Positions 1 through 51,028 are shown, counted from the stretch's first letter. The stretch is 51,028 nt of DNA from an uncultured Acidimicrobiia bacterium (GCA_964594235.1 CAZQMF010000006.1:1-51028), one strand, 5' to 3'. The notes: a model not told the origin generated them from the letters alone. A program made the numbers and translations.

Positions 1-2
1 CT

Positions 3-194
3 CCGGGATTCGTGGAGACCGACATGACGGATGATCTCTCCGACGATGTGAAGGCCGCTGCTGCGGCCTCGGTCGCCTTGGGGAGGTTCGGAACGCCGGC
101 CGAGATCGCAAGTGCGGTCGGCTATCTTGCATCGGACGAAGCTTCGTACATCTCGGGACACGTGCTCGTAGTGGACGGAGGATTGGCCCTCTAG
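3..194 (+). CDS. fabG: 3-oxoacyl-ACP reductase, C-terminal part (5'-truncated by window edge)
   Basis: Reads PGFVETDMT...[10 protein letters not shown]...[12 protein letters not shown] (SDR C-terminus); lies directly upstream of acpP-fabF. Confidence 0.88.
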
Positions 195-203
195 GGAGGA
201 ACT

Positions 204-449
204 ATGGATCGGGCAGAAATCGAAAGCAGGCTCAAAACCCTTCTGGTGTCTGAACTGGGCCTCGACGAGGAGAAGATCACGCCGGACGCAAAGTTCGAGA
301 CGGATCTCGAAGTTGACTCGCTGGGAGTGGTCGAACTCCTCATGGCGATCGAGGACGAGTTCGGTGTGACGATCCCGGACGAGGAAGCAGAGGGCATCGG
401 CACGGTCGGCCAGGCCGTTGATGTGGTGGCCGCCAAACTGGGAGCCTGA
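204..449 (+). CDS. acpP: Acyl carrier protein
   Basis: 81 aa acidic protein with DLEVDSLGVVELLMAIEDEFGVTIPDEEAE (phosphopantetheine Ser in DSL); GGAGG SD upstream. Confidence 0.96.
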   Translation: MDRAEIESRLKTLLVSELGLDEEKITPDAKFETDLEVDSLGVVELLMAIEDEFGVTIPDEEAEGIGTVGQAVDVVAAKLGA

Positions 450-454
450 ACTCG

Positions 455-1702
455 ATGGATCGCCGTCGAGTCGTCGTCACCGGCCTCGGAGTGATCAGTC
501 CCGTAGGGAACACCCTCGATGAGTACTGGAGTTCACTGACGGCAGGTCGTTCCGGTATCGCACCCATCACGCAGTTCGACGCGTCCGGGTTGGCGGTTGG
601 GTTCGCCGGGGAGGTGAAGGGGTTCGATCCCGAGGAGTTCATGGATCGAAGAACGGCCCGCCGAATGGACCGCTTCGATCAGTTCTTCTACGCGGCGACC
701 GTGCATGCGATGCGCGACGCCGGTATCGACTACGTGGACGATCCGGAGCGGGGAGCCCGGGCGGGCGCCGTGGTCGGCTCCGGCATTGGCGGAATCTCAT
801 CGATGCAGGAGGGGATGGACACCCTGCGCACACGCGGTGCAGATCGGGTATCTCCGTATCAGGTGACCCGACTCATCCCAAACATGGCAGCGGGAGACGT
901 GTCGATCGGTTTCGGTCTCCTCGGTCCCGTCACCTGCACGGTGACCGCATGCGCCGCCTCGGCCAACGCCATCGGTGACGCTGCAGAGATCATCAGGCGT
1001 GGTGCAGCGGACGTGATGGTCGCGGGGGGTTCGGAGGCCCCGATCTGTGAGTTCGGCGTCGCCTCGTTCGCCCAAGCCCGAGCGGTCAGCACGCGCAACG
1101 ACGACCCGCAGGGTGCCTGCCGTCCGTTCGACGCCACGAGGGACGGCTTCGTCATGGCGGAAGGGGGAGGGTCTCTCGTGCTCGAGGAGCTGGAACACGC
1201 GAAGGCGAGGGGAGCTCACATCTATACGGAGGTGCTCGGGTACGGCATGTCCTCCGACGCATACCACATCACCCTTCCCCGTCCCGGTGGTGATGGCGCA
1301 GCCCGAGCGATGAAGGCAGCGCTCGACGATGCGGGACTGGACCCGTCGCAGATTCAGTACATCAACGCGCACGGGACATCGACACCGGCGAACGATGTCA
1401 CCGAGACCGCAGCGATCAAGACGGTTTTCGGAGATCATGCACGCACCGTCGCGATCTCGTCGACGAAATCCATGACCGGGCACCTGCTCGGCGGTGCCGG
1501 TGCCATCGAGTCGATCGCCTCGATACTGGCGATGCAACACGGTGTCATCCCGCCGACGATCAACTACGTCCATCCCGATCCCGACTGTGACCTCGACTAC
1601 GTGCCGAACGAGCCGAGGGAACAGGATCTCCGTGTGGTGATGAGCAACTCGTTCGGATTCGGCGGGCACAACGCGGTGCTCGTCTTCGGAACACACCACT
1701 GA
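455..1702 (+). CDS. fabF: Beta-ketoacyl-ACP synthase II
   Basis: RRVVVTGLG start; Cys-His-His triad motifs TACAAS, NAHGTST, TGHLLG; SNSFGFGGHN end. Confidence 0.95.
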   Translation: MDRRRVVVTGLGVISPVGNTLDEYWSSLTAGRSGIAPITQFDASGLAVGFAGEVKGFDPEEFMDRRTARRMDRFDQFFYAATVHAMRDAGIDYVDDPERGARAGAVVGSGIGGISSMQEGMDTLRTRGADRVSPYQVTRLIPNMAAGDVSIGFGLLGPVTCTVTACAASANAIGDAAEIIRRGAADVMVAGGSEAPICEFGVASFAQARAVSTRNDDPQGACRPFDATRDGFVMAEGGGSLVLEELEHAKARGAHIYTEVLGYGMSSDAYHITLPRPGGDGAARAMKAALDDAGLDPSQIQYINAHGTSTPANDVTETAAIKTVFGDHARTVAISSTKSMTGHLLGGAGAIESIASILAMQHGVIPPTINYVHPDPDCDLDYVPNEPREQDLRVVMSNSFGFGGHNAVLVFGTHH

Positions 1703-1716
1703 CGGATACTCCGATC

Positions 1717-2328
1717 GTGCTCGTGCATCTGGTGAGACACGGTGAAGTCCGGAACCCCGATGGTGTTGTCTACGCGGGTCTGCCGGGGTTTCCTCTCACC
1801 GACAGAGGCACGGCGCAGGCCCGCGAATCCGCCAGGCACCTTGCGCCCCGACCAGTCGCCGTCGTCTGGTCGTCGCCGCTCGAGCGGACTTTGCAGACGG
1901 CGGTCGAGATTGCTGCGTATCACGGTCTCGACGTGTTGACCGACCGTGCGTTCGCGGAGTGGAGGCTCTCCGATCGTTGGGCCGGCGTTCGCTGGGTGGA
2001 CCTTCCGTTCGATGAACGCGAGGCCTATCTCTCCAGACCGTGGGACCTTCCGTTCTCACCCGAGTCGCTCGCGGAGATGGAGGACAGAATGGGTCGTCGG
2101 GTTGAGGCCGTGTGCGAGCAGGCCGAGGGCGACATCGTGATCGTCTCGCACATGGATCCGATTCAGGCCGCCCGTCTCGCACTGCTCGATCTTCCTCCTG
2201 AGAGATTTCCTCTCGACCGTCCCTCGCACGCAGAGATCATCTCGCTTGCCCACGGGGAGGTATGGAGGGAGATCGAACGGTGGACTCCGTCGCTGACGTC
2301 GGATCCATTCCCTCCACCAACCACCTGA
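1717..2328 (+). CDS. Histidine phosphatase family protein (Rv0525-like)
   Basis: VHLVRHGEV (RHG motif), SSPLERTLQTA, IVSHMDPIQ. Confidence 0.85.
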   Translation: MLVHLVRHGEVRNPDGVVYAGLPGFPLTDRGTAQARESARHLAPRPVAVVWSSPLERTLQTAVEIAAYHGLDVLTDRAFAEWRLSDRWAGVRWVDLPFDEREAYLSRPWDLPFSPESLAEMEDRMGRRVEAVCEQAEGDIVIVSHMDPIQAARLALLDLPPERFPLDRPSHAEIISLAHGEVWREIERWTPSLTSDPFPPPTT

Positions 2329-2365
2329 GCCTACGCAGCGAGACAGGTATCATGACAGGGAGACC

Positions 2366-2686
2366 ATGCCACTCGACGAACGAGAACAGCGGATCCTCCA
2401 GGAGATCGAGAAGGGCCTGTACGCCCAGGATCCGTCACTCGCGCGCAAGGTCGGGCGCCTGAACAAGGTTGCGTCTCGCCGGAGCATCATCACCGCCGTT
2501 GCGTTCGTCATCGGCCTGGCGGTGACGATCGGAACGTTCGCGTTCAACCCGTGGCTCGCGCTAGGCGGATTCGTCGTGATGGTGCTCGCCGGGAGCGCGT
2601 TTGTTCGAGCTCGACGAGCCGTTGGACCCTCCAGAAACGCTGATTGGATGGGACGTTTTCGCGATGGCGGTTCGAATCGTCAGTGA
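2366..2686 (+). CDS. DUF3040 family membrane protein
   Basis: MPLDEREQRILQEIEKGLYAQDP N-terminus followed by two hydrophobic helices; GGGAG SD. Confidence 0.85.
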   Translation: MPLDEREQRILQEIEKGLYAQDPSLARKVGRLNKVASRRSIITAVAFVIGLAVTIGTFAFNPWLALGGFVVMVLAGSAFVRARRAVGPSRNADWMGRFRDGGSNRQ

Positions 2687-2780
2687 TCGGTTCGGCACGC
2701 TAGAGTGAAGCTCCCGGCGAGCGGGCCGGAGTGGTTGAGGCGGCGGCTGTGAAGGCCGCTATTACATCGGGAGCAGCTTC

Positions 2781-3272
2781 GTGGATGGATTCACGGCCCA
2801 ACAAGCATGCAACCTGACTGGTTGCACACCACACCAGTTGCGGTATTGGGATCGTGTTTCCCTCCTCCAACCATCCATTCAGACAACGGGTGGCCGACCG
2901 GGTGTTCGGCGTCTGTACTCCTTCAGGGACCTGGTCGCGCTACGGGTCATCAGAAGTCTGCTGGACAACGGCATGTCGGTTCAGCGTGTTCGACGGGCAT
3001 GGGACTACCTACGGCGGAACGGAGCAATGGACCGCCATCTGGCCGAGGTCAAGCTGGTCACCGACGGTCAGAGCATCTTCTCCATCGCAGAGGACGAGGC
3101 GCAACTCCTCGACGCGTTGCGAGGAGGCCAGCTTGCCTTCTTCGTTGCGATCGACACGATCACCCGTGAAGTCCACGAGGATGTGACCAAGTTCGAGCTG
3201 GATCGCGAACGTTTCCTCGAGATGATCCGGCGGAGCGAAGAAGGTGTGGTGGAGGAAGCCACCGGATCCTGA
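2781..3272 (+). CDS. MerR-family transcriptional regulator (Rv1830-like actinobacterial subfamily)
   Basis: ACNLTGCTPHQLRYWDR...RRLYSFRDLVALRVIRSLLDNGMSVQRVR HTH; C-terminal LVTDGQSI...LDALRGGQ. Confidence 0.88.
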   Translation: MDGFTAQQACNLTGCTPHQLRYWDRVSLLQPSIQTTGGRPGVRRLYSFRDLVALRVIRSLLDNGMSVQRVRRAWDYLRRNGAMDRHLAEVKLVTDGQSIFSIAEDEAQLLDALRGGQLAFFVAIDTITREVHEDVTKFELDRERFLEMIRRSEEGVVEEATGS

Positions 3273-3275
3273 CCG

Positions 3276-5621
3276 CTACCTGCGAATCAACGATCGCAAG
3301 CCCATTCGTGCCCTCATCCGGTTCCCGACTGGATGGACTGTCCTCAGGTAGGACTCCGTTTCGATGAACGATCGGGTCGCGTCGGCGACAATCGTCCCGT
3401 CGAGGTGATCGGATCGACCAAATCGTTCCTGTGTCACCCCGACGGCCAGAGGAACCATCGATCTATGGACAGACTCGGCCACTTCGAGTGGCGTTGCTGC
3501 CGGCGATGGCCCTCTCTTGAGATCGTCGAGGTTGTCGATCAGCTCATCCCAGACGGCCGAGATGTATCCGCGCTTGAGACGTGCGATCCGGCCACGTCGC
3601 CGGACCGTTTTGATCAGCAGCGGTGAGAAGAGGATCAGGAGCAGCGCGAGGAGGACGATGCGGGTCGGGGTGAAGAAGGGGCCTCGTATCGTCGGCCCGT
3701 CACCTTCCGAGCCGAGTGGCACGTCAGGACGCTCGCCAAAATCGGGATTGAACTCCGGGCTGGCGGTCGCGCCGTCTGACGGCGAGGTGGTGTCGGTCTG
3801 GTCGGGTGGTGGTGGGATGTACTGGCGTGCGTCGAATCCGACCAGACCAACACTGGAGCCCCCGGTTCCACCTCCGCCAGGTGTCGGATCGAACCTGATC
3901 CACCCCTGATTGTTCATCCACAGTTCCACCCATGCGTGGGCGTTGCGATCCCGCACGATGATCGTTCCGTCGGGTTGCACCTGACCGGGCCCGAAGCCGG
4001 TCACGACACGCGACGGGATGTTGATGGTCCTGGCCATCACCGCCATCGCGGTGGCGAACTGCTCGCAGTAGCCGGTTCGGTAGGAGGGAGTGTCGATAGC
4101 GAAGAGCCAGTCGGCGAGGTCGGTCGCACTGTGACCCGGATCGATGTCGGTCGAATAGGTGAAGTTTTTCGGGTCACGGAACCAGGCTTCGAGAAGGAGT
4201 GCTTTCTCGAACGTGCTGGTGCCGTCGGCGGTCAGCTCTCGGGCTTTCGTCTGGATAATCGGATCCAGCTTGGGGAGTTCGAGATCGTCCGAGAGCGACG
4301 CAGGGCGTCTGATCGCCGGAGTGGGCACCGCGTGACCATCGAAGACGCCCTTGTCGGCGGCCTCTTGGAAAACGGGGGTCAGTGTTCCGCCCGTGCTCGC
4401 CAGCGCGTCGACGTCGGGAGTCGGCACGAGCGCTGCCTCCTGGTAGGTGAGATTCTCGAACGAGAAGAGGTTGAACTGCACGGAACCGTCGGTTCGCACG
4501 CCGTAGCTGTCGTTGAAGATCGCCAGATCCGATCCCAGCCAGGTGGGGGAGTAGAGGACCGGAAGGAAGTTCTGCTTGAGGCCGGCAATCCGTACGGACG
4601 CGGACACCGGTGTGGTCGGTCCGAAGAACGCCATCTCCGGGTCTTCCCACGTGTCTGCGTCCGGGCTCTTGACGTCCCTCGCTCTTGGTATCCAGTTCTG
4701 ACCGTCGTACTCCTCCAGCGTGATGAGCTCCCAGTACAGGGTCGAAGGATCGACATCGCCTTCGACTTGAGCCGTGAACACAGGTGTGTCGGTCGGAGAC
4801 AGGAGGTCCTGACGAATGCTCGTGAACAGGTTGTATGAGACGCCGATGAGTACTCCGCCTCCCAGACCGGTGTGGCTTCGCCAATCGACGAGGCCACTTG
4901 CGGGGATCGCCTTCGCGACGACGTGCACGCCACCGAACGCGAGCACGATCGATGAGGCCATGAACAGAGCCGGGTAGACGAAGGGCGAACGGGTCTCCCG
5001 GGAGGAACGCATTCGGAGTGTCGAGTCGAGCTGCCTATCGCGAGCGATCGCCCACAGCACGAGCGCTATCACGATCAGGAACGCCACCGTCCACAGTGTC
5101 TCGGCGCCGTTCTGATCGATGACGGCGAGCTGGAGATAGAAGAGAAGTGGCGGGAGGAGGGCGACAACAGGATGGTGTGTCCGAATGCCCCACGCGATGA
5201 GTGCCGCGAGGACCCAGAAGACGGCCGTCAGAATGATGACGAGCCCGGCAACAGGGAGGACAGGGGCAACGCCGAAGCGAATGATGTCGATCCCTAGTCC
5301 GAGTTCGGATCGAAACTCATCGAGCGAACGGGCGGTAGGGAGGACGCCGGCGACCAGCGTGTTCGGGACGACGATTCTGAGTGTGACGACGAACAGCGCC
5401 GCGAGGTTGGCGAACAGCATCGACCAGCGGTTCCGCATCGCCCATGTGATGGTCGCCCCCATGATCGCCCCTGCGACGACCGCCACCTGCCAAGGCGCAC
5501 CCTCGACGGTAGGTGCGAGGAGTCGCCCGAGCCGGGTCAGAGCGAGCGCAAGGCCGGCGCCGCCGGCTAGCCAACTCCAGCGGTTGCCCACTGCATACCT
5601 CTCATCCACGCTTGTGCCCAT
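3276..5621 (-). CDS. Membrane-anchored transglutaminase-like protein (TgpA/DUF3488 type)
   Basis: Multi-TM N-terminus; Cys-His-Asp triad motifs GYCEQFA, AHAWVE, RFDPTP; exact start uncertain. Confidence 0.88.
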   Translation of the reverse strand: MGTSVDERYAVGNRWSWLAGGAGLALALTRLGRLLAPTVEGAPWQVAVVAGAIMGATITWAMRNRWSMLFANLAALFVVTLRIVVPNTLVAGVLPTARSLDEFRSELGLGIDIIRFGVAPVLPVAGLVIILTAVFWVLAALIAWGIRTHHPVVALLPPLLFYLQLAVIDQNGAETLWTVAFLIVIALVLWAIARDRQLDSTLRMRSSRETRSPFVYPALFMASSIVLAFGGVHVVAKAIPASGLVDWRSHTGLGGGVLIGVSYNLFTSIRQDLLSPTDTPVFTAQVEGDVDPSTLYWELITLEEYDGQNWIPRARDVKSPDADTWEDPEMAFFGPTTPVSASVRIAGLKQNFLPVLYSPTWLGSDLAIFNDSYGVRTDGSVQFNLFSFENLTYQEAALVPTPDVDALASTGGTLTPVFQEAADKGVFDGHAVPTPAIRRPASLSDDLELPKLDPIIQTKARELTADGTSTFEKALLLEAWFRDPKNFTYSTDIDPGHSATDLADWLFAIDTPSYRTGYCEQFATAMAVMARTINIPSRVVTGFGPGQVQPDGTIIVRDRNAHAWVELWMNNQGWIRFDPTPGGGGTGGSSVGLVGFDARQYIPPPPDQTDTTSPSDGATASPEFNPDFGERPDVPLGSEGDGPTIRGPFFTPTRIVLLALLLILFSPLLIKTVRRRGRIARLKRGYISAVWDELIDNLDDLKRGPSPAATPLEVAESVHRSMVPLAVGVTQERFGRSDHLDGTIVADATRSFIETESYLRTVHPVGNRMRARMGLRSLIRR

Positions 5622-6736
5622 TCCTCCCCCGGGCGGACCGACACGATGGTGGCTCCGCCGTGGCCGAAGCCTCCGGGAACCGGTCTCTGACTGACGGTGA
5701 GAAGCACCACCGCGCCGGCATGGTGGGTCAGGTGCTGTATGACCGAGCCGACCTGTGCATCGGGCGCTCCGGTCACGATGACGAGCGTCCCTCCTAGGCC
5801 CTTCACCCGAAGACGGCCGGCAGCGGTCCCGAAGTCGAAGCTCCGGAGCGGTTGGAGCACCGCGAGCGCACGCATCGCCGCCTGGTAGGGGTTCTCCTCG
5901 AGTCCCGTCAGCTCACCGCCCGCCCAAAGGTTCGCTCCAAGACCCGCACTGAAGAGGTGGTGAACCGTCGAGGCAGCTCCCCGTATCGCCGTCTCGAAAG
6001 CTTCGGGGTTGTCGTACGAGGAGGCTCTAGGATCGACCACGACGAGCGCACGCGGTTCCCACGGAGCCTCGAACTGGCGGATCATCAGCTTGTCCCTGCG
6101 GGCGGTCGTCGGCCAGTGCACCCGGCGGAGATCGTCACCCGTCTGGTGCTCACGCAGACTGAAAAAGTCCTCGCCTCCTCGCCGAACCGACTCGGCTCGT
6201 GTGGCCTGGAGCGACGGGTCCGCTCCCCGAAGATTCGGCAGGCCTGTGAGCCGCTCGACTCGCGGGTAGACGACGAGCCGGTCGACCGCGCCGACAGGTC
6301 CGCCGACCCTGATGAACCCGAAGGGATCGGTCTTCGACACGATCGTTGGGCCCACCTCGTGGATGCCTCTCGTGTGACAGCTCACGTCGTACACCCCGGA
6401 GTAGACGGTCCCTGGAGTCAGCGAGGGGATGTGGAAGCGCGCGCTCCCGAGCTGCTTGATCTCGTCTTCGATGACGACGTATCTGACGTTCTTCGACTCA
6501 GTCCTCGTGACCAACTCGACAGTGACCGAGTCTCCTTCACTCACCAGTGCGGGATGGAGACGCCGGGCAACGGTGACCCCCGTGATGCTCCGTCTGACCG
6601 TCAACCATCCCACCACCACGGAGGCAACGAGCAGAAGTGCAAGAGCAACGAGCTCGACGTCGCCCAGAATCGCCCACAACACCAAGAGCGCCAGTGCCGC
6701 CCCTAGCGCGGCCCATCCCCACTCGGTGATCTTCAC
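5567..6736 (-). CDS. DUF58 domain protein
   Basis: DFFSLREHQTGDDLRRVHWPTTARRDKLMIRQFE signature; lies between MoxR and the transglutaminase. Confidence 0.9.
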   Translation of the reverse strand: MKITEWGWAALGAALALLVLWAILGDVELVALALLLVASVVVGWLTVRRSITGVTVARRLHPALVSEGDSVTVELVTRTESKNVRYVVIEDEIKQLGSARFHIPSLTPGTVYSGVYDVSCHTRGIHEVGPTIVSKTDPFGFIRVGGPVGAVDRLVVYPRVERLTGLPNLRGADPSLQATRAESVRRGGEDFFSLREHQTGDDLRRVHWPTTARRDKLMIRQFEAPWEPRALVVVDPRASSYDNPEAFETAIRGAASTVHHLFSAGLGANLWAGGELTGLEENPYQAAMRALAVLQPLRSFDFGTAAGRLRVKGLGGTLVIVTGAPDAQVGSVIQHLTHHAGAVVLLTVSQRPVPGGFGHGGATIVSVRPGEEWAQAWMRGMQWATAGVG

Positions 6737-7704
6737 CCGGCCCTACCTCCAGGTATTCGAACGTGCTGGAGCACGCTGTCGATGACTTCTCCGACGGTCG
6801 AGCCCCTCATGAGGGCCTCGGGACGGAGGATCATCCTGTGCTCGAGCACCGGCCTCGCGATCGCCTTGATGTCATCGGGCGTCGCGAAGTCTCGGCGGTG
6901 CATCGCCGCCCTGACCCTGGCCACCCGCTGGAGGTGGAGTGCTGCTCGAGGCGACGCTCCGAGCAGCAGTTCGCTGTGACGCCTCGTCGCTTCGACAACG
7001 TCGACGATGTAGGCCTGCAACGAGTTCGCAACATGGATGTTGCGGGCAATGTCGGACAGCTCGAGCACGTCGTCGGACGTTGCGACAGCGCCTAGATCAT
7101 CGAAACTCGAGTGCCTCCCATGTGTCTCCAGCATCTCCATCTCTTTGCCGTGTACCGGGTAGCCGACCACGAGGCGCATCATGAATCGGTCGAGCTGGGA
7201 CTCGGGGAGCGGATAGGTACCTTCATGTTCCAACGGGTTCTGCGTCGCGATCACTATGAAGGGAGGCGGAAGTGCACGGGTCACACCGTCGACGGTCACC
7301 TGGAGTTCCTCCATCGCCTCGAGCAGCGCTGCCTGAGTCTTGGGTCCGGCCCTGTTGATTTCGTCGCCCAAGATGATGTTGGCGAAAATCGCGCCGGGCT
7401 TGAACTCGAATTCCGACGCGGCACGGTCCCAGATCGAGACCCCTGTGATGTCTGAGGGCAGGAGATCCGGGGTGAACTGCACACGGTTGAAACGGCAGTC
7501 CAGAGATCGCGCGAGCGACTTGGCCAGTAGGGTCTTGCCGACGCCTGGCACATCCTCGATGAGCACGTGACCTTCGGCCATCAGCGACATGACCACCAGC
7601 TCGATGACTTCCCGCTTCCCCTGGACGACCCTCTCGACGTTCGAGACGATGGCCTCGAAAAGGTCTGCGAAGTGGTCAATACGGACCGGAATCGTGGCTG
7701 TCAA
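6733..7704 (-). CDS. MoxR-family AAA+ ATPase
   Basis: HVLIEDVPGVGKT, QFTPDLLPSDITG, DEINRA, ATQNPLEHEGTYPLPESQLDRF; probable TTG start at 7704 after a CAGGAGG SD (ORF is open to 7761). Confidence 0.93.
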   Translation of the reverse strand: MTATIPVRIDHFADLFEAIVSNVERVVQGKREVIELVVMSLMAEGHVLIEDVPGVGKTLLAKSLARSLDCRFNRVQFTPDLLPSDITGVSIWDRAASEFEFKPGAIFANIILGDEINRAGPKTQAALLEAMEELQVTVDGVTRALPPPFIVIATQNPLEHEGTYPLPESQLDRFMMRLVVGYPVHGKEMEMLETHGRHSSFDDLGAVATSDDVLELSDIARNIHVANSLQAYIVDVVEATRRHSELLLGASPRAALHLQRVARVRAAMHRRDFATPDDIKAIARPVLEHRMILRPEALMRGSTVGEVIDSVLQHVRIPGGRAG

Positions 7705-7832
7705 GAACACCTCCTGCTGGGGGAGGTTATCAGCGGAGGGAAGATCCGTGCCAAGCCCCACTGTCGAACACGTGGATGCCGGGGGGACGAAGGGGTATGA
7801 TCGGTCGCGACTCTGGGGAACTGAGGAGGCAT

Positions 7833-8066
7833 GTGGGCAGGGTGACGTGGGCCGTTGCCCGAAGACCTGACTTGTGGACGCACGCCGTTCGCGCTCTGTT
7901 CGCGTTCGCCCGGCGTGGATGGTGGCGTCGCTTTCCGTTCCTGCCGTTCCCTGATCGCGGATACATGGCGTTTCGCCAATTCACGGCGTACGGATCGACC
8001 GATCATCCACTCGTTCCGTCCGACGTCGTTGCGTTTCTCGAATGGCGGCGAACGGTGATGTCATGA
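7833..8066 (+). CDS. Small hypothetical protein, Trp/Arg-rich
   Basis: RPDLW...GWWRRFPFLPFPDRGYMAFRQFTAYG...DVVAFLEW; GAGGAGG SD at 7823-7829; ATGA overlap with the next gene; start uncertain (7776-7842). Confidence 0.65.
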   Translation: MGRVTWAVARRPDLWTHAVRALFAFARRGWWRRFPFLPFPDRGYMAFRQFTAYGSTDHPLVPSDVVAFLEWRRTVMS

Positions 8067-8683
8067 GTCTCGAACGAACGATCAACGAGATCCCCGGTGT
8101 CATGTCCGCCAGCGTTGAGCGGAACGGATCGGTCATCGTCGGTGTGCGGGTCGAGATGGAGGAAGGCGCCGACGAGCAGGCGGTCGGGGCGATGGTGAGC
8201 GAAATGCTGGAGGAGCACGGATATCGGTCGCGAGTCGCGCCCGAGAAGGTGCGTGTCGAACCGGAAACGCCCCCGATGCCGCCCATCTCCGCGAGGTCGG
8301 ACACCCATGCCGATGAGGGGACCCCCGAAGGGGCGGATGTTCCGTCTCCGGCGTCCTGGAACCGGACGCTGCGGTCGGTAGCGGTGGATGAGGACATCGC
8401 CGGAGCGTCGGTGACTGTGACGGACTCCGGTGGTGCTGTCGCTACGAGGCCTGGGGGGATGACTTGGCCTGGACGCCAGATGGCCATCGCCGCTGCCGTC
8501 GCCGATCTGCTCGGCCATGGAGATCCCCCGCCGCGCGTGGTCGAGGTCGTGGAGCGAGACGTGGGGGTGATACTCGTTGTCCTCGAAGATCGCATGGGAG
8601 CCACGCGCGCAGGGGCAGCGGTCGTGCGCTCAGGGTTCGACTTCGCGTTCGCCGCGGCTGTCTGGAGCGCGCTCAGCGATTGA
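8063..8683 (+). CDS. Hypothetical two-domain protein with Pro/acidic linker
   Basis: Coding-like composition; ATG at 8063 overlaps the upstream stop (ATGA). Confidence 0.7.
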   Translation: MSLERTINEIPGVMSASVERNGSVIVGVRVEMEEGADEQAVGAMVSEMLEEHGYRSRVAPEKVRVEPETPPMPPISARSDTHADEGTPEGADVPSPASWNRTLRSVAVDEDIAGASVTVTDSGGAVATRPGGMTWPGRQMAIAAAVADLLGHGDPPPRVVEVVERDVGVILVVLEDRMGATRAGAAVVRSGFDFAFAAAVWSALSD

Positions 8684-9175
8684 TCAGGACGCGTGTTTGT
8701 CGACGGTGACCAATTCGATCATGACGTCGTCATCACTGGTTGGGAGTCGTTCGGGTCGCGGTGGAGCGAGTTGTTCGTCGTCGTACTGGACTCGGCGGTC
8801 GAGGACGTCTCGGATGAGCAGCCTCGCAGGGTCGAGGCGAGGTTCCGAGAGGATCTGGGCATCTTCCTCGATGGTGCTGATCACACTGACGTCTCGACTT
8901 CTCAGGTCGTGCAGGATGACCTCCTGCGTCAGCAGGTCGGGTGACAGGATGTCGAGAGAAGGAACCACTACGGCGTCTGCATGCCGGGTGCTGACGACTT
9001 CCATCAGCGCTCGAAACCCGTCACCACGCGGTTCACCACTTGGCCCGCGAACGTCCTGGCACATTGCGATCAACTGGTAGCCGTGCTCGGAAGTCCACCG
9101 CCGCACGCGTTCCGATTGCGCGTACAGAGACTCGCCCCCGGCCGGCAGCTCACGGGCATAGCCGGCAACCCTCAT
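8684..9175 (-). CDS. Stand-alone resolvase/serine-recombinase catalytic-domain homolog, apparently inactive
   Basis: MRVAGYARE...SLYAQ...YQLIAMCQD...RGDGFRALME...DAVVVPSLDILS follows the Resolvase fold pattern; catalytic Ser absent; no HTH. Confidence 0.7.
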   Translation of the reverse strand: MRVAGYARELPAGGESLYAQSERVRRWTSEHGYQLIAMCQDVRGPSGEPRGDGFRALMEVVSTRHADAVVVPSLDILSPDLLTQEVILHDLRSRDVSVISTIEEDAQILSEPRLDPARLLIRDVLDRRVQYDDEQLAPPRPERLPTSDDDVMIELVTVDKHAS

Positions 9176-9242
9176 AGGACGAGTCTCGTTGGGGCCGAAA
9201 CGGGTGTCAAGGATCAGGCGGTAGTCGCGCAAACGGGCTGGC

Positions 9243-9758
9243 TCAGGTACGTAGCAGGAGGACGGGGCACGCTGCTCGGCGCGCGAGGCGCGTGCTGGTA
9301 GATCCCAGGAGCCCCTCGAACATGCCGAGCCCGCGAGACCCGACACACAAGAGATCGACAGCCAATTCCTCGACCGCCTGCAGGATGGGCCGTGTCGGAT
9401 CCGGGCCTTCGAGAGCGATGGCCTCGACCGTGAGCCCTTTGGCGGCCAGCGCATCCACGAGGGGACGAGTGCGATCCTCCTTCTGGTCCTGGATGAAGGC
9501 ATCGATCAGCGCATCATCACCTGGCCAGCCGGGAGAAACCGTCGTCGCGTGCGTCGACGAGACGTACTCATTGTCGGTGTCCGCGCCCTGGATGATCTCA
9601 CGACGTTCGTAGAAGGCGCGAAGATCCGAGAGGAGCGATCGGGGGATTTCCACGATGGTGAGGACCGTGATCCGGTCTCCGGGCTGGGCGAGGTGTCCAA
9701 CGGTCTCCGACGTTGCGGTCGGATCGAGACTGCCGTCGGTCGTGACCATGATGTGCAT
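9243..9758 (-). CDS. Universal stress protein (UspA family)
   Basis: MHIMVTTDGS start; DLLCVGSRGLG...LLGSTSTRLARRAACPVLLL end; GGAG SD. Confidence 0.92.
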   Translation of the reverse strand: MHIMVTTDGSLDPTATSETVGHLAQPGDRITVLTIVEIPRSLLSDLRAFYERREIIQGADTDNEYVSSTHATTVSPGWPGDDALIDAFIQDQKEDRTRPLVDALAAKGLTVEAIALEGPDPTRPILQAVEELAVDLLCVGSRGLGMFEGLLGSTSTRLARRAACPVLLLRT

Positions 9759-9843
9759 GCTGACTCCGGGCGATGGGCTGGTTGAGAGCCTAGAGGACGG
9801 CGGCCACCCCTGCTTCGTGCCACAGACGTGGCCGCGTTCTCGA

Positions 9844-9997
9844 GGCTGGTGACTGTTCGCTGCTCGCGAAGCGAGCCTTGCTTTCGGCTGCTTCGTCTGC
9901 CCGCGCAGTAGGGGAGGGTTTCTCGTTTTGGGGGTTTCGGTCGCGCTCTGGCGGTGAGCTGTTGGCTGTCGGCTGTTCGCTGCTAGCGAAGCGAGCC
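9844..9997. repeat. Heptamer-array/hairpin-cap repeat, copy A (two units)
   Basis: 25-nt direct repeat CTGTTCGCTGCT[C/A]GCGAAGCGAGCC at 9853 and 9973 (120 bp apart), each preceded by GGCTGTN-type heptamers. Confidence 0.85.
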
Positions 9998-10053
9998 GGG
10001 TGGGCCCCCAGCCCCTTTTTGGGGATGTTGGTGAAGGAAGTGGGCTGAATGAG

Positions 10054-10094
10054 TTGACATGTGGCGCGGAATGGGTCATAGTGGCGCGCAGTGG
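10054..10094 (+). promoter_or_regulatory. dcw promoter with overlapping MraZ boxes
   Basis: TTGACA (10054-10059), 17-bp spacer, CATAGT (10077-10082); GTGG/ATGG boxes at 10061, 10071, 10081, 10091 with exact 10-bp period upstream of mraZ. Confidence 0.82.
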
Positions 10095-10127
10095 AGGACC
10101 GTAGATGCAATTGTCGGAGACTGGGCC

Positions 10128-10559
10128 GTGTTCCTCGGTGAATACCGGCACACCCTCGACCCGAAGGGGAGAGTCGTGTTGCCCTCGGATTTCAGGCCCG
10201 AGCTCGCCGAGGGTTGTGTCATCACCAAGGGACAGGAGCGATGCCTCTACGTCTACCCCCTCGCCCGATGGGCGCAGGAGGTGGAGGAAATGAATCTCCT
10301 GTCCCGCAAGGACGAGAACGTCCGCTTCTACCGACGTGCGGTCTACTCGGGAGCGAGGCAACAGTTGCTGGATGCTCAGGGTCGTGTGATGGTGCCCGAG
10401 CAGCTCAGAGCATACGCGGGCCTCGAACGCGACGTCGTGGTGATCGGTGTGGCGGACATGATTGAAATCTGGGATCAGGAGTCGTGGGACGAGTTCTCGA
10501 AGAGCGCCGACGAGTACTACGCATCGATAAAGGAGGGATTCACGGAAGAGAGGGCGTAG
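10128..10559 (+). CDS. mraZ: Division/cell wall cluster transcriptional repressor MraZ
   Basis: FLGEYRHTLDPKGRVVLP and LDAQGRVMVP (two DxxGR motifs), IEIWD; 143 aa from GTG at 10128. Confidence 0.96.
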   Translation: MFLGEYRHTLDPKGRVVLPSDFRPELAEGCVITKGQERCLYVYPLARWAQEVEEMNLLSRKDENVRFYRRAVYSGARQQLLDAQGRVMVPEQLRAYAGLERDVVVIGVADMIEIWDQESWDEFSKSADEYYASIKEGFTEERA

Positions 10560-10572
10560 ACGCGTCTGGTGT

Positions 10573-10654
10573 ATTGCCAGCCCCCCGGAACCATGAGGAA
10601 AGCCCCTTACTCCGCCCGCTTCCCATTGGTGCCAGCGCCCGGGGGGCTGGCAAT
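10573..10654 (+). ncRNA. Cis-regulatory hairpin resembling the mraW RNA motif
   Basis: Perfect 16-bp stem ATTGCCAGCCCCCCGG/CCGGGGGGCTGGCAAT with extended inner pairing and a CTTCCC tract, between mraZ and rsmH. Confidence 0.65.
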
Positions 10655-11555
10655 GGATCAGACACCGGATACATACCACAACCCAGTGATGGTGGACGAG
10701 GTGGTTGACCTGTTCCGTCCCGTACCCGACGGGGTCATCGTCGACGCCACCTACGGCGGCGGTGGCCACAGCCGGGCGCTCTCCAGCGAGCTGGGGCGCA
10801 ACCTCATCGCCTTGGATCGTGATGCCGACGTGCACGGAGAAGCCGTTCATCACCGGAATTTCCGGTATCTGGACTCGGTACTCGAAGAAGTCGATGTACG
10901 CGAGGTTGCCGGAGTGCTGTTCGACCTCGGTGTTTCCTCGCATCAGCTCGATGAAGCTGACCGGGGTTTCTCCTACCGCCTGACAGGTCCTCTCGATATG
11001 CGCATGGGACCGGACGCCTCCGTTGCAGCCGGAACCATCGTCAACGAGTGGGACGAAGCTGTTCTTGCTCGGGTGTTGCGCAGGTACGGCGAAGAACGTT
11101 TCGCCGAACGCATCGCGAAGGCCATCGTGCGCGCCCGACCGATCCAAGACACCCTCCACCTGGCAAACGTGGTGAAGGAGGCCGTGCCTGCTGCGACTCG
11201 CCGCACGGGTGGCCATCCGGCAAGAAGGGCGTTCCAAGCGCTCCGCATCGCCGTCAACGAGGAACTGGAAGCGTTGGAGATCGGGCTCGATGCGGCGATC
11301 GATGCCCTCGTTCCGGGAGGGCGGTGCGTGGTGATCTCGTACCACTCTCTCGAGGATCGCATCGTCAAGCAACGATTCGCGAAAGGAGCGGCAGGTTGTG
11401 TATGCCCACCAGACCTGCCGGTATGTGGTTGTGGCAGAACGGCCGAACTCCGGCTTCTCACCAGGAAACCCGTCACGCCCTCTGAGGACGAGGTGGCCGG
11501 CAACCCGAGAGCGCGGAGCGCCAAGCTGCGGGCGGCCGAGAAGGTGGCGGCGTGA
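10653..11555 (+). CDS. rsmH: 16S rRNA m4C1402 methyltransferase
   Basis: HNPVM, VDATYGGGGHS, DLGVSSHQLD, RGFSY, PLDMRM, FQALRIAVNEEL, ISYHSLEDRIVK, NPRARSAKLR. Confidence 0.97.
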   Translation: MDQTPDTYHNPVMVDEVVDLFRPVPDGVIVDATYGGGGHSRALSSELGRNLIALDRDADVHGEAVHHRNFRYLDSVLEEVDVREVAGVLFDLGVSSHQLDEADRGFSYRLTGPLDMRMGPDASVAAGTIVNEWDEAVLARVLRRYGEERFAERIAKAIVRARPIQDTLHLANVVKEAVPAATRRTGGHPARRAFQALRIAVNEELEALEIGLDAAIDALVPGGRCVVISYHSLEDRIVKQRFAKGAAGCVCPPDLPVCGCGRTAELRLLTRKPVTPSEDEVAGNPRARSAKLRAAEKVAA

Positions 11556-11953
11556 CTGCCCGCCCGGTGCCCGTCCAGGGCAGTCGCCGGCTCAGGGTGA
11601 TTCGCGGCGGCCAACACCTGCGTCCGACGCTCGGAACATGGCTGGTCTTCACGGCCGTCGCGATCACGCTCTTCTTTGCATTGATCCTTTCGAGAGTTGC
11701 GCTGGACAAGCCGGCGCTGGAGCTGAGCGACCTTCGGACGCACATCGAAGCTGAGCAGGCGCGCTACCAGCAGCTCCGCCTCGAGGTCGCTGAGCTGCAG
11801 TCGCCCGATCGGATCATGTCGAGGGCGGACGAACTGGGGTTGGTGTACCCGGACAGTCTCCAGATCCTCATCGCAGACGGTGTAGGAGACGGGACCCCCG
11901 CCGAAGGCGACCGCTTCGCCGACGTGAAGTCGATTCTCACGGCAGCGCCATGA
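11552..11953 (+). CDS. ftsL: Cell division protein FtsL-like
   Basis: Single TM plus coiled coil (LRLEVAELQSPDRIMSRADELGL); canonical position between rsmH and ftsI. Confidence 0.78.
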   Translation: MTARPVPVQGSRRLRVIRGGQHLRPTLGTWLVFTAVAITLFFALILSRVALDKPALELSDLRTHIEAEQARYQQLRLEVAELQSPDRIMSRADELGLVYPDSLQILIADGVGDGTPAEGDRFADVKSILTAAP

Positions 11954-12009
11954 CGGGGAGCCGACGTCTTGCGGGTCGTTCCGTGGTCGCTCGGCCACGG
12001 GGTTAGCCC

Positions 12010-13755
12010 GTGGCGGGGCGGGGGAAGGGCCGCCGCCCTGGGCGTGCACGTCTGATCGTCGTCGCCTCGATCGTTTTTCTCTCGTGGATAGGGGTTGGAT
12101 TCAGGCTGTTTCAACTCCAGATCGTGCAAGCCGCGGATCTCAAGCAGCTCGGTATGGATCAGAGGATGAAGGTCGAGACCCTGGCAGCCGAGCGCGGGAC
12201 CATCTACGACCGAGACGGACGGGAACTGGCGATCAGCGTGGAGGGCAAGACGATCGGTGCGGACACCACCCGTATCCAGGACCCCGTATCGACCGCTCAT
12301 CTGCTGTCCCTCACGCTCGGTCTCGATGAGAAGGAGGTTCTCGCAACGCTGCAGTCGGATCGTCGCTGGGTGACCATCGCCCGGCAACTCGACCTCGACA
12401 CGGCCGCGATGGCAGAAGATCTCTCGATACCCGGCATCTACTCGTACCCTGAAGCGATGCGCGTGTATCCGGAAGGCACGCTTGCTGCACAGGTCCTCGG
12501 GTTCGTCGATCCCGACGGCAACGGGCTCGAGGGTCTCGAGTTTCGCTATAACACCCAGTTGGCAGGGACGCCAGGCGAGGTACGATTCGAGACAGATCGC
12601 GAAGGCAATATCATTCCCCAGGGGCTGTACGACCTGACCCCCGCAACTCCAGGCAGTGACTTGGTCACCACGATCGACCGGGACATTCAGTACATCGCCG
12701 AGCAGCAGTGCCAGGCGACGCTGCAACGTAGCGAGGCCGCGCGGTGCACTGCGGTCGTACTGGATCCGAGCACCGGCGAGATCCTCGCGATGGCATCGGT
12801 GCCCGGGTTCGACCCCAACAACCGGAGCGCATCGACGGAAGACGACTGGACGAACTGGGCGGTGCTCGGTGCCTACGAACCGGGCAGCACCGAGAAACTG
12901 ATCACGATCGCCGCCGCGCTGGAGGAGAGCATTGTCACCGCGGGAACGACGTTCTCGGTTCCGGACACGATCGAGGTGGTGAAGGGCGCCTGCGAGGGCC
13001 GTGTCACTGCGACCGGGGCCGAGATCAATGGCTGCTACCACGACGCAGAGTCGCATCCCACCGAACCCCTCACCGTCAGGGACATCGTCACCAGATCTTC
13101 GAACGTTGGGACGATCAAAGTCGGCCAGAAGCTAGGTATCGACCTCCTCTCGCAGTACATCCACGCGTTCGGTTTGGGCGAGAAGACCGGCGCGGACGTT
13201 CCCGGCGAGTCCCCCGGGAACCTGAATCTGGACCCGACCTGTCCAACATGCCTTGCCTCCGCCTCGATCGGCTACGCGGTCGCCGTGACACCGCTCCAGA
13301 TGGTCGCGGCCTACGGTGCCGTCGCGAACGACGGCATCTGGGTACAGCCGCATCTCGTCGATGAGGTCGTCGACGGTTCCGGCATTCATCGACCGGCCAG
13401 TCCCGAGACACGACGCGTCATCTCGCAGAACACCGCAGCGACGATGCGAGCGCTGTTGAGGAGTGTCATCGAGAGCGGCGAAGGGACCGGCAACGGCGCG
13501 CAGGTGAACGGGTACACGGCTGCGGGCAAGACCGGCACCGCACGCAAGTTCGTTCCCGAAGAAGCAAAGTACTCGAATGACTACGTGGTGAGTTTCATGG
13601 GGATGGCGCCCGCCATCAATCCGAGGATCGTCGTCGGCGTGGTCGTCGACTCCCCGAAGGTCGGTGAGAGCGGCGGTAGGGTCGCTGCCCCGGCCTTCGC
13701 GGCCATAGCCGAAGATACGTTGCACCATCTCGGAGTACCGCCCGATGCCCCATGA
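12010..13755 (+). CDS. ftsI: Septal class B penicillin-binding protein
   Basis: RGTIYDRDG, RVYPEG, GLEGLE, EPGSTEK (SxxK), SSN (SxN), KTGT. Confidence 0.93.
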   Translation: MAGRGKGRRPGRARLIVVASIVFLSWIGVGFRLFQLQIVQAADLKQLGMDQRMKVETLAAERGTIYDRDGRELAISVEGKTIGADTTRIQDPVSTAHLLSLTLGLDEKEVLATLQSDRRWVTIARQLDLDTAAMAEDLSIPGIYSYPEAMRVYPEGTLAAQVLGFVDPDGNGLEGLEFRYNTQLAGTPGEVRFETDREGNIIPQGLYDLTPATPGSDLVTTIDRDIQYIAEQQCQATLQRSEAARCTAVVLDPSTGEILAMASVPGFDPNNRSASTEDDWTNWAVLGAYEPGSTEKLITIAAALEESIVTAGTTFSVPDTIEVVKGACEGRVTATGAEINGCYHDAESHPTEPLTVRDIVTRSSNVGTIKVGQKLGIDLLSQYIHAFGLGEKTGADVPGESPGNLNLDPTCPTCLASASIGYAVAVTPLQMVAAYGAVANDGIWVQPHLVDEVVDGSGIHRPASPETRRVISQNTAATMRALLRSVIESGEGTGNGAQVNGYTAAGKTGTARKFVPEEAKYSNDYVVSFMGMAPAINPRIVVGVVVDSPKVGESGGRVAAPAFAAIAEDTLHHLGVPPDAP

Positions 13756-15193
13756 GACCACCCTCATCGAGATCGCCGAACTCACCGGAGGCGAAGTCGT
13801 CGGAGATGGCATGGCACCGATCCTGAACGTCGAGCATGACAGCAGAAGATGTCGCAGCGGGACGTTGTTCGTGGCCATTCGCGGTTTCGAAGCGGACGGA
13901 CACAGCTACATCGACAATGCGATCGCCAACGGCGCTACCGCCGTCTGCGTCGACCACCCCATCGACTCCAACGTTCCCCAACTCGTCGTCGAAGACACTC
14001 GGCTCGCGCTCGGTCCGGTATCTTCGGTGCTGTACGGGCGCCCGACGGAGCACGTGCCAGTGATAGGCGTGACCGGAACCAACGGCAAGACCACCGTCAC
14101 CCACCTCCTCGAGGCAATCGGAAACGCCGCCGGCAGGAACGCCGCCGTCATCGGCACGATCGGTGCCCGTATCGCAGGCGAGCGTATCCCGTTGGAGCGG
14201 ACCACCCCGGAGGCATCCGAACTCCAAGCTCTCTTTGCCGAGATGCAGGAGAGGTCGGTCGACCTGATCGCCATGGAGGTCTCCTCACACTCGTTGGCTC
14301 TCCATCGCGTAGATGGGACGCACTTCCAGGTCGTCGCATTCACGAACCTGTCGCAGGATCATCTCGACTTCCACAAGGACATGGATACCTACTTCGCTGC
14401 CAAAGCGCAGTTGTTCTCTGCGGCGAGGGCCGACAAGGCCGTCATCTTCACCGACGACCCCTACGGCGCGCGTCTCGCATCGACGATCGATGTTCCGGTG
14501 ACGAAGGTGGGATTCGGTGCCGAGGCCGACATACGGGCGGAGGCGGCCATCACGTCCACGTCGCACAGTGACTTCGTCATCATCACGAACCAGGGGTCGT
14601 ATCCGGTGCGCCTTGGCCTCGGAGGGACCTTCAATGTTGCCAACGCCCTCGTTGCCGCAGGATGCGCGCTCGGTGTTGGTATCGCGATCGAGCACGTCGT
14701 TGAAGGTCTCGAAGCGATCAGACCGGTACTCGGAAGATTCGAGGTGGTGAGTGGCGAGCATCCCATCTCGGTGATCGTCGACTACGCGCACACGCCGGAC
14801 GGTATCCGGGCGGTGATCGAAGCCGCACGCGTGGCAACACCGGGCAGAGTGATCGTCGTGGTTGGAGCCGGTGGCGATCGCGATCAGTCCAAAAGGGCGG
14901 CGATGGGAGCAGCCGCGTCGGCAGCCGACCAGGTGATCGTCACGAGCGACAATCCGAGGTCCGAGGATCCCGCGTCGATTGCAGAGGCCGTCAGGTCAGG
15001 CATCACGAGAGGTGACCCGATCGTCGAACTCGATCGCAAGAGGGCGATATTCGAAGCGGTTCGAGTCGCGAGCGAAGGGGACGTGATCCTGGTGCTCGGC
15101 AAAGGTCACGAGACCACGCAGGCGTTCAAGGACCGAACCGTGCACTTCGATGATCGGGAGGTTGCCAGGGCGGCGTTGGAGGCACGACCGTGA
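13745..15193 (+). CDS. murE: UDP-MurNAc-L-Ala-D-Glu--meso-DAP ligase
   Basis: GVTGTNGKTT, MEVSSH, NLSQDHLDFH, DYAHTPD, SDNPR (DAP-specificity motif), GKGHE. Confidence 0.96.
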   Translation: MPHETTLIEIAELTGGEVVGDGMAPILNVEHDSRRCRSGTLFVAIRGFEADGHSYIDNAIANGATAVCVDHPIDSNVPQLVVEDTRLALGPVSSVLYGRPTEHVPVIGVTGTNGKTTVTHLLEAIGNAAGRNAAVIGTIGARIAGERIPLERTTPEASELQALFAEMQERSVDLIAMEVSSHSLALHRVDGTHFQVVAFTNLSQDHLDFHKDMDTYFAAKAQLFSAARADKAVIFTDDPYGARLASTIDVPVTKVGFGAEADIRAEAAITSTSHSDFVIITNQGSYPVRLGLGGTFNVANALVAAGCALGVGIAIEHVVEGLEAIRPVLGRFEVVSGEHPISVIVDYAHTPDGIRAVIEAARVATPGRVIVVVGAGGDRDQSKRAAMGAAASAADQVIVTSDNPRSEDPASIAEAVRSGITRGDPIVELDRKRAIFEAVRVASEGDVILVLGKGHETTQAFKDRTVHFDDREVARAALEARP

Positions 15194-16257
15194 TCAGGTT
15201 GGGAATGGCGGCAGGGATGGCGTTTCTCGCATCCATTCTCGTCATGCCGTGGGGTATCAAGAAGCTACGTGAGCACAACATCGGGCAGTTCATTCAGGAG
15301 GAGGTCGAGGGCCACTTCCACAAGCAGGGGACCCCCACCATGGGCGGCGTCGTGATGATCGGCGCCGTGCTCGTCGCCTATCTGATCTCCCACATCCGAG
15401 TGTGGGATCTCGACCGGGTGCATCTCTCTCTGGAGCCGTTCTCGACCGAGGGAATGCTCGCCATCCTGGCATTCGTCGGCATGGGGGTCATCGGGCTTGC
15501 CGACGACTACCTGAAGGTCTCCAGGAAGCGAAGCCTCGGGCTCTCCAAGGCGGGCAAATTCGGAGGACAGCTCATGGTCGCCGCCGCATTCGCGTGGGCG
15601 GCCACCGAGGCGGGTGTCTCGACCCAGCTGTCGTTCACCCGACCCCTCAACATCGACCTCGGGGTCTTCTTCGTGGTGTTCGTCCTGTTGTGGCTTTCCG
15701 GTATGGCCAACGCCGTGAACTTCGCCGACGGGATGGACGGACTCGCTGCCGGGTCGGCGGGCCTCGTCTTCGGAGCGTTCGTACTGATCGGCTACTGGAA
15801 GTTCCGCCATCCCGAGTTCTACCCGAACGCAAACTCCGCTCTCGAGATGGCCGTGGTGTCTGCGTCGATGCTCGGGGCCACGCTCGGGTTTCTCTGGTGG
15901 AACGCCGCTCCGGCCCGGGTCTTCATGGGGGATGTCGGCTCACAAGCGCTCGGAGGGCTCATGGCGGCACTCGCCATTCTCACCAACACGGAGTTGCTGC
16001 TGCTCTTCCTGGGAGGGCTCTACGTGGCCGAGATGGTGTCGGTGATACTCCAGGTCGCCAGCTTCCGCCTGTTCGGTAGGCGAATCTTCAGGATGGCTCC
16101 GTTCCACTACCACTTCGACCTCAAAGGGTGGCCCGAAACCACTGTCGTGGTTCGGTTCTGGATCATCGCAGGGTTGTGCGCCGGTATCGCCCTCGCGATC
16201 TTCTACGGCGACTTCGTCAACAGCGGCCTGCTCGACCTACCGGGAGTCGGCAGATGA
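15190..16257 (+). CDS. mraY: Phospho-N-acetylmuramoyl-pentapeptide transferase
   Basis: KQGTPTMGG, DDYLK, NAVNFADGMDGLA, FMGDVGS, MAPFHYHF. Confidence 0.96.
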   Translation: MIRLGMAAGMAFLASILVMPWGIKKLREHNIGQFIQEEVEGHFHKQGTPTMGGVVMIGAVLVAYLISHIRVWDLDRVHLSLEPFSTEGMLAILAFVGMGVIGLADDYLKVSRKRSLGLSKAGKFGGQLMVAAAFAWAATEAGVSTQLSFTRPLNIDLGVFFVVFVLLWLSGMANAVNFADGMDGLAAGSAGLVFGAFVLIGYWKFRHPEFYPNANSALEMAVVSASMLGATLGFLWWNAAPARVFMGDVGSQALGGLMAALAILTNTELLLLFLGGLYVAEMVSVILQVASFRLFGRRIFRMAPFHYHFDLKGWPETTVVVRFWIIAGLCAGIALAIFYGDFVNSGLLDLPGVGR

Positions 16258-17522
16258 GGACACTGGTGCTCGGAGGGGCGGTGTCGGGCAGCGCGGCGGC
16301 CCGTCTTGCCGCGAGAATCGGATATCGCGTGACCGTCTACGATGCGAACCCCGCGGTCGCGCAGTCGGCACTCGCGGAGGGGTTTTCTTCGGTCGGGGGA
16401 CCATGGGACCCATCGCTCCTGATGGGCATGGAACTCGTGGTGGTCAGTCCGGGGATACCCGAACGTGCAGACCCGATCACGGACGCGCTCGAGGCCGGGC
16501 TCCCCGTCTGGTCGGAACTCGAGTTCGCCTCGCGCCATGTCGACGCACCCCTCATTGCCGTCACCGGGACGAACGGCAAGACCACGGTCACCGCACTCAT
16601 CGCCGACATGCTGAAGGGAAGCGGACTTCGAGCCATCGCAGCCGGGAACATCGGCCTCGCGTTGTCCGACGTCGCCGGCGGGACATGGGACGCAGTTGCG
16701 GTCGAGGCGTCGAGCTTCCAGCTTCGCTTCATCGACTCGTTTCACCCGAGGGTGGCCGTCGTGCTCAACCTCGCTCCCGACCATCTCGACTGGCATGGGA
16801 GCTTCGCAGCGTACGGAGCTGCCAAGGCGAGGGTCTTCGAGAACCAGGGCATCGGAGACGTGCTCGTCTTCGATGGTCACGACCCTGACGTCGTTCAGCT
16901 CGTGAGAGGTGCAGGCATCCGCAAGGTGGATTTCTCTGGCGGCGCCGGCCTCGACCACGGTGACGTCCGCATCCCCGAGGACGCGTTCCCGGTCGACGAC
17001 GAAGCCTTCGTCGGGGACCTTCGAGCCGCGGCCGTCGCCGCCCTGGAAGCAGGGGCGACCGGCGCGGCCGTCGAGAAGACCATCCGGGACTTCCATACGG
17101 GCCCGCATCGGCGAGAACACGTCGGGACATGGGATGGCGTGCGCTGGGTGAACGACTCCAAAGCGACCAACCCGCACGCTGCGGTCGCCTCCGCAGAGAG
17201 CTATGCGTCGGTGGTGCTCATCGCCGGAGGACGCAACAAAGGGCTCGATCTCGCCCCTGTCGCAAACGTGGAAACGGTACGTCACCTCATTCTCATCGGA
17301 GAGAGCGCTCCGGAACTGGCTGCTGCTGCGGCTGCAGGGCAAACCCCCCACACGGTGGCTTCGTCGATGGAGGAGGCCGTGGCGATTGCCGACGGAATCG
17401 CGACATCGGGCGATACCGTTCTCCTCGCGCCAGGCTGTACGAGCTGGGACATGTATCCGTCCTACGCTGCGCGCGGTGACGATTTCGCAGAGCTGGTGCG
17501 AAAGCGAAAGGAGTTGGGATGA
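16254..17522 (+). CDS. murD: UDP-MurNAc-L-Ala--D-glutamate ligase
   Basis: VVSPG, AVTGTNGKTT, EASSFQL, DHLDWH, NDSKATN, LLAPGCTSWD; ATG at 16254 overlaps the mraY stop. Confidence 0.95.
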   Translation: MRTLVLGGAVSGSAAARLAARIGYRVTVYDANPAVAQSALAEGFSSVGGPWDPSLLMGMELVVVSPGIPERADPITDALEAGLPVWSELEFASRHVDAPLIAVTGTNGKTTVTALIADMLKGSGLRAIAAGNIGLALSDVAGGTWDAVAVEASSFQLRFIDSFHPRVAVVLNLAPDHLDWHGSFAAYGAAKARVFENQGIGDVLVFDGHDPDVVQLVRGAGIRKVDFSGGAGLDHGDVRIPEDAFPVDDEAFVGDLRAAAVAALEAGATGAAVEKTIRDFHTGPHRREHVGTWDGVRWVNDSKATNPHAAVASAESYASVVLIAGGRNKGLDLAPVANVETVRHLILIGESAPELAAAAAAGQTPHTVASSMEEAVAIADGIATSGDTVLLAPGCTSWDMYPSYAARGDDFAELVRKRKELG

Positions 17523-18676
17523 CGGTCACCTCGATCACCCGTGCGAGAGCCGTACAGAGAGCCGTCGCTCACCGCCGTTCGGCGAACACTCGATTCACAG
17601 TGCTCCTGCTGGTCCCAATCGCGCTCCTCACCGTCATCGGCCTCGGCGCCATCCGCTCCGCATCATCGGTAGTGAGTCTCGAGAAGTATGGAAACGGGTG
17701 GACATACTTCAGCAAGCAGGCGGTGTGGATTGGTGTCGGCATCGTCGTCGCCGTTATCGCATCCAGGATTCCGTACAAGGTCTACAGACGAGCAGCGGTG
17801 CCGCTGCTGATCGCGTCCATCGTCGGGCTGATCGTCGTTTTGGAGATCGGTGTCGTGGGAGGCGGATCGCGCCGGTGGATCGCTGTCGGACCGGTCACCA
17901 TTCAGCCTTCGGAGTTCGCGAAGTTCGCTGTCGTCGTGTTTCTGGCCTCCGTCCTCGAACGCAAGGAGCGTCTCCTCGGTGACATCTGGCACCTGCTGGT
18001 TCCCCTTGGAGCGTCGGCCGGTATCTGCGGAATCCTGATCTTGCTCGAGCCGGATCTCGGTACTGCACTTGTCGTTCTCGGGGGAGCGTTCGCCGTTGCA
18101 GCCGTGTCTGCCGCCCGTGTACGGCACCTCCTTCTGGCGGGAGTCGGCGGGACCCTCGCCGCTGCACTGCTCGCGGTCGCATCGCCCTACCGGAGGCAGC
18201 GGATCCTTGCATTTCTGGACCCATTCGCAGACAGACTCGGCAGCGGCTGGCAGGTGGTCCAGAGCTACGTCGCCCTCGGAACCGGTGGCGCTTTCGGTGT
18301 CGGTCTGGGTGCGAGCAGGGCTCGGTGGTCGTACTTGCCGAACGCTCACACCGACTTCATATTCGCCATCATCGGCGAGGAAACCGGGTTCGCCGGTGGC
18401 GTGATGGTGCTTCTGCTGTTTGCCGTCATCGGGGTGGTCGGCTATCTGATCGCGATGCGGGCGCCTGACCGCTTCGGACGGATGCTCGCCGTCGGTATCG
18501 TGTCCTGGATCTCCCTGCAGGCGCTGGTGAACCTGGGCGGTGTCGTAGGACTGCTGCCCATCACCGGCATGCCTCTCCCGTTCATGTCGGTGGGTGGCAG
18601 CTCGATGATCACCGCGTTCGGAGCGATCGGCGTTTTGATCAACGTCGCGCGCAGCGGTATCAACGGGAAGGTATGA
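17519..18676 (+). CDS. ftsW: SEDS peptidoglycan polymerase FtsW
   Basis: RRWI, IQPSEFAK, EPDLGT, LPNAHTDFIFAIIGEE, PITGMPLPFMSVGGSS. Confidence 0.95.
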   Translation: MTVTSITRARAVQRAVAHRRSANTRFTVLLLVPIALLTVIGLGAIRSASSVVSLEKYGNGWTYFSKQAVWIGVGIVVAVIASRIPYKVYRRAAVPLLIASIVGLIVVLEIGVVGGGSRRWIAVGPVTIQPSEFAKFAVVVFLASVLERKERLLGDIWHLLVPLGASAGICGILILLEPDLGTALVVLGGAFAVAAVSAARVRHLLLAGVGGTLAAALLAVASPYRRQRILAFLDPFADRLGSGWQVVQSYVALGTGGAFGVGLGASRARWSYLPNAHTDFIFAIIGEETGFAGGVMVLLLFAVIGVVGYLIAMRAPDRFGRMLAVGIVSWISLQALVNLGGVVGLLPITGMPLPFMSVGGSSMITAFGAIGVLINVARSGINGKV

Positions 18677-19743
18677 GCTACGCGATCGCAGCAGCGGGGA
18701 CCGGGGGACACGTCTACCCGGGGCTCGCAGTGGCCTCGGAGCTCGTCGGAAAGGGCGTCCCGAGGGAGGACGTTCTGTTCATTGGTGGCGACAGGCTCGA
18801 AGCGAAGGTGTACCCGGACAACGGCTTCCCATTCTGCAGTGTGAGACTCCAGAGCCTGAAGCGGAGCCTCTCGCCCGACAACCTCCGACTCCCAGGTGTG
18901 CTGCGCTCAGCGGTCCGTCATGTGAGAGGAGAACTCCGGGATCGTGGTGTGCGCGTGGTCCTTGGAATGGGTTCGTATGTGACGGTGCCCGTCGCGTGGG
19001 CAGCTCACAAGGAGCGAGTGCCGTACTTCCTCCACGAACAGAACGGCGAGGCGGGACTCGCCAACAAGGTGATGTCGCGTTGGGCCGTTTCCACGTTCGT
19101 CGCCTTCGACGGCACCCGCGGGGTGCACCGGCCGGAGCTTGTCGGGACACCGATCAGAGCGAACCTCACCGACTATCGGAGATCGGATCTCCGGCATGAG
19201 GCGTTGACCCGGTACGGGATCGAACCGGGAAACGTCGTTGTTGGTGTGTTTGGCGGCAGTTTGGGTGCGGGTGCCATCAACGACGCGATATCCCACCTGG
19301 CGACGACCTGGAGTGGCCCCAAAGTCACCCTGCTGCACCTGGTGGGGGAACGAAACGTAGATCACATCGACACAGCCGGCTCGCGTGTACCGTGGATCGT
19401 CGTGGGGTTCGAGGAGTCGATGGAGTACTTCTATGCAGCCAGCGATCTGCTCATCGCTCGTGCAGGTGGATCCGTCGCCGAGATTGCCGCGACACACACG
19501 CCGTCGGTGCTCGTACCGGGCGGTTTCGGCGGGGGGCATCAGACTGCCAACGCGGAGGCGATGCAACGAGCCGGGGCTGCGGTGATGCTCCCCGAGGAGC
19601 GGCTCGGGGAACTCGCAGAGGTGATAGACGGGCTCGTCGGCGATGCCTCGATCAGAAGATCGATGGCGCGTTCGGCGGGATCCATCGCCCGAACCGATGC
19701 AGCTTCTCGCATCGCGACGCGACTGATCGATGCTCATGGCTGA
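18673..19743 (+). CDS. murG: Lipid I GlcNAc transferase
   Basis: AAGTGGHVYPG, HEQN, FGGSLGA, HQTANA. Confidence 0.95.
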   Translation: MSYAIAAAGTGGHVYPGLAVASELVGKGVPREDVLFIGGDRLEAKVYPDNGFPFCSVRLQSLKRSLSPDNLRLPGVLRSAVRHVRGELRDRGVRVVLGMGSYVTVPVAWAAHKERVPYFLHEQNGEAGLANKVMSRWAVSTFVAFDGTRGVHRPELVGTPIRANLTDYRRSDLRHEALTRYGIEPGNVVVGVFGGSLGAGAINDAISHLATTWSGPKVTLLHLVGERNVDHIDTAGSRVPWIVVGFEESMEYFYAASDLLIARAGGSVAEIAATHTPSVLVPGGFGGGHQTANAEAMQRAGAAVMLPEERLGELAEVIDGLVGDASIRRSMARSAGSIARTDAASRIATRLIDAHG

Positions 19744-21079
19744 ACTGGCAGAACACGTACACATCATTGGAGTCGGGGGCTCTGGGATGAGCGCGATCGC
19801 CAGATTGCTCGCCGGGCTCGGTCATGAAGTGACCGGCTCGGATCTTCATCCGGGTCCCACACTCGACCGACTTGTCGATGTCGGCGTTCATACCTGGGTC
19901 GGTCACCGACCCGACGCGCTACGGTCGGCCGATCTCGTCGTGGCCTCATCCGCCGTACCCGAATCCGATCCCGAACGTCGAGCAGCAGCGCGCTTGGGCA
20001 TTCCGGTCTGGGATCGGCCTCAGCTGCTCGAAGTCCTCTCCGAGCAGACACCTACGATCGGGGCAACGGGCACTCATGGGAAGACCACGTCGACAGCTCT
20101 GATGCTGTTCGCCGCGAGGGGTGTGGGACTCGATCCATCCTTTGTGATCGGGGGTGAGCTCGTCGGTCTCGACACGAATGCAGGAGTGGGGGAGGACGAT
20201 TTGTTCGTCCTCGAGGTGGATGAGGCATTCGGCACATTCCTCGGCCTACGCCTTCGAGGGCTGGTCGTCACGAATCTGGAAGCGGACCATCTCGACTACT
20301 ACCAGACGGTCGAAAGGCTGGAGGATGCCTTCGTCGACGTGGTTCGGAGAGTCGACGGACCGGTGGTCCTCTGTGAGGACGATTCCGGGGCCCGGAGAGT
20401 CGCCGGCCGTACCGGCCGACCGACCTACGGGCTTTCATCGGAGGCGAGCATTCGGATCGAAGACGTAGACGTGGACGGATCGGAGGTACGTTTCCGATTC
20501 GAGGGCAGACCGGTCGTCGTGTCCAAGCCCGGTGTCCATATCGCGAGGAACGCTGGTGGAGTGCTCGCCCTCGCCGGCGAGCTTGGCATGGACATCGATG
20601 CAGCAATCGAAGGTCTGAGGGCATTCCGAGGCGTCAAGCGGCGCTTCGAGTTCCTCGGCAAGGCCGCCGGGGTGACTGTCATCGACGACTATGCGCACCT
20701 GCCCACCGAAATCGCGACGAACCTCGACGCGGCCAGGAACGGATCGTGGAGACGGATCTGGGCGGTCTTCCAGCCCCATCGGTATACCCGCACCCTCGAA
20801 CTCCACCGGGAGTTCGGCATCGTATTCGCTGCGGCCGATGAAGTCGTGGTCACGGACGTGTACCCGGCAGACGAACCGCCTATACCCGGAGTGAGCGGGG
20901 AGCTGATCGCCGACGCGATCCGTGCCCACCGGCCGAACGTGTCGTATGTACCGAACAGAGGGGACCTCGCGACGTTCATCGCACGGTCGGTCCAGGATGG
21001 TGATCTCGTGTTGACGCTCGGTGCGGGAGACATCTCGCGTCTGGGTCCTGAGCTGATCGACCTGCTGGAGCGCCGATGA
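19730..21079 (+). CDS. murC: UDP-MurNAc--L-alanine ligase
   Basis: IGVGGSGMS, GTHGKTT, NLEADHLD, DDYAHLPTEI, FQPHRYTR. Confidence 0.96.
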   Translation: MLMAELAEHVHIIGVGGSGMSAIARLLAGLGHEVTGSDLHPGPTLDRLVDVGVHTWVGHRPDALRSADLVVASSAVPESDPERRAAARLGIPVWDRPQLLEVLSEQTPTIGATGTHGKTTSTALMLFAARGVGLDPSFVIGGELVGLDTNAGVGEDDLFVLEVDEAFGTFLGLRLRGLVVTNLEADHLDYYQTVERLEDAFVDVVRRVDGPVVLCEDDSGARRVAGRTGRPTYGLSSEASIRIEDVDVDGSEVRFRFEGRPVVVSKPGVHIARNAGGVLALAGELGMDIDAAIEGLRAFRGVKRRFEFLGKAAGVTVIDDYAHLPTEIATNLDAARNGSWRRIWAVFQPHRYTRTLELHREFGIVFAAADEVVVTDVYPADEPPIPGVSGELIADAIRAHRPNVSYVPNRGDLATFIARSVQDGDLVLTLGAGDISRLGPELIDLLERR

Positions 21080-21957
21080 CCACATGGGACGATGTCGCAA
21101 CGCGAGACGTGCCCCTCGCGCCGCTCACCACCTACAAGCTGGGTGGTTCAGCCCGCTACCTCGCCACGCCCGAACGCGAGCAGGAACTCGCGCGCATCGT
21201 CGACCTCCTCAGAGACGACCCTCTTCCCGTCGCCGTACTCGGGCGCGGGAGCAACGTCCTGATCTCGGATCGAGGCTTCGACGGTCTGGTCATCCGGCTC
21301 GGCGGGGGGTTCTCCTGGGTGTCGGTCGGAGAGACCATCAGCGCCGGATCGGCTACGCCCCTCCCTCTCCTTGCCCGAACAGCGGCGAGAGCCGGGAGAT
21401 CAGGGCTGGAGTTCTACGTGGGGATACCAGGATCGGTCGGTGGTGCGTTGACGATGAATGCGGGGTGCCATGGGTCCGACACCAAGGACGTCCTCGCGAC
21501 CGCGAGCGTTCTCGACCTCTCAGACGGTGCAGTGCGACAGGTTGACGCCGCAGCACTGGACCTGTCGTACCGTCACTCCAATCTTGGTCCTCTCCAGGTG
21601 GTCCTGCAGGCGGAGTTCGCGACTGAGCCGGCAGACGCTGCCGACTGTGAGCGCCGCATTCGAGAGATCACCCGGTGGCGCAAGGCGCACCAACCCGGCG
21701 GTGTCCTCAACGCAGGCAGCGTGTTCAAGAACCCACCCGGTGACAGTGCAGGTCGCCTCATCGACCGGGCCGGCCTGAAGGGTTTGACCGTCGGAGGGGC
21801 TCGCATCTCGCCCATGCATGCCAACTTCATCGAAGCGGGAAGGAACGCAACGGCACTCGACGTCTACCGCTTGATCCGGACCGTGCAGACGAAGATGGAG
21901 GAACGTGGCATCCACCTCGATCCCGAAGTGCGACTCCTTGGCAGCTTTGAGGATTGA
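21076..21957 (+). CDS. murB: UDP-N-acetylenolpyruvoylglucosamine reductase
   Basis: TTYKLGG, GRGSNVL, GIPGSVGGALTMNAG, AGSVFKNP, HANF. Confidence 0.95.
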   Translation: MTTWDDVATRDVPLAPLTTYKLGGSARYLATPEREQELARIVDLLRDDPLPVAVLGRGSNVLISDRGFDGLVIRLGGGFSWVSVGETISAGSATPLPLLARTAARAGRSGLEFYVGIPGSVGGALTMNAGCHGSDTKDVLATASVLDLSDGAVRQVDAAALDLSYRHSNLGPLQVVLQAEFATEPADAADCERRIREITRWRKAHQPGGVLNAGSVFKNPPGDSAGRLIDRAGLKGLTVGGARISPMHANFIEAGRNATALDVYRLIRTVQTKMEERGIHLDPEVRLLGSFED

Positions 21958-22703
21958 TCGTGGACCCGCGGATCGAACGAAGACGGCGCACGGTGAGGGA
22001 GAACACCCTGCACCGACGGTTGAGAACGATCCTGTGGCTATGCGTACTCGGTGCGCTGGTCGGTGCAGTGGTCTGGGTCCTGCAGTCTCCCCTACTCGAG
22101 GTTCGGACCATCGGCGTCTACGGCGTGAATCGATCCTCGGTCGCCGAGGCCCTTCAGAACGCAGGTGTCGAGGTGGGTTCACCGATGGTTCGGGTCAGCG
22201 TCGCCAAGCTCGAAATCCTCCTGGAGGAGGACCCGTGGGTTGCCTCCGCGCACGTGGAACGAACGTTCCCGCATACGGTCGAGGTAGATGTCAGTGAGCG
22301 GTCGGTCGCTGCCGGGGTGACGTCCCGCAGTGGGTGGATGCTGCTTTCGATGGACGGCATCGTGCTCGGTCCCGCGGACTCGCTTCCAGACGGGGCGGCC
22401 AGACTGGTCATGGAGAATGTAGATCCCGGACCGGCAGGGGAGCCGCCCCAGAGCGAGATGATTGCCGGCGGCCTCGAGTTCGCGACCACCCTCCGGCCGG
22501 ATCTTCGAGGTGGTGTGAGCATCAGAATACGAGACGGTGAACTGTGGGCGAGCATGGACTCCGTGTCGGTACGGCTCGGACCACCCCTCGAGATGGCAGC
22601 GAAGGCCAAGGCTCTCGAAGCGCTGCTCGAGACCGGAGTGCCGGACGGCGCGGTGATCAACCTCATCGCTCCGTCTCGTCCCGCGGTCCAAGGTTCTAGT
22701 TGA
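21954..22703 (+). CDS. ftsQ: Cell division protein FtsQ/DivIB
   Basis: N-terminal TM, POTRA (PWVASAHVERTFPHTVEVDVSER); lies before ftsZ. Confidence 0.88.
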   Translation: MIVDPRIERRRRTVRENTLHRRLRTILWLCVLGALVGAVVWVLQSPLLEVRTIGVYGVNRSSVAEALQNAGVEVGSPMVRVSVAKLEILLEEDPWVASAHVERTFPHTVEVDVSERSVAAGVTSRSGWMLLSMDGIVLGPADSLPDGAARLVMENVDPGPAGEPPQSEMIAGGLEFATTLRPDLRGGVSIRIRDGELWASMDSVSVRLGPPLEMAAKAKALEALLETGVPDGAVINLIAPSRPAVQGSS

Positions 22704-22774
22704 GGGTGAAGGTATAGACATTGGCTGACCGTCTACAGTGGCCTAAAGTTGCGATAGAGAGTGAGGTGTCGAGC

Positions 22775-23812
22775 ATGGCGTCGTCGAGGACAACATCACC
22801 ACAGAGCTACCTGGCCGTTATCAAGGTCGTCGGTGTCGGAGGTGGCGGCGTCAACGCCGTCAATCGGATGGTCGATGCCGGAGTGCGAGGAGTCGAGTTC
22901 ATCGCGGTCAACACGGACGCACAGACGCTGCTGATGTCGGATGCGGATGTGAAGCTGGACTTGGGACGAGATATCACGAGGGGATTGGGAGCGGGTGCAG
23001 ACCCGGACGTGGGGCGTTCAGCCGCAGAAAGCCACAGGGAAGAGATCGAGGAGATTCTGCGTGGCGCCGACATGGTGTTCGTGACCGCCGGTGAGGGTGG
23101 TGGCACCGGCACCGGAGCGGCCCCTATCGTCGCCGAGATCGCGAAGGAGAGCGGCGCGCTCACCGTTGGTGTCGTGACCAGGCCGTTCGGCTTCGAGGGC
23201 CGCCGACGGTCGCTGCAGGCGGAGCAGGGGATCCAGAACCTCCGCGAGGCCGTGGACACCCTGATCGTGATTCCGAACGATCGTCTCATGGAACTGACCG
23301 ATCCCAAGACTCCGATGATCGAGGCGTTCAGGATGGCCGACGAAGTTCTCACCGGCGGTGTCGCTGGGATCACCAATCTGATTACGACGCCGGGGCTCAT
23401 CAATGTGGACTTCGCCGATGTGAGGACGATCCTGACCGACGCCGGCACGGCCGTGATGGGAATCGGACGTTCCTCTGGAGAAGGCCGTGCAAGCCAAGCG
23501 GCCCAGCGGGCGATTTCGAGCGGCCTCTTGGAGACGTCGATGGAGGGCGCCCGTGGAGTGCTGCTGATGGTTGCAGGGCCGGAGGACATGACGCTTCACG
23601 AAGTGAACGACGCAGCGAACCTCGTCAAAGACAAGAGTGACAACGAGGCGGACATCATCTTCGGAGCGGTTGTCGACGGTGGACTTGGAGATGAGATCCA
23701 CGTGACCGTCATCGCTGCCGGCTTCGACCGGACGCGCTCGGTGACCGGTTTCACGTCGGGCCGGTTCCGCGGCGACGATGACGACCTGATTCCCAGTTTC
23801 GTACAGGGATGA
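22775..23812 (+). CDS. ftsZ: Cell division protein FtsZ
   Basis: [21 protein letters not shown] tubulin motif, INVDFAD, C-terminal DDDLIPSF; GAGGTG SD before ATG at 22775. Confidence 0.98.
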
Positions 23813-24420
23813 CGTGTCTCGGGGCAGCGTTCAGCACGGCCGTCGACGGTGACCTGAGGGCCGACCTCGGAGCCCGGCGGGTGTTCGCTACACGGCTAGG
23901 CATCCCCGAAGGGTGGGCCACTGTGCGGCAAGTGCATGGAGCGAACGTTGTACGTGTCCACGGACCGGGAGATGCCGGGGAAGCCGATGCGCTATTCACG
24001 AGCCGGCGCCGGCTGCCGCTGGTCGTCTTCACTGCGGACTGCTTCGGCGTTGCACTGCTGGGTCCCCGGGCTGTGGGCATTGCGCACGCAGGGTGGAGAG
24101 GGGCTTCGGACGGGGTCGTCGGCTCCTTGCGCCAGGCGATGGATCGTGCGGGGGTCGCGCCGGAGCGAGCATGCATCGGGCCCGGCATTCGGTCGTGCTG
24201 CTTCGAGGTCGGTCCCGAGGTGCTGGCTCGTTTCGAGAGCCACCAGGCGAAGACGACCTGGGGAACTCCTAGTGTGGACATCGAAGGTGCGTTGCGCGAC
24301 GAACTCGCAGGACTCGAGATCGTCGCGTCCGGCGGGTGCACTCGTTGTGATGTCGGGTATTTCTCTCACCGTCGCGACGGCACTCGAGATCGAATGGCGG
24401 GTGTGGTGTGGTTGCAGTGA
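23809..24420 (+). CDS. pgeF: PgeF/YfiH/YlmD family purine nucleoside phosphorylase / peptidoglycan editing factor
   Basis: [39 protein letters not shown]. Confidence 0.9.
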
Positions 24421-25085
24421 GGCTCACCGAGGTTGAGGAGCGAATCGAGCGGGCGGTGGCCCGGGCGGGGCGCCGACGCGCAGATGTGAGGCTCGTGGCG
24501 ATTGGAAAGAGCCAGCCCGTCACAGTCCTTCGTGAGGCGTACGCACAGGGACAGCGGCTCTTCGGGGAGAATCGCGCCCAAGAACTCGTCGCCAAAGCAG
24601 CCGAGCTTCCGGAGGACATCGAGTGGCACTTCGTCGGACACCTCCAACGCAACAAAGTCCGTCACGTTCGTCCGATCGTGAACCTGCTCCACTCGATGGA
24701 TTCGGCGTCGCTCGGCACGGCATGGCTGAAAGGTCCTGGCTTCGCTCCTCCGGTGCTCGTCGAGGTGAATATCGGAGCGGAACCACAGAAGCCGGGTGTT
24801 GCCGTTCCGGACGTCGAGCGGGTCGTCGGTACGCTCGTCGAGCTTGGCGTGGATGTGCGCGGTCTCATGGCGGTTCCACCGATGGTCGACGACCCCGAGA
24901 ACGCCCGTTCGTTCTTTCGAGATCTCCGGCGCCTGCGCGATCGGATCTCCACAACCTGGTCGACGGTACGCGAGCTATCGATGGGTATGAGTGACGACTT
25001 CGAGATCGCGATCGAGGAGGGATCAACAATGATTCGCGTCGGACGGGCTATCTTTGGTCCTCGCATGACACAGGGGACCGTATGA
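24408..25085 (+). CDS. yggS: PLP homeostasis protein (YggS family)
   Basis: FGENRAQE, WHFVGHLQRNK, LSMGMSDDFEIAIEEGSTMIRVGRAIFG. Confidence 0.95.
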   Translation: MVAVRLTEVEERIERAVARAGRRRADVRLVAIGKSQPVTVLREAYAQGQRLFGENRAQELVAKAAELPEDIEWHFVGHLQRNKVRHVRPIVNLLHSMDSASLGTAWLKGPGFAPPVLVEVNIGAEPQKPGVAVPDVERVVGTLVELGVDVRGLMAVPPMVDDPENARSFFRDLRRLRDRISTTWSTVRELSMGMSDDFEIAIEEGSTMIRVGRAIFGPRMTQGTV

Positions 25086-25582
25086 GTTCGATGTTCCAGA
25101 AGGCGCTGCTGTACCTGGGGCTGGTTGACGAGGAGAACCTCGAAGAGGAAGAGCCTCAGATGCCTGCTACCTCGACGCCACCCCTGCAATCGAGTATCCG
25201 GACGGTCACGCCGAGTGAGGCGCCGTTTCGGGGACGCAGGGTGGAACCTCCGCAGGAGTTCGGGTACGGCTCATCGGTGCGACATGCCACCCGTGACGAA
25301 CTGCGGGCCGATGTCGTGGCTGCGGTCTCCTTCGACGATGCGAAAGCGCTCGCGGATCGTATCAGGAGCCGTAGGCCCGTCGTTCTGAACATGCGAGACA
25401 CGGACCCCGACATGGTTCGTCGCTTGATCGATTTCGCGAGTGGACTCACCTACGGGTTGGACGGCACCATGAGCAAGATCGCCGAAGGGGTGATTCTCGT
25501 TCTTCCGCACGGGGTATCGCTCGGTCGATCGGAAACGCAGCGTTTGGCGGAGTTGGGTCTGTACGCGTTGGATGACCTGTAG
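25082..25582 (+). CDS. sepF: Cell division protein SepF
   Basis: N-terminal amphipathic KALLYLGL; RRLIDFASGLTYGLDG. Confidence 0.9.
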   Translation: MSSMFQKALLYLGLVDEENLEEEEPQMPATSTPPLQSSIRTVTPSEAPFRGRRVEPPQEFGYGSSVRHATRDELRADVVAAVSFDDAKALADRIRSRRPVVLNMRDTDPDMVRRLIDFASGLTYGLDGTMSKIAEGVILVLPHGVSLGRSETQRLAELGLYALDDL

Positions 25583-25837
25583 ATGTCATTGTTGTGCAAC
25601 CTGATCTTCCTCTATGAGCTCGTGGTGTTCGCGCGCATTCTGCTCGACTGGATCCACCTTCCGTACGGTCACCCGGTTGCGAAGTTGCGCGACGGCCTCG
25701 GCGTCGTCGTCGATCCGGTACTGAGACCGATCCGGCGAGTGATCCCGCCGGTACGTCTCGGGGGGGTAGGGCTGGATTTGTCCCCTCTGGTGCTACTCGT
25801 CGGCCTGTCGCTTCTTCAGGGGATCGTATGCCGCTAG
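25583..25837 (+). CDS. YggT/YlmG (SepG) family membrane protein
   Basis: RILLDWI...DPVLRPIRRVIPPVRLGGVGLDLSPL. Confidence 0.9.
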   Translation: MSLLCNLIFLYELVVFARILLDWIHLPYGHPVAKLRDGLGVVVDPVLRPIRRVIPPVRLGGVGLDLSPLVLLVGLSLLQGIVCR

Positions 25838-25896
25838 TTTCAGGGTTCGAACGATGATCCAGGCTATCCTGCGCTTGCACGACGAGAGGTGATGCT

Positions 25897-26568
25897 ATGG
25901 CGCTGAGTGCGATCGATATCGAACAGAAGACATTTCGTGTGGCCCTCCGCGGCTATGCCGAGGAAGAGGTCGACGCGTTCCTCGATGAGGTCATCTCCAC
26001 GGTACGTTCGCTCGAGCAGCAGCTTCAGGAGTCTCGCAGTCGCATCGCGGATCTCGAGTCGAGGGTCGGCGACTCGAGGGATACCGAAGACCGTCTCACC
26101 CGCACGCTGGTCCTCGCGCAGAAGACCGCCGATGAGGTGGTACACGAGGCTCGATTCGAGGCGCAGCAGATCCTTTCGCAGGCTCGCCTCGACGCGTCCG
26201 AGATCGAATCCGAGCATGCCAGCAAGAAGGAGAGGCTCGGGTCCGAGGTGCAGTCACTTCAGAGCGCCGTCACCGAGCTGAGGGCGCACGTCAGGAGCCT
26301 GACCGACCGACTGTTGGAGCAAGTGGACGAAACCGAGTCCGCAATGAGTGACGTGGTGCCGGCCGAGCTGGAAGACGTCGAGCCGATCGCCGATGAGGAC
26401 TTCGAAAGCCATAACGGGATGGAAGTCGAAGACATGCTGGATGAGGGGTTCGAGGACGCGCTCGATGAAGTCGACGACGGAGTCGATGACGACGTCGACG
26501 AAGCTCGGGACTCGGGCGAGGTCTATCTCGGTTCTGATCGACGTCCCTGGGAACGCTACGGCGACTAG
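25897..26568 (+). CDS. divIVA: DivIVA domain protein
   Basis: DIEQKTFRVALRGYAEEEVDAFLDEV, coiled coils, very acidic tail. Confidence 0.9.
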   Translation: MALSAIDIEQKTFRVALRGYAEEEVDAFLDEVISTVRSLEQQLQESRSRIADLESRVGDSRDTEDRLTRTLVLAQKTADEVVHEARFEAQQILSQARLDASEIESEHASKKERLGSEVQSLQSAVTELRAHVRSLTDRLLEQVDETESAMSDVVPAELEDVEPIADEDFESHNGMEVEDMLDEGFEDALDEVDDGVDDDVDEARDSGEVYLGSDRRPWERYGD

Positions 26569-26789
26569 CTCGCTGCGCTCGCGGTCTTCGGTCTTCAGTC
26601 ATCGGTCTGCTGCACGCGGCCGCATCTATTGCGAGAGGTCAGGGCGGCTGGACTTGCACGTCACAGCTGCGTTTCTTGCTGGGAACTGACGATCCGTCGG
26701 GACGAAGGAGCCGTCATGCCAACTCAGATCGCGTCGCTTCTCACCGAGAACCGATGACCGACAACCGAGAACGGCTCGCGAAGCGAGCC
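26568..26789. repeat. Heptamer-array element with inverted arms, copy B
   Basis: Left arm GCTCGCTGCGCTCGC-GGTCTTC-GGTCTTC-AGTCATC-GGTCTGC; right arm ACCGAGA-ACCGATG-ACCGACA-ACCGAGA-AC-GGCTCGCGAAGCGAGCC; between convergent divIVA and ileS. Confidence 0.85.
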
Positions 26790-26790
26790 C

Positions 26791-29700
26791 TCAGGTTTTC
26801 TCCACCCGTACGGTGACTGCCGAGTCGTCGATGTCGAGCGGCGTGCCGGATGCGACTTCGTCGAGACGCGTGAGGTCGACGGCCAGCACCTCCGCGGAGA
26901 TCATTGCACGATGAACCTCGATCGCCGCGGCAGTGGCAGCGTCGTCGGTTGACCACGACACTTCGATGCGGTCTGTGACGTCGAGGTCGAGGTCTCGCCG
27001 CACCTGTTGGATGCGGTTGATGAACTCGCGAGCGAGCCCCTCAGCGATCAGTTCATCGGTCAAGTCGACGTCGAGAGCGACCGACACCTTCCCTTCGGCG
27101 GCAACCACTTTCCCAGCCTTTGGGGTGCGCTGCACGGCGATGTCGGATGCCGTGATGATGTGGCCGCTCAGCTCGATGGAACCGCCTTCGAGCAGTGTCT
27201 CGATCGTCGGTCCGTCGAGCGCGGCGATGGAGGCGGCCACCTCCCGGACGGACGGGCCAAGCCTCGGTCCCAGAACCTTGAAGTCGGCCTTGGCGTGGAT
27301 ATCGACGGCCGCCAGTTCGTCGGCGCCGGTTGACACCTGCTTGACGTTGAGCTCGTCGGCGATGATCGCAGTGTGCGCTCTGGTCGCGTCGAGCACGTGC
27401 CTGTCGCGGGTGAAGACGGTGATCGACTCGAGTGGCTGGCGAACACGGATGCCGGACGTGACTCGTAGCGACCGTCCCAGTGTCACCACCTGACGAATCG
27501 TTGCCATTTCGCGTTCCAGGCCGAGATCGATGAGGTCGGTGTGCGGGGTCGGGTAATCGGAGAGGTGCACGCTGGCGGGACCGTCCTCCTGGGGTGTCCT
27601 GTGGGTCACGACCAGTCCTTGATAGATCTCCTCGGTCACGAACGGCAGGACCGGTGCGATCACCTTCGCAAAGGTCACGAGGACGTCGTACAAGGTTGCG
27701 AACGCAGACAGTTTGTCGGTATCGCTCGCCTCTCTCGCACGCCAGAAGCGCCGTCGCGAACGACGGATGTACCAGTTCGTGAGATGGTCGATGAACTCGA
27801 CCATCGGGGGCACGACTGCGTACAGGTAGTACCCCTCCATCATTTCGTTGACCTGCGAGATGAGACTCTGCAGCATCGACAGGATCCATCGATCCAGCTC
27901 CGGCCGGGACGTGGGCTCAGGGGCGTCGGCCAGGTCCTGACGTGTGATGCCATCTGCCTCGGCGTACGTCGTGAAGAATGAATAGGCGTTCCAGAGGGGC
28001 AGGATCACCGTCCTCGTCACCTCCTTGACGCCTGCTTCCGTGAATCGAAGAGGCTCCGCTCTCAGCAGTGGCGAGGTGATCATGTAGGCCCTGAGCGGGT
28101 CTGCGCCGTAGGCGTTGAGCAGTTCCATCGGATCCGGGTAGTTCTTGAGGCTCTTGGACATCTTTCGTCCGTCCTCGGCGAGGATCATCCCGTTCACGAC
28201 GCAGTTGCGGAACGGTGCCTCGCCGAAGATGGCTGTTGCGAGTACGAGCAGTGTGTAGAACCAACCTCGCGTTTGGTCCAGACCTTCTGCGATGAAGTCG
28301 GCCGGGAACTTGAGATCGAAGGTGTCGGCGTTCTCGAAAGGGTAGTGGTGCTGCGCGTAGGGCATCGAGCCCGACTCGAACCAGACGTCGAACACCTCCG
28401 GGACGCGGCGCATCTCCGACCCGCACTCGGTGCACGGCATGCTGACTTCATCAACGATGTGTTTGTGGAGATCGGTGAGGCGTCGACCCGACGCCGCCTC
28501 CAACTCATCGATCGATCCCATGCAGGCCTGATGACCGCACGATGGGCACTCCCAGACGGGAATGCAACTGCCCCAGTAGCGGTTGCGGCTGATCGCCCAG
28601 TCTCTCGCGTTCTCCAGCCAGTTCCCGAATCGTTTCTCGCCGACATAGTCGGGAACCCAGTGCACCGTGTTGTTGCGGTCGACCATCAGGTCCTTGAACG
28701 ATTCGACGTTCACGAACCAGGAAGGGATCGCCTTGTAGATGAGTGGTGTGTGGGTGCGATAGCAGAACGGGTACGAGTGGCGGATTTGCTCACGCTTGAC
28801 GAGCAGGCCCTTGCGCTTGAGGAGGGCGATGAGTTCGTTGTCGGCATCCTTGACGTACATGCCGGCGACATCGGGAGCGTCGTCGGTGAATCTCGCCTGT
28901 CCGTCGACCGGATCGACGAGGACGTCGAGACCTGCCGCCTGGAGGGCGTAGAAGTCGGCTTCTCCGTAGGCAGGAGCCATGTGGACGAGTCCCGTGCCTT
29001 CGTCCGTGGTCACCTCGTCGCTGGCGATCACCCGGAACGCGCCGTGGTCACGTTCTTCTTCGAAGTAGGGGAACGGCGGTGTGTAGGGCGCACCAACGAG
29101 TTCGGTGCCTTGTGCCGTCGCGACGACCTCATCATCGGGCCACAGCTCGTCTTTGCGTGACTCGGCGACCCAGTGTCGCTGATGGTCGCGAACGACGGCG
29201 ACGTAGGTGATGTCCTCACCGACCGCGACCGCGAGGTTTCCCGGCAGCGTCCAAGGTGTGGTTGTCCACACGACGAGGAAGTCACCTTCGCGCACCGGAC
29301 CATGCGACGCCGTGATGGGGAGTCGAACGGTGATGGCGGGGTCGTCGACGTCCATGTATTCGAGGTTCGCCTCGAAGTTGGAGAGCGGTGTCGCGGCACC
29401 CCATGAGTACGGAAGCACCTTGAAGGCACGGTAGACGAGCCCTTTGTCCCAGAGCTGCTTGAACACCCACCAGACGCTCTCCATGAAGTCGAGGTCCATG
29501 GTCTTGTAGTCGTCTCGGAAGTCGACCCACCGCCCCATGCGCCGAGTGATCGTCTCCCACATCTCCGTGTTGGTCTCGACCCTGGCGCGGCACGCCTCGT
29601 TGAATCTGGCCACACCGTATGCCTCGATGTCGCGGGGGCCGTTGAGGCCGAGCGACTCTTGGACTTCCATTTCGATCGGGAGCCCATGGGTGTCCCAACC

Positions 29701-29955
29701 GAACCGTCGAACCACCCGATGGCCACGCATTGTCCAGTAGCGGGGCACGATGTCCTTGATGGTTCCTGCGAGAAGGTTCCCGTAGTGGGGACTGCCCGTC
29801 GGGAAGGGTGGTCCGTCGTAGAACGTGTACTCGGACGCTGCCGGCCTCATCTCGACAGACATGTGAAACGCGTCGATTCTGTCCCACAGTTCGAGGATTC
29901 CTTCCTCGATGGAGGGGAACGAGACGTTCGGTTGGACCCGGCTGAAGCTGTTCAT
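26791..29955 (-). CDS. ileS: Isoleucine--tRNA ligase, type 2 (IleRS2)
   Basis: YDGPPFPTGSPHYGN, GWDTHGLPIE, WTTTPWTLPGN, DWAISRNRYWG, EGLDQTRGWFY, KMSKS; type-2 C-terminus (EGLAREFINRIQ). Confidence 0.96.
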   Translation of the reverse strand: MNSFSRVQPNVSFPSIEEGILELWDRIDAFHMSVEMRPAASEYTFYDGPPFPTGSPHYGNLLAGTIKDIVPRYWTMRGHRVVRRFGWDTHGLPIEMEVQESLGLNGPRDIEAYGVARFNEACRARVETNTEMWETITRRMGRWVDFRDDYKTMDLDFMESVWWVFKQLWDKGLVYRAFKVLPYSWGAATPLSNFEANLEYMDVDDPAITVRLPITASHGPVREGDFLVVWTTTPWTLPGNLAVAVGEDITYVAVVRDHQRHWVAESRKDELWPDDEVVATAQGTELVGAPYTPPFPYFEEERDHGAFRVIASDEVTTDEGTGLVHMAPAYGEADFYALQAAGLDVLVDPVDGQARFTDDAPDVAGMYVKDADNELIALLKRKGLLVKREQIRHSYPFCYRTHTPLIYKAIPSWFVNVESFKDLMVDRNNTVHWVPDYVGEKRFGNWLENARDWAISRNRYWGSCIPVWECPSCGHQACMGSIDELEAASGRRLTDLHKHIVDEVSMPCTECGSEMRRVPEVFDVWFESGSMPYAQHHYPFENADTFDLKFPADFIAEGLDQTRGWFYTLLVLATAIFGEAPFRNCVVNGMILAEDGRKMSKSLKNYPDPMELLNAYGADPLRAYMITSPLLRAEPLRFTEAGVKEVTRTVILPLWNAYSFFTTYAEADGITRQDLADAPEPTSRPELDRWILSMLQSLISQVNEMMEGYYLYAVVPPMVEFIDHLTNWYIRRSRRRFWRAREASDTDKLSAFATLYDVLVTFAKVIAPVLPFVTEEIYQGLVVTHRTPQEDGPASVHLSDYPTPHTDLIDLGLEREMATIRQVVTLGRSLRVTSGIRVRQPLESITVFTRDRHVLDATRAHTAIIADELNVKQVSTGADELAAVDIHAKADFKVLGPRLGPSVREVAASIAALDGPTIETLLEGGSIELSGHIITASDIAVQRTPKAGKVVAAEGKVSVALDVDLTDELIAEGLAREFINRIQQVRRDLDLDVTDRIEVSWSTDDAATAAAIEVHRAMISAEVLAVDLTRLDEVASGTPLDIDDSAVTVRVEKT

Positions 29956-30020
29956 GTGGACTCCGCATCGTAGACGGAAGGTGTCCGGAAACCGACCCAG
30001 CTGAGGTTCACTGTGTGAAC

Positions 30021-30132
30021 CGTCTTCGGTTTTGGGTTGTCGGTAATCGGTAAGACGATCGTCTGCCGGTTCGAGTCGCTCGAAGTCGCGTGCTGAAGGC
30101 TGTCGGCTGTCGGCTGTGAGCCGTCCGCTTTG
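30021..30132. repeat. Heptamer arrays, copy C (both subtypes)
   Basis: CGTCTTC-GGTTTTG-GGTTGTC-GGTAATC-GGTAAGA (30021-30055) and TGCTGAA-GGCTGTC-GGCTGTC-GGCTGTG-AGCCGTC-CGCTTTG (30091-30132). Confidence 0.8.
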
Positions 30133-30146
30133 CTACGTTTTCTCCT

Positions 30147-30425
30147 ATGGGTCCCCTGCGAGCACATCCCGAAGGCGTCGAAGTGCTCGTGTGGGTCGTC
30201 CCTGGAGCTTCCCGTAGCGAGATCATCGGCCTCCACGACGGAGCCATCCGGATACGAGTCGCGGCACCTCCGGAGGGAGGGAAAGCGAACAAGGCGGTGA
30301 TCGCGATGCTTGCCGCTGCGACCGGCGCACCCGCGCGGTTGCTCTCGGGGGACGCCTCCCGACGCAAGAGGATCCTTCTCGAAGGGGTGACCGAGCAACA
30401 AGCCCGGGCAGCGCTGCGTCTCTGA
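30147..30425 (+). CDS. DUF167 (YggU/UPF0235) family protein
   Basis: VWVVPGASRSEI...IRVAAPPEGGKANKA...GDASRRK; TACGTT-N7-ATG. Confidence 0.9.
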   Translation: MGPLRAHPEGVEVLVWVVPGASRSEIIGLHDGAIRIRVAAPPEGGKANKAVIAMLAAATGAPARLLSGDASRRKRILLEGVTEQQARAALRL

Positions 30426-30480
30426 CCCTTCTGTGAAGGGTGTCGAGTGTGTCCGGTCTTCTGCTATCTTGCCGTGGATC

Positions 30481-30852
30481 ATGACCCGCACACTCTCGCC
30501 GGCAACGCTCAAGAAGCTGCGACGAAGGCTGGAAGCGGACCTGCACGAGCTCCAAGAGACGATCGACGATCATCTCCAGGATCTCGAAGAAGCACGGCTG
30601 GCGCAGGCAGCGGGCGAGCGAAGCGCCGACCCGGCCAGTACCGAAACAGGATCCGCCGCCACCGTGTTCGAATCCGAGCTCTCAGTGGTCCGCAATAGTC
30701 AGGAGCTCCTTGGGCAGGTCGAGGACGCGCTGGAGCGGCTCGATGCAGGGACCTACGGGATATGCATCAACTGCGGAAGGCCGATTCCGGCCGCCCGCCT
30801 CAACGCGCTTCCCTACACGACGTTGTGCGTCGCGTGCGCAGCCAAGCGCTGA
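30481..30852 (+). CDS. TraR/DksA C4 zinc-finger protein
   Basis: Coiled coil, then ALERLDAGTYGICINCGRPI..ARL.ALPYTTLCVAC. Confidence 0.9.
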   Translation: MTRTLSPATLKKLRRRLEADLHELQETIDDHLQDLEEARLAQAAGERSADPASTETGSAATVFESELSVVRNSQELLGQVEDALERLDAGTYGICINCGRPIPAARLNALPYTTLCVACAAKR

Positions 30853-31304
30853 AGCAGAAGGCGGCCGCGCTGATCGTGGCGGCCGTGATCGTCGTCGCAG
30901 ATCAGATCACCAAAGCGTGGGCGCTTCGCTCGATACCCACCGGAACCAGCATCGATCTCATTTCGGGTGTGCTGCGACTCCGGGTGTACGAGAACCAGGG
31001 TGTCGCATTCAGCATGTTCCAGAACGCCGGAACTGTCCTCGTCATCGCCATCATCGTCGCAGTGATCGTCATCTTGTTCGCCCTCAAGTCTTCGGAGTCG
31101 TGGTGGCAATCGATCACACTGGGACTGGTCCTTGGCGGGGCGATGGGCAATCTCGTCGACAGGTTCGTCCGGGGAAGCGGCTTCCTCAACGGCAGGGTGG
31201 TCGACTGGATCGAACCGTCGTTTTTCGCCACGTTCAACCTCGCCGACGCATCGATCACGATCGGCGTCATCGTGTTGTTTGTCATCAGCTTCCGGCAGTC
31301 GTGA
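30825..31304 (+). CDS. lspA: Lipoprotein signal peptidase II
   Basis: DQITK, NQGVAFS, GAMGNLVDR, VVDWI, FNLAD; start approximate. Confidence 0.93.
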   Translation: MRRVRSQALKQKAAALIVAAVIVVADQITKAWALRSIPTGTSIDLISGVLRLRVYENQGVAFSMFQNAGTVLVIAIIVAVIVILFALKSSESWWQSITLGLVLGGAMGNLVDRFVRGSGFLNGRVVDWIEPSFFATFNLADASITIGVIVLFVISFRQS

Positions 31305-32221
31305 ACACGAGTATCGGCCCCGAGTTGGCAGGCGAACGCATCGACAAGGTCGTTTCGATCCTTGCCGGGCTGAGTAGACGAGTGGCGCGGACACTGGTCG
31401 AATCGGGGGACGTGCTCGTCGATGGAACCACCATGTCACCGAAGGATCGGGTGGTAGGCGGCGAACGGGTCTCGATCCGCATACCCGTCGAGCAGACACT
31501 CGAACCCGAGGATGTCTCATTCGGTGTCTGCTACGAGGACGAGAACGTCGCGGTCATCGACAAACCGTCGGGCGTCGTTGTCCATCCAGGCGCGGGCGTC
31601 AGTCGCGGAACCCTCGCTGCCGGCCTGCTCCATCGATGGCCACAACTCGAGGGCGTCGGCGTGAAAGACCGGTGGGGGATCGTGCATCGGCTCGATCGGG
31701 ACACGTCAGGGCTACTCCTCGTCGCACTGACCGAGGAGGCCTACCGGTCACTGACCGATGCGATGGCTGAGCGATCCGTCAAGAGGACCTACCGGGCCCT
31801 CGTCGAGGGGCTGTTCTCACTACCTGCCGGAACGGTCGACGCTCCGATCGGGCGCGACCCCCGAAACCCGAGACGGCGGGCCCTCCAGCGCGATGGCAGA
31901 CCTGCCCGGACGCACTACCGGCGGCTCGCCTCATGGGACGGGCCCAACCTGAGCCTTCTCGAGGTGCAGCTCGAAACCGGACGGACGCACCAGATAAGGG
32001 TGCACATGGCATCGATCGATCATCCGGTGGTCGGCGACACCATGTATGGAGGACAACCGTCCGAGCGTCTATGGCTACATGCCGTGGCGTTGTCGTTCAT
32101 GCACCCTGTGCGCGGCGAAGAGATCACCGTGACGTCCCCACTGCCCGACGAACTCCGTGGTCTGCTGGACGAACTGGGCGAGCCGGACGTCGGGGCGGTG
32201 GATCAGCCCCAGAACACCTGA
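31301..32221 (+). CDS. rluD: RluA/RluD-family 23S rRNA pseudouridine synthase
   Basis: S4 domain, DKPSGVVVHP, VHRLDRDTSGL, LETGRTHQIRVH; GTG overlaps the lspA stop. Confidence 0.9.
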   Translation: MNTSIGPELAGERIDKVVSILAGLSRRVARTLVESGDVLVDGTTMSPKDRVVGGERVSIRIPVEQTLEPEDVSFGVCYEDENVAVIDKPSGVVVHPGAGVSRGTLAAGLLHRWPQLEGVGVKDRWGIVHRLDRDTSGLLLVALTEEAYRSLTDAMAERSVKRTYRALVEGLFSLPAGTVDAPIGRDPRNPRRRALQRDGRPARTHYRRLASWDGPNLSLLEVQLETGRTHQIRVHMASIDHPVVGDTMYGGQPSERLWLHAVALSFMHPVRGEEITVTSPLPDELRGLLDELGEPDVGAVDQPQNT

Positions 32222-33228
32222 GCCGTAGCGAACAGCTCCTCGTCGACACCTCGGGTGCTCGCACAGGCTTCTTCGAGAGTGACCGGCACGATGTTCCGCC
32301 CGCGGATGGCGACCATGGTTCCCCACTTGCCTTCTGCGGCGAGGTCGGCTGCGCCGACACCGAAACGGGTGCCCAACACGCGGTCGTACGCTGTAGGTGT
32401 CCCGCCCCGTTGAACGTGTCCGAGCACCGTCACGCGGGTCTCGAAGCCTGTCATCTCTTCGAGGATGGGCGCGATCTGATACGCAACCCCGCCGAACCGC
32501 TCGAACCCGAACGCATCGATCTGGCCGCGACCTGCGTCCCCGGATGGCGGCTCGACGCCCTCCGCGACCACCACGACGGAGTAGCGGTGACCCCTCCTGT
32601 GTCTGGTCCTGATGATGTCTGCGCAGGTCTCGAGATCACAGCGAACCTCGGGGATCAAGATGGCGTCGGCGCCCGACGCAATGCCCGAGTAGGCGGCGAT
32701 CCAGCCACGAGTTCGGCCCATGACCTCGACGAGCATGATGCGGTGGTGCGCCTCGGCGGTCGTCGTGATCCTGTCGATCGCTTCGGTCGCGATCTCCACA
32801 GCGGTGTTGAAGCCGAACGTGGTGTCCGTAGCTTCGATGTCGTTGTCGATCGTCTTCGGGACTCCGATGACCTTGAGGCCCTCTTCCGAGAGCCGAAGTG
32901 CCGACGCAAGAGTGCCATCACCACCTACAACGATCACACCGTCGAGCCCGTTGTCTCGCACCGTCTGCGCGATGCTCGCGTAGCCGTCGCCATGGACGTA
33001 CGGGTCCATGCGGGATGATCCGAGGATGGTGCCACCACGCTGGAGGATGCCGCGCACGGCATCGCGATCGAGGGGGACGACCTTGCCCTGCATCAAACCT
33101 TCCCATCCATTGAGGATGCCGACGACCTCGGCGCCATGCGTGAGGGTCGCTCTCGTGACGACCGCCCTGATGACGGCGTTGAGCCCCGGACAATCGCCAC
33201 CGGCGGTGAGAACGCCTAGAACATCCAT
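32203..33228 (-). CDS. pfkA: 6-phosphofructokinase, group III (GGDG, probably ATP-dependent)
   Basis: LTAGGDCPGLN, GGDGT, PKTIDND, EVMGR, LGHVQRGG. Confidence 0.9.
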   Translation of the reverse strand: MDVLGVLTAGGDCPGLNAVIRAVVTRATLTHGAEVVGILNGWEGLMQGKVVPLDRDAVRGILQRGGTILGSSRMDPYVHGDGYASIAQTVRDNGLDGVIVVGGDGTLASALRLSEEGLKVIGVPKTIDNDIEATDTTFGFNTAVEIATEAIDRITTTAEAHHRIMLVEVMGRTRGWIAAYSGIASGADAILIPEVRCDLETCADIIRTRHRRGHRYSVVVVAEGVEPPSGDAGRGQIDAFGFERFGGVAYQIAPILEEMTGFETRVTVLGHVQRGGTPTAYDRVLGTRFGVGAADLAAEGKWGTMVAIRGRNIVPVTLEEACASTRGVDEELFATAQVFWG

Positions 33229-34382
33229 CAGTACAGGAACATCGGTTTGCCGGACACGTGACGAACCTTAGGTCGGTAGGCCTCGGCGTTGTACAGCTCT
33301 TCGACGTCGACCCGCTTGACGCCCTCGCGAGTGACGCTGATCGGTACGCTCGTGTACGTGCCGCCCCGCAACGCCACCATGCGACCGGACGCGCCTTCGA
33401 GCGCGAGATCTGCCGCCATGACCGCGTAGTTGGTGGCGACCATCAGGTCCAGCGAGTCTGGGTTTCCCGACCTCATGAGGTAGCCGACCTGCTGGTAGAC
33501 GATTCCGAGGCCTGTCTTCTCCTTGAGGAGTTCGCCGGTCAGGGCGCCGATGCCTCCGAGCTTGCGGTGCCCGAACATGTCGGCGTCACCAGAGAGCACC
33601 ATGTCTCCGCCGCTGATGGTTGCTCCCTCGGAGATCGTCATCATCGCGTAGTTGCTGGGGTTGCGTCGACGATCCTCCAGAAGCAACCCCGCGAGTTTGT
33701 CGAGGTCGAACGGCACCTCGGAGATGATTGCCCTGTCGACACCCGCTAGGTAGGCCGTGATCAGGGACGTCTCTCCGCTGTATCGCCCAAACAGCTCAAC
33801 GACCGCCAACCGCTCGTGCGACCCGGCCGACGTACGGAGGTTGTGGATGAATTGGACCCCTCTCGTCACGGCCGTCGAGAAGCCGATGCAGTAGTCGGTG
33901 CCGTGCACGTCGTTGTCCATCGTCTTCGGGATCGCGATGACCGGAACGCCTTCGTCGTGCAACCTCAGGCCGTACGACAACGTGTCGTCGCCTCCGATGG
34001 GGATGAGAACGTCGATGCGTTGTGCCTCGATGACATCGAGCACGTGCGGTGTGAAGTCGTGAGGCCCGTCTCCCTCTGCGAGATCGGAGAGGAACGATGG
34101 GACGTCGCTCGTCGGGACCTTCCCGGGGTTCGTGCGCGACGTGTGCAGGAACGTCCCGCCGGTTCGGTCAACCGTCCGAACTCGTGCCCTGTCGAGAGGG
34201 ATCAGGTAGCGGGACAGGTCCTCCGGTTCGTCCAGATTGTGTTCGAGCAGCCCTGCCCAGCCTCTCCGAATACCGATGACCTCGTGGCCCTCGTCGCTGA
34301 CCCGGTCGACGACCGCCTTGATGCACGGGTTCAGACCGGGGACGTCTCCTCCACCGGTGAGAATGCCGATTCGCATGGTCAT
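33228..34382 (-). CDS. PfkA-family phosphofructokinase with PPi-type signature
   Basis: [35 protein letters not shown]. Confidence 0.88.
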
Positions 34383-34498
34383 CCCTTCTCGTAGACATCG
34401 ATGAAGTGCCGGAGTCTCGCGACGATGTCGGGCGCGGTGCCATTGCGGCTGATCTTCTTCTCGAAGCCGCGATCAAGACTGTGAGGGTTCGCGTTCAC
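34379..34498 (-). CDS. Small 39-aa ORF translationally coupled to the PPi-type PFK
   Basis: AAGGAG SD, 5 nt, GTG; (M)[38 protein letters not shown]; mostly G/C third positions; stop overlaps the pfk ATG (ATGA). Confidence 0.55.
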
Positions 34499-34595
34499 GC
34501 ACACTCCTTGCACCATGAGTGCACCATGCTACCCACCGATCAGGTCGGCAAGGGGCTTGGCTGGTATGGTTCGAATCCCACTGATGTAGTTCTTC

Positions 34596-37500
34596 ATGGA
34601 CGGTTTCGCACACCTTCATCTTCACACCGAGTTCTCGATGCTCGACGGCGCCGCACGGGTGCACGACGTCGTCCGTGCCGCTCGTGAGGACGGCCAGCCG
34701 GCGGTCGCGATCACCGACCACGGAGTTCTATACGGCGTTGTGGACTTCTACCAGGCGGCCCGCAAGGAGGGGATCAAGCCGATCATCGGTGTCGAGGCGT
34801 ACGTCACGCCCGGATCGCGGTTCGACCGGCCGCCGAGAAACAAGAACATCCGCTACCACCTCACGCTGCTCGCAGAGAACGAGACGGGGTATCGCAACCT
34901 GATGAAATTGGTGAGCCGGTCGTACCTCGAGGGCTACTACTACAAGCCGAGGATGGACTTCGATCTGCTCGCCGAATACAGCGAAGGGATCATCGCCGGA
35001 TCAGGATGTCTCGGTGGTGAAGTCGCACAGATGCTCGCCCCTGATGCGTCTCAAGAGGAAGGCAACCAGGGGCAGGTGCGCGACTTCGACGCCGCGCTGA
35101 CCGCCGCCGCCAGGTACCAGGAGATCTTCGGCAGGGACAACTTCTTCATCGAGTTGCAAGATCACGGCATCGAGGCACAGCGACGTGTCCTTCCCGATCT
35201 CGTGGATGTCGCTCGCCGTATCGGCGCTCCACTGCTCGCCACGAATGACTCGCACTACACGAGGCGTCAGGAAGCCGACGCTCACGACGTACTCCTCTGC
35301 ATCCAGACGGGTGCGACGATCAACGAACCCAACAGGCTCAAGTTTCAGGGTCAGGAGTTCTATCTGAAGACGTCGCAGGAGATGCGATCGCTGTTCCCGG
35401 ACGACCTGTATCCGGGTGCCACCGACAACACGCTGCTCGTCGCAGAACGGGCGAACGTGGAGCTGAGATTCGGGGAGATTCTGCTACCGCACTTTCCGGT
35501 GCCGGAGGGCACCACGGAGGCGTCCTATCTGCAAGACCTGGTGTACGAGGGTGCCCGCTCGCGGTATGGGGATCCTCTCCCCGTGGAGGTCGTTGACCGA
35601 ATCGAGCACGAGCTTCGCACCGTCCGGGAGATGGGGTTCCCCGCATACTTCCTCATCGTATGGGACCTCATCCGATACGCCAGAGAGAACGCGATCAGGG
35701 TGGGCCCGGGACGGGGGAGCGCCGCAGGGTCGATCATCTCATACTGCCTGCACATCACGGACATGGATCCGATCCGCTATGGCCTCATCTTCGAACGGTT
35801 CCTCAATCCGGGTCGTAGGGAGATGCCCGATATCGACATGGACTTCGACGAGCGGTACCGGTCAGACGTGATCAAGTATGCCGCCGAACGGTACGGTTCC
35901 GACCACGTCGCCCAAATCATCACGTTCTCCACCATCAAGGGCCGCCAGGCACTGAGAGACTCGGCGAGAGTGCTCGGCTTTACGTACGGGTTTGGGGATC
36001 GAATCGCCAAGATGATGCCTCCTGCGATCCTCGGGGTGGAGGCTTCGCTCACCCAGTGTCTTGAAGACCCCGGCAAGGGCGCCGATCCCGCGCTCCGCGA
36101 CTTCTACTCGAATGGTGCGCAACTTCGGGCCGTCTATCAGCAGGAGGAAGACGCACGCAAGGTCATCGATACGGCGCGGGGGCTCGAAGGGCTTCGACGC
36201 CAGGATTCCATCCACGCAGCAGCGGTGGTCATCTCTCCGGAGCCCCTCTGGAACCTGGTGCCCCTCCAACAGAAGGGCGAGGGGGCGGAGATCGTCACCC
36301 AGTACGAGATGAACGGAGTTCAGGACCTGGGCCTTCTGAAGATGGACTTCCTCGGGCTTCGGAACCTCTCGACGATCGAGAGATCACTCGAGCTGATCGA
36401 GCAGTCGACGGGGGAACGGATCGATATCGACTCGGTCCCTCTCGACGACGAGGCAACGTTCGAGATGATCCGGGCTGCCGACACGATCGGGGTGTTCCAA
36501 CTCGAAGGGTCGGCGATGCGGGCCCTCATTCGCGCGCTCCAGCCTGAGAGCTTCGACGACATCATCGCCGTCAACGCCTTGTTCAGACCTGGCCCGATGG
36601 GCGTCAACATGCACTACGAGTACGCAGATCGCAAGAACGGCCGCAAGCCGGTGGAGTATCCACATCCGGCGACCCAGCCCTTCCTCGAGTCCACCTACGG
36701 GATCATCGTGTTTCAGGAACAGGTGATGCAGGTGGCTCAGGCGCTCGCCGGGTACACGATGGCCGAGGCGGACAACTTCCGCAAGGCAATGGGCAAGAAG
36801 GTGAAGTCGATCATGGCCAAGGAGCGCAGCAAGTTCGTTGCAGGCTGCGCCGGGCAGGGCCACACGGAGCAGCTCGGCAAGGAACTGTGGGATGCGATCG
36901 AACCGTTCGCCGGGTACGGATTCAACAAGCCGCACAGCGCCGCGTACGGCTTTGTCGCGTACCAGACCGCATGGCTGAAAGCTCACTACCCGGCCGAGTA
37001 TTTGGCCGCGCTGCTCACATCAACGAAACGAGACAAAGACCGGACCTCCCTGTACCTGAGCGAGTGCCGGATGCAAGGCATCGAGGTGGTCGTTCCCGAC
37101 ATCAACCGTTCCGAACTCGACTTCTCAGTGCGGGATGGCCGGATCGTCTTCGGCATGTCGGCGGTACGCAACGTTGGGGAGGGAGTCGTCGAGCGAATCC
37201 TCGATGCGCGCCGTGAGGGAGGGGAGTTCAAGGACTTCATCGACTTCGTCGACCGTGTGGACGTGTCGGTGCTCAACCGGCGCACCATCGAGTCACTGAT
37301 CAAGGCGGGCGCATTCGACAGCCTCGGAGTGACACGACGGGGGCTGATCCTGTCCTACGAACAGATACTGGACGCCACGGTCACTCGACGTCGCAACGAA
37401 GAAATGGGGCAGTACTCGTTGTTTGGCGGGGCGTCGTCTCCGGTCGAGGTCGCTCAACCTGACATTCCCAACCTCGAGTGGGACAAGAAGGTGCGACTCG

Positions 37501-38099
37501 GGTTCGAGAAGGAGATGCTCGGGTTGTTCATCTCGGACCATCCGCTCCTGGGGATCGAGCACCTTCTCAACCGTGTGGTCAGCTCCACGATCCCCGACCT
37601 GTGGGACATGCAGGACACATCGACGGTGACCGTCGGAGGTCTCGTGGGGTCGATCAATCGCCGGTTCACACGCAAAGGTGAACCGATGGTGTTCTTCGAG
37701 CTCGAAGACCTCGAGGGGTCGGTGGAGGTCGTTGCGTTCCCCAAGGTCGTGTCACTGGCGGGACCGATGATCCGGGAGGACGCCGTCGTCGTCGTGACGG
37801 GGCACCTGGACCATCGCGGCGACGACATCAAGGTGATCGCCCGTGAGATCTCCGAGCCCGAGCTCCGTTCCGACCAGGTCGTGCGGCTCCGGGTACCGGC
37901 GCTCCAGATCTCACCAGATCTGGTGACTCGCCTCCAGCAGGTGCTCGCGAATCATCCCGGGTCGGCGCCGGTGTTCCTCGAGATGACGTCTGACAGCGAA
38001 CCGAAGGTGTGGAAGCTCTCGGACGAGTACCGGGTCGAGCCTCGAAGCGCACTCTACGCAGAGCTCAGGGAGCTGCTGGGGGCCAAAGCGGTCACGTAG
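34596..38099 (+). CDS. dnaE: DNA polymerase III alpha subunit
   Basis: HLHLHTEFSMLDG PHP domain, GPGRGSAAGS, PDIDMDF, KMDFLGL, YGFNKPHSAAY; 1167 aa, no intein apparent. Confidence 0.97.
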   Translation: MDGFAHLHLHTEFSMLDGAARVHDVVRAAREDGQPAVAITDHGVLYGVVDFYQAARKEGIKPIIGVEAYVTPGSRFDRPPRNKNIRYHLTLLAENETGYRNLMKLVSRSYLEGYYYKPRMDFDLLAEYSEGIIAGSGCLGGEVAQMLAPDASQEEGNQGQVRDFDAALTAAARYQEIFGRDNFFIELQDHGIEAQRRVLPDLVDVARRIGAPLLATNDSHYTRRQEADAHDVLLCIQTGATINEPNRLKFQGQEFYLKTSQEMRSLFPDDLYPGATDNTLLVAERANVELRFGEILLPHFPVPEGTTEASYLQDLVYEGARSRYGDPLPVEVVDRIEHELRTVREMGFPAYFLIVWDLIRYARENAIRVGPGRGSAAGSIISYCLHITDMDPIRYGLIFERFLNPGRREMPDIDMDFDERYRSDVIKYAAERYGSDHVAQIITFSTIKGRQALRDSARVLGFTYGFGDRIAKMMPPAILGVEASLTQCLEDPGKGADPALRDFYSNGAQLRAVYQQEEDARKVIDTARGLEGLRRQDSIHAAAVVISPEPLWNLVPLQQKGEGAEIVTQYEMNGVQDLGLLKMDFLGLRNLSTIERSLELIEQSTGERIDIDSVPLDDEATFEMIRAADTIGVFQLEGSAMRALIRALQPESFDDIIAVNALFRPGPMGVNMHYEYADRKNGRKPVEYPHPATQPFLESTYGIIVFQEQVMQVAQALAGYTMAEADNFRKAMGKKVKSIMAKERSKFVAGCAGQGHTEQLGKELWDAIEPFAGYGFNKPHSAAYGFVAYQTAWLKAHYPAEYLAALLTSTKRDKDRTSLYLSECRMQGIEVVVPDINRSELDFSVRDGRIVFGMSAVRNVGEGVVERILDARREGGEFKDFIDFVDRVDVSVLNRRTIESLIKAGAFDSLGVTRRGLILSYEQILDATVTRRRNEEMGQYSLFGGASSPVEVAQPDIPNLEWDKKVRLGFEKEMLGLFISDHPLLGIEHLLNRVVSSTIPDLWDMQDTSTVTVGGLVGSINRRFTRKGEPMVFFELEDLEGSVEVVAFPKVVSLAGPMIREDAVVVVTGHLDHRGDDIKVIAREISEPELRSDQVVRLRVPALQISPDLVTRLQQVLANHPGSAPVFLEMTSDSEPKVWKLSDEYRVEPRSALYAELRELLGAKAVT

Positions 38100-38102
38100 G
38101 TC

Positions 38103-38207
38103 GACCTTCGGTCGCCGGTCTGAGTTCTGGGTTGTGGGTTCTGAGTAGGACACATGCTCCGAGAAGTGTCAGAGGTCGCGTTCCTACTGATGATTGATGG
38201 CCGAAGG
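38103..38207. repeat. Heptamer-array element with inverted arms, copy D
   Basis: CCTTCGGTCG...AGTTCTG-GGTTGTG-GGTTCTG-AGTAGGA pairs with TCCTACT...GATGGCCGAAGG; immediately after the dnaE TAG. Confidence 0.75.
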
Positions 38208-38212
38208 GCTAC

Positions 38213-38295
38213 GTTGGGGGGAACGGCCCCCTCCGGCGTCGAGCATCAGCTCGACGCCACCTCCCCCAACACTCGCTTCGCTCGCGAGGGGAGGA
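38213..38295. repeat. REP/RIME-like nested palindrome
   Basis: Perfect 10-bp stem GGCGTCGAGC-ATCA-GCTCGACGCC flanked by GTTGGGGG/CCCCCAAC, then CTCGCTTCGCTCGCGAGGGGAGGA. Confidence 0.65.
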
Positions 38296-38315
38296 AACGG
38301 GCGGGTGAAGCCCTC

Positions 38316-39323
38316 TCAGGTGAAGAGCCGATCGAGGTCCAGACCGACTGCCGAGTCGATCATGAGCTCGAGTTTCTCCAGATCGCTTGGTGTCTGGGGT
38401 TGCCAGGGGATCGTTGCCGGTTCGACATGCCACCTGGCCGAGAACCGGTGGCGGGCTTCCGCCTGGCGGTGGGCTTCCGTTCCCCAACGAACGAGGTTGT
38501 CTCCGAACGGTGAGGGGGCAGCGGACGTGGGGTGATACCACGACTCCGGGAGGACGCGGTTGAAAACGACGAACTCGGGTGGCCCGTTCTCGAGTTCGAA
38601 GAACTTGGCGGCCTCACTGAGCGGCGCGGGGTCGGCAGTTGTGACGACGACTTTGTGGGCGGTGGAGAGATGACGTTCGATCTCGCGACTGCGCTCGGCG
38701 ATGCCGTCGTAGGCAGCCCGCAAGTCGATGAGGAAGTCGGCGACGGCCTCGAGCAGCTCGGATCCGAGCGCTGCATCGGCGATCCGCAGGGCAGGGCGCG
38801 CCGTGAACCGATACACGAGTCTGCGTCCAGGCAGTGAGCCGCCGGTGAGCCATTTGAGGAGTCGGCCACCGATCAGGGAACGCATTCGAGCAGGAGATGT
38901 GAAGAACTCGATGCCGCCTGCAGACGGGGGAGTGTCGACCAGAATCACATCCCACTGGCCGCTCTCGATGTGAATCGTCATCTCCTCCGCCGCGGCGAAC
39001 GACTGCGAGGCGGGGAAGTGCTGAGTGGCGGCTTCGAAGAACGGATTGGCCGTCAGTCTCGGCCCTACGTCGGGTGGCGCGTACCGTGTTGCGATGTCAT
39101 TCCACGATCGGGTTGCGTCCAGCATCGCCCCCCACAGGTTGTCGGCGAGGGGGGTGGGGTCCGAACCTAACCCATCCAGTCCGAGCGCCGATGCCAGCCG
39201 CTTCGCAGGGTCGATCGTCACCACCAGTGTTGTGAGCCCCCTGCCGGCTGCCGCCAGGGCCAGACCGGCCGACAGTGTCGTCTTGCCGACGCCGCCACCC
39301 CCGGTGATCAGCACGGCGCTCAC
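38316..39323 (-). CDS. ArsA/GET3-family ATPase (BagB/Rv3680-like subunit)
   Basis: ITGGGGVGKTT, VTIDPAKRLASALG, VDTPP; GTG at 39323 overlaps the upstream stop. Confidence 0.87.
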   Translation of the reverse strand: MSAVLITGGGGVGKTTLSAGLALAAAGRGLTTLVVTIDPAKRLASALGLDGLGSDPTPLADNLWGAMLDATRSWNDIATRYAPPDVGPRLTANPFFEAATQHFPASQSFAAAEEMTIHIESGQWDVILVDTPPSAGGIEFFTSPARMRSLIGGRLLKWLTGGSLPGRRLVYRFTARPALRIADAALGSELLEAVADFLIDLRAAYDGIAERSREIERHLSTAHKVVVTTADPAPLSEAAKFFELENGPPEFVVFNRVLPESWYHPTSAAPSPFGDNLVRWGTEAHRQAEARHRFSARWHVEPATIPWQPQTPSDLEKLELMIDSAVGLDLDRLFT

Positions 39324-40168
39324 GGCATCCCCCAAAGATCGGCCATCCGGGCCGCCACCTCGGGAGGGGTGTGCAGACCGAAGAAGTAGGGGACTCGCGG
39401 ACCGTCGGGGAGGCGGGCTATCCAGCGCTCCTGCTCGTCGAAGAGCGCATTGTGCAGCAGTGCAGCCTGCTTCGCCGGCCCATCGCTCAAGCCGTCGACG
39501 TCGCCGTCGAGTGGATCCAGCGTGCGGTTCACGATGACGTTCTCGACGCCGATGAGGTTCTCTTCATCGATGGCCGCGAGGCTCTCGATCGTTTCGGTCA
39601 CCGGAAGCTCCTCTGCCGTCGTGACTACGGTCAAGCCGGTCGTGGATCTGTCCCTCAGGAGTCGAATCATCCAACCTGTTTGATCGAGCACCCTTCCCGC
39701 TCCAACGAGCCGCGCCACCGTGGTGGGCGCACGAAGGTGTGAGCCGATTTGGCCCGTGGGCGGTCCATCAGCCACGACGAGGTCCCAGGTGCCTTTCTTG
39801 GTCTCGTAGAGAACCTTGCCGATCGTGATGACTTCACGGATCCCCGGAGCCGTGGAAGCAAGGGCGTCGAACGCGCGCGCAAGCGGTCCGAGCTGCGCGA
39901 TCCGCGGCACGCCGAGCTGTACCCGGAGGTACTCGTTGAGTGCTTCGGGGCGTTCGATGACCATCGCATCGAGTCCCGATTTGATGTGTGTCGGTCGGTA
40001 GCGCAGGTGCTCTATGCCGAGGTGCATTGCGAGACCGGTGTCGTCGGTCATCGCCATCGCAAGCACACGTTTGCCATCGAACGCAGCCCTCAGCGCGAGT
40101 GCAGCGGTCACCGCGGACTTACCGACTCCACCCTTGCCGGTGACGATGAGCAACCGCTTGTCGACCAC
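39320..40168 (-). CDS. ArsA/GET3-family ATPase (BagA/Rv3679-like subunit)
   Basis: IVTGKGGVGKS, APGIREVITIGK, DGPPTGQ, EELPVTET; TACCCT-N6-GTG start. Confidence 0.87.
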   Translation of the reverse strand: MVDKRLLIVTGKGGVGKSAVTAALALRAAFDGKRVLAMAMTDDTGLAMHLGIEHLRYRPTHIKSGLDAMVIERPEALNEYLRVQLGVPRIAQLGPLARAFDALASTAPGIREVITIGKVLYETKKGTWDLVVADGPPTGQIGSHLRAPTTVARLVGAGRVLDQTGWMIRLLRDRSTTGLTVVTTAEELPVTETIESLAAIDEENLIGVENVIVNRTLDPLDGDVDGLSDGPAKQAALLHNALFDEQERWIARLPDGPRVPYFFGLHTPPEVAARMADLWGMP

Positions 40169-40243
40169 CTGACAAGGGTAGCGGCGGTACCGGTAGCCTC
40201 TTCCGTCGGGCCGCACGGTACCCTCGCGTCCAAGGAGGTTCGC

Positions 40244-40456
40244 ATGGCCGAGTTCGACGTCGACGAGTTCATCAACCGATTCCAGGAGCGGGCGCGCGCC
40301 GTCAAGGCGAGAGGTCTCCCGCCCGTGGCCGGTCCGGAGCGTGCTGCACTGATCGCACAGGCAGAGCGTGACTACATGGACTTCGCACTGGTGGGGGCGG
40401 CGTCGTGGACGGTCGACGGCAACTCACTGGTGTTGACAATCCCCTTGAAGCCTTAG
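40244..40456 (+). CDS. Small hypothetical protein (70 aa)
   Basis: AAGGAGG SD; MAEFDVDEFINRFQERARAVKARGLPPVAG...LVLTIPLKP. Confidence 0.75.
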   Translation: MAEFDVDEFINRFQERARAVKARGLPPVAGPERAALIAQAERDYMDFALVGAASWTVDGNSLVLTIPLKP

Positions 40457-40586
40457 GCTCACTTCGCTCGCCGTTGTCGGTTGTGAGTTCTCGGTTCTCG
40501 GGGAGACAGCGGTCCGGGCCGTTCGCGGAGTCCGATCGAGCCTCCTACTGAAAACCGAGAACCGAAGACCGAGAACTGGCGGAGCC
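40457..40586. repeat. Heptamer-array element with inverted arms, copy E
   Basis: GCTCACTTCGCTCGC-CGTTGTC-GGTTGTG-AGTTCTC-GGTTCTC-GGGGAGA ... TCCTACT-GAAAACC-GAGAACC-GAAGACC-GAGAACT-GGCGGAGCC; fills the gap between two convergent TAG stops. Confidence 0.85.
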
Positions 40587-42194
40587 CTAGGTGTTTCGCC
40601 GCCTCTGTTCTGCCCGCCGTTCGCTCTCGAGGCGTTCGAGATCGGTACTCGAGTAGTCGACGTACGACATGGCGTCTGCGATGAGGTGATGCCCGGCCAC
40701 GTCCCGAATCTGTCGGTGCATCTCCTGGGCTACTCTCCGATACCCGACGTGACCGGCGGGCTGGCTCCGCAGCTCGATGAGATGGAATGCCTCTCTGGCG
40801 TTCATCTCCATGACGAAGCGGATCTTGTAGCCGAAGGGAACGACGTACTGGGCGACGGTCGATGACGTCGCAGCCTCGACATCGCTATGGAACGAGGCAG
40901 CTCGAGACATGGCCCGTTCCCAATCTGTTGCCAGATTCGTCTCGACGAGGTCGTCGGGGACGTCGTATCCGTGGGTGGTGGTGAGTTCCTGCCAGTCGAT
41001 GGTCAGCATCCTGTGGCGTTGGAGGTCGCGGAAGGCTCCGTAGTCGCACAGCACGTCGAACCGGTAGGCGGGACGTTCCATCGCCCGCCCGGGACGGTGA
41101 CGACGGTTGGTCCTGTCGCCCACCAGTGCCTCGATCACCGTCGCCCGTTCCTGCCTGGACATCGCTCGTGCGATCTCGAGCAGCGTCGAGTCGGCAAGCT
41201 TTGTGTGCGGGTACAGGGCAGCGGCGACGAGTTTCACTTCGGCGTCGGGATCCCAGTCGGTCAGAGTGACGAGCGGCAGCTTGTCCGTGCTCACCGCGAT
41301 CCGGTCGGCGATCTGTCCCACTGCTCGTCGAGTGTTTGCGAGGTACGTGCTCCATGCCACACCGCGGTCATCGACATCGACCCGCTTGAGGAACGACGGG
41401 ATCACTTTCCGCAGTTCGGAGAGCATCAACGCTCCGTACTCGCGTACTTCTTCAAGCGGGTGCGCCTGCATCCTCAACAGCGCCATTTCGTACGCCTGCC
41501 CGGAGGCGAAGATTCCGACGTTGGAGAGTGTCGATGCGGGAAGGAGACCCCGTGCCGTGTCGCACGCCTTCGCTCTGATAGTGGCTTTCCAGACCCGTTC
41601 GGGATCGTCCCCTCGTGGGAATCGATCCGCATACACGTCGGTCATCGTCCGAACCACTTTCGAGTACGTGTCGAACAGCAGATCCATGGTGGCTCGATGG
41701 CGCCGGCCCAGGCCGGCCCTTTCGATCTCCGGCGGGGTCATGTATCGGTAGCGGTCGCCGAACCTGCTGTCGTAGTAGATGTACCGGGTGGACTGTTCGA
41801 GGTAGGAGGCGAGCCGACCCCACTCCAGGACCTTCGTCAGTACGTTGGAGGCCTGCTCGCACGCGATGTGCGCACCACCGAGTTGGGCAACCGAGTCGTC
41901 GCCGAACTCGAAGAACACCCGGTCGTACAGCTTTTCCGCTCTTCTCAGGCTGTACAGCGGATCACCTTGGATGCGCTGCGCGATCGTTTCGATGCCCGTG
42001 TCCGCTTCGTTGAGGAACTCATCAAGGAAGAGTCGCCGAAGCGACTTGCCGCTTCTGCTGTAGCGTGCGAAGAGTGCTCCTTTGACGACCTCGGGGAGGT
42101 TCAGGAGCGTGAAGACCGGCTTGTCGACGTTGCTGAAGAATCGCGAGAGCACCCGGGTCTCGTCGTCGGTGAACGGCTCTCGGTAGAACTCCAC
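40587..42194 (-). CDS. thyX: FAD-dependent thymidylate synthase, tandem two-domain type
   Basis: ALFARYSRS, FGDDSVAQLG, SYLEQSTRY, RGLLP (domain 1); FRDLQRHR, MNAREAFHLIELRSQPAGH (domain 2); TACAAT-N7-GTG start. Confidence 0.88.
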   Translation of the reverse strand: MEFYREPFTDDETRVLSRFFSNVDKPVFTLLNLPEVVKGALFARYSRSGKSLRRLFLDEFLNEADTGIETIAQRIQGDPLYSLRRAEKLYDRVFFEFGDDSVAQLGGAHIACEQASNVLTKVLEWGRLASYLEQSTRYIYYDSRFGDRYRYMTPPEIERAGLGRRHRATMDLLFDTYSKVVRTMTDVYADRFPRGDDPERVWKATIRAKACDTARGLLPASTLSNVGIFASGQAYEMALLRMQAHPLEEVREYGALMLSELRKVIPSFLKRVDVDDRGVAWSTYLANTRRAVGQIADRIAVSTDKLPLVTLTDWDPDAEVKLVAAALYPHTKLADSTLLEIARAMSRQERATVIEALVGDRTNRRHRPGRAMERPAYRFDVLCDYGAFRDLQRHRMLTIDWQELTTTHGYDVPDDLVETNLATDWERAMSRAASFHSDVEAATSSTVAQYVVPFGYKIRFVMEMNAREAFHLIELRSQPAGHVGYRRVAQEMHRQIRDVAGHHLIADAMSYVDYSSTDLERLESERRAEQRRRNT

Positions 42195-42242
42195 CGGCCG
42201 GATTGTACCGGGAGCCATTCTGCGGGCGGGTACCCTATCGGC

Positions 42243-42539
42243 ATGGTCTGGCTTCGTGCGCTCATGGCCCTGCTGCTCGCCGCGGTTCTTGTTGTCGCGG
42301 TCGTGCCACTCGTCGTTCTCTTCAACTTGTCGGGCGGTGGGACCGGGTACGGTGTCTGCCCTCACGGGCTGGCGTCGTGCGAGGTGAGCTACACGCGAGG
42401 GCTTGAATTGCTGCTGGTTCTGATCGTCTTCCTATTCCTGCTGCTTGCTGCGATCCGTGTCGTGGCACGAGGCATGCGGCACATTCGAAGAGAACAAGAG
42501 CTGGACGAGGCGGTCCGCAGGCTCAATGGGCAGGCGTGA
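42243..42539 (+). CDS. Small two-TM membrane protein with a Cys pair in the loop
   Basis: MVWLRALMALLL...GTGYGVCPHGLASC...LLLVLIVFLFLLLAAIR; TACCCT-N6-ATG. Confidence 0.72.
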   Translation: MVWLRALMALLLAAVLVVAVVPLVVLFNLSGGGTGYGVCPHGLASCEVSYTRGLELLLVLIVFLFLLLAAIRVVARGMRHIRREQELDEAVRRLNGQA

Positions 42540-43413
42540 TAGCTTCGGCGGCCGGGATCGTGTCCATTTCACTCGTGCGAGCCAACACGAGGTAGATACC
42601 TGCCAGGATCAGCGCAGCGCCCGTCCACTGTTTCGCATCGAGTCGCTCCGCGAGGAGTAGCGCTGCGAGAAGCGTCGCCGAGACGGGCTCCAAGGTCAGG
42701 ACGACGGCCGTTCGGGCTGGTCCGATCACCGTCTGTGACCACACCTGCATGAGGAAGGCTCCCGCGGTCACGATGAGTCCCGTCATCAACAGCGCGGGTA
42801 TGACATCGATGGTGGGCAGGGGGATACCTTCGGTGATCCATGACAGGGAAGTCGCGAGGACGGCGGTGACGAGGAGCTGGACCGCCGTGAAAGGAACGAC
42901 AGGGTGGCGGGCAGCAACCCGCGAGAGGACCACGATGTGGGCGGCGAACGCCACCGCACACCCAACGGTGAGCAGGTCTCCCGCATCGAATCTGACTCCT
43001 TCGCGGATCGTCAGGAGGGCGAGCCCGACGAACGCAACGCCGGTTCCTGACACCGCCCACCCGGAGAGCTTCGTGCGAGCGACGACGGCGGCGATGATCG
43101 GCGTGAACACCACGTACAGGCCGGTGATGAGTCCCGAATTGGCCGCGCTCGTCAACGCCAGTCCCTCCGTCTGGAACGCGTACCCGGCGAACAGCAGTGT
43201 CCCGGCGATCACCCCGTCTCGCCAGACCGACCGACCCCGTGGAAACGCCAGGGCGAAGAGTGCGACGGAGCCGATCAAGAACCTCCAACCGACGAACGCG
43301 AGCGGCGGTATGAGTGTGACCGCCTGCTTGACGACCACGAACGTCGCACCGAACAGACACGCAGCCACGACCAGGGCGAGGTAGGCGAGGGTCCGGCGCC
43401 GTTCGGGGGGCAT
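42523..43413 (-). CDS. EamA/DMT family transporter
   Basis: About 10 TM; FGATFVVVK, RFLIG, FQTEGL, GDLL, LEPV; start coupled to the xpt stop. Confidence 0.9.
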   Translation of the reverse strand: MPPERRRTLAYLALVVAACLFGATFVVVKQAVTLIPPLAFVGWRFLIGSVALFALAFPRGRSVWRDGVIAGTLLFAGYAFQTEGLALTSAANSGLITGLYVVFTPIIAAVVARTKLSGWAVSGTGVAFVGLALLTIREGVRFDAGDLLTVGCAVAFAAHIVVLSRVAARHPVVPFTAVQLLVTAVLATSLSWITEGIPLPTIDVIPALLMTGLIVTAGAFLMQVWSQTVIGPARTAVVLTLEPVSATLLAALLLAERLDAKQWTGAALILAGIYLVLARTSEMDTIPAAEAITPAH

Positions 43414-43976
43414 CAGTCGACGAATTCGATGGTGTCGTTGTCGAGCGAGCCGATTCTGACGATCGACAGGATCGGCCACCCGTGCCTCGTGAGGAGGTCC
43501 CGTCCGCCGAAGGACACTTTCTCTATCACGAACCCCGCCGCAACGACGACGCCACCGGCATCCTCGACGATCTCGCCGAGTGCTTCAGCGGTCCTGCCGC
43601 GCGCAAGGAAGTCGTCTACCACGGCAACCCGCGCGCCCGCGTCGAGAAGATGGTCCGCTACCTCGACTCGATACTCCATTCCCTTCGTTGGTGACGACAC
43701 GGTTCGGCCGTACGAGTTCGGGCGAGGGTCACCGACGAACTTCTTTGCGTAGATGAACGGCAGTCGCATCTGTGAGGCGGCTGCCATCGCCGGGGGTATG
43801 CCGCTGGCTTCCGCCGTGAGCACCAGGTCCGGCCGGTAGGGGATCAGATGCGTTGCCAGAGCCGCCCCGATCCCGCTCATCACGGTCGTGTCGACCTTGT
43901 GGTTGAGAAAGGTGTCGACCATGAGCAGGTCGCCTTTGATGCGCCCTTGCTCCCTGATGACGGCTCGCAGATTCAT
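43413..43976 (-). CDS. xpt: Xanthine phosphoribosyltransferase
   Basis: VDTFLNHKVD, LTAEASGI, PRPP loop VVDDFLARG, IEK. Confidence 0.85.
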   Translation of the reverse strand: MNLRAVIREQGRIKGDLLMVDTFLNHKVDTTVMSGIGAALATHLIPYRPDLVLTAEASGIPPAMAAASQMRLPFIYAKKFVGDPRPNSYGRTVSSPTKGMEYRVEVADHLLDAGARVAVVDDFLARGRTAEALGEIVEDAGGVVVAAGFVIEKVSFGGRDLLTRHGWPILSIVRIGSLDNDTIEFVD

Positions 43977-44019
43977 GTCGGGCGATAGTAGCTATCGGAG
44001 CCACCGCTACGATCGCCCC

Positions 44020-44649
44020 GTGGACGAACGAGCACTCGACATCCTGCACCGACTCGAACGCCGCTATCCGTCGATAGGAACGGCGCTCCGTTACCACGAT
44101 CCTTGGCAGCTGCTCGTCGCGACGGTGCTCTCGGCTCAGACCACCGACGACACGGTCAACAAAGTCACCCCTGTGCTGTTCCGGACCTATCCCACGGCCG
44201 AGGATCTCGCGAACGCAAACCCGGAGGATGTCGAGAAGATCGTGTTCACGACCGGGTTCTTCAGGCAGAAGACCAAGGCGATCATCGGGCTGTCCCAGGC
44301 GCTGGCGGAACGATTCGGAGGTGTGGTGCCCTCGGACCTGGAAGAGCTGGTGACGCTGCCGGGTGTCGGCCGCAAGACAGCCAGCGTCGTGCTGGCAGAG
44401 GCCTTCGGTGTGCCTGCCATCGCCGTCGACACACACGTCAAGCGGCTATCGAACCGGTTGGGGTTCACCACCCAGAAGGACCCCACCAAGATCGAACAGG
44501 ACCTGAAAGATCTGTTTCCCGAGTCGTCGTGGGGTGGGCTGTCGATGCGGCTCATCCAGTACGGCCGCGACGTCTGCATGGCGAAACGACCCAACTGCCC
44601 CGAATGCGAACTCGCCGACGTGTGCCCCTTCCCAGATAAAACGGAGTAG
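44020..44649 (+). CDS. nth: Endonuclease III
   Basis: LLVATVLSAQTTD, LPGVGRKTA (HhH), VDTHV, C-X6-C-X2-C-X5-C; TACGAT-N6-GTG. Confidence 0.95.
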   Translation: MDERALDILHRLERRYPSIGTALRYHDPWQLLVATVLSAQTTDDTVNKVTPVLFRTYPTAEDLANANPEDVEKIVFTTGFFRQKTKAIIGLSQALAERFGGVVPSDLEELVTLPGVGRKTASVVLAEAFGVPAIAVDTHVKRLSNRLGFTTQKDPTKIEQDLKDLFPESSWGGLSMRLIQYGRDVCMAKRPNCPECELADVCPFPDKTE

Positions 44650-44775
44650 GCGGCCTTTGCCCGCCGTTGTCGGTTTTCGGTCGTGAGTTTTCGGTAGAAC
44701 CTTCGCCCTGCGGTCTTGCGCCGCGTTCGGCCGCGAACTGATAACTCAGAACCGAAAACCGCGAGTGCAGCTCGC
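44650..44775. repeat. Heptamer-array element with inverted arms, copy F
   Basis: CGTTGTC-GGTTTTC-GGTCGTG-AGTTTTC-GGTAGAA ... GATAACT-CAGAACC-GAAAACC-GCGAGTGCAGCTCGC. Confidence 0.82.
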
Positions 44776-44793
44776 TGGCTACGCTCCCGGCTC

Positions 44794-46038
44794 ATGATCG
44801 ACCGCCTCATGAAGCTCTCTCGGTTCGTCAGACCGCCGATCCCTCCGGTGAGGTCCGACGTCCGGATCGTGTCGCTGACAGCGGTCATGGCCTACGTCCA
44901 GGGCTACGCCTTCGCCCAGGCGGCCAACAACGTCCCGTTCGTCCGCCACGCCCTCGGCGAGACAGCAGCGCAAATGAGCCTGCTTCTCGCCCTCACCCGG
45001 ATGGGAGCCATCGCCGCCGTCGTGCTCTCCCTTGTCGGTGACCGGGGCGGACGCCGAAGGATTCTGTTGTTCTCCTTTGGGATGATGGCTCTGGCGAGCG
45101 CTGCCACCGCCACGGTCAACACGGCGCTCTGGTTCACGGTCTGGCAGTCGATCACCCGCATGACGGGCTCGGCGGTGTCGGTACTGGCACTGGTGATCCT
45201 CGCCGAAACGCTGCAGCCAGGACTGCGCGCGTATGGCATCGCCGTGTTTGGGGCCGCGGCGAGCTTCGGCGCCGGATCGGCGCTCGTCGCCGTACCCATC
45301 AACGACCTCGGTCCGAACATGTGGAGGGTGCTGTTCGCGGCAACCCTCCTCGGGTTGCTGGCGTTCCCGGCGCTGGCAAAGAGGGTGGGGGAGAGCCCAC
45401 TCTTCGAGTCGGGCGGCATCGGGCCCGTACTGTGGGCTCCGCTCCACGGGAACGCCATCAGGCGGTTCTGGCCGATCGCGGCGATATCGTTCCTCGCGGC
45501 GGCCTTCGCCGCGACGGCGTCGTCATTCTCGGTGGAACGACTCGTCGAAGATCTCGGGCTGTCGACAACAGTCGCCGTGCTGATCCTTGCCGTCGGCGGG
45601 ACGGTCGGTGGAATCGGCTTCTTCGCCGGCGGACGCCTTGCGGACACCTGGGGCCGCCGTCCCACGACCGTGATGGCTCTTCTATCGGCCGGGATCGGGG
45701 GTGTCGGCATGTACCGTCTCGGGTCCCCTGGTCTCCTCGTGCTTGCTGCTGCACTCTCGGGGTTCGGAGCGTTCGCGATCGTTCCATCACTCGGCGCGCT
45801 GCGCAACGAGGTGTTCCCGACCGGCATTCGAGCGACAGCGGCCACCTGGCTCAACTCGGCAGGCGTCGTCGGCGCAGTGTCCGGACTGGCCGCCGGCAAG
45901 TACCTGATCGGCAACTTCGGTCTCTCGACAACCGTCACCCTGCTCTCGGTCGGGATGGCGATCGCGGCCCTCCTCGTGACACTGGTGCCGGAAACGAAGG
46001 GCCTGCACCTCACCTCGGACGTCCCACCGATCGCCTGA
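44794..46038 (+). CDS. MFS transporter
   Basis: About 12 TM; GDRGGRRR and GRLADTWGRRP motif-A repeats, EVFPTGIR, PETKG. Confidence 0.9.
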   Translation: MIDRLMKLSRFVRPPIPPVRSDVRIVSLTAVMAYVQGYAFAQAANNVPFVRHALGETAAQMSLLLALTRMGAIAAVVLSLVGDRGGRRRILLFSFGMMALASAATATVNTALWFTVWQSITRMTGSAVSVLALVILAETLQPGLRAYGIAVFGAAASFGAGSALVAVPINDLGPNMWRVLFAATLLGLLAFPALAKRVGESPLFESGGIGPVLWAPLHGNAIRRFWPIAAISFLAAAFAATASSFSVERLVEDLGLSTTVAVLILAVGGTVGGIGFFAGGRLADTWGRRPTTVMALLSAGIGGVGMYRLGSPGLLVLAAALSGFGAFAIVPSLGALRNEVFPTGIRATAATWLNSAGVVGAVSGLAAGKYLIGNFGLSTTVTLLSVGMAIAALLVTLVPETKGLHLTSDVPPIA

Positions 46039-46058
46039 GCTGTCGGCTGTCTGCTGTC
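46038..46058. repeat. Short heptamer array, copy G
   Basis: AGCTGTC-GGCTGTC-TGCTGTC directly at the MFS stop. Confidence 0.55.
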
Positions 46059-46086
46059 ACCTGGTGGTGGGCTAGGCTGCCCGCCC

Positions 46087-46839
46087 ATGGGTGACGTCGG
46101 GATCATCACTGCGTTCGTGTTCGGCATCGTGTCGTTCCTGTCACCGTGTGTGCTGCCGCTCTTGCCGGGCTATCTGAGCCTCATGTCCGGCTATTCGGTG
46201 GGTGATCTTCAGGGCGGGTCCGCCTCATCGGGGCGTATGTTCCGGGTGACGCTGACCTTCGTGGTTGGCTTCACGATCGTGTTCGTCATGCTGGGCGCCG
46301 CCGCCACGTCCGTCGGTCGTTTCTTCCTGGTTCACCAGCGTGTCGCCCTGCGGGTGGCAGGGTGGATCGTGATCGCGTTCGGGTTGCTCATCGTGACGTC
46401 GGCCTTCTCCAACTCCAAGTATCTGGCGTTTCTGACGAGGGAGCGCCGCTTCGAGGTGCGTCCGTCGAAGCTCGGCGGATGGGCTCCTCTCGCGATGGGG
46501 TTTGCGTTCGGGTTCGCGTGGACGCCTTGCATCGGACCGGTCCTCGCCGCGATCCTCGCCACCGCCGCCGTTCAGGAGACGGTCGTACAGGGAATGGTGC
46601 TCCTGTTTGCGTACGGTCTCGGACTTGGAGTTCCGTTCATCCTGTCCGGCGTGGGGCTGTCCCGTGCGTTCAAAGCGATGGGGTTCCTACGCCGCTACCT
46701 CCGTCCGATCAATGTCGTTTCCGGTCTCCTCCTTGCCGGGTTCGGTGTACTGATGATCACCGGAAAGCTGGCGATCATCTCCGGGTGGGTGCAACAGCTC
46801 TTCTCGAAACTCGGTCTCGAATGGCTCGCTCAGATCTGA
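46087..46839 (+). CDS. ccdA: Cytochrome c biogenesis / DsbD-like membrane redox protein
   Basis: SFLSPCVLPL and WTPCIGP Cys motifs; about 6 TM. Confidence 0.92.
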   Translation: MGDVGIITAFVFGIVSFLSPCVLPLLPGYLSLMSGYSVGDLQGGSASSGRMFRVTLTFVVGFTIVFVMLGAAATSVGRFFLVHQRVALRVAGWIVIAFGLLIVTSAFSNSKYLAFLTRERRFEVRPSKLGGWAPLAMGFAFGFAWTPCIGPVLAAILATAAVQETVVQGMVLLFAYGLGLGVPFILSGVGLSRAFKAMGFLRRYLRPINVVSGLLLAGFGVLMITGKLAIISGWVQQLFSKLGLEWLAQI

Positions 46840-47747
46840 CGTACGGGGACGTCACCGGCGAGTACCTGGCGTTGCGAGGTGATGCTGCGTCGGTCCGCGG
46901 CATGCATGAGGCGCTGGTGGTCAGAGGCTCCGATGCAGTTTCGTTCCTCAACGGAATCCTCACCCAGGACGTCGAGGGCCTGCCAGTCGGTGGTGTCGCA
47001 CGGTCGATGCTCCTGACACCTCGAGGCAAGGTGCGGGCGCTTCTGTGGCTGCTGCGAGAGGACGACGAGGTGATCCTCATTGCCGACCAAGGGACGGGCG
47101 AAGCCGTAGCCGACGACCTCGCTCGGTTCAAGATCAGGGTCGATGTGCAGATCGACGATCCAGCGCCGGTGGTGGAGGTGTGGGGACCGAACGCCGCCCA
47201 GGCACTCGCCGACGCCCCGGACCACGGTTGGGTTCGCACTGAAGATGGGGTGGCGGCGAGGGTGCCGCTTCCCGGTGTTCCAAGGTTCATGCTCACGGGC
47301 GACGCGGACACGAGCGGTGTACGGTCGGCCGGACTGGTCGCCGCGACGGCAGTGAGAGTCGAGGCGGGGGAGCCGTTGACCGGACGCGATCTCGACGACA
47401 AGACGTTGGTCCACGAGACCGGTCTCGACGCAGAGTCCGTCTCCTACCAGAAGGGCTGCTATCTCGGCCAGGAAGTCGTCGCCAGGATCGAGTATCGGGG
47501 TCACGTCAACCGGATGCTGCGCGGTGTCACGGTGAGCACGAACGTGCTTCCCCCGGAGGGTGCGGCGCTGATGGCGGGTGACAGGGAGGTCGGACGCCTC
47601 ACGTCGGTGAGCGAATCGCTATCCCTTCGAGCTCCGGTCGGACTGTCGCTACTCCGTGTGGATGCCGGCGACGATGTGGAGGTGGCGTGGGATGGGGGGA
47701 CAGCACCGGCCAGAGTCCACGTCCTGCCGATGTTTACAAACATCTGA
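46821..47747 (+). CDS. ygfZ: YgfZ/GcvT-like folate-binding protein
   Basis: KGCYLGQEVVAR signature; GSDAVSFLNGILTQD. Confidence 0.88.
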   Translation: MARSDLTYGDVTGEYLALRGDAASVRGMHEALVVRGSDAVSFLNGILTQDVEGLPVGGVARSMLLTPRGKVRALLWLLREDDEVILIADQGTGEAVADDLARFKIRVDVQIDDPAPVVEVWGPNAAQALADAPDHGWVRTEDGVAARVPLPGVPRFMLTGDADTSGVRSAGLVAATAVRVEAGEPLTGRDLDDKTLVHETGLDAESVSYQKGCYLGQEVVARIEYRGHVNRMLRGVTVSTNVLPPEGAALMAGDREVGRLTSVSESLSLRAPVGLSLLRVDAGDDVEVAWDGGTAPARVHVLPMFTNI

Positions 47748-47760
47748 CACTTCCTCAACG
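47733..47760 (+). promoter_or_regulatory. Putative OmpR/PhoB-type direct-repeat binding site
   Basis: TTTACA (47733), CTGACA (47744), TCAACG (47755) at 11-bp period upstream of the response regulator. Confidence 0.45.
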
Positions 47761-47824
47761 GTTCGCGCGAAGCTGTCGATGATCCTTCTGCATCGGACGG
47801 CGATCGACAATCATGGAGGGTCGT

Positions 47825-48499
47825 ATGAACCGCGGCCGCATCGTGCTCATCGAAGACGAGGAACCGATCGCAGACATGCTTCGTGTGTTCTTCGAACGTG
47901 AGGGGTTCAAGCTCGTTCATGCCCCGACTGGTGAGGACGGGCTCGAGCGGCTCGCCGAGCGTCCCGCCCGCGCCGTCTTGCTCGATCTCAACCTGCCGGG
48001 CATCGACGGTATCGAGACCTGTCGTCGCATCCGCGCGTCGTCGGACGTGCCGGTGATCATGCTCACCGCCCGAGACTCGGAGATCGACAAGGTGGTGGGG
48101 CTCGAGATCGGCGCGGACGACTATGTCACCAAGCCGTTCTCACCGCGCGAGCTGTTGGCGAGGGTGAAAGCGGTTCTGCGCCGTGCCGAGGAAGCTCCTA
48201 CGGTCGCCAGGGAGCTGAACGTCGACGGTTTCGAGATCGACTCGGGACGTCGCGAGGTGAGGACCCCGTCCGGCGAAACGGTGCGTCCGACCGCCCGGGA
48301 GTTCGACTTGCTGTGGTATCTCGCCGAGCACGCGGGATTGGTGATGTCGAGAGGGCAGATCCTCGAAGCGGTCTGGGGCTACGAGTATTTCGGGGAGACT
48401 CGAACGGTCGATGTGCATGTTCGCCAGCTTCGCAAGAAGCTGGAGGGGATCCCGATCGAGACGGTGTGGGGCATCGGCTATCGCGTAGAGAAGTCATGA
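47825..48499 (+). CDS. OmpR/PhoB-family response regulator
   Basis: IEDE, LLDLNLP, MLTAR, GADDYVTKPFS, RTVDVHVRQLRKKL, TVWGIGY; GGAGG SD. Confidence 0.95.
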   Translation: MNRGRIVLIEDEEPIADMLRVFFEREGFKLVHAPTGEDGLERLAERPARAVLLDLNLPGIDGIETCRRIRASSDVPVIMLTARDSEIDKVVGLEIGADDYVTKPFSPRELLARVKAVLRRAEEAPTVARELNVDGFEIDSGRREVRTPSGETVRPTAREFDLLWYLAEHAGLVMSRGQILEAVWGYEYFGETRTVDVHVRQLRKKLEGIPIETVWGIGYRVEKS

Positions 48500-49923
48500 G
48501 GCGCCGTTTCTTCTGGAGCATTCTCGGGATCGCGACCCTCGCGCTGGTGCTCGTCGGCCTCTTCGCCGCGGTGATCGGCCAGGTCGCCCTCACCAGGGAG
48601 GCTGAGCGGGAGATGTCGCAGGAGACGGTCGCGATCGAACGTTTGCTCGAGAGTCAGCTGACCGATGAGACAGGAACCAGGATCACGATTGCCGGATTGG
48701 CTGGGGCACTTCGCGGGGGACAGCTATCGGACACGGTGAAGAATCGAGTCGGGTCGCTTCTTTCGATGATTGAGGGGATCGCCGGTGGTCGGCAGGTGGA
48801 CATCGGATGGGTCGACATCCAGGGCAACCTGCGAATGCTCGAGAACCCGTCGCTGGCGAGCGCCCTTCGGTTCAATGTCGGCTCGCTCGAGAGCGGCAAG
48901 GACAGTGTGGTCCGGCGGCGTGTGCCGGGGCAGACCGGTGTCGTCCTTGCAGTGGCACACCCTCTCGGGTCGACGCGTGTGGTGATCGTGGTGCGGCAGC
49001 GGTTGCAGGTGATCAGTGGCCAGGGGTACTTCAGGGTCATGCTCGTCGCGTTCCTGATCGCCGTGCTGCTGGCTGCCATCGCAGCCAGATTGCTCGCAGG
49101 ACGGCTGGCGTCGAGAGGAGCGAGACTCGCCGATGCCGCCCGGAAGATCGCCGGTGGAGATGTGACAGCCCGTGCGGGCCTCGACGGAACCGACGAGGTG
49201 GCGCAGATTGCCCGCGCATTCGATGAGATGGCCGATCGTCTGGAGGCGACCCAGGCGAGCGAGCGTGAGTTCCTGCTCAGTGTCGGCCACGATCTGCGCA
49301 CCCCGCTGACCACGATCGGCGGATACGCGGAAGCGTTGGAGGAGGGAGGACTGGACGAAGCGTCACTCGCGCGAGTCGGTGGGGTCGTGTCGAACGAGAC
49401 GAGGCGGCTCCGCCGGTTGATCGAGGATCTGATGATGCTCGCGCGACTCGACGCGAACGAGTTCACACTCCGTTCGGAGGATGTCGATGTGGGGGCGCAC
49501 CTTCGGGGCGTTGCCGAAGCGTTTCATTCCCGAGCGGAAGCGGACGGCCTGCGGTTCTTCGTCCGGGCCGAAGAGACAGGCACGATGCGGGTGGACCCGG
49601 ATCGCCTCGCGCAGATCGCGGGCAATCTCATCGAGAACGCCCTCCGCTACACACCCGAGGCCGGAGTAGTCGAGTTTCGGGTATCTCCCACGAGTGAAGG
49701 GGTCGCATTGGAGGTGGCCGACTCGGGTCCGGGGATCGAACCCGAGGACCTGCCACACGTCTTCGAGCGCTTCTTCGTGTCGCACCGATACCGGGGGGTG
49801 CGGCCGGAAGGATCCGGACTTGGACTGTCGATCGTCCATCGACTCGTCACAGCGATGGGCGGCAGGGTCGATGTCACGTCGGGTTCGGGAGGGACGACAT
49901 TCAAGGTGGAGATTCCGAGGTGA
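48496..49923 (+). CDS. HAMP-domain sensor histidine kinase
   Basis: Two TMs, HAMP, HDLRTPL H-box, NLIENALRY, DSGPGI, GSGLGL. Confidence 0.95.
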   Translation: MRRRFFWSILGIATLALVLVGLFAAVIGQVALTREAEREMSQETVAIERLLESQLTDETGTRITIAGLAGALRGGQLSDTVKNRVGSLLSMIEGIAGGRQVDIGWVDIQGNLRMLENPSLASALRFNVGSLESGKDSVVRRRVPGQTGVVLAVAHPLGSTRVVIVVRQRLQVISGQGYFRVMLVAFLIAVLLAAIAARLLAGRLASRGARLADAARKIAGGDVTARAGLDGTDEVAQIARAFDEMADRLEATQASEREFLLSVGHDLRTPLTTIGGYAEALEEGGLDEASLARVGGVVSNETRRLRRLIEDLMMLARLDANEFTLRSEDVDVGAHLRGVAEAFHSRAEADGLRFFVRAEETGTMRVDPDRLAQIAGNLIENALRYTPEAGVVEFRVSPTSEGVALEVADSGPGIEPEDLPHVFERFFVSHRYRGVRPEGSGLGLSIVHRLVTAMGGRVDVTSGSGGTTFKVEIPR

Positions 49924-51028
49924 GACGCCGGTCGGCTGCCGCGATTGTCGTCACAGTTCTCGCACTCGCCGGGTTCACGTGGTTCTGTGCAGCCGTATTG
50001 CCGCCTGCCGTTCAGGGGGAGCCCGACTTCCCGAACTACTACTTCGGTGGGGAGCGACTCCTGTCGGGGGAGCCCGTATACGGGTCTCTGGCTCCGCTCA
50101 TGGAGGAGCAATTCGGGGTCGCGTCCTATGAGGCATATCCGGCGGATCCACCGGCGACGGTCATCCTCCTGTCACCGTTGTCGCTGCTGCCGTACGAGAC
50201 CGCGTGGATCGCATTCGCTGTCCTGTCGGCGGCGATCATGTTCGGGGTGGGCTACGGAGTCGGTCGGGAGGTTGGCTGGTCGCGGGAGGCGTCGATCGCC
50301 GCGGGGACGCTGCTGCTCGTGACGTCGGCGGGACGGTTCCTGCTGTTCCGCAACCACATGGAATCCATCCTCCTGCTTGCCCTATTCCTCGGGTGGCGAG
50401 AGCTGCGCCGCGGGCACGAGATGTCTGCCGGTGTCTGGTGGGGCATCGCAGCGGCGTTGAAGCTGTTCCCTGCGCTCCTCATCGTCGGACTCATCGCCGG
50501 TCGGAGGACACGGGCGGCCGTGACGGCCATCTTGACCGCAGCCGGAATCACCGTCGTCGCGGTGGGGGTAGCCGGGTGGAGTAACACGGCCGCGTTCATC
50601 ACCGACGTGCTGCCGTTGTCCGCGCACTGGTACGGCGCGCTAGGCAACTACTCGTTGCTGTCGTTCGGAACCGCGTTGGCCGGCACGTGGCTCGGGTGGT
50701 CGCTCCTCGCGATCGGTGGCATCGCGCTGGTGGCCACGTATTCGAGCGGGGCAAGGAGTGCCGACGAGATCTGGATCGCAGGCATGGCCGCAGCCCTACT
50801 CATCACACCGCTCTCGTGGGTGAACTATCTGGTGCTCGTCCTTCCGGGCGCGATGGTCATCGTCGACAAGTTCGACCTCCGCGAGCTTCGCGATCGATGG
50901 TTGGCGATCGGGCTGGTCGTTGCCCTCGGATTCTGGGGGCCAATCGTGCTCGGGGCGAAGTTGCCATCGGTGCTGTTGTCGTTCATACCCACGTACGGGT
51001 TGATCGCCCTGTTTCTGACTGCGATCCG
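49920..51028 (+). CDS. GT87/DUF2029 membrane glycosyltransferase (3'-truncated by window edge)
   Basis: Not in the ORF track because it has no stop in the window; GTG overlaps the HK stop; DFPNYYFGG, YPADPP, ALKLFP, NYSL, TPLSWVNY; multi-TM. Confidence 0.8.
   Translation, partial: MRRRSAAAIVVTVLALAGFTWFCAAVLPPAVQGEPDFPNYYFGGERLLSGEPVYGSLAPLMEEQFGVASYEAYPADPPATVILLSPLSLLPYETAWIAFAVLSAAIMFGVGYGVGREVGWSREASIAAGTLLLVTSAGRFLLFRNHMESILLLALFLGWRELRRGHEMSAGVWWGIAAALKLFPALLIVGLIAGRRTRAAVTAILTAAGITVVAVGVAGWSNTAAFITDVLPLSAHWYGALGNYSLLSFGTALAGTWLGWSLLAIGGIALVATYSSGARSADEIWIAGMAAALLITPLSWVNYLVLVLPGAMVIVDKFDLRELRDRWLAIGLVVALGFWGPIVLGAKLPSVLLSFIPTYGLIALFLTAI

Follow-up and report, generated by a model that had tools for sequence, protein, structure and literature searches.

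The window, meaning the whole stretch of DNA that was analysed, comprises 51,028 nt of an uncultured Acidimicrobiia bacterium (GCA_964594235.1 CAZQMF010000006.1:1-51028). It contains seven heptamer-array copies (A-G), all of which were verified at the coordinates given in an earlier note on this DNA. Each copy is intergenic and lies between ordinary genes (usp/mraZ, divIVA/ileS, ileS/DUF167, dnaE/arsA-like, unnamed/thyX, nth/MFS and MFS/ccdA-like, respectively). The arms of the window copies use the two heptamer alphabets that the note had described, type-1 (approximately GGTTNTC) and type-2 (approximately GGCTGTC); a third alphabet (type-3, SGTAYCT), missing from that description, is found elsewhere in the genome and not in the window. 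A full element consists, in order, of a cap hairpin, 3-4 heptamers with a terminal heptamer, a ~37-bp core, a facing arm and a cap.

Copy F (44650..44775, + strand) is located 3' of nth (TAG 44647-44649) and is composed of a cap (44650-44664), a type-1 arm (44665-44692), a terminal heptamer, a canonical core (44700-44732), a type-1 arm (44733-44760) and a cap (44761-44775). With a core-only model, copy F scores clearly (10.8 bits), copies B and C score weakly, and copies D, E and A1 do not score. Copy E (40457..40586, + strand) is placed between the two convergent TAG stops of the unnamed gene and thyX and contains a cap, a type-1 arm (40472-40499), a terminal heptamer, a core, a type-1 arm (40543-40577) and a short cap. 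Copy D (38100..38204, + strand), 3' of dnaE (TAG 38097-38099), contains a cap, a type-1 arm that ends at 38143, a terminal heptamer (38144-38150), a 31-bp core and a degenerate right arm. A second repeat family ('type II'), inserted in copy D at 38210..38313 with no strand assigned, occupies 38210-38298 and is followed by the right cap (38299-38313) at the arsA-like stop. The type II repeat resembles hairpins seen on either side of DUF559 genes in the family, and its end motif, which is also found at DUF559 flanks, has 35 copies versus 1 in a Markov control.

Copy B (26569..26790, - strand) fills the space between divIVA (TAG 26566-26568) and ileS (stop 26791-26793) with a cap, a type-1 arm (26583-26610), a composite 135-bp interior, a type-1 arm (26746-26773) and a cap (26773-26789). 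Copy C (30005..30132, + strand), between the divergent ileS and DUF167 genes, has mixed arms and contains a hairpin cap (30005-30021), a type-1 arm (30021-30048), a terminal heptamer, a weak core and a type-2 arm (30088-30129). The two-armed form assigned to copies B, D, E and F was borne out, but the list was short because copy C is also two-armed (type-1 left, type-2 right). Copy A is formed by two same-sense type-2 right arms with one cap each. A1 (9829..9877, + strand) has a degenerate B-end motif, a short type-2 arm that reads inward on the - strand and a cap hairpin (9862-9876) with a GAA loop on the + strand. A2 (9930..9997, + strand), upstream of the mraZ promoter region, has a B-end motif, a type-2 arm (9947-9988) and a cap (9982-9996) with a GAA loop. 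Copy G (46035..46062, - strand) is a solitary type-2 arm that overlaps the MFS stop codon (46036-46038).

The window copies are members of a large family in the genome that holds the window (G000), where ~335 heptamer arms fall into three alphabets and cores occur at 97 loci (~100 copies). The family extends beyond the window and far above background: 206 type-1 arms exceed a threshold that 10 windows of a Markov control pass, and the doubled GGTTNTC unit occurs 45 times versus once in an order-5 Markov genome. Intergenic arrays of period 7 number 195 (6 of them N runs) compared with 7-19 at each of periods 4-6 and 8-11. Neighbouring arms face each other in 70 pairs and diverge in 5. The cores, which the note had called unrelated, proved to be a single polar family genome-wide, with 84 core HMM matches at E<=1e-3 versus none in the Markov control, a modal length of 37 bp and an occurrence common to most arm pairings. 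The modal arm has four units and a terminal heptamer. G2 and Y3 of the heptamer are near-invariant at period 7 across all three alphabets and position 5 is free. The copies are true members of a ~100-copy intergenic hairpin family with 7-base repeats.

The family is concentrated in one genus. Matches to the element pattern number 76, 19, 5, 106 and 82 in the five genomes of the genus, compared with 0-2 in the other family genomes and none in 41 other genomes of the order. In 401 genomes of the class, the B-end pattern has 1-3 matches each outside the genus, nearly all with a mismatch.

G000 was compared with four relatives (G001-G004, of which G004 is a congener) and, at one junction, a further relative (G005). 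The element sites are fixed, and their contents change. At 478 orthologous junctions of G000 and G004, 416 are empty in both genomes, 56 are occupied in both and 6 are occupied in one, so that 56 of the 62 element-bearing junctions are common to the two. Similarly, among 233 junctions of G000 and G003, 21 are occupied in both and 5 in one (21/26 common). The contents of 44 of the 56 co-occupied junctions differ (21 rewritten and 23 different in type), and 12 are retained at an identity of at least 0.84. At one site, a single core is accompanied by different arm alphabets in relatives, and some of the 44 differences concern the alphabet of an arm or the presence of a DUF559-type hairpin. Such turnover is also seen at the window copies. 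The copy B site is 0.90 identical in G003 and holds a DUF559-type hairpin in G001 and G004; the copy D site carries complete type-1 elements in G001 and G003; the copy E site is near-identical in G003 and reduced to a short remnant in G002; and the copy F site is 0.94 identical in G003, with type-2 arms in G004 and type-3 arms in G001. Copy G is also present in G003 and G004, and copy A2 is missing from the orthologous site in G003.

Retained copies are ~0.93 identical, and position 5 is identical in 49 of 52 cases among these copies, which were chosen at an identity of at least 0.84, versus 0.52 at four-fold sites. This odd conservation is also compatible with a selected host function. The codons next to retained copies showed no co-conversion, which would have pointed to transfer by homologous recombination. 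In contigs of four sequencing runs, none of the window copies had a well-supported empty allele; no target-site duplication was evident at the one-sided sites inspected in the junction comparison, and neither a replacement event nor an intermediate was observed.

A link to a known protein family is provided by genes for the four-helix-bundle protein (TIGR02436/PF05635), which are found between convergent heptamer arrays in congeners, in family members and in many phyla. Across phyla, period-7 arrays flank 54 of 91 PF05635 loci on both sides (one is an N run), compared with 0-4 at control periods, and the two arrays are inverted-similar in 47 of the 54. A full-length PF05635 gene lies between type-1 arms on contigs 96.8% and 97.1% identical to contig C92 of G000. 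A further contig has ~504 unlike letters at the loaded site, and one short gene-less form was also seen. The junction between VUT and clpC is loaded in near relatives of G000, in G002 with type-1 arms and in G001, where the gene is frameshifted, with type-2 arms; in G005 it is gene-less and holds a type-3 arm and a cap. No four-helix-bundle gene was found in the window, G000, G003 or G004, an absence that is uninformative because the locus lies past the contig end in G000 and G003 and was not found in G004. Other cargo between facing arms, in G000 and part of G004, consists of ordinary-looking genes or nothing. These loci support the suggestion that the copies are empty cassettes for four-helix-bundle genes, and the search for genes enclosed by arrays found the four-helix-bundle gene in relatives; DUF559-type hairpins occur in the same slots. 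The window copies are likely a gene-less form of a cassette for a small ring-forming protein.

The cores show no significant likeness to the leaders of 17 loaded cassettes. A derivation of the core from a cassette leader fused to the right arm was rejected, as none of the 17 leaders clearly beats 100 shuffles (best 7/100); simple deletion from a present-day loaded cassette does not account for the core. G.U polarity (17 vs 19) and GNA caps (1 vs 3 of 108) were rejected as general features of loaded cassettes from a comparison with other phyla.

The elements are polar, and the two strands are predicted to fold differently. When elements are oriented by the core alone, the arm at the A end (not to be confused with copy A) carries G1/T4 and that at the B end carries A1/C4 in 28 of 29 elements. 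Folding, which the note had also suggested, gave a divided result. The matched-arm copies E and F are predicted to fold with complementary ends as a long stem (z -3.0/-3.8 on the two strands for copy E), and, of the two strands, A-to-B has the lower folding energy in 37 of 43 elements; the mixed copy C has no end-to-end arm pairing, and Alifold on all 118 copies yields no structure. A consensus of 70 selected copies also has complementary ends in a long stem, and its folding is strand-specific (-39.7 vs -23.8). Pairing in the inner stem is 0.736 compared with 0.698 in shuffled controls, and changes on both sides of the stem number 26 versus 15. The top mutual-information pairs fall within arms, not across the stem, position 5 shows no covariation between arms (0.276 vs 0.255), and in Watson-Crick terms the match between the two arms of a copy (0.678) is hardly above the match with arms of other copies (0.660).

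In 59 of 134 cases the cap reads C(TNC)G inward, equivalent to C(GNA)G in the outward direction, and the reversed sense is found in 16 of 134. Mini-hairpins of the GCGNAGC type have an unusual stability in DNA (PMC13037366). The favoured strand is sense 20 times and antisense 14 times at tandem sites, indicating that orientation is not tied to transcription. The A-to-B strand coincides with the inferred leading strand in 52 of 79 elements of G000 and 45 of 61 of G004 and, beside lagging-strand genes, is antisense in 14 cases versus 4. The bias weakens to 39/65 (p=0.14) and, pooled, to 58/92 (p=0.016) when orientation is taken from motifs only, and G000 alone is not significant. Orientation by HMM may absorb ordinary G/T mutational skew, and G000 and G004 have sites in common. 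Together, the DNA-type C(GNA)G cap loops, the one favoured folding strand and a modest bias towards one replication strand (60-70%, and less when the tests are stricter) are suggestive of replacement through single-stranded DNA.

The reading that we prefer, at a probability of about 0.5, is that the copies are gene-less polar elements, akin to the four-helix-bundle cassette, that are likely replaced where they stand, at fixed junctions and probably by way of a hairpin of single-stranded DNA, and do not jump to new sites. Elements and cassette use the same arm alphabets and caps, and they coincide at one site or more. The A-to-B strand, probably more often the lagging-strand template and exposed at the fork, would form a long hairpin in which each heptamer has one mismatch and which also contains an inner stem and, on the 5' side, a bulge. 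The phased arrays are putative binding tracks for a pentameric four-helix-bundle protein; PDB 2gsc has five chains, and five subunits would correspond to approximately five heptamers per arm. A nuclease, possibly a DUF559 protein with its own hairpins in the same slots, or host repair may then start copying from another copy, and retained copies may owe their persistence to selection or to passage between species that occur together. Against this reading stand the weaker bias under motif-only orientation, the lack of a general G.T asymmetry and of GNA caps in loaded cassettes of other phyla, the dissimilarity of core and cassette leaders, and mutual information that is highest within arms and not across the stem. 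A catalyst of replacement was not identified in the searches for a mobilising enzyme. Reverse transcriptase (PF00078) was found in none of the five genus genomes (77-96% complete), and TIGR04256 (GxxExxY) in none of 20 family genomes, the latter a weak negative because the control also fell below the cut-off in every genome. DUF559 gives two weak, partial matches in G000, and the flanks of the one inspected lack type-II hairpins.

The elements could alternatively function as RNA modules at gene ends. They would then be stems that RNase III cuts as in an IVS, stabilisers of 3' ends or terminators; they would derive from the cassette, be kept by selection and change content by ordinary gene conversion between copies. 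Arm starts mostly 13-25 nt past a stop codon, the 31 of 81 loci between convergent genes (versus 112 of 686 gaps of at least 60 bp), the confinement of G.U-type pairs to one strand, the matched alphabets in 64 of 81 pairs (57% expected) and the identity of retained copies fit this explanation, as do the heptamers of the Coxiella IVS within an RNase III-cut region (PMC4990558). However, divergent genes border 16 of the 81 loci, the favoured strand does not follow the direction of transcription, and arms are mixed in 17 of 81 pairs, with copy C lacking end-to-end pairing. The RNA-processing or terminator module of the earlier note found little direct support: terminator-like sites in 26400-46300 number 9 versus 9.0 expected, two of which coincide with the copy F caps, and Rfam gives no match at gathering thresholds in the window and none at E<=1 in 26400-46300. 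The GNA caps, the divergent loci, the transcription-independent orientation and the replication-strand bias favour DNA over RNA, and the RNA explanation appears doubtful, at about half the weight of in-place replacement. Less probable still is that a host regulator or nucleoid protein binds the arms as arrays in double-stranded DNA, with the hairpin a by-product of facing arrays. The near-invariant G2/Y3 at period 7, the core length fixed near 37, the free position 5 and the tolerance of mixed arms agree with such binding, and paired sites in Geobacter have been read in this way (PMC2700814), but it leaves unexplained the one-strand G.T pairs in the core stem, the tie to the four-helix-bundle gene, the same-site alphabet swaps and the GNA caps.

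The least probable explanation, already largely refuted, is that a transposase with its gene elsewhere has carried a classical MITE or REP/REPIN family to new sites. The MITE/REP-like, non-autonomous element of the note survives in the word non-autonomous; the MITE/REP part fails because no Y1/RAYT gene (PF01797) occurs in 20 family genomes (13 at least 90% complete; control found in 6/14) and the sites are common to relatives rather than new. High copy number and expansion at the genus level would suit this explanation, and the caps presumably resemble REP hairpins. A TAG precedes the cap in 39 of 54 cases compared with 566 of 1853 stops, but the flanking TAGs are the genes' own stop codons at the sites checked. 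REP/REPIN units combine a tetranucleotide foot with a short hairpin, in inverted doublets; here the candidate foot coincides with stop codons and varies. In addition, the arms are degenerate arrays and not matched terminal repeats.

In-place replacement, the preferred reading, can be extended, speculatively and with rather low probability, to a selfish system in which gene-end slots with GNA mini-hairpin caps are overwritten at the fork by modular single-stranded cassettes, an Avd-like pentamer wraps approximately five heptamers, one per subunit, and exchange occurs even between species. The modules would be heptamer arms of several alphabets, the polar core, and a four-helix-bundle gene or DUF559-type hairpin. 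If true, the system would account for the long-standing 7-base repeat excess in bacterial genomes, for which slippage of the polymerase, G-quadruplexes and unidentified regulators have been invoked (PMC4692102, PMC4679880, PMC2700814). The genus is a compact test case, with ~100 copies, three alphabets, a defined core, stable sites with content turnover and one intact loaded PF05635 cassette, and it bears on the function of the widespread PF05635 protein family and on repeat turnover without a transposase.

Paired heptamer arrays (Geobacter, Xanthomonas) and heptamer-bearing rRNA IVSs are already in print; in the mostly open-access literature searched, no paper was found that joins the two or that joins four-helix-bundle genes to dispersed heptamer pairs. 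The strand-specific imperfect hairpin is analogous to those of REP/REPIN-RAYT, IS200/IS605 and integron attC (with the last, through a one-strand hairpin with a bulge). IS608 favours the lagging-strand template (PMC5027513). Unlike REP/REPIN and IS200/IS605, no Y1 enzyme was found here, and sites are rewritten, not gained. TAACTGA direct repeats of Beggiatoaceae, Cyanobacteria and Bacteroidetes are intergenic with 2-6 copies; these repeats are described upstream of start codons with a translational role, and the sections concerned give one inverted case only (PMC4679880). Compared with the present arms, their unit is a rotated reverse complement of AGTTATC, one of the type-1 heptamers. The Coxiella burnetii 23S rRNA IVS with an ORF (S23p/PF05635) places the same protein family in a terminal stem with tandem heptamers (PMC4990558). 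That IVS resides in rRNA and is excised by RNase III (PMC4990558), whereas the present copies lie at mRNA gene junctions, are gene-less, number ~100 per genome and have their own core. The window copies are all between protein-coding genes, and a PF05635 ORF in the loop, absent from the window and G000, is present in the loaded cassette of the 97%-identical contigs.

The GGGAATC heptamers of Xanthomonas and Nostoc share with the present family a preference for four units, ~70 convergent pairs per genome, a location near stop codons and 83% same-site occurrence between species despite much sequence change (PMC4692102). They are G-rich and read as G-quadruplexes, with no cassette link in the sections that describe them (PMC4692102), and the present arms lack G3 tracts. 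In Geobacter metallireducens, paired opposite-strand sites of 4-5 tandem hepta- or octanucleotides are described as 'putative global regulator binding sites' (PMC2700814). These are likewise intergenic facing arrays of 4-5 short units in several sequence classes per genome, and one Geobacter site is occupied by a different conserved sequence in a sister species (PMC2700814). The portion of that paper on these sites reads them as IHF/HU-type and describes neither a core family nor caps, no tie to four-helix-bundle genes and no systematic replacement in place. The present elements have the facing intergenic arrays of ~4-5 heptamers on opposite strands that define the Geobacter/Xanthomonas class, and they have arm alphabets and sites in common with loaded four-helix-bundle cassettes.

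Seven intergenic heptamer-array elements had been claimed for the window by an earlier note (copies A–G); all seven are found at their positions, and the family is judged to be real. The window is contig C6 of the genome under study (G000; 1.94 Mb, 155 contigs, 88% complete), which was assigned 1938 genes by a hexamer model, with names from NCBIfam and Pfam. A genome-wide scan with a position matrix over three consecutive heptamers identified 206 type-1 arms, far more than the 10 windows of a Markov-5 control at the same threshold. Intergenic arrays with a period of 7 number 195, including 6 N runs (other periods, 7–19). Of the neighbouring arm pairs, 70 are convergent and 5 divergent. The arms mostly comprise three to four units and a terminal heptamer; type-1 arms read inward as RGTYNTC and end in RGTARGA. 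Three alphabets are used: type-1 (198 arms), type-2 (AGCNSAC; 84 arms) and type-3 (SGTAYCT; 53 arms). Each has G as its second base and a pyrimidine as its third. The type-1 pattern occurs 76, 19, 5, 106 and 82 times in the five genomes of the genus, 0–2 times in each of 15 further genomes from the family and never in 41 additional genomes from the order. Its abundance is confined to the genus among the genomes scanned.

The cores between the arms, which had been taken as unrelated, instead align at genome scale as a single polar family (modal length, 37), whose A end carries TCGCCC and whose B end carries a GGTCGCG-type motif. G000 contains 97 distinct core-bearing loci at E≤0.01 (31 convergent, 34 tandem, 16 divergent and 16 at contig edges), none within called genes. 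A core-only model trained on type-1 pairs scores at least 3 bits in 84 of 135 facing pairs from G000 and fetched parts of its relatives G003 and G004, compared with 2 of 100 controls; such pairs cover six of the nine observed arm combinations. A short hairpin cap is often found outside each arm, and its loop reads C[TNC]G inward (C[GNA]G outward) in 59 of 134 cases versus 16 of 134 reversed. The arm mostly starts 13–25 nt downstream of a stop codon, which is TAG in 39 of 54 cases (genome-wide, 566 of 1853). Long non-standard interiors (135–220 bp; ∼0.9 identical between G000 and G003) at window 26611–26745 and C7:27229–27495 could be captured or functional non-coding sequence. Another genus of the family (L001–L003; genomes G011 and G006) has short mixed-arm elements of its own, with the same B-end motif as the G000 family and a different core. 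Other window genes include a tandem phosphofructokinase-family pair (32203–34382, − strand), an ArsA/GET3-like ATPase pair (38316–40216; best matches to mycobacterial BagA/BagB models, below cut-off) and a ThyX-family gene with two matched stretches (40587–42365; protein >500 aa).

The long stem predicted for 70 selected copies, all having a type-1 right arm, contains a single mismatch in each heptamer. It includes an inner stem of 8 bp and a 5′ bulge of 9 nt, and the folding value is −39.7 for the A-to-B strand versus −23.8 for the opposite strand. When the core alone sets the orientation, 28 of 29 elements have A arms rich in G1/T4 and B arms rich in A1/C4, which generates G·T pairs on the A-to-B strand; copies lying the other way round keep this asymmetry (A arms, 47:10 and 44:16). 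Paired arms have matched alphabets in 64 of 81 cases (57% expected) and mixed alphabets in 17. Mixed-arm copy C lacks end-to-end pairing in its predicted fold, and the pooled 118 copies yielded no consensus structure at default settings. Covariation in the inner stem of 72 G000 copies is modest and can be inflated by relatedness (pairing, 0.736 versus 0.698 shuffled; both-side changes, 26 versus 15), and heptamer position 5 exhibits none between arms.

The site comparison used 1.20 Mb of G004 (total about 2.0 Mb), 0.44 Mb of G003 and shorter stretches of the relatives G001 and G002; pattern matches guided the choice of the G001 and G002 sequence and of the initial G004 regions. At the window sites, caps mostly remain and interiors change. 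The arms at site F are type-1 in G000 and G003, type-2 in G004 and type-3 in G001, and site B is a type-II hairpin, from a second family, in G001 and G004. At C11:34643, the core is kept and both arms are changed. Of 62 element-bearing G000/G004 junctions, 56 are filled in both genomes, with the element retained at only 12 of these 56; 416 junctions are empty in both. Retained copies are ∼0.93 identical, even against G003, for which four-fold sites (0.51–0.52) and element-free intergenic regions (0.81) serve as yardsticks, and no co-conversion of their flanking codons was seen. Such identity would fit either strong selection or precise lateral exchange. Replacement can extend into the final codons of a neighbouring gene: nth (window 44620–44649) stops at a TAG that precedes the cap in G000, and at a TGA within a type-2 arm in both G004 and G002.

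Genes for a four-helix-bundle protein (TIGR02436) are present in 12 of 20 family genomes, and the 17 loci inspected border on, or are enclosed by, facing heptamer arrays in diverse alphabets. A set of 91 such loci, made up of the top 80 of 595 in a genome scan and 13 from the family after removal of 2 with short flanks, includes 54 with a period-7 array on each side, inverted-similar in 47. The VUT–clpC junction is loaded with such a gene in G002 and G001 and gene-less in genome G005. The G000 contig stops just short of this locus; in metagenome contigs that match the contig end at 96.8% and 97.1% identity, type-1 arms flank a PF05635 gene of full length. The four-helix-bundle gene at this junction is frameshifted in G001 (L006) and one metagenome contig (L246) and appears disrupted at its 5′ end in G002; L245 and L248 carry intact versions, a pattern that suggests repeated decay. 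The right arm contains the 3′ end of the intact gene. The proposal that window-type elements are gene-less relatives of this cassette and the proposal that their contents are replaced at stable sites each have a probability of about 0.85. The gene-less core as a fresh scar of a loaded cassette was ruled out: no derivation from the cassette leader is detectable, and the gene-less elements therefore represent a sister family.

DUF559 genes, presumably encoding a Vsr-like nuclease, match in 14 of the family's 20 genomes. Hairpins, some capped by GCGAAGC, flank several of the strong matches and resemble, by eye and in short motifs, the type-II element of copy D (38210–38298; end motif, 35 copies in G000 versus 1 in the control); a second cassette family thus seems to occupy the same slots. 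Type-II hairpins (38210–38298; L168–L177 and L182–L183) replace or insert into heptamer elements at common sites. A TG-TANNNT-like motif, frequently located by eye ∼10–17 nt 5′ of the start codon in both cassette gene kinds (L016–L033 and L168–L183), suggests leaderless promoters.

Our preferred reading, held at about even odds, is that replacement in place proceeds through a single-stranded DNA hairpin; it draws on the strand bias, the arm asymmetry, the loop type and precedent. The GNA loops are of the DNA type (PMC13037366), and IS608 offers a precedent for action on the lagging-strand template (PMC5027513). Element orientation is not tied to transcription (sense 20, antisense 14 at tandem sites). 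By HMM orientation, A-to-B is the inferred leading-strand sequence, and hence the inferred lagging-strand template, in 52 of 79 (G000) and 45 of 61 (G004) elements; beside lagging-strand genes, it is antisense by 14 to 4. Because the bias drops under motif-only orientation (39 of 65 and 58 of 92; G000 alone not significant), part of the replichore signal may be mutational skew. The phased arrays are likely bound by the four-helix-bundle protein, a candidate binder that is pentameric in PDB 2gsc and homologous to DGR Avd according to PMC10053308. As for mobiliser genes, PF01797 (Y1/RAYT) was found in 0 of 20 family genomes and PF00078 (RT) in 0 of 5 genus genomes; GxxExxY was found in 0 of 20 family genomes, with the control model also below cut-off everywhere.

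Assignment of the element as an IVS, REP or MITE was ruled out by the features checked for each, and the literature search found no paper joining heptamer arrays at gene junctions with four-helix-bundle cassettes. The present analysis adds the polar core common to copies with swappable arms, counts that set site stability against turnover of contents, an intact cassette in close relatives, caps with GNA loops and a tentative bias between replichores. The same architecture is reported, without explanation, for Geobacter paired arrays (PMC2700814) and Xanthomonas heptamer repeats (PMC4692102), and heptamers and S23p are reported together in one rRNA IVS (PMC4990558). The heptamer elements are a variant of this described but unexplained architecture.
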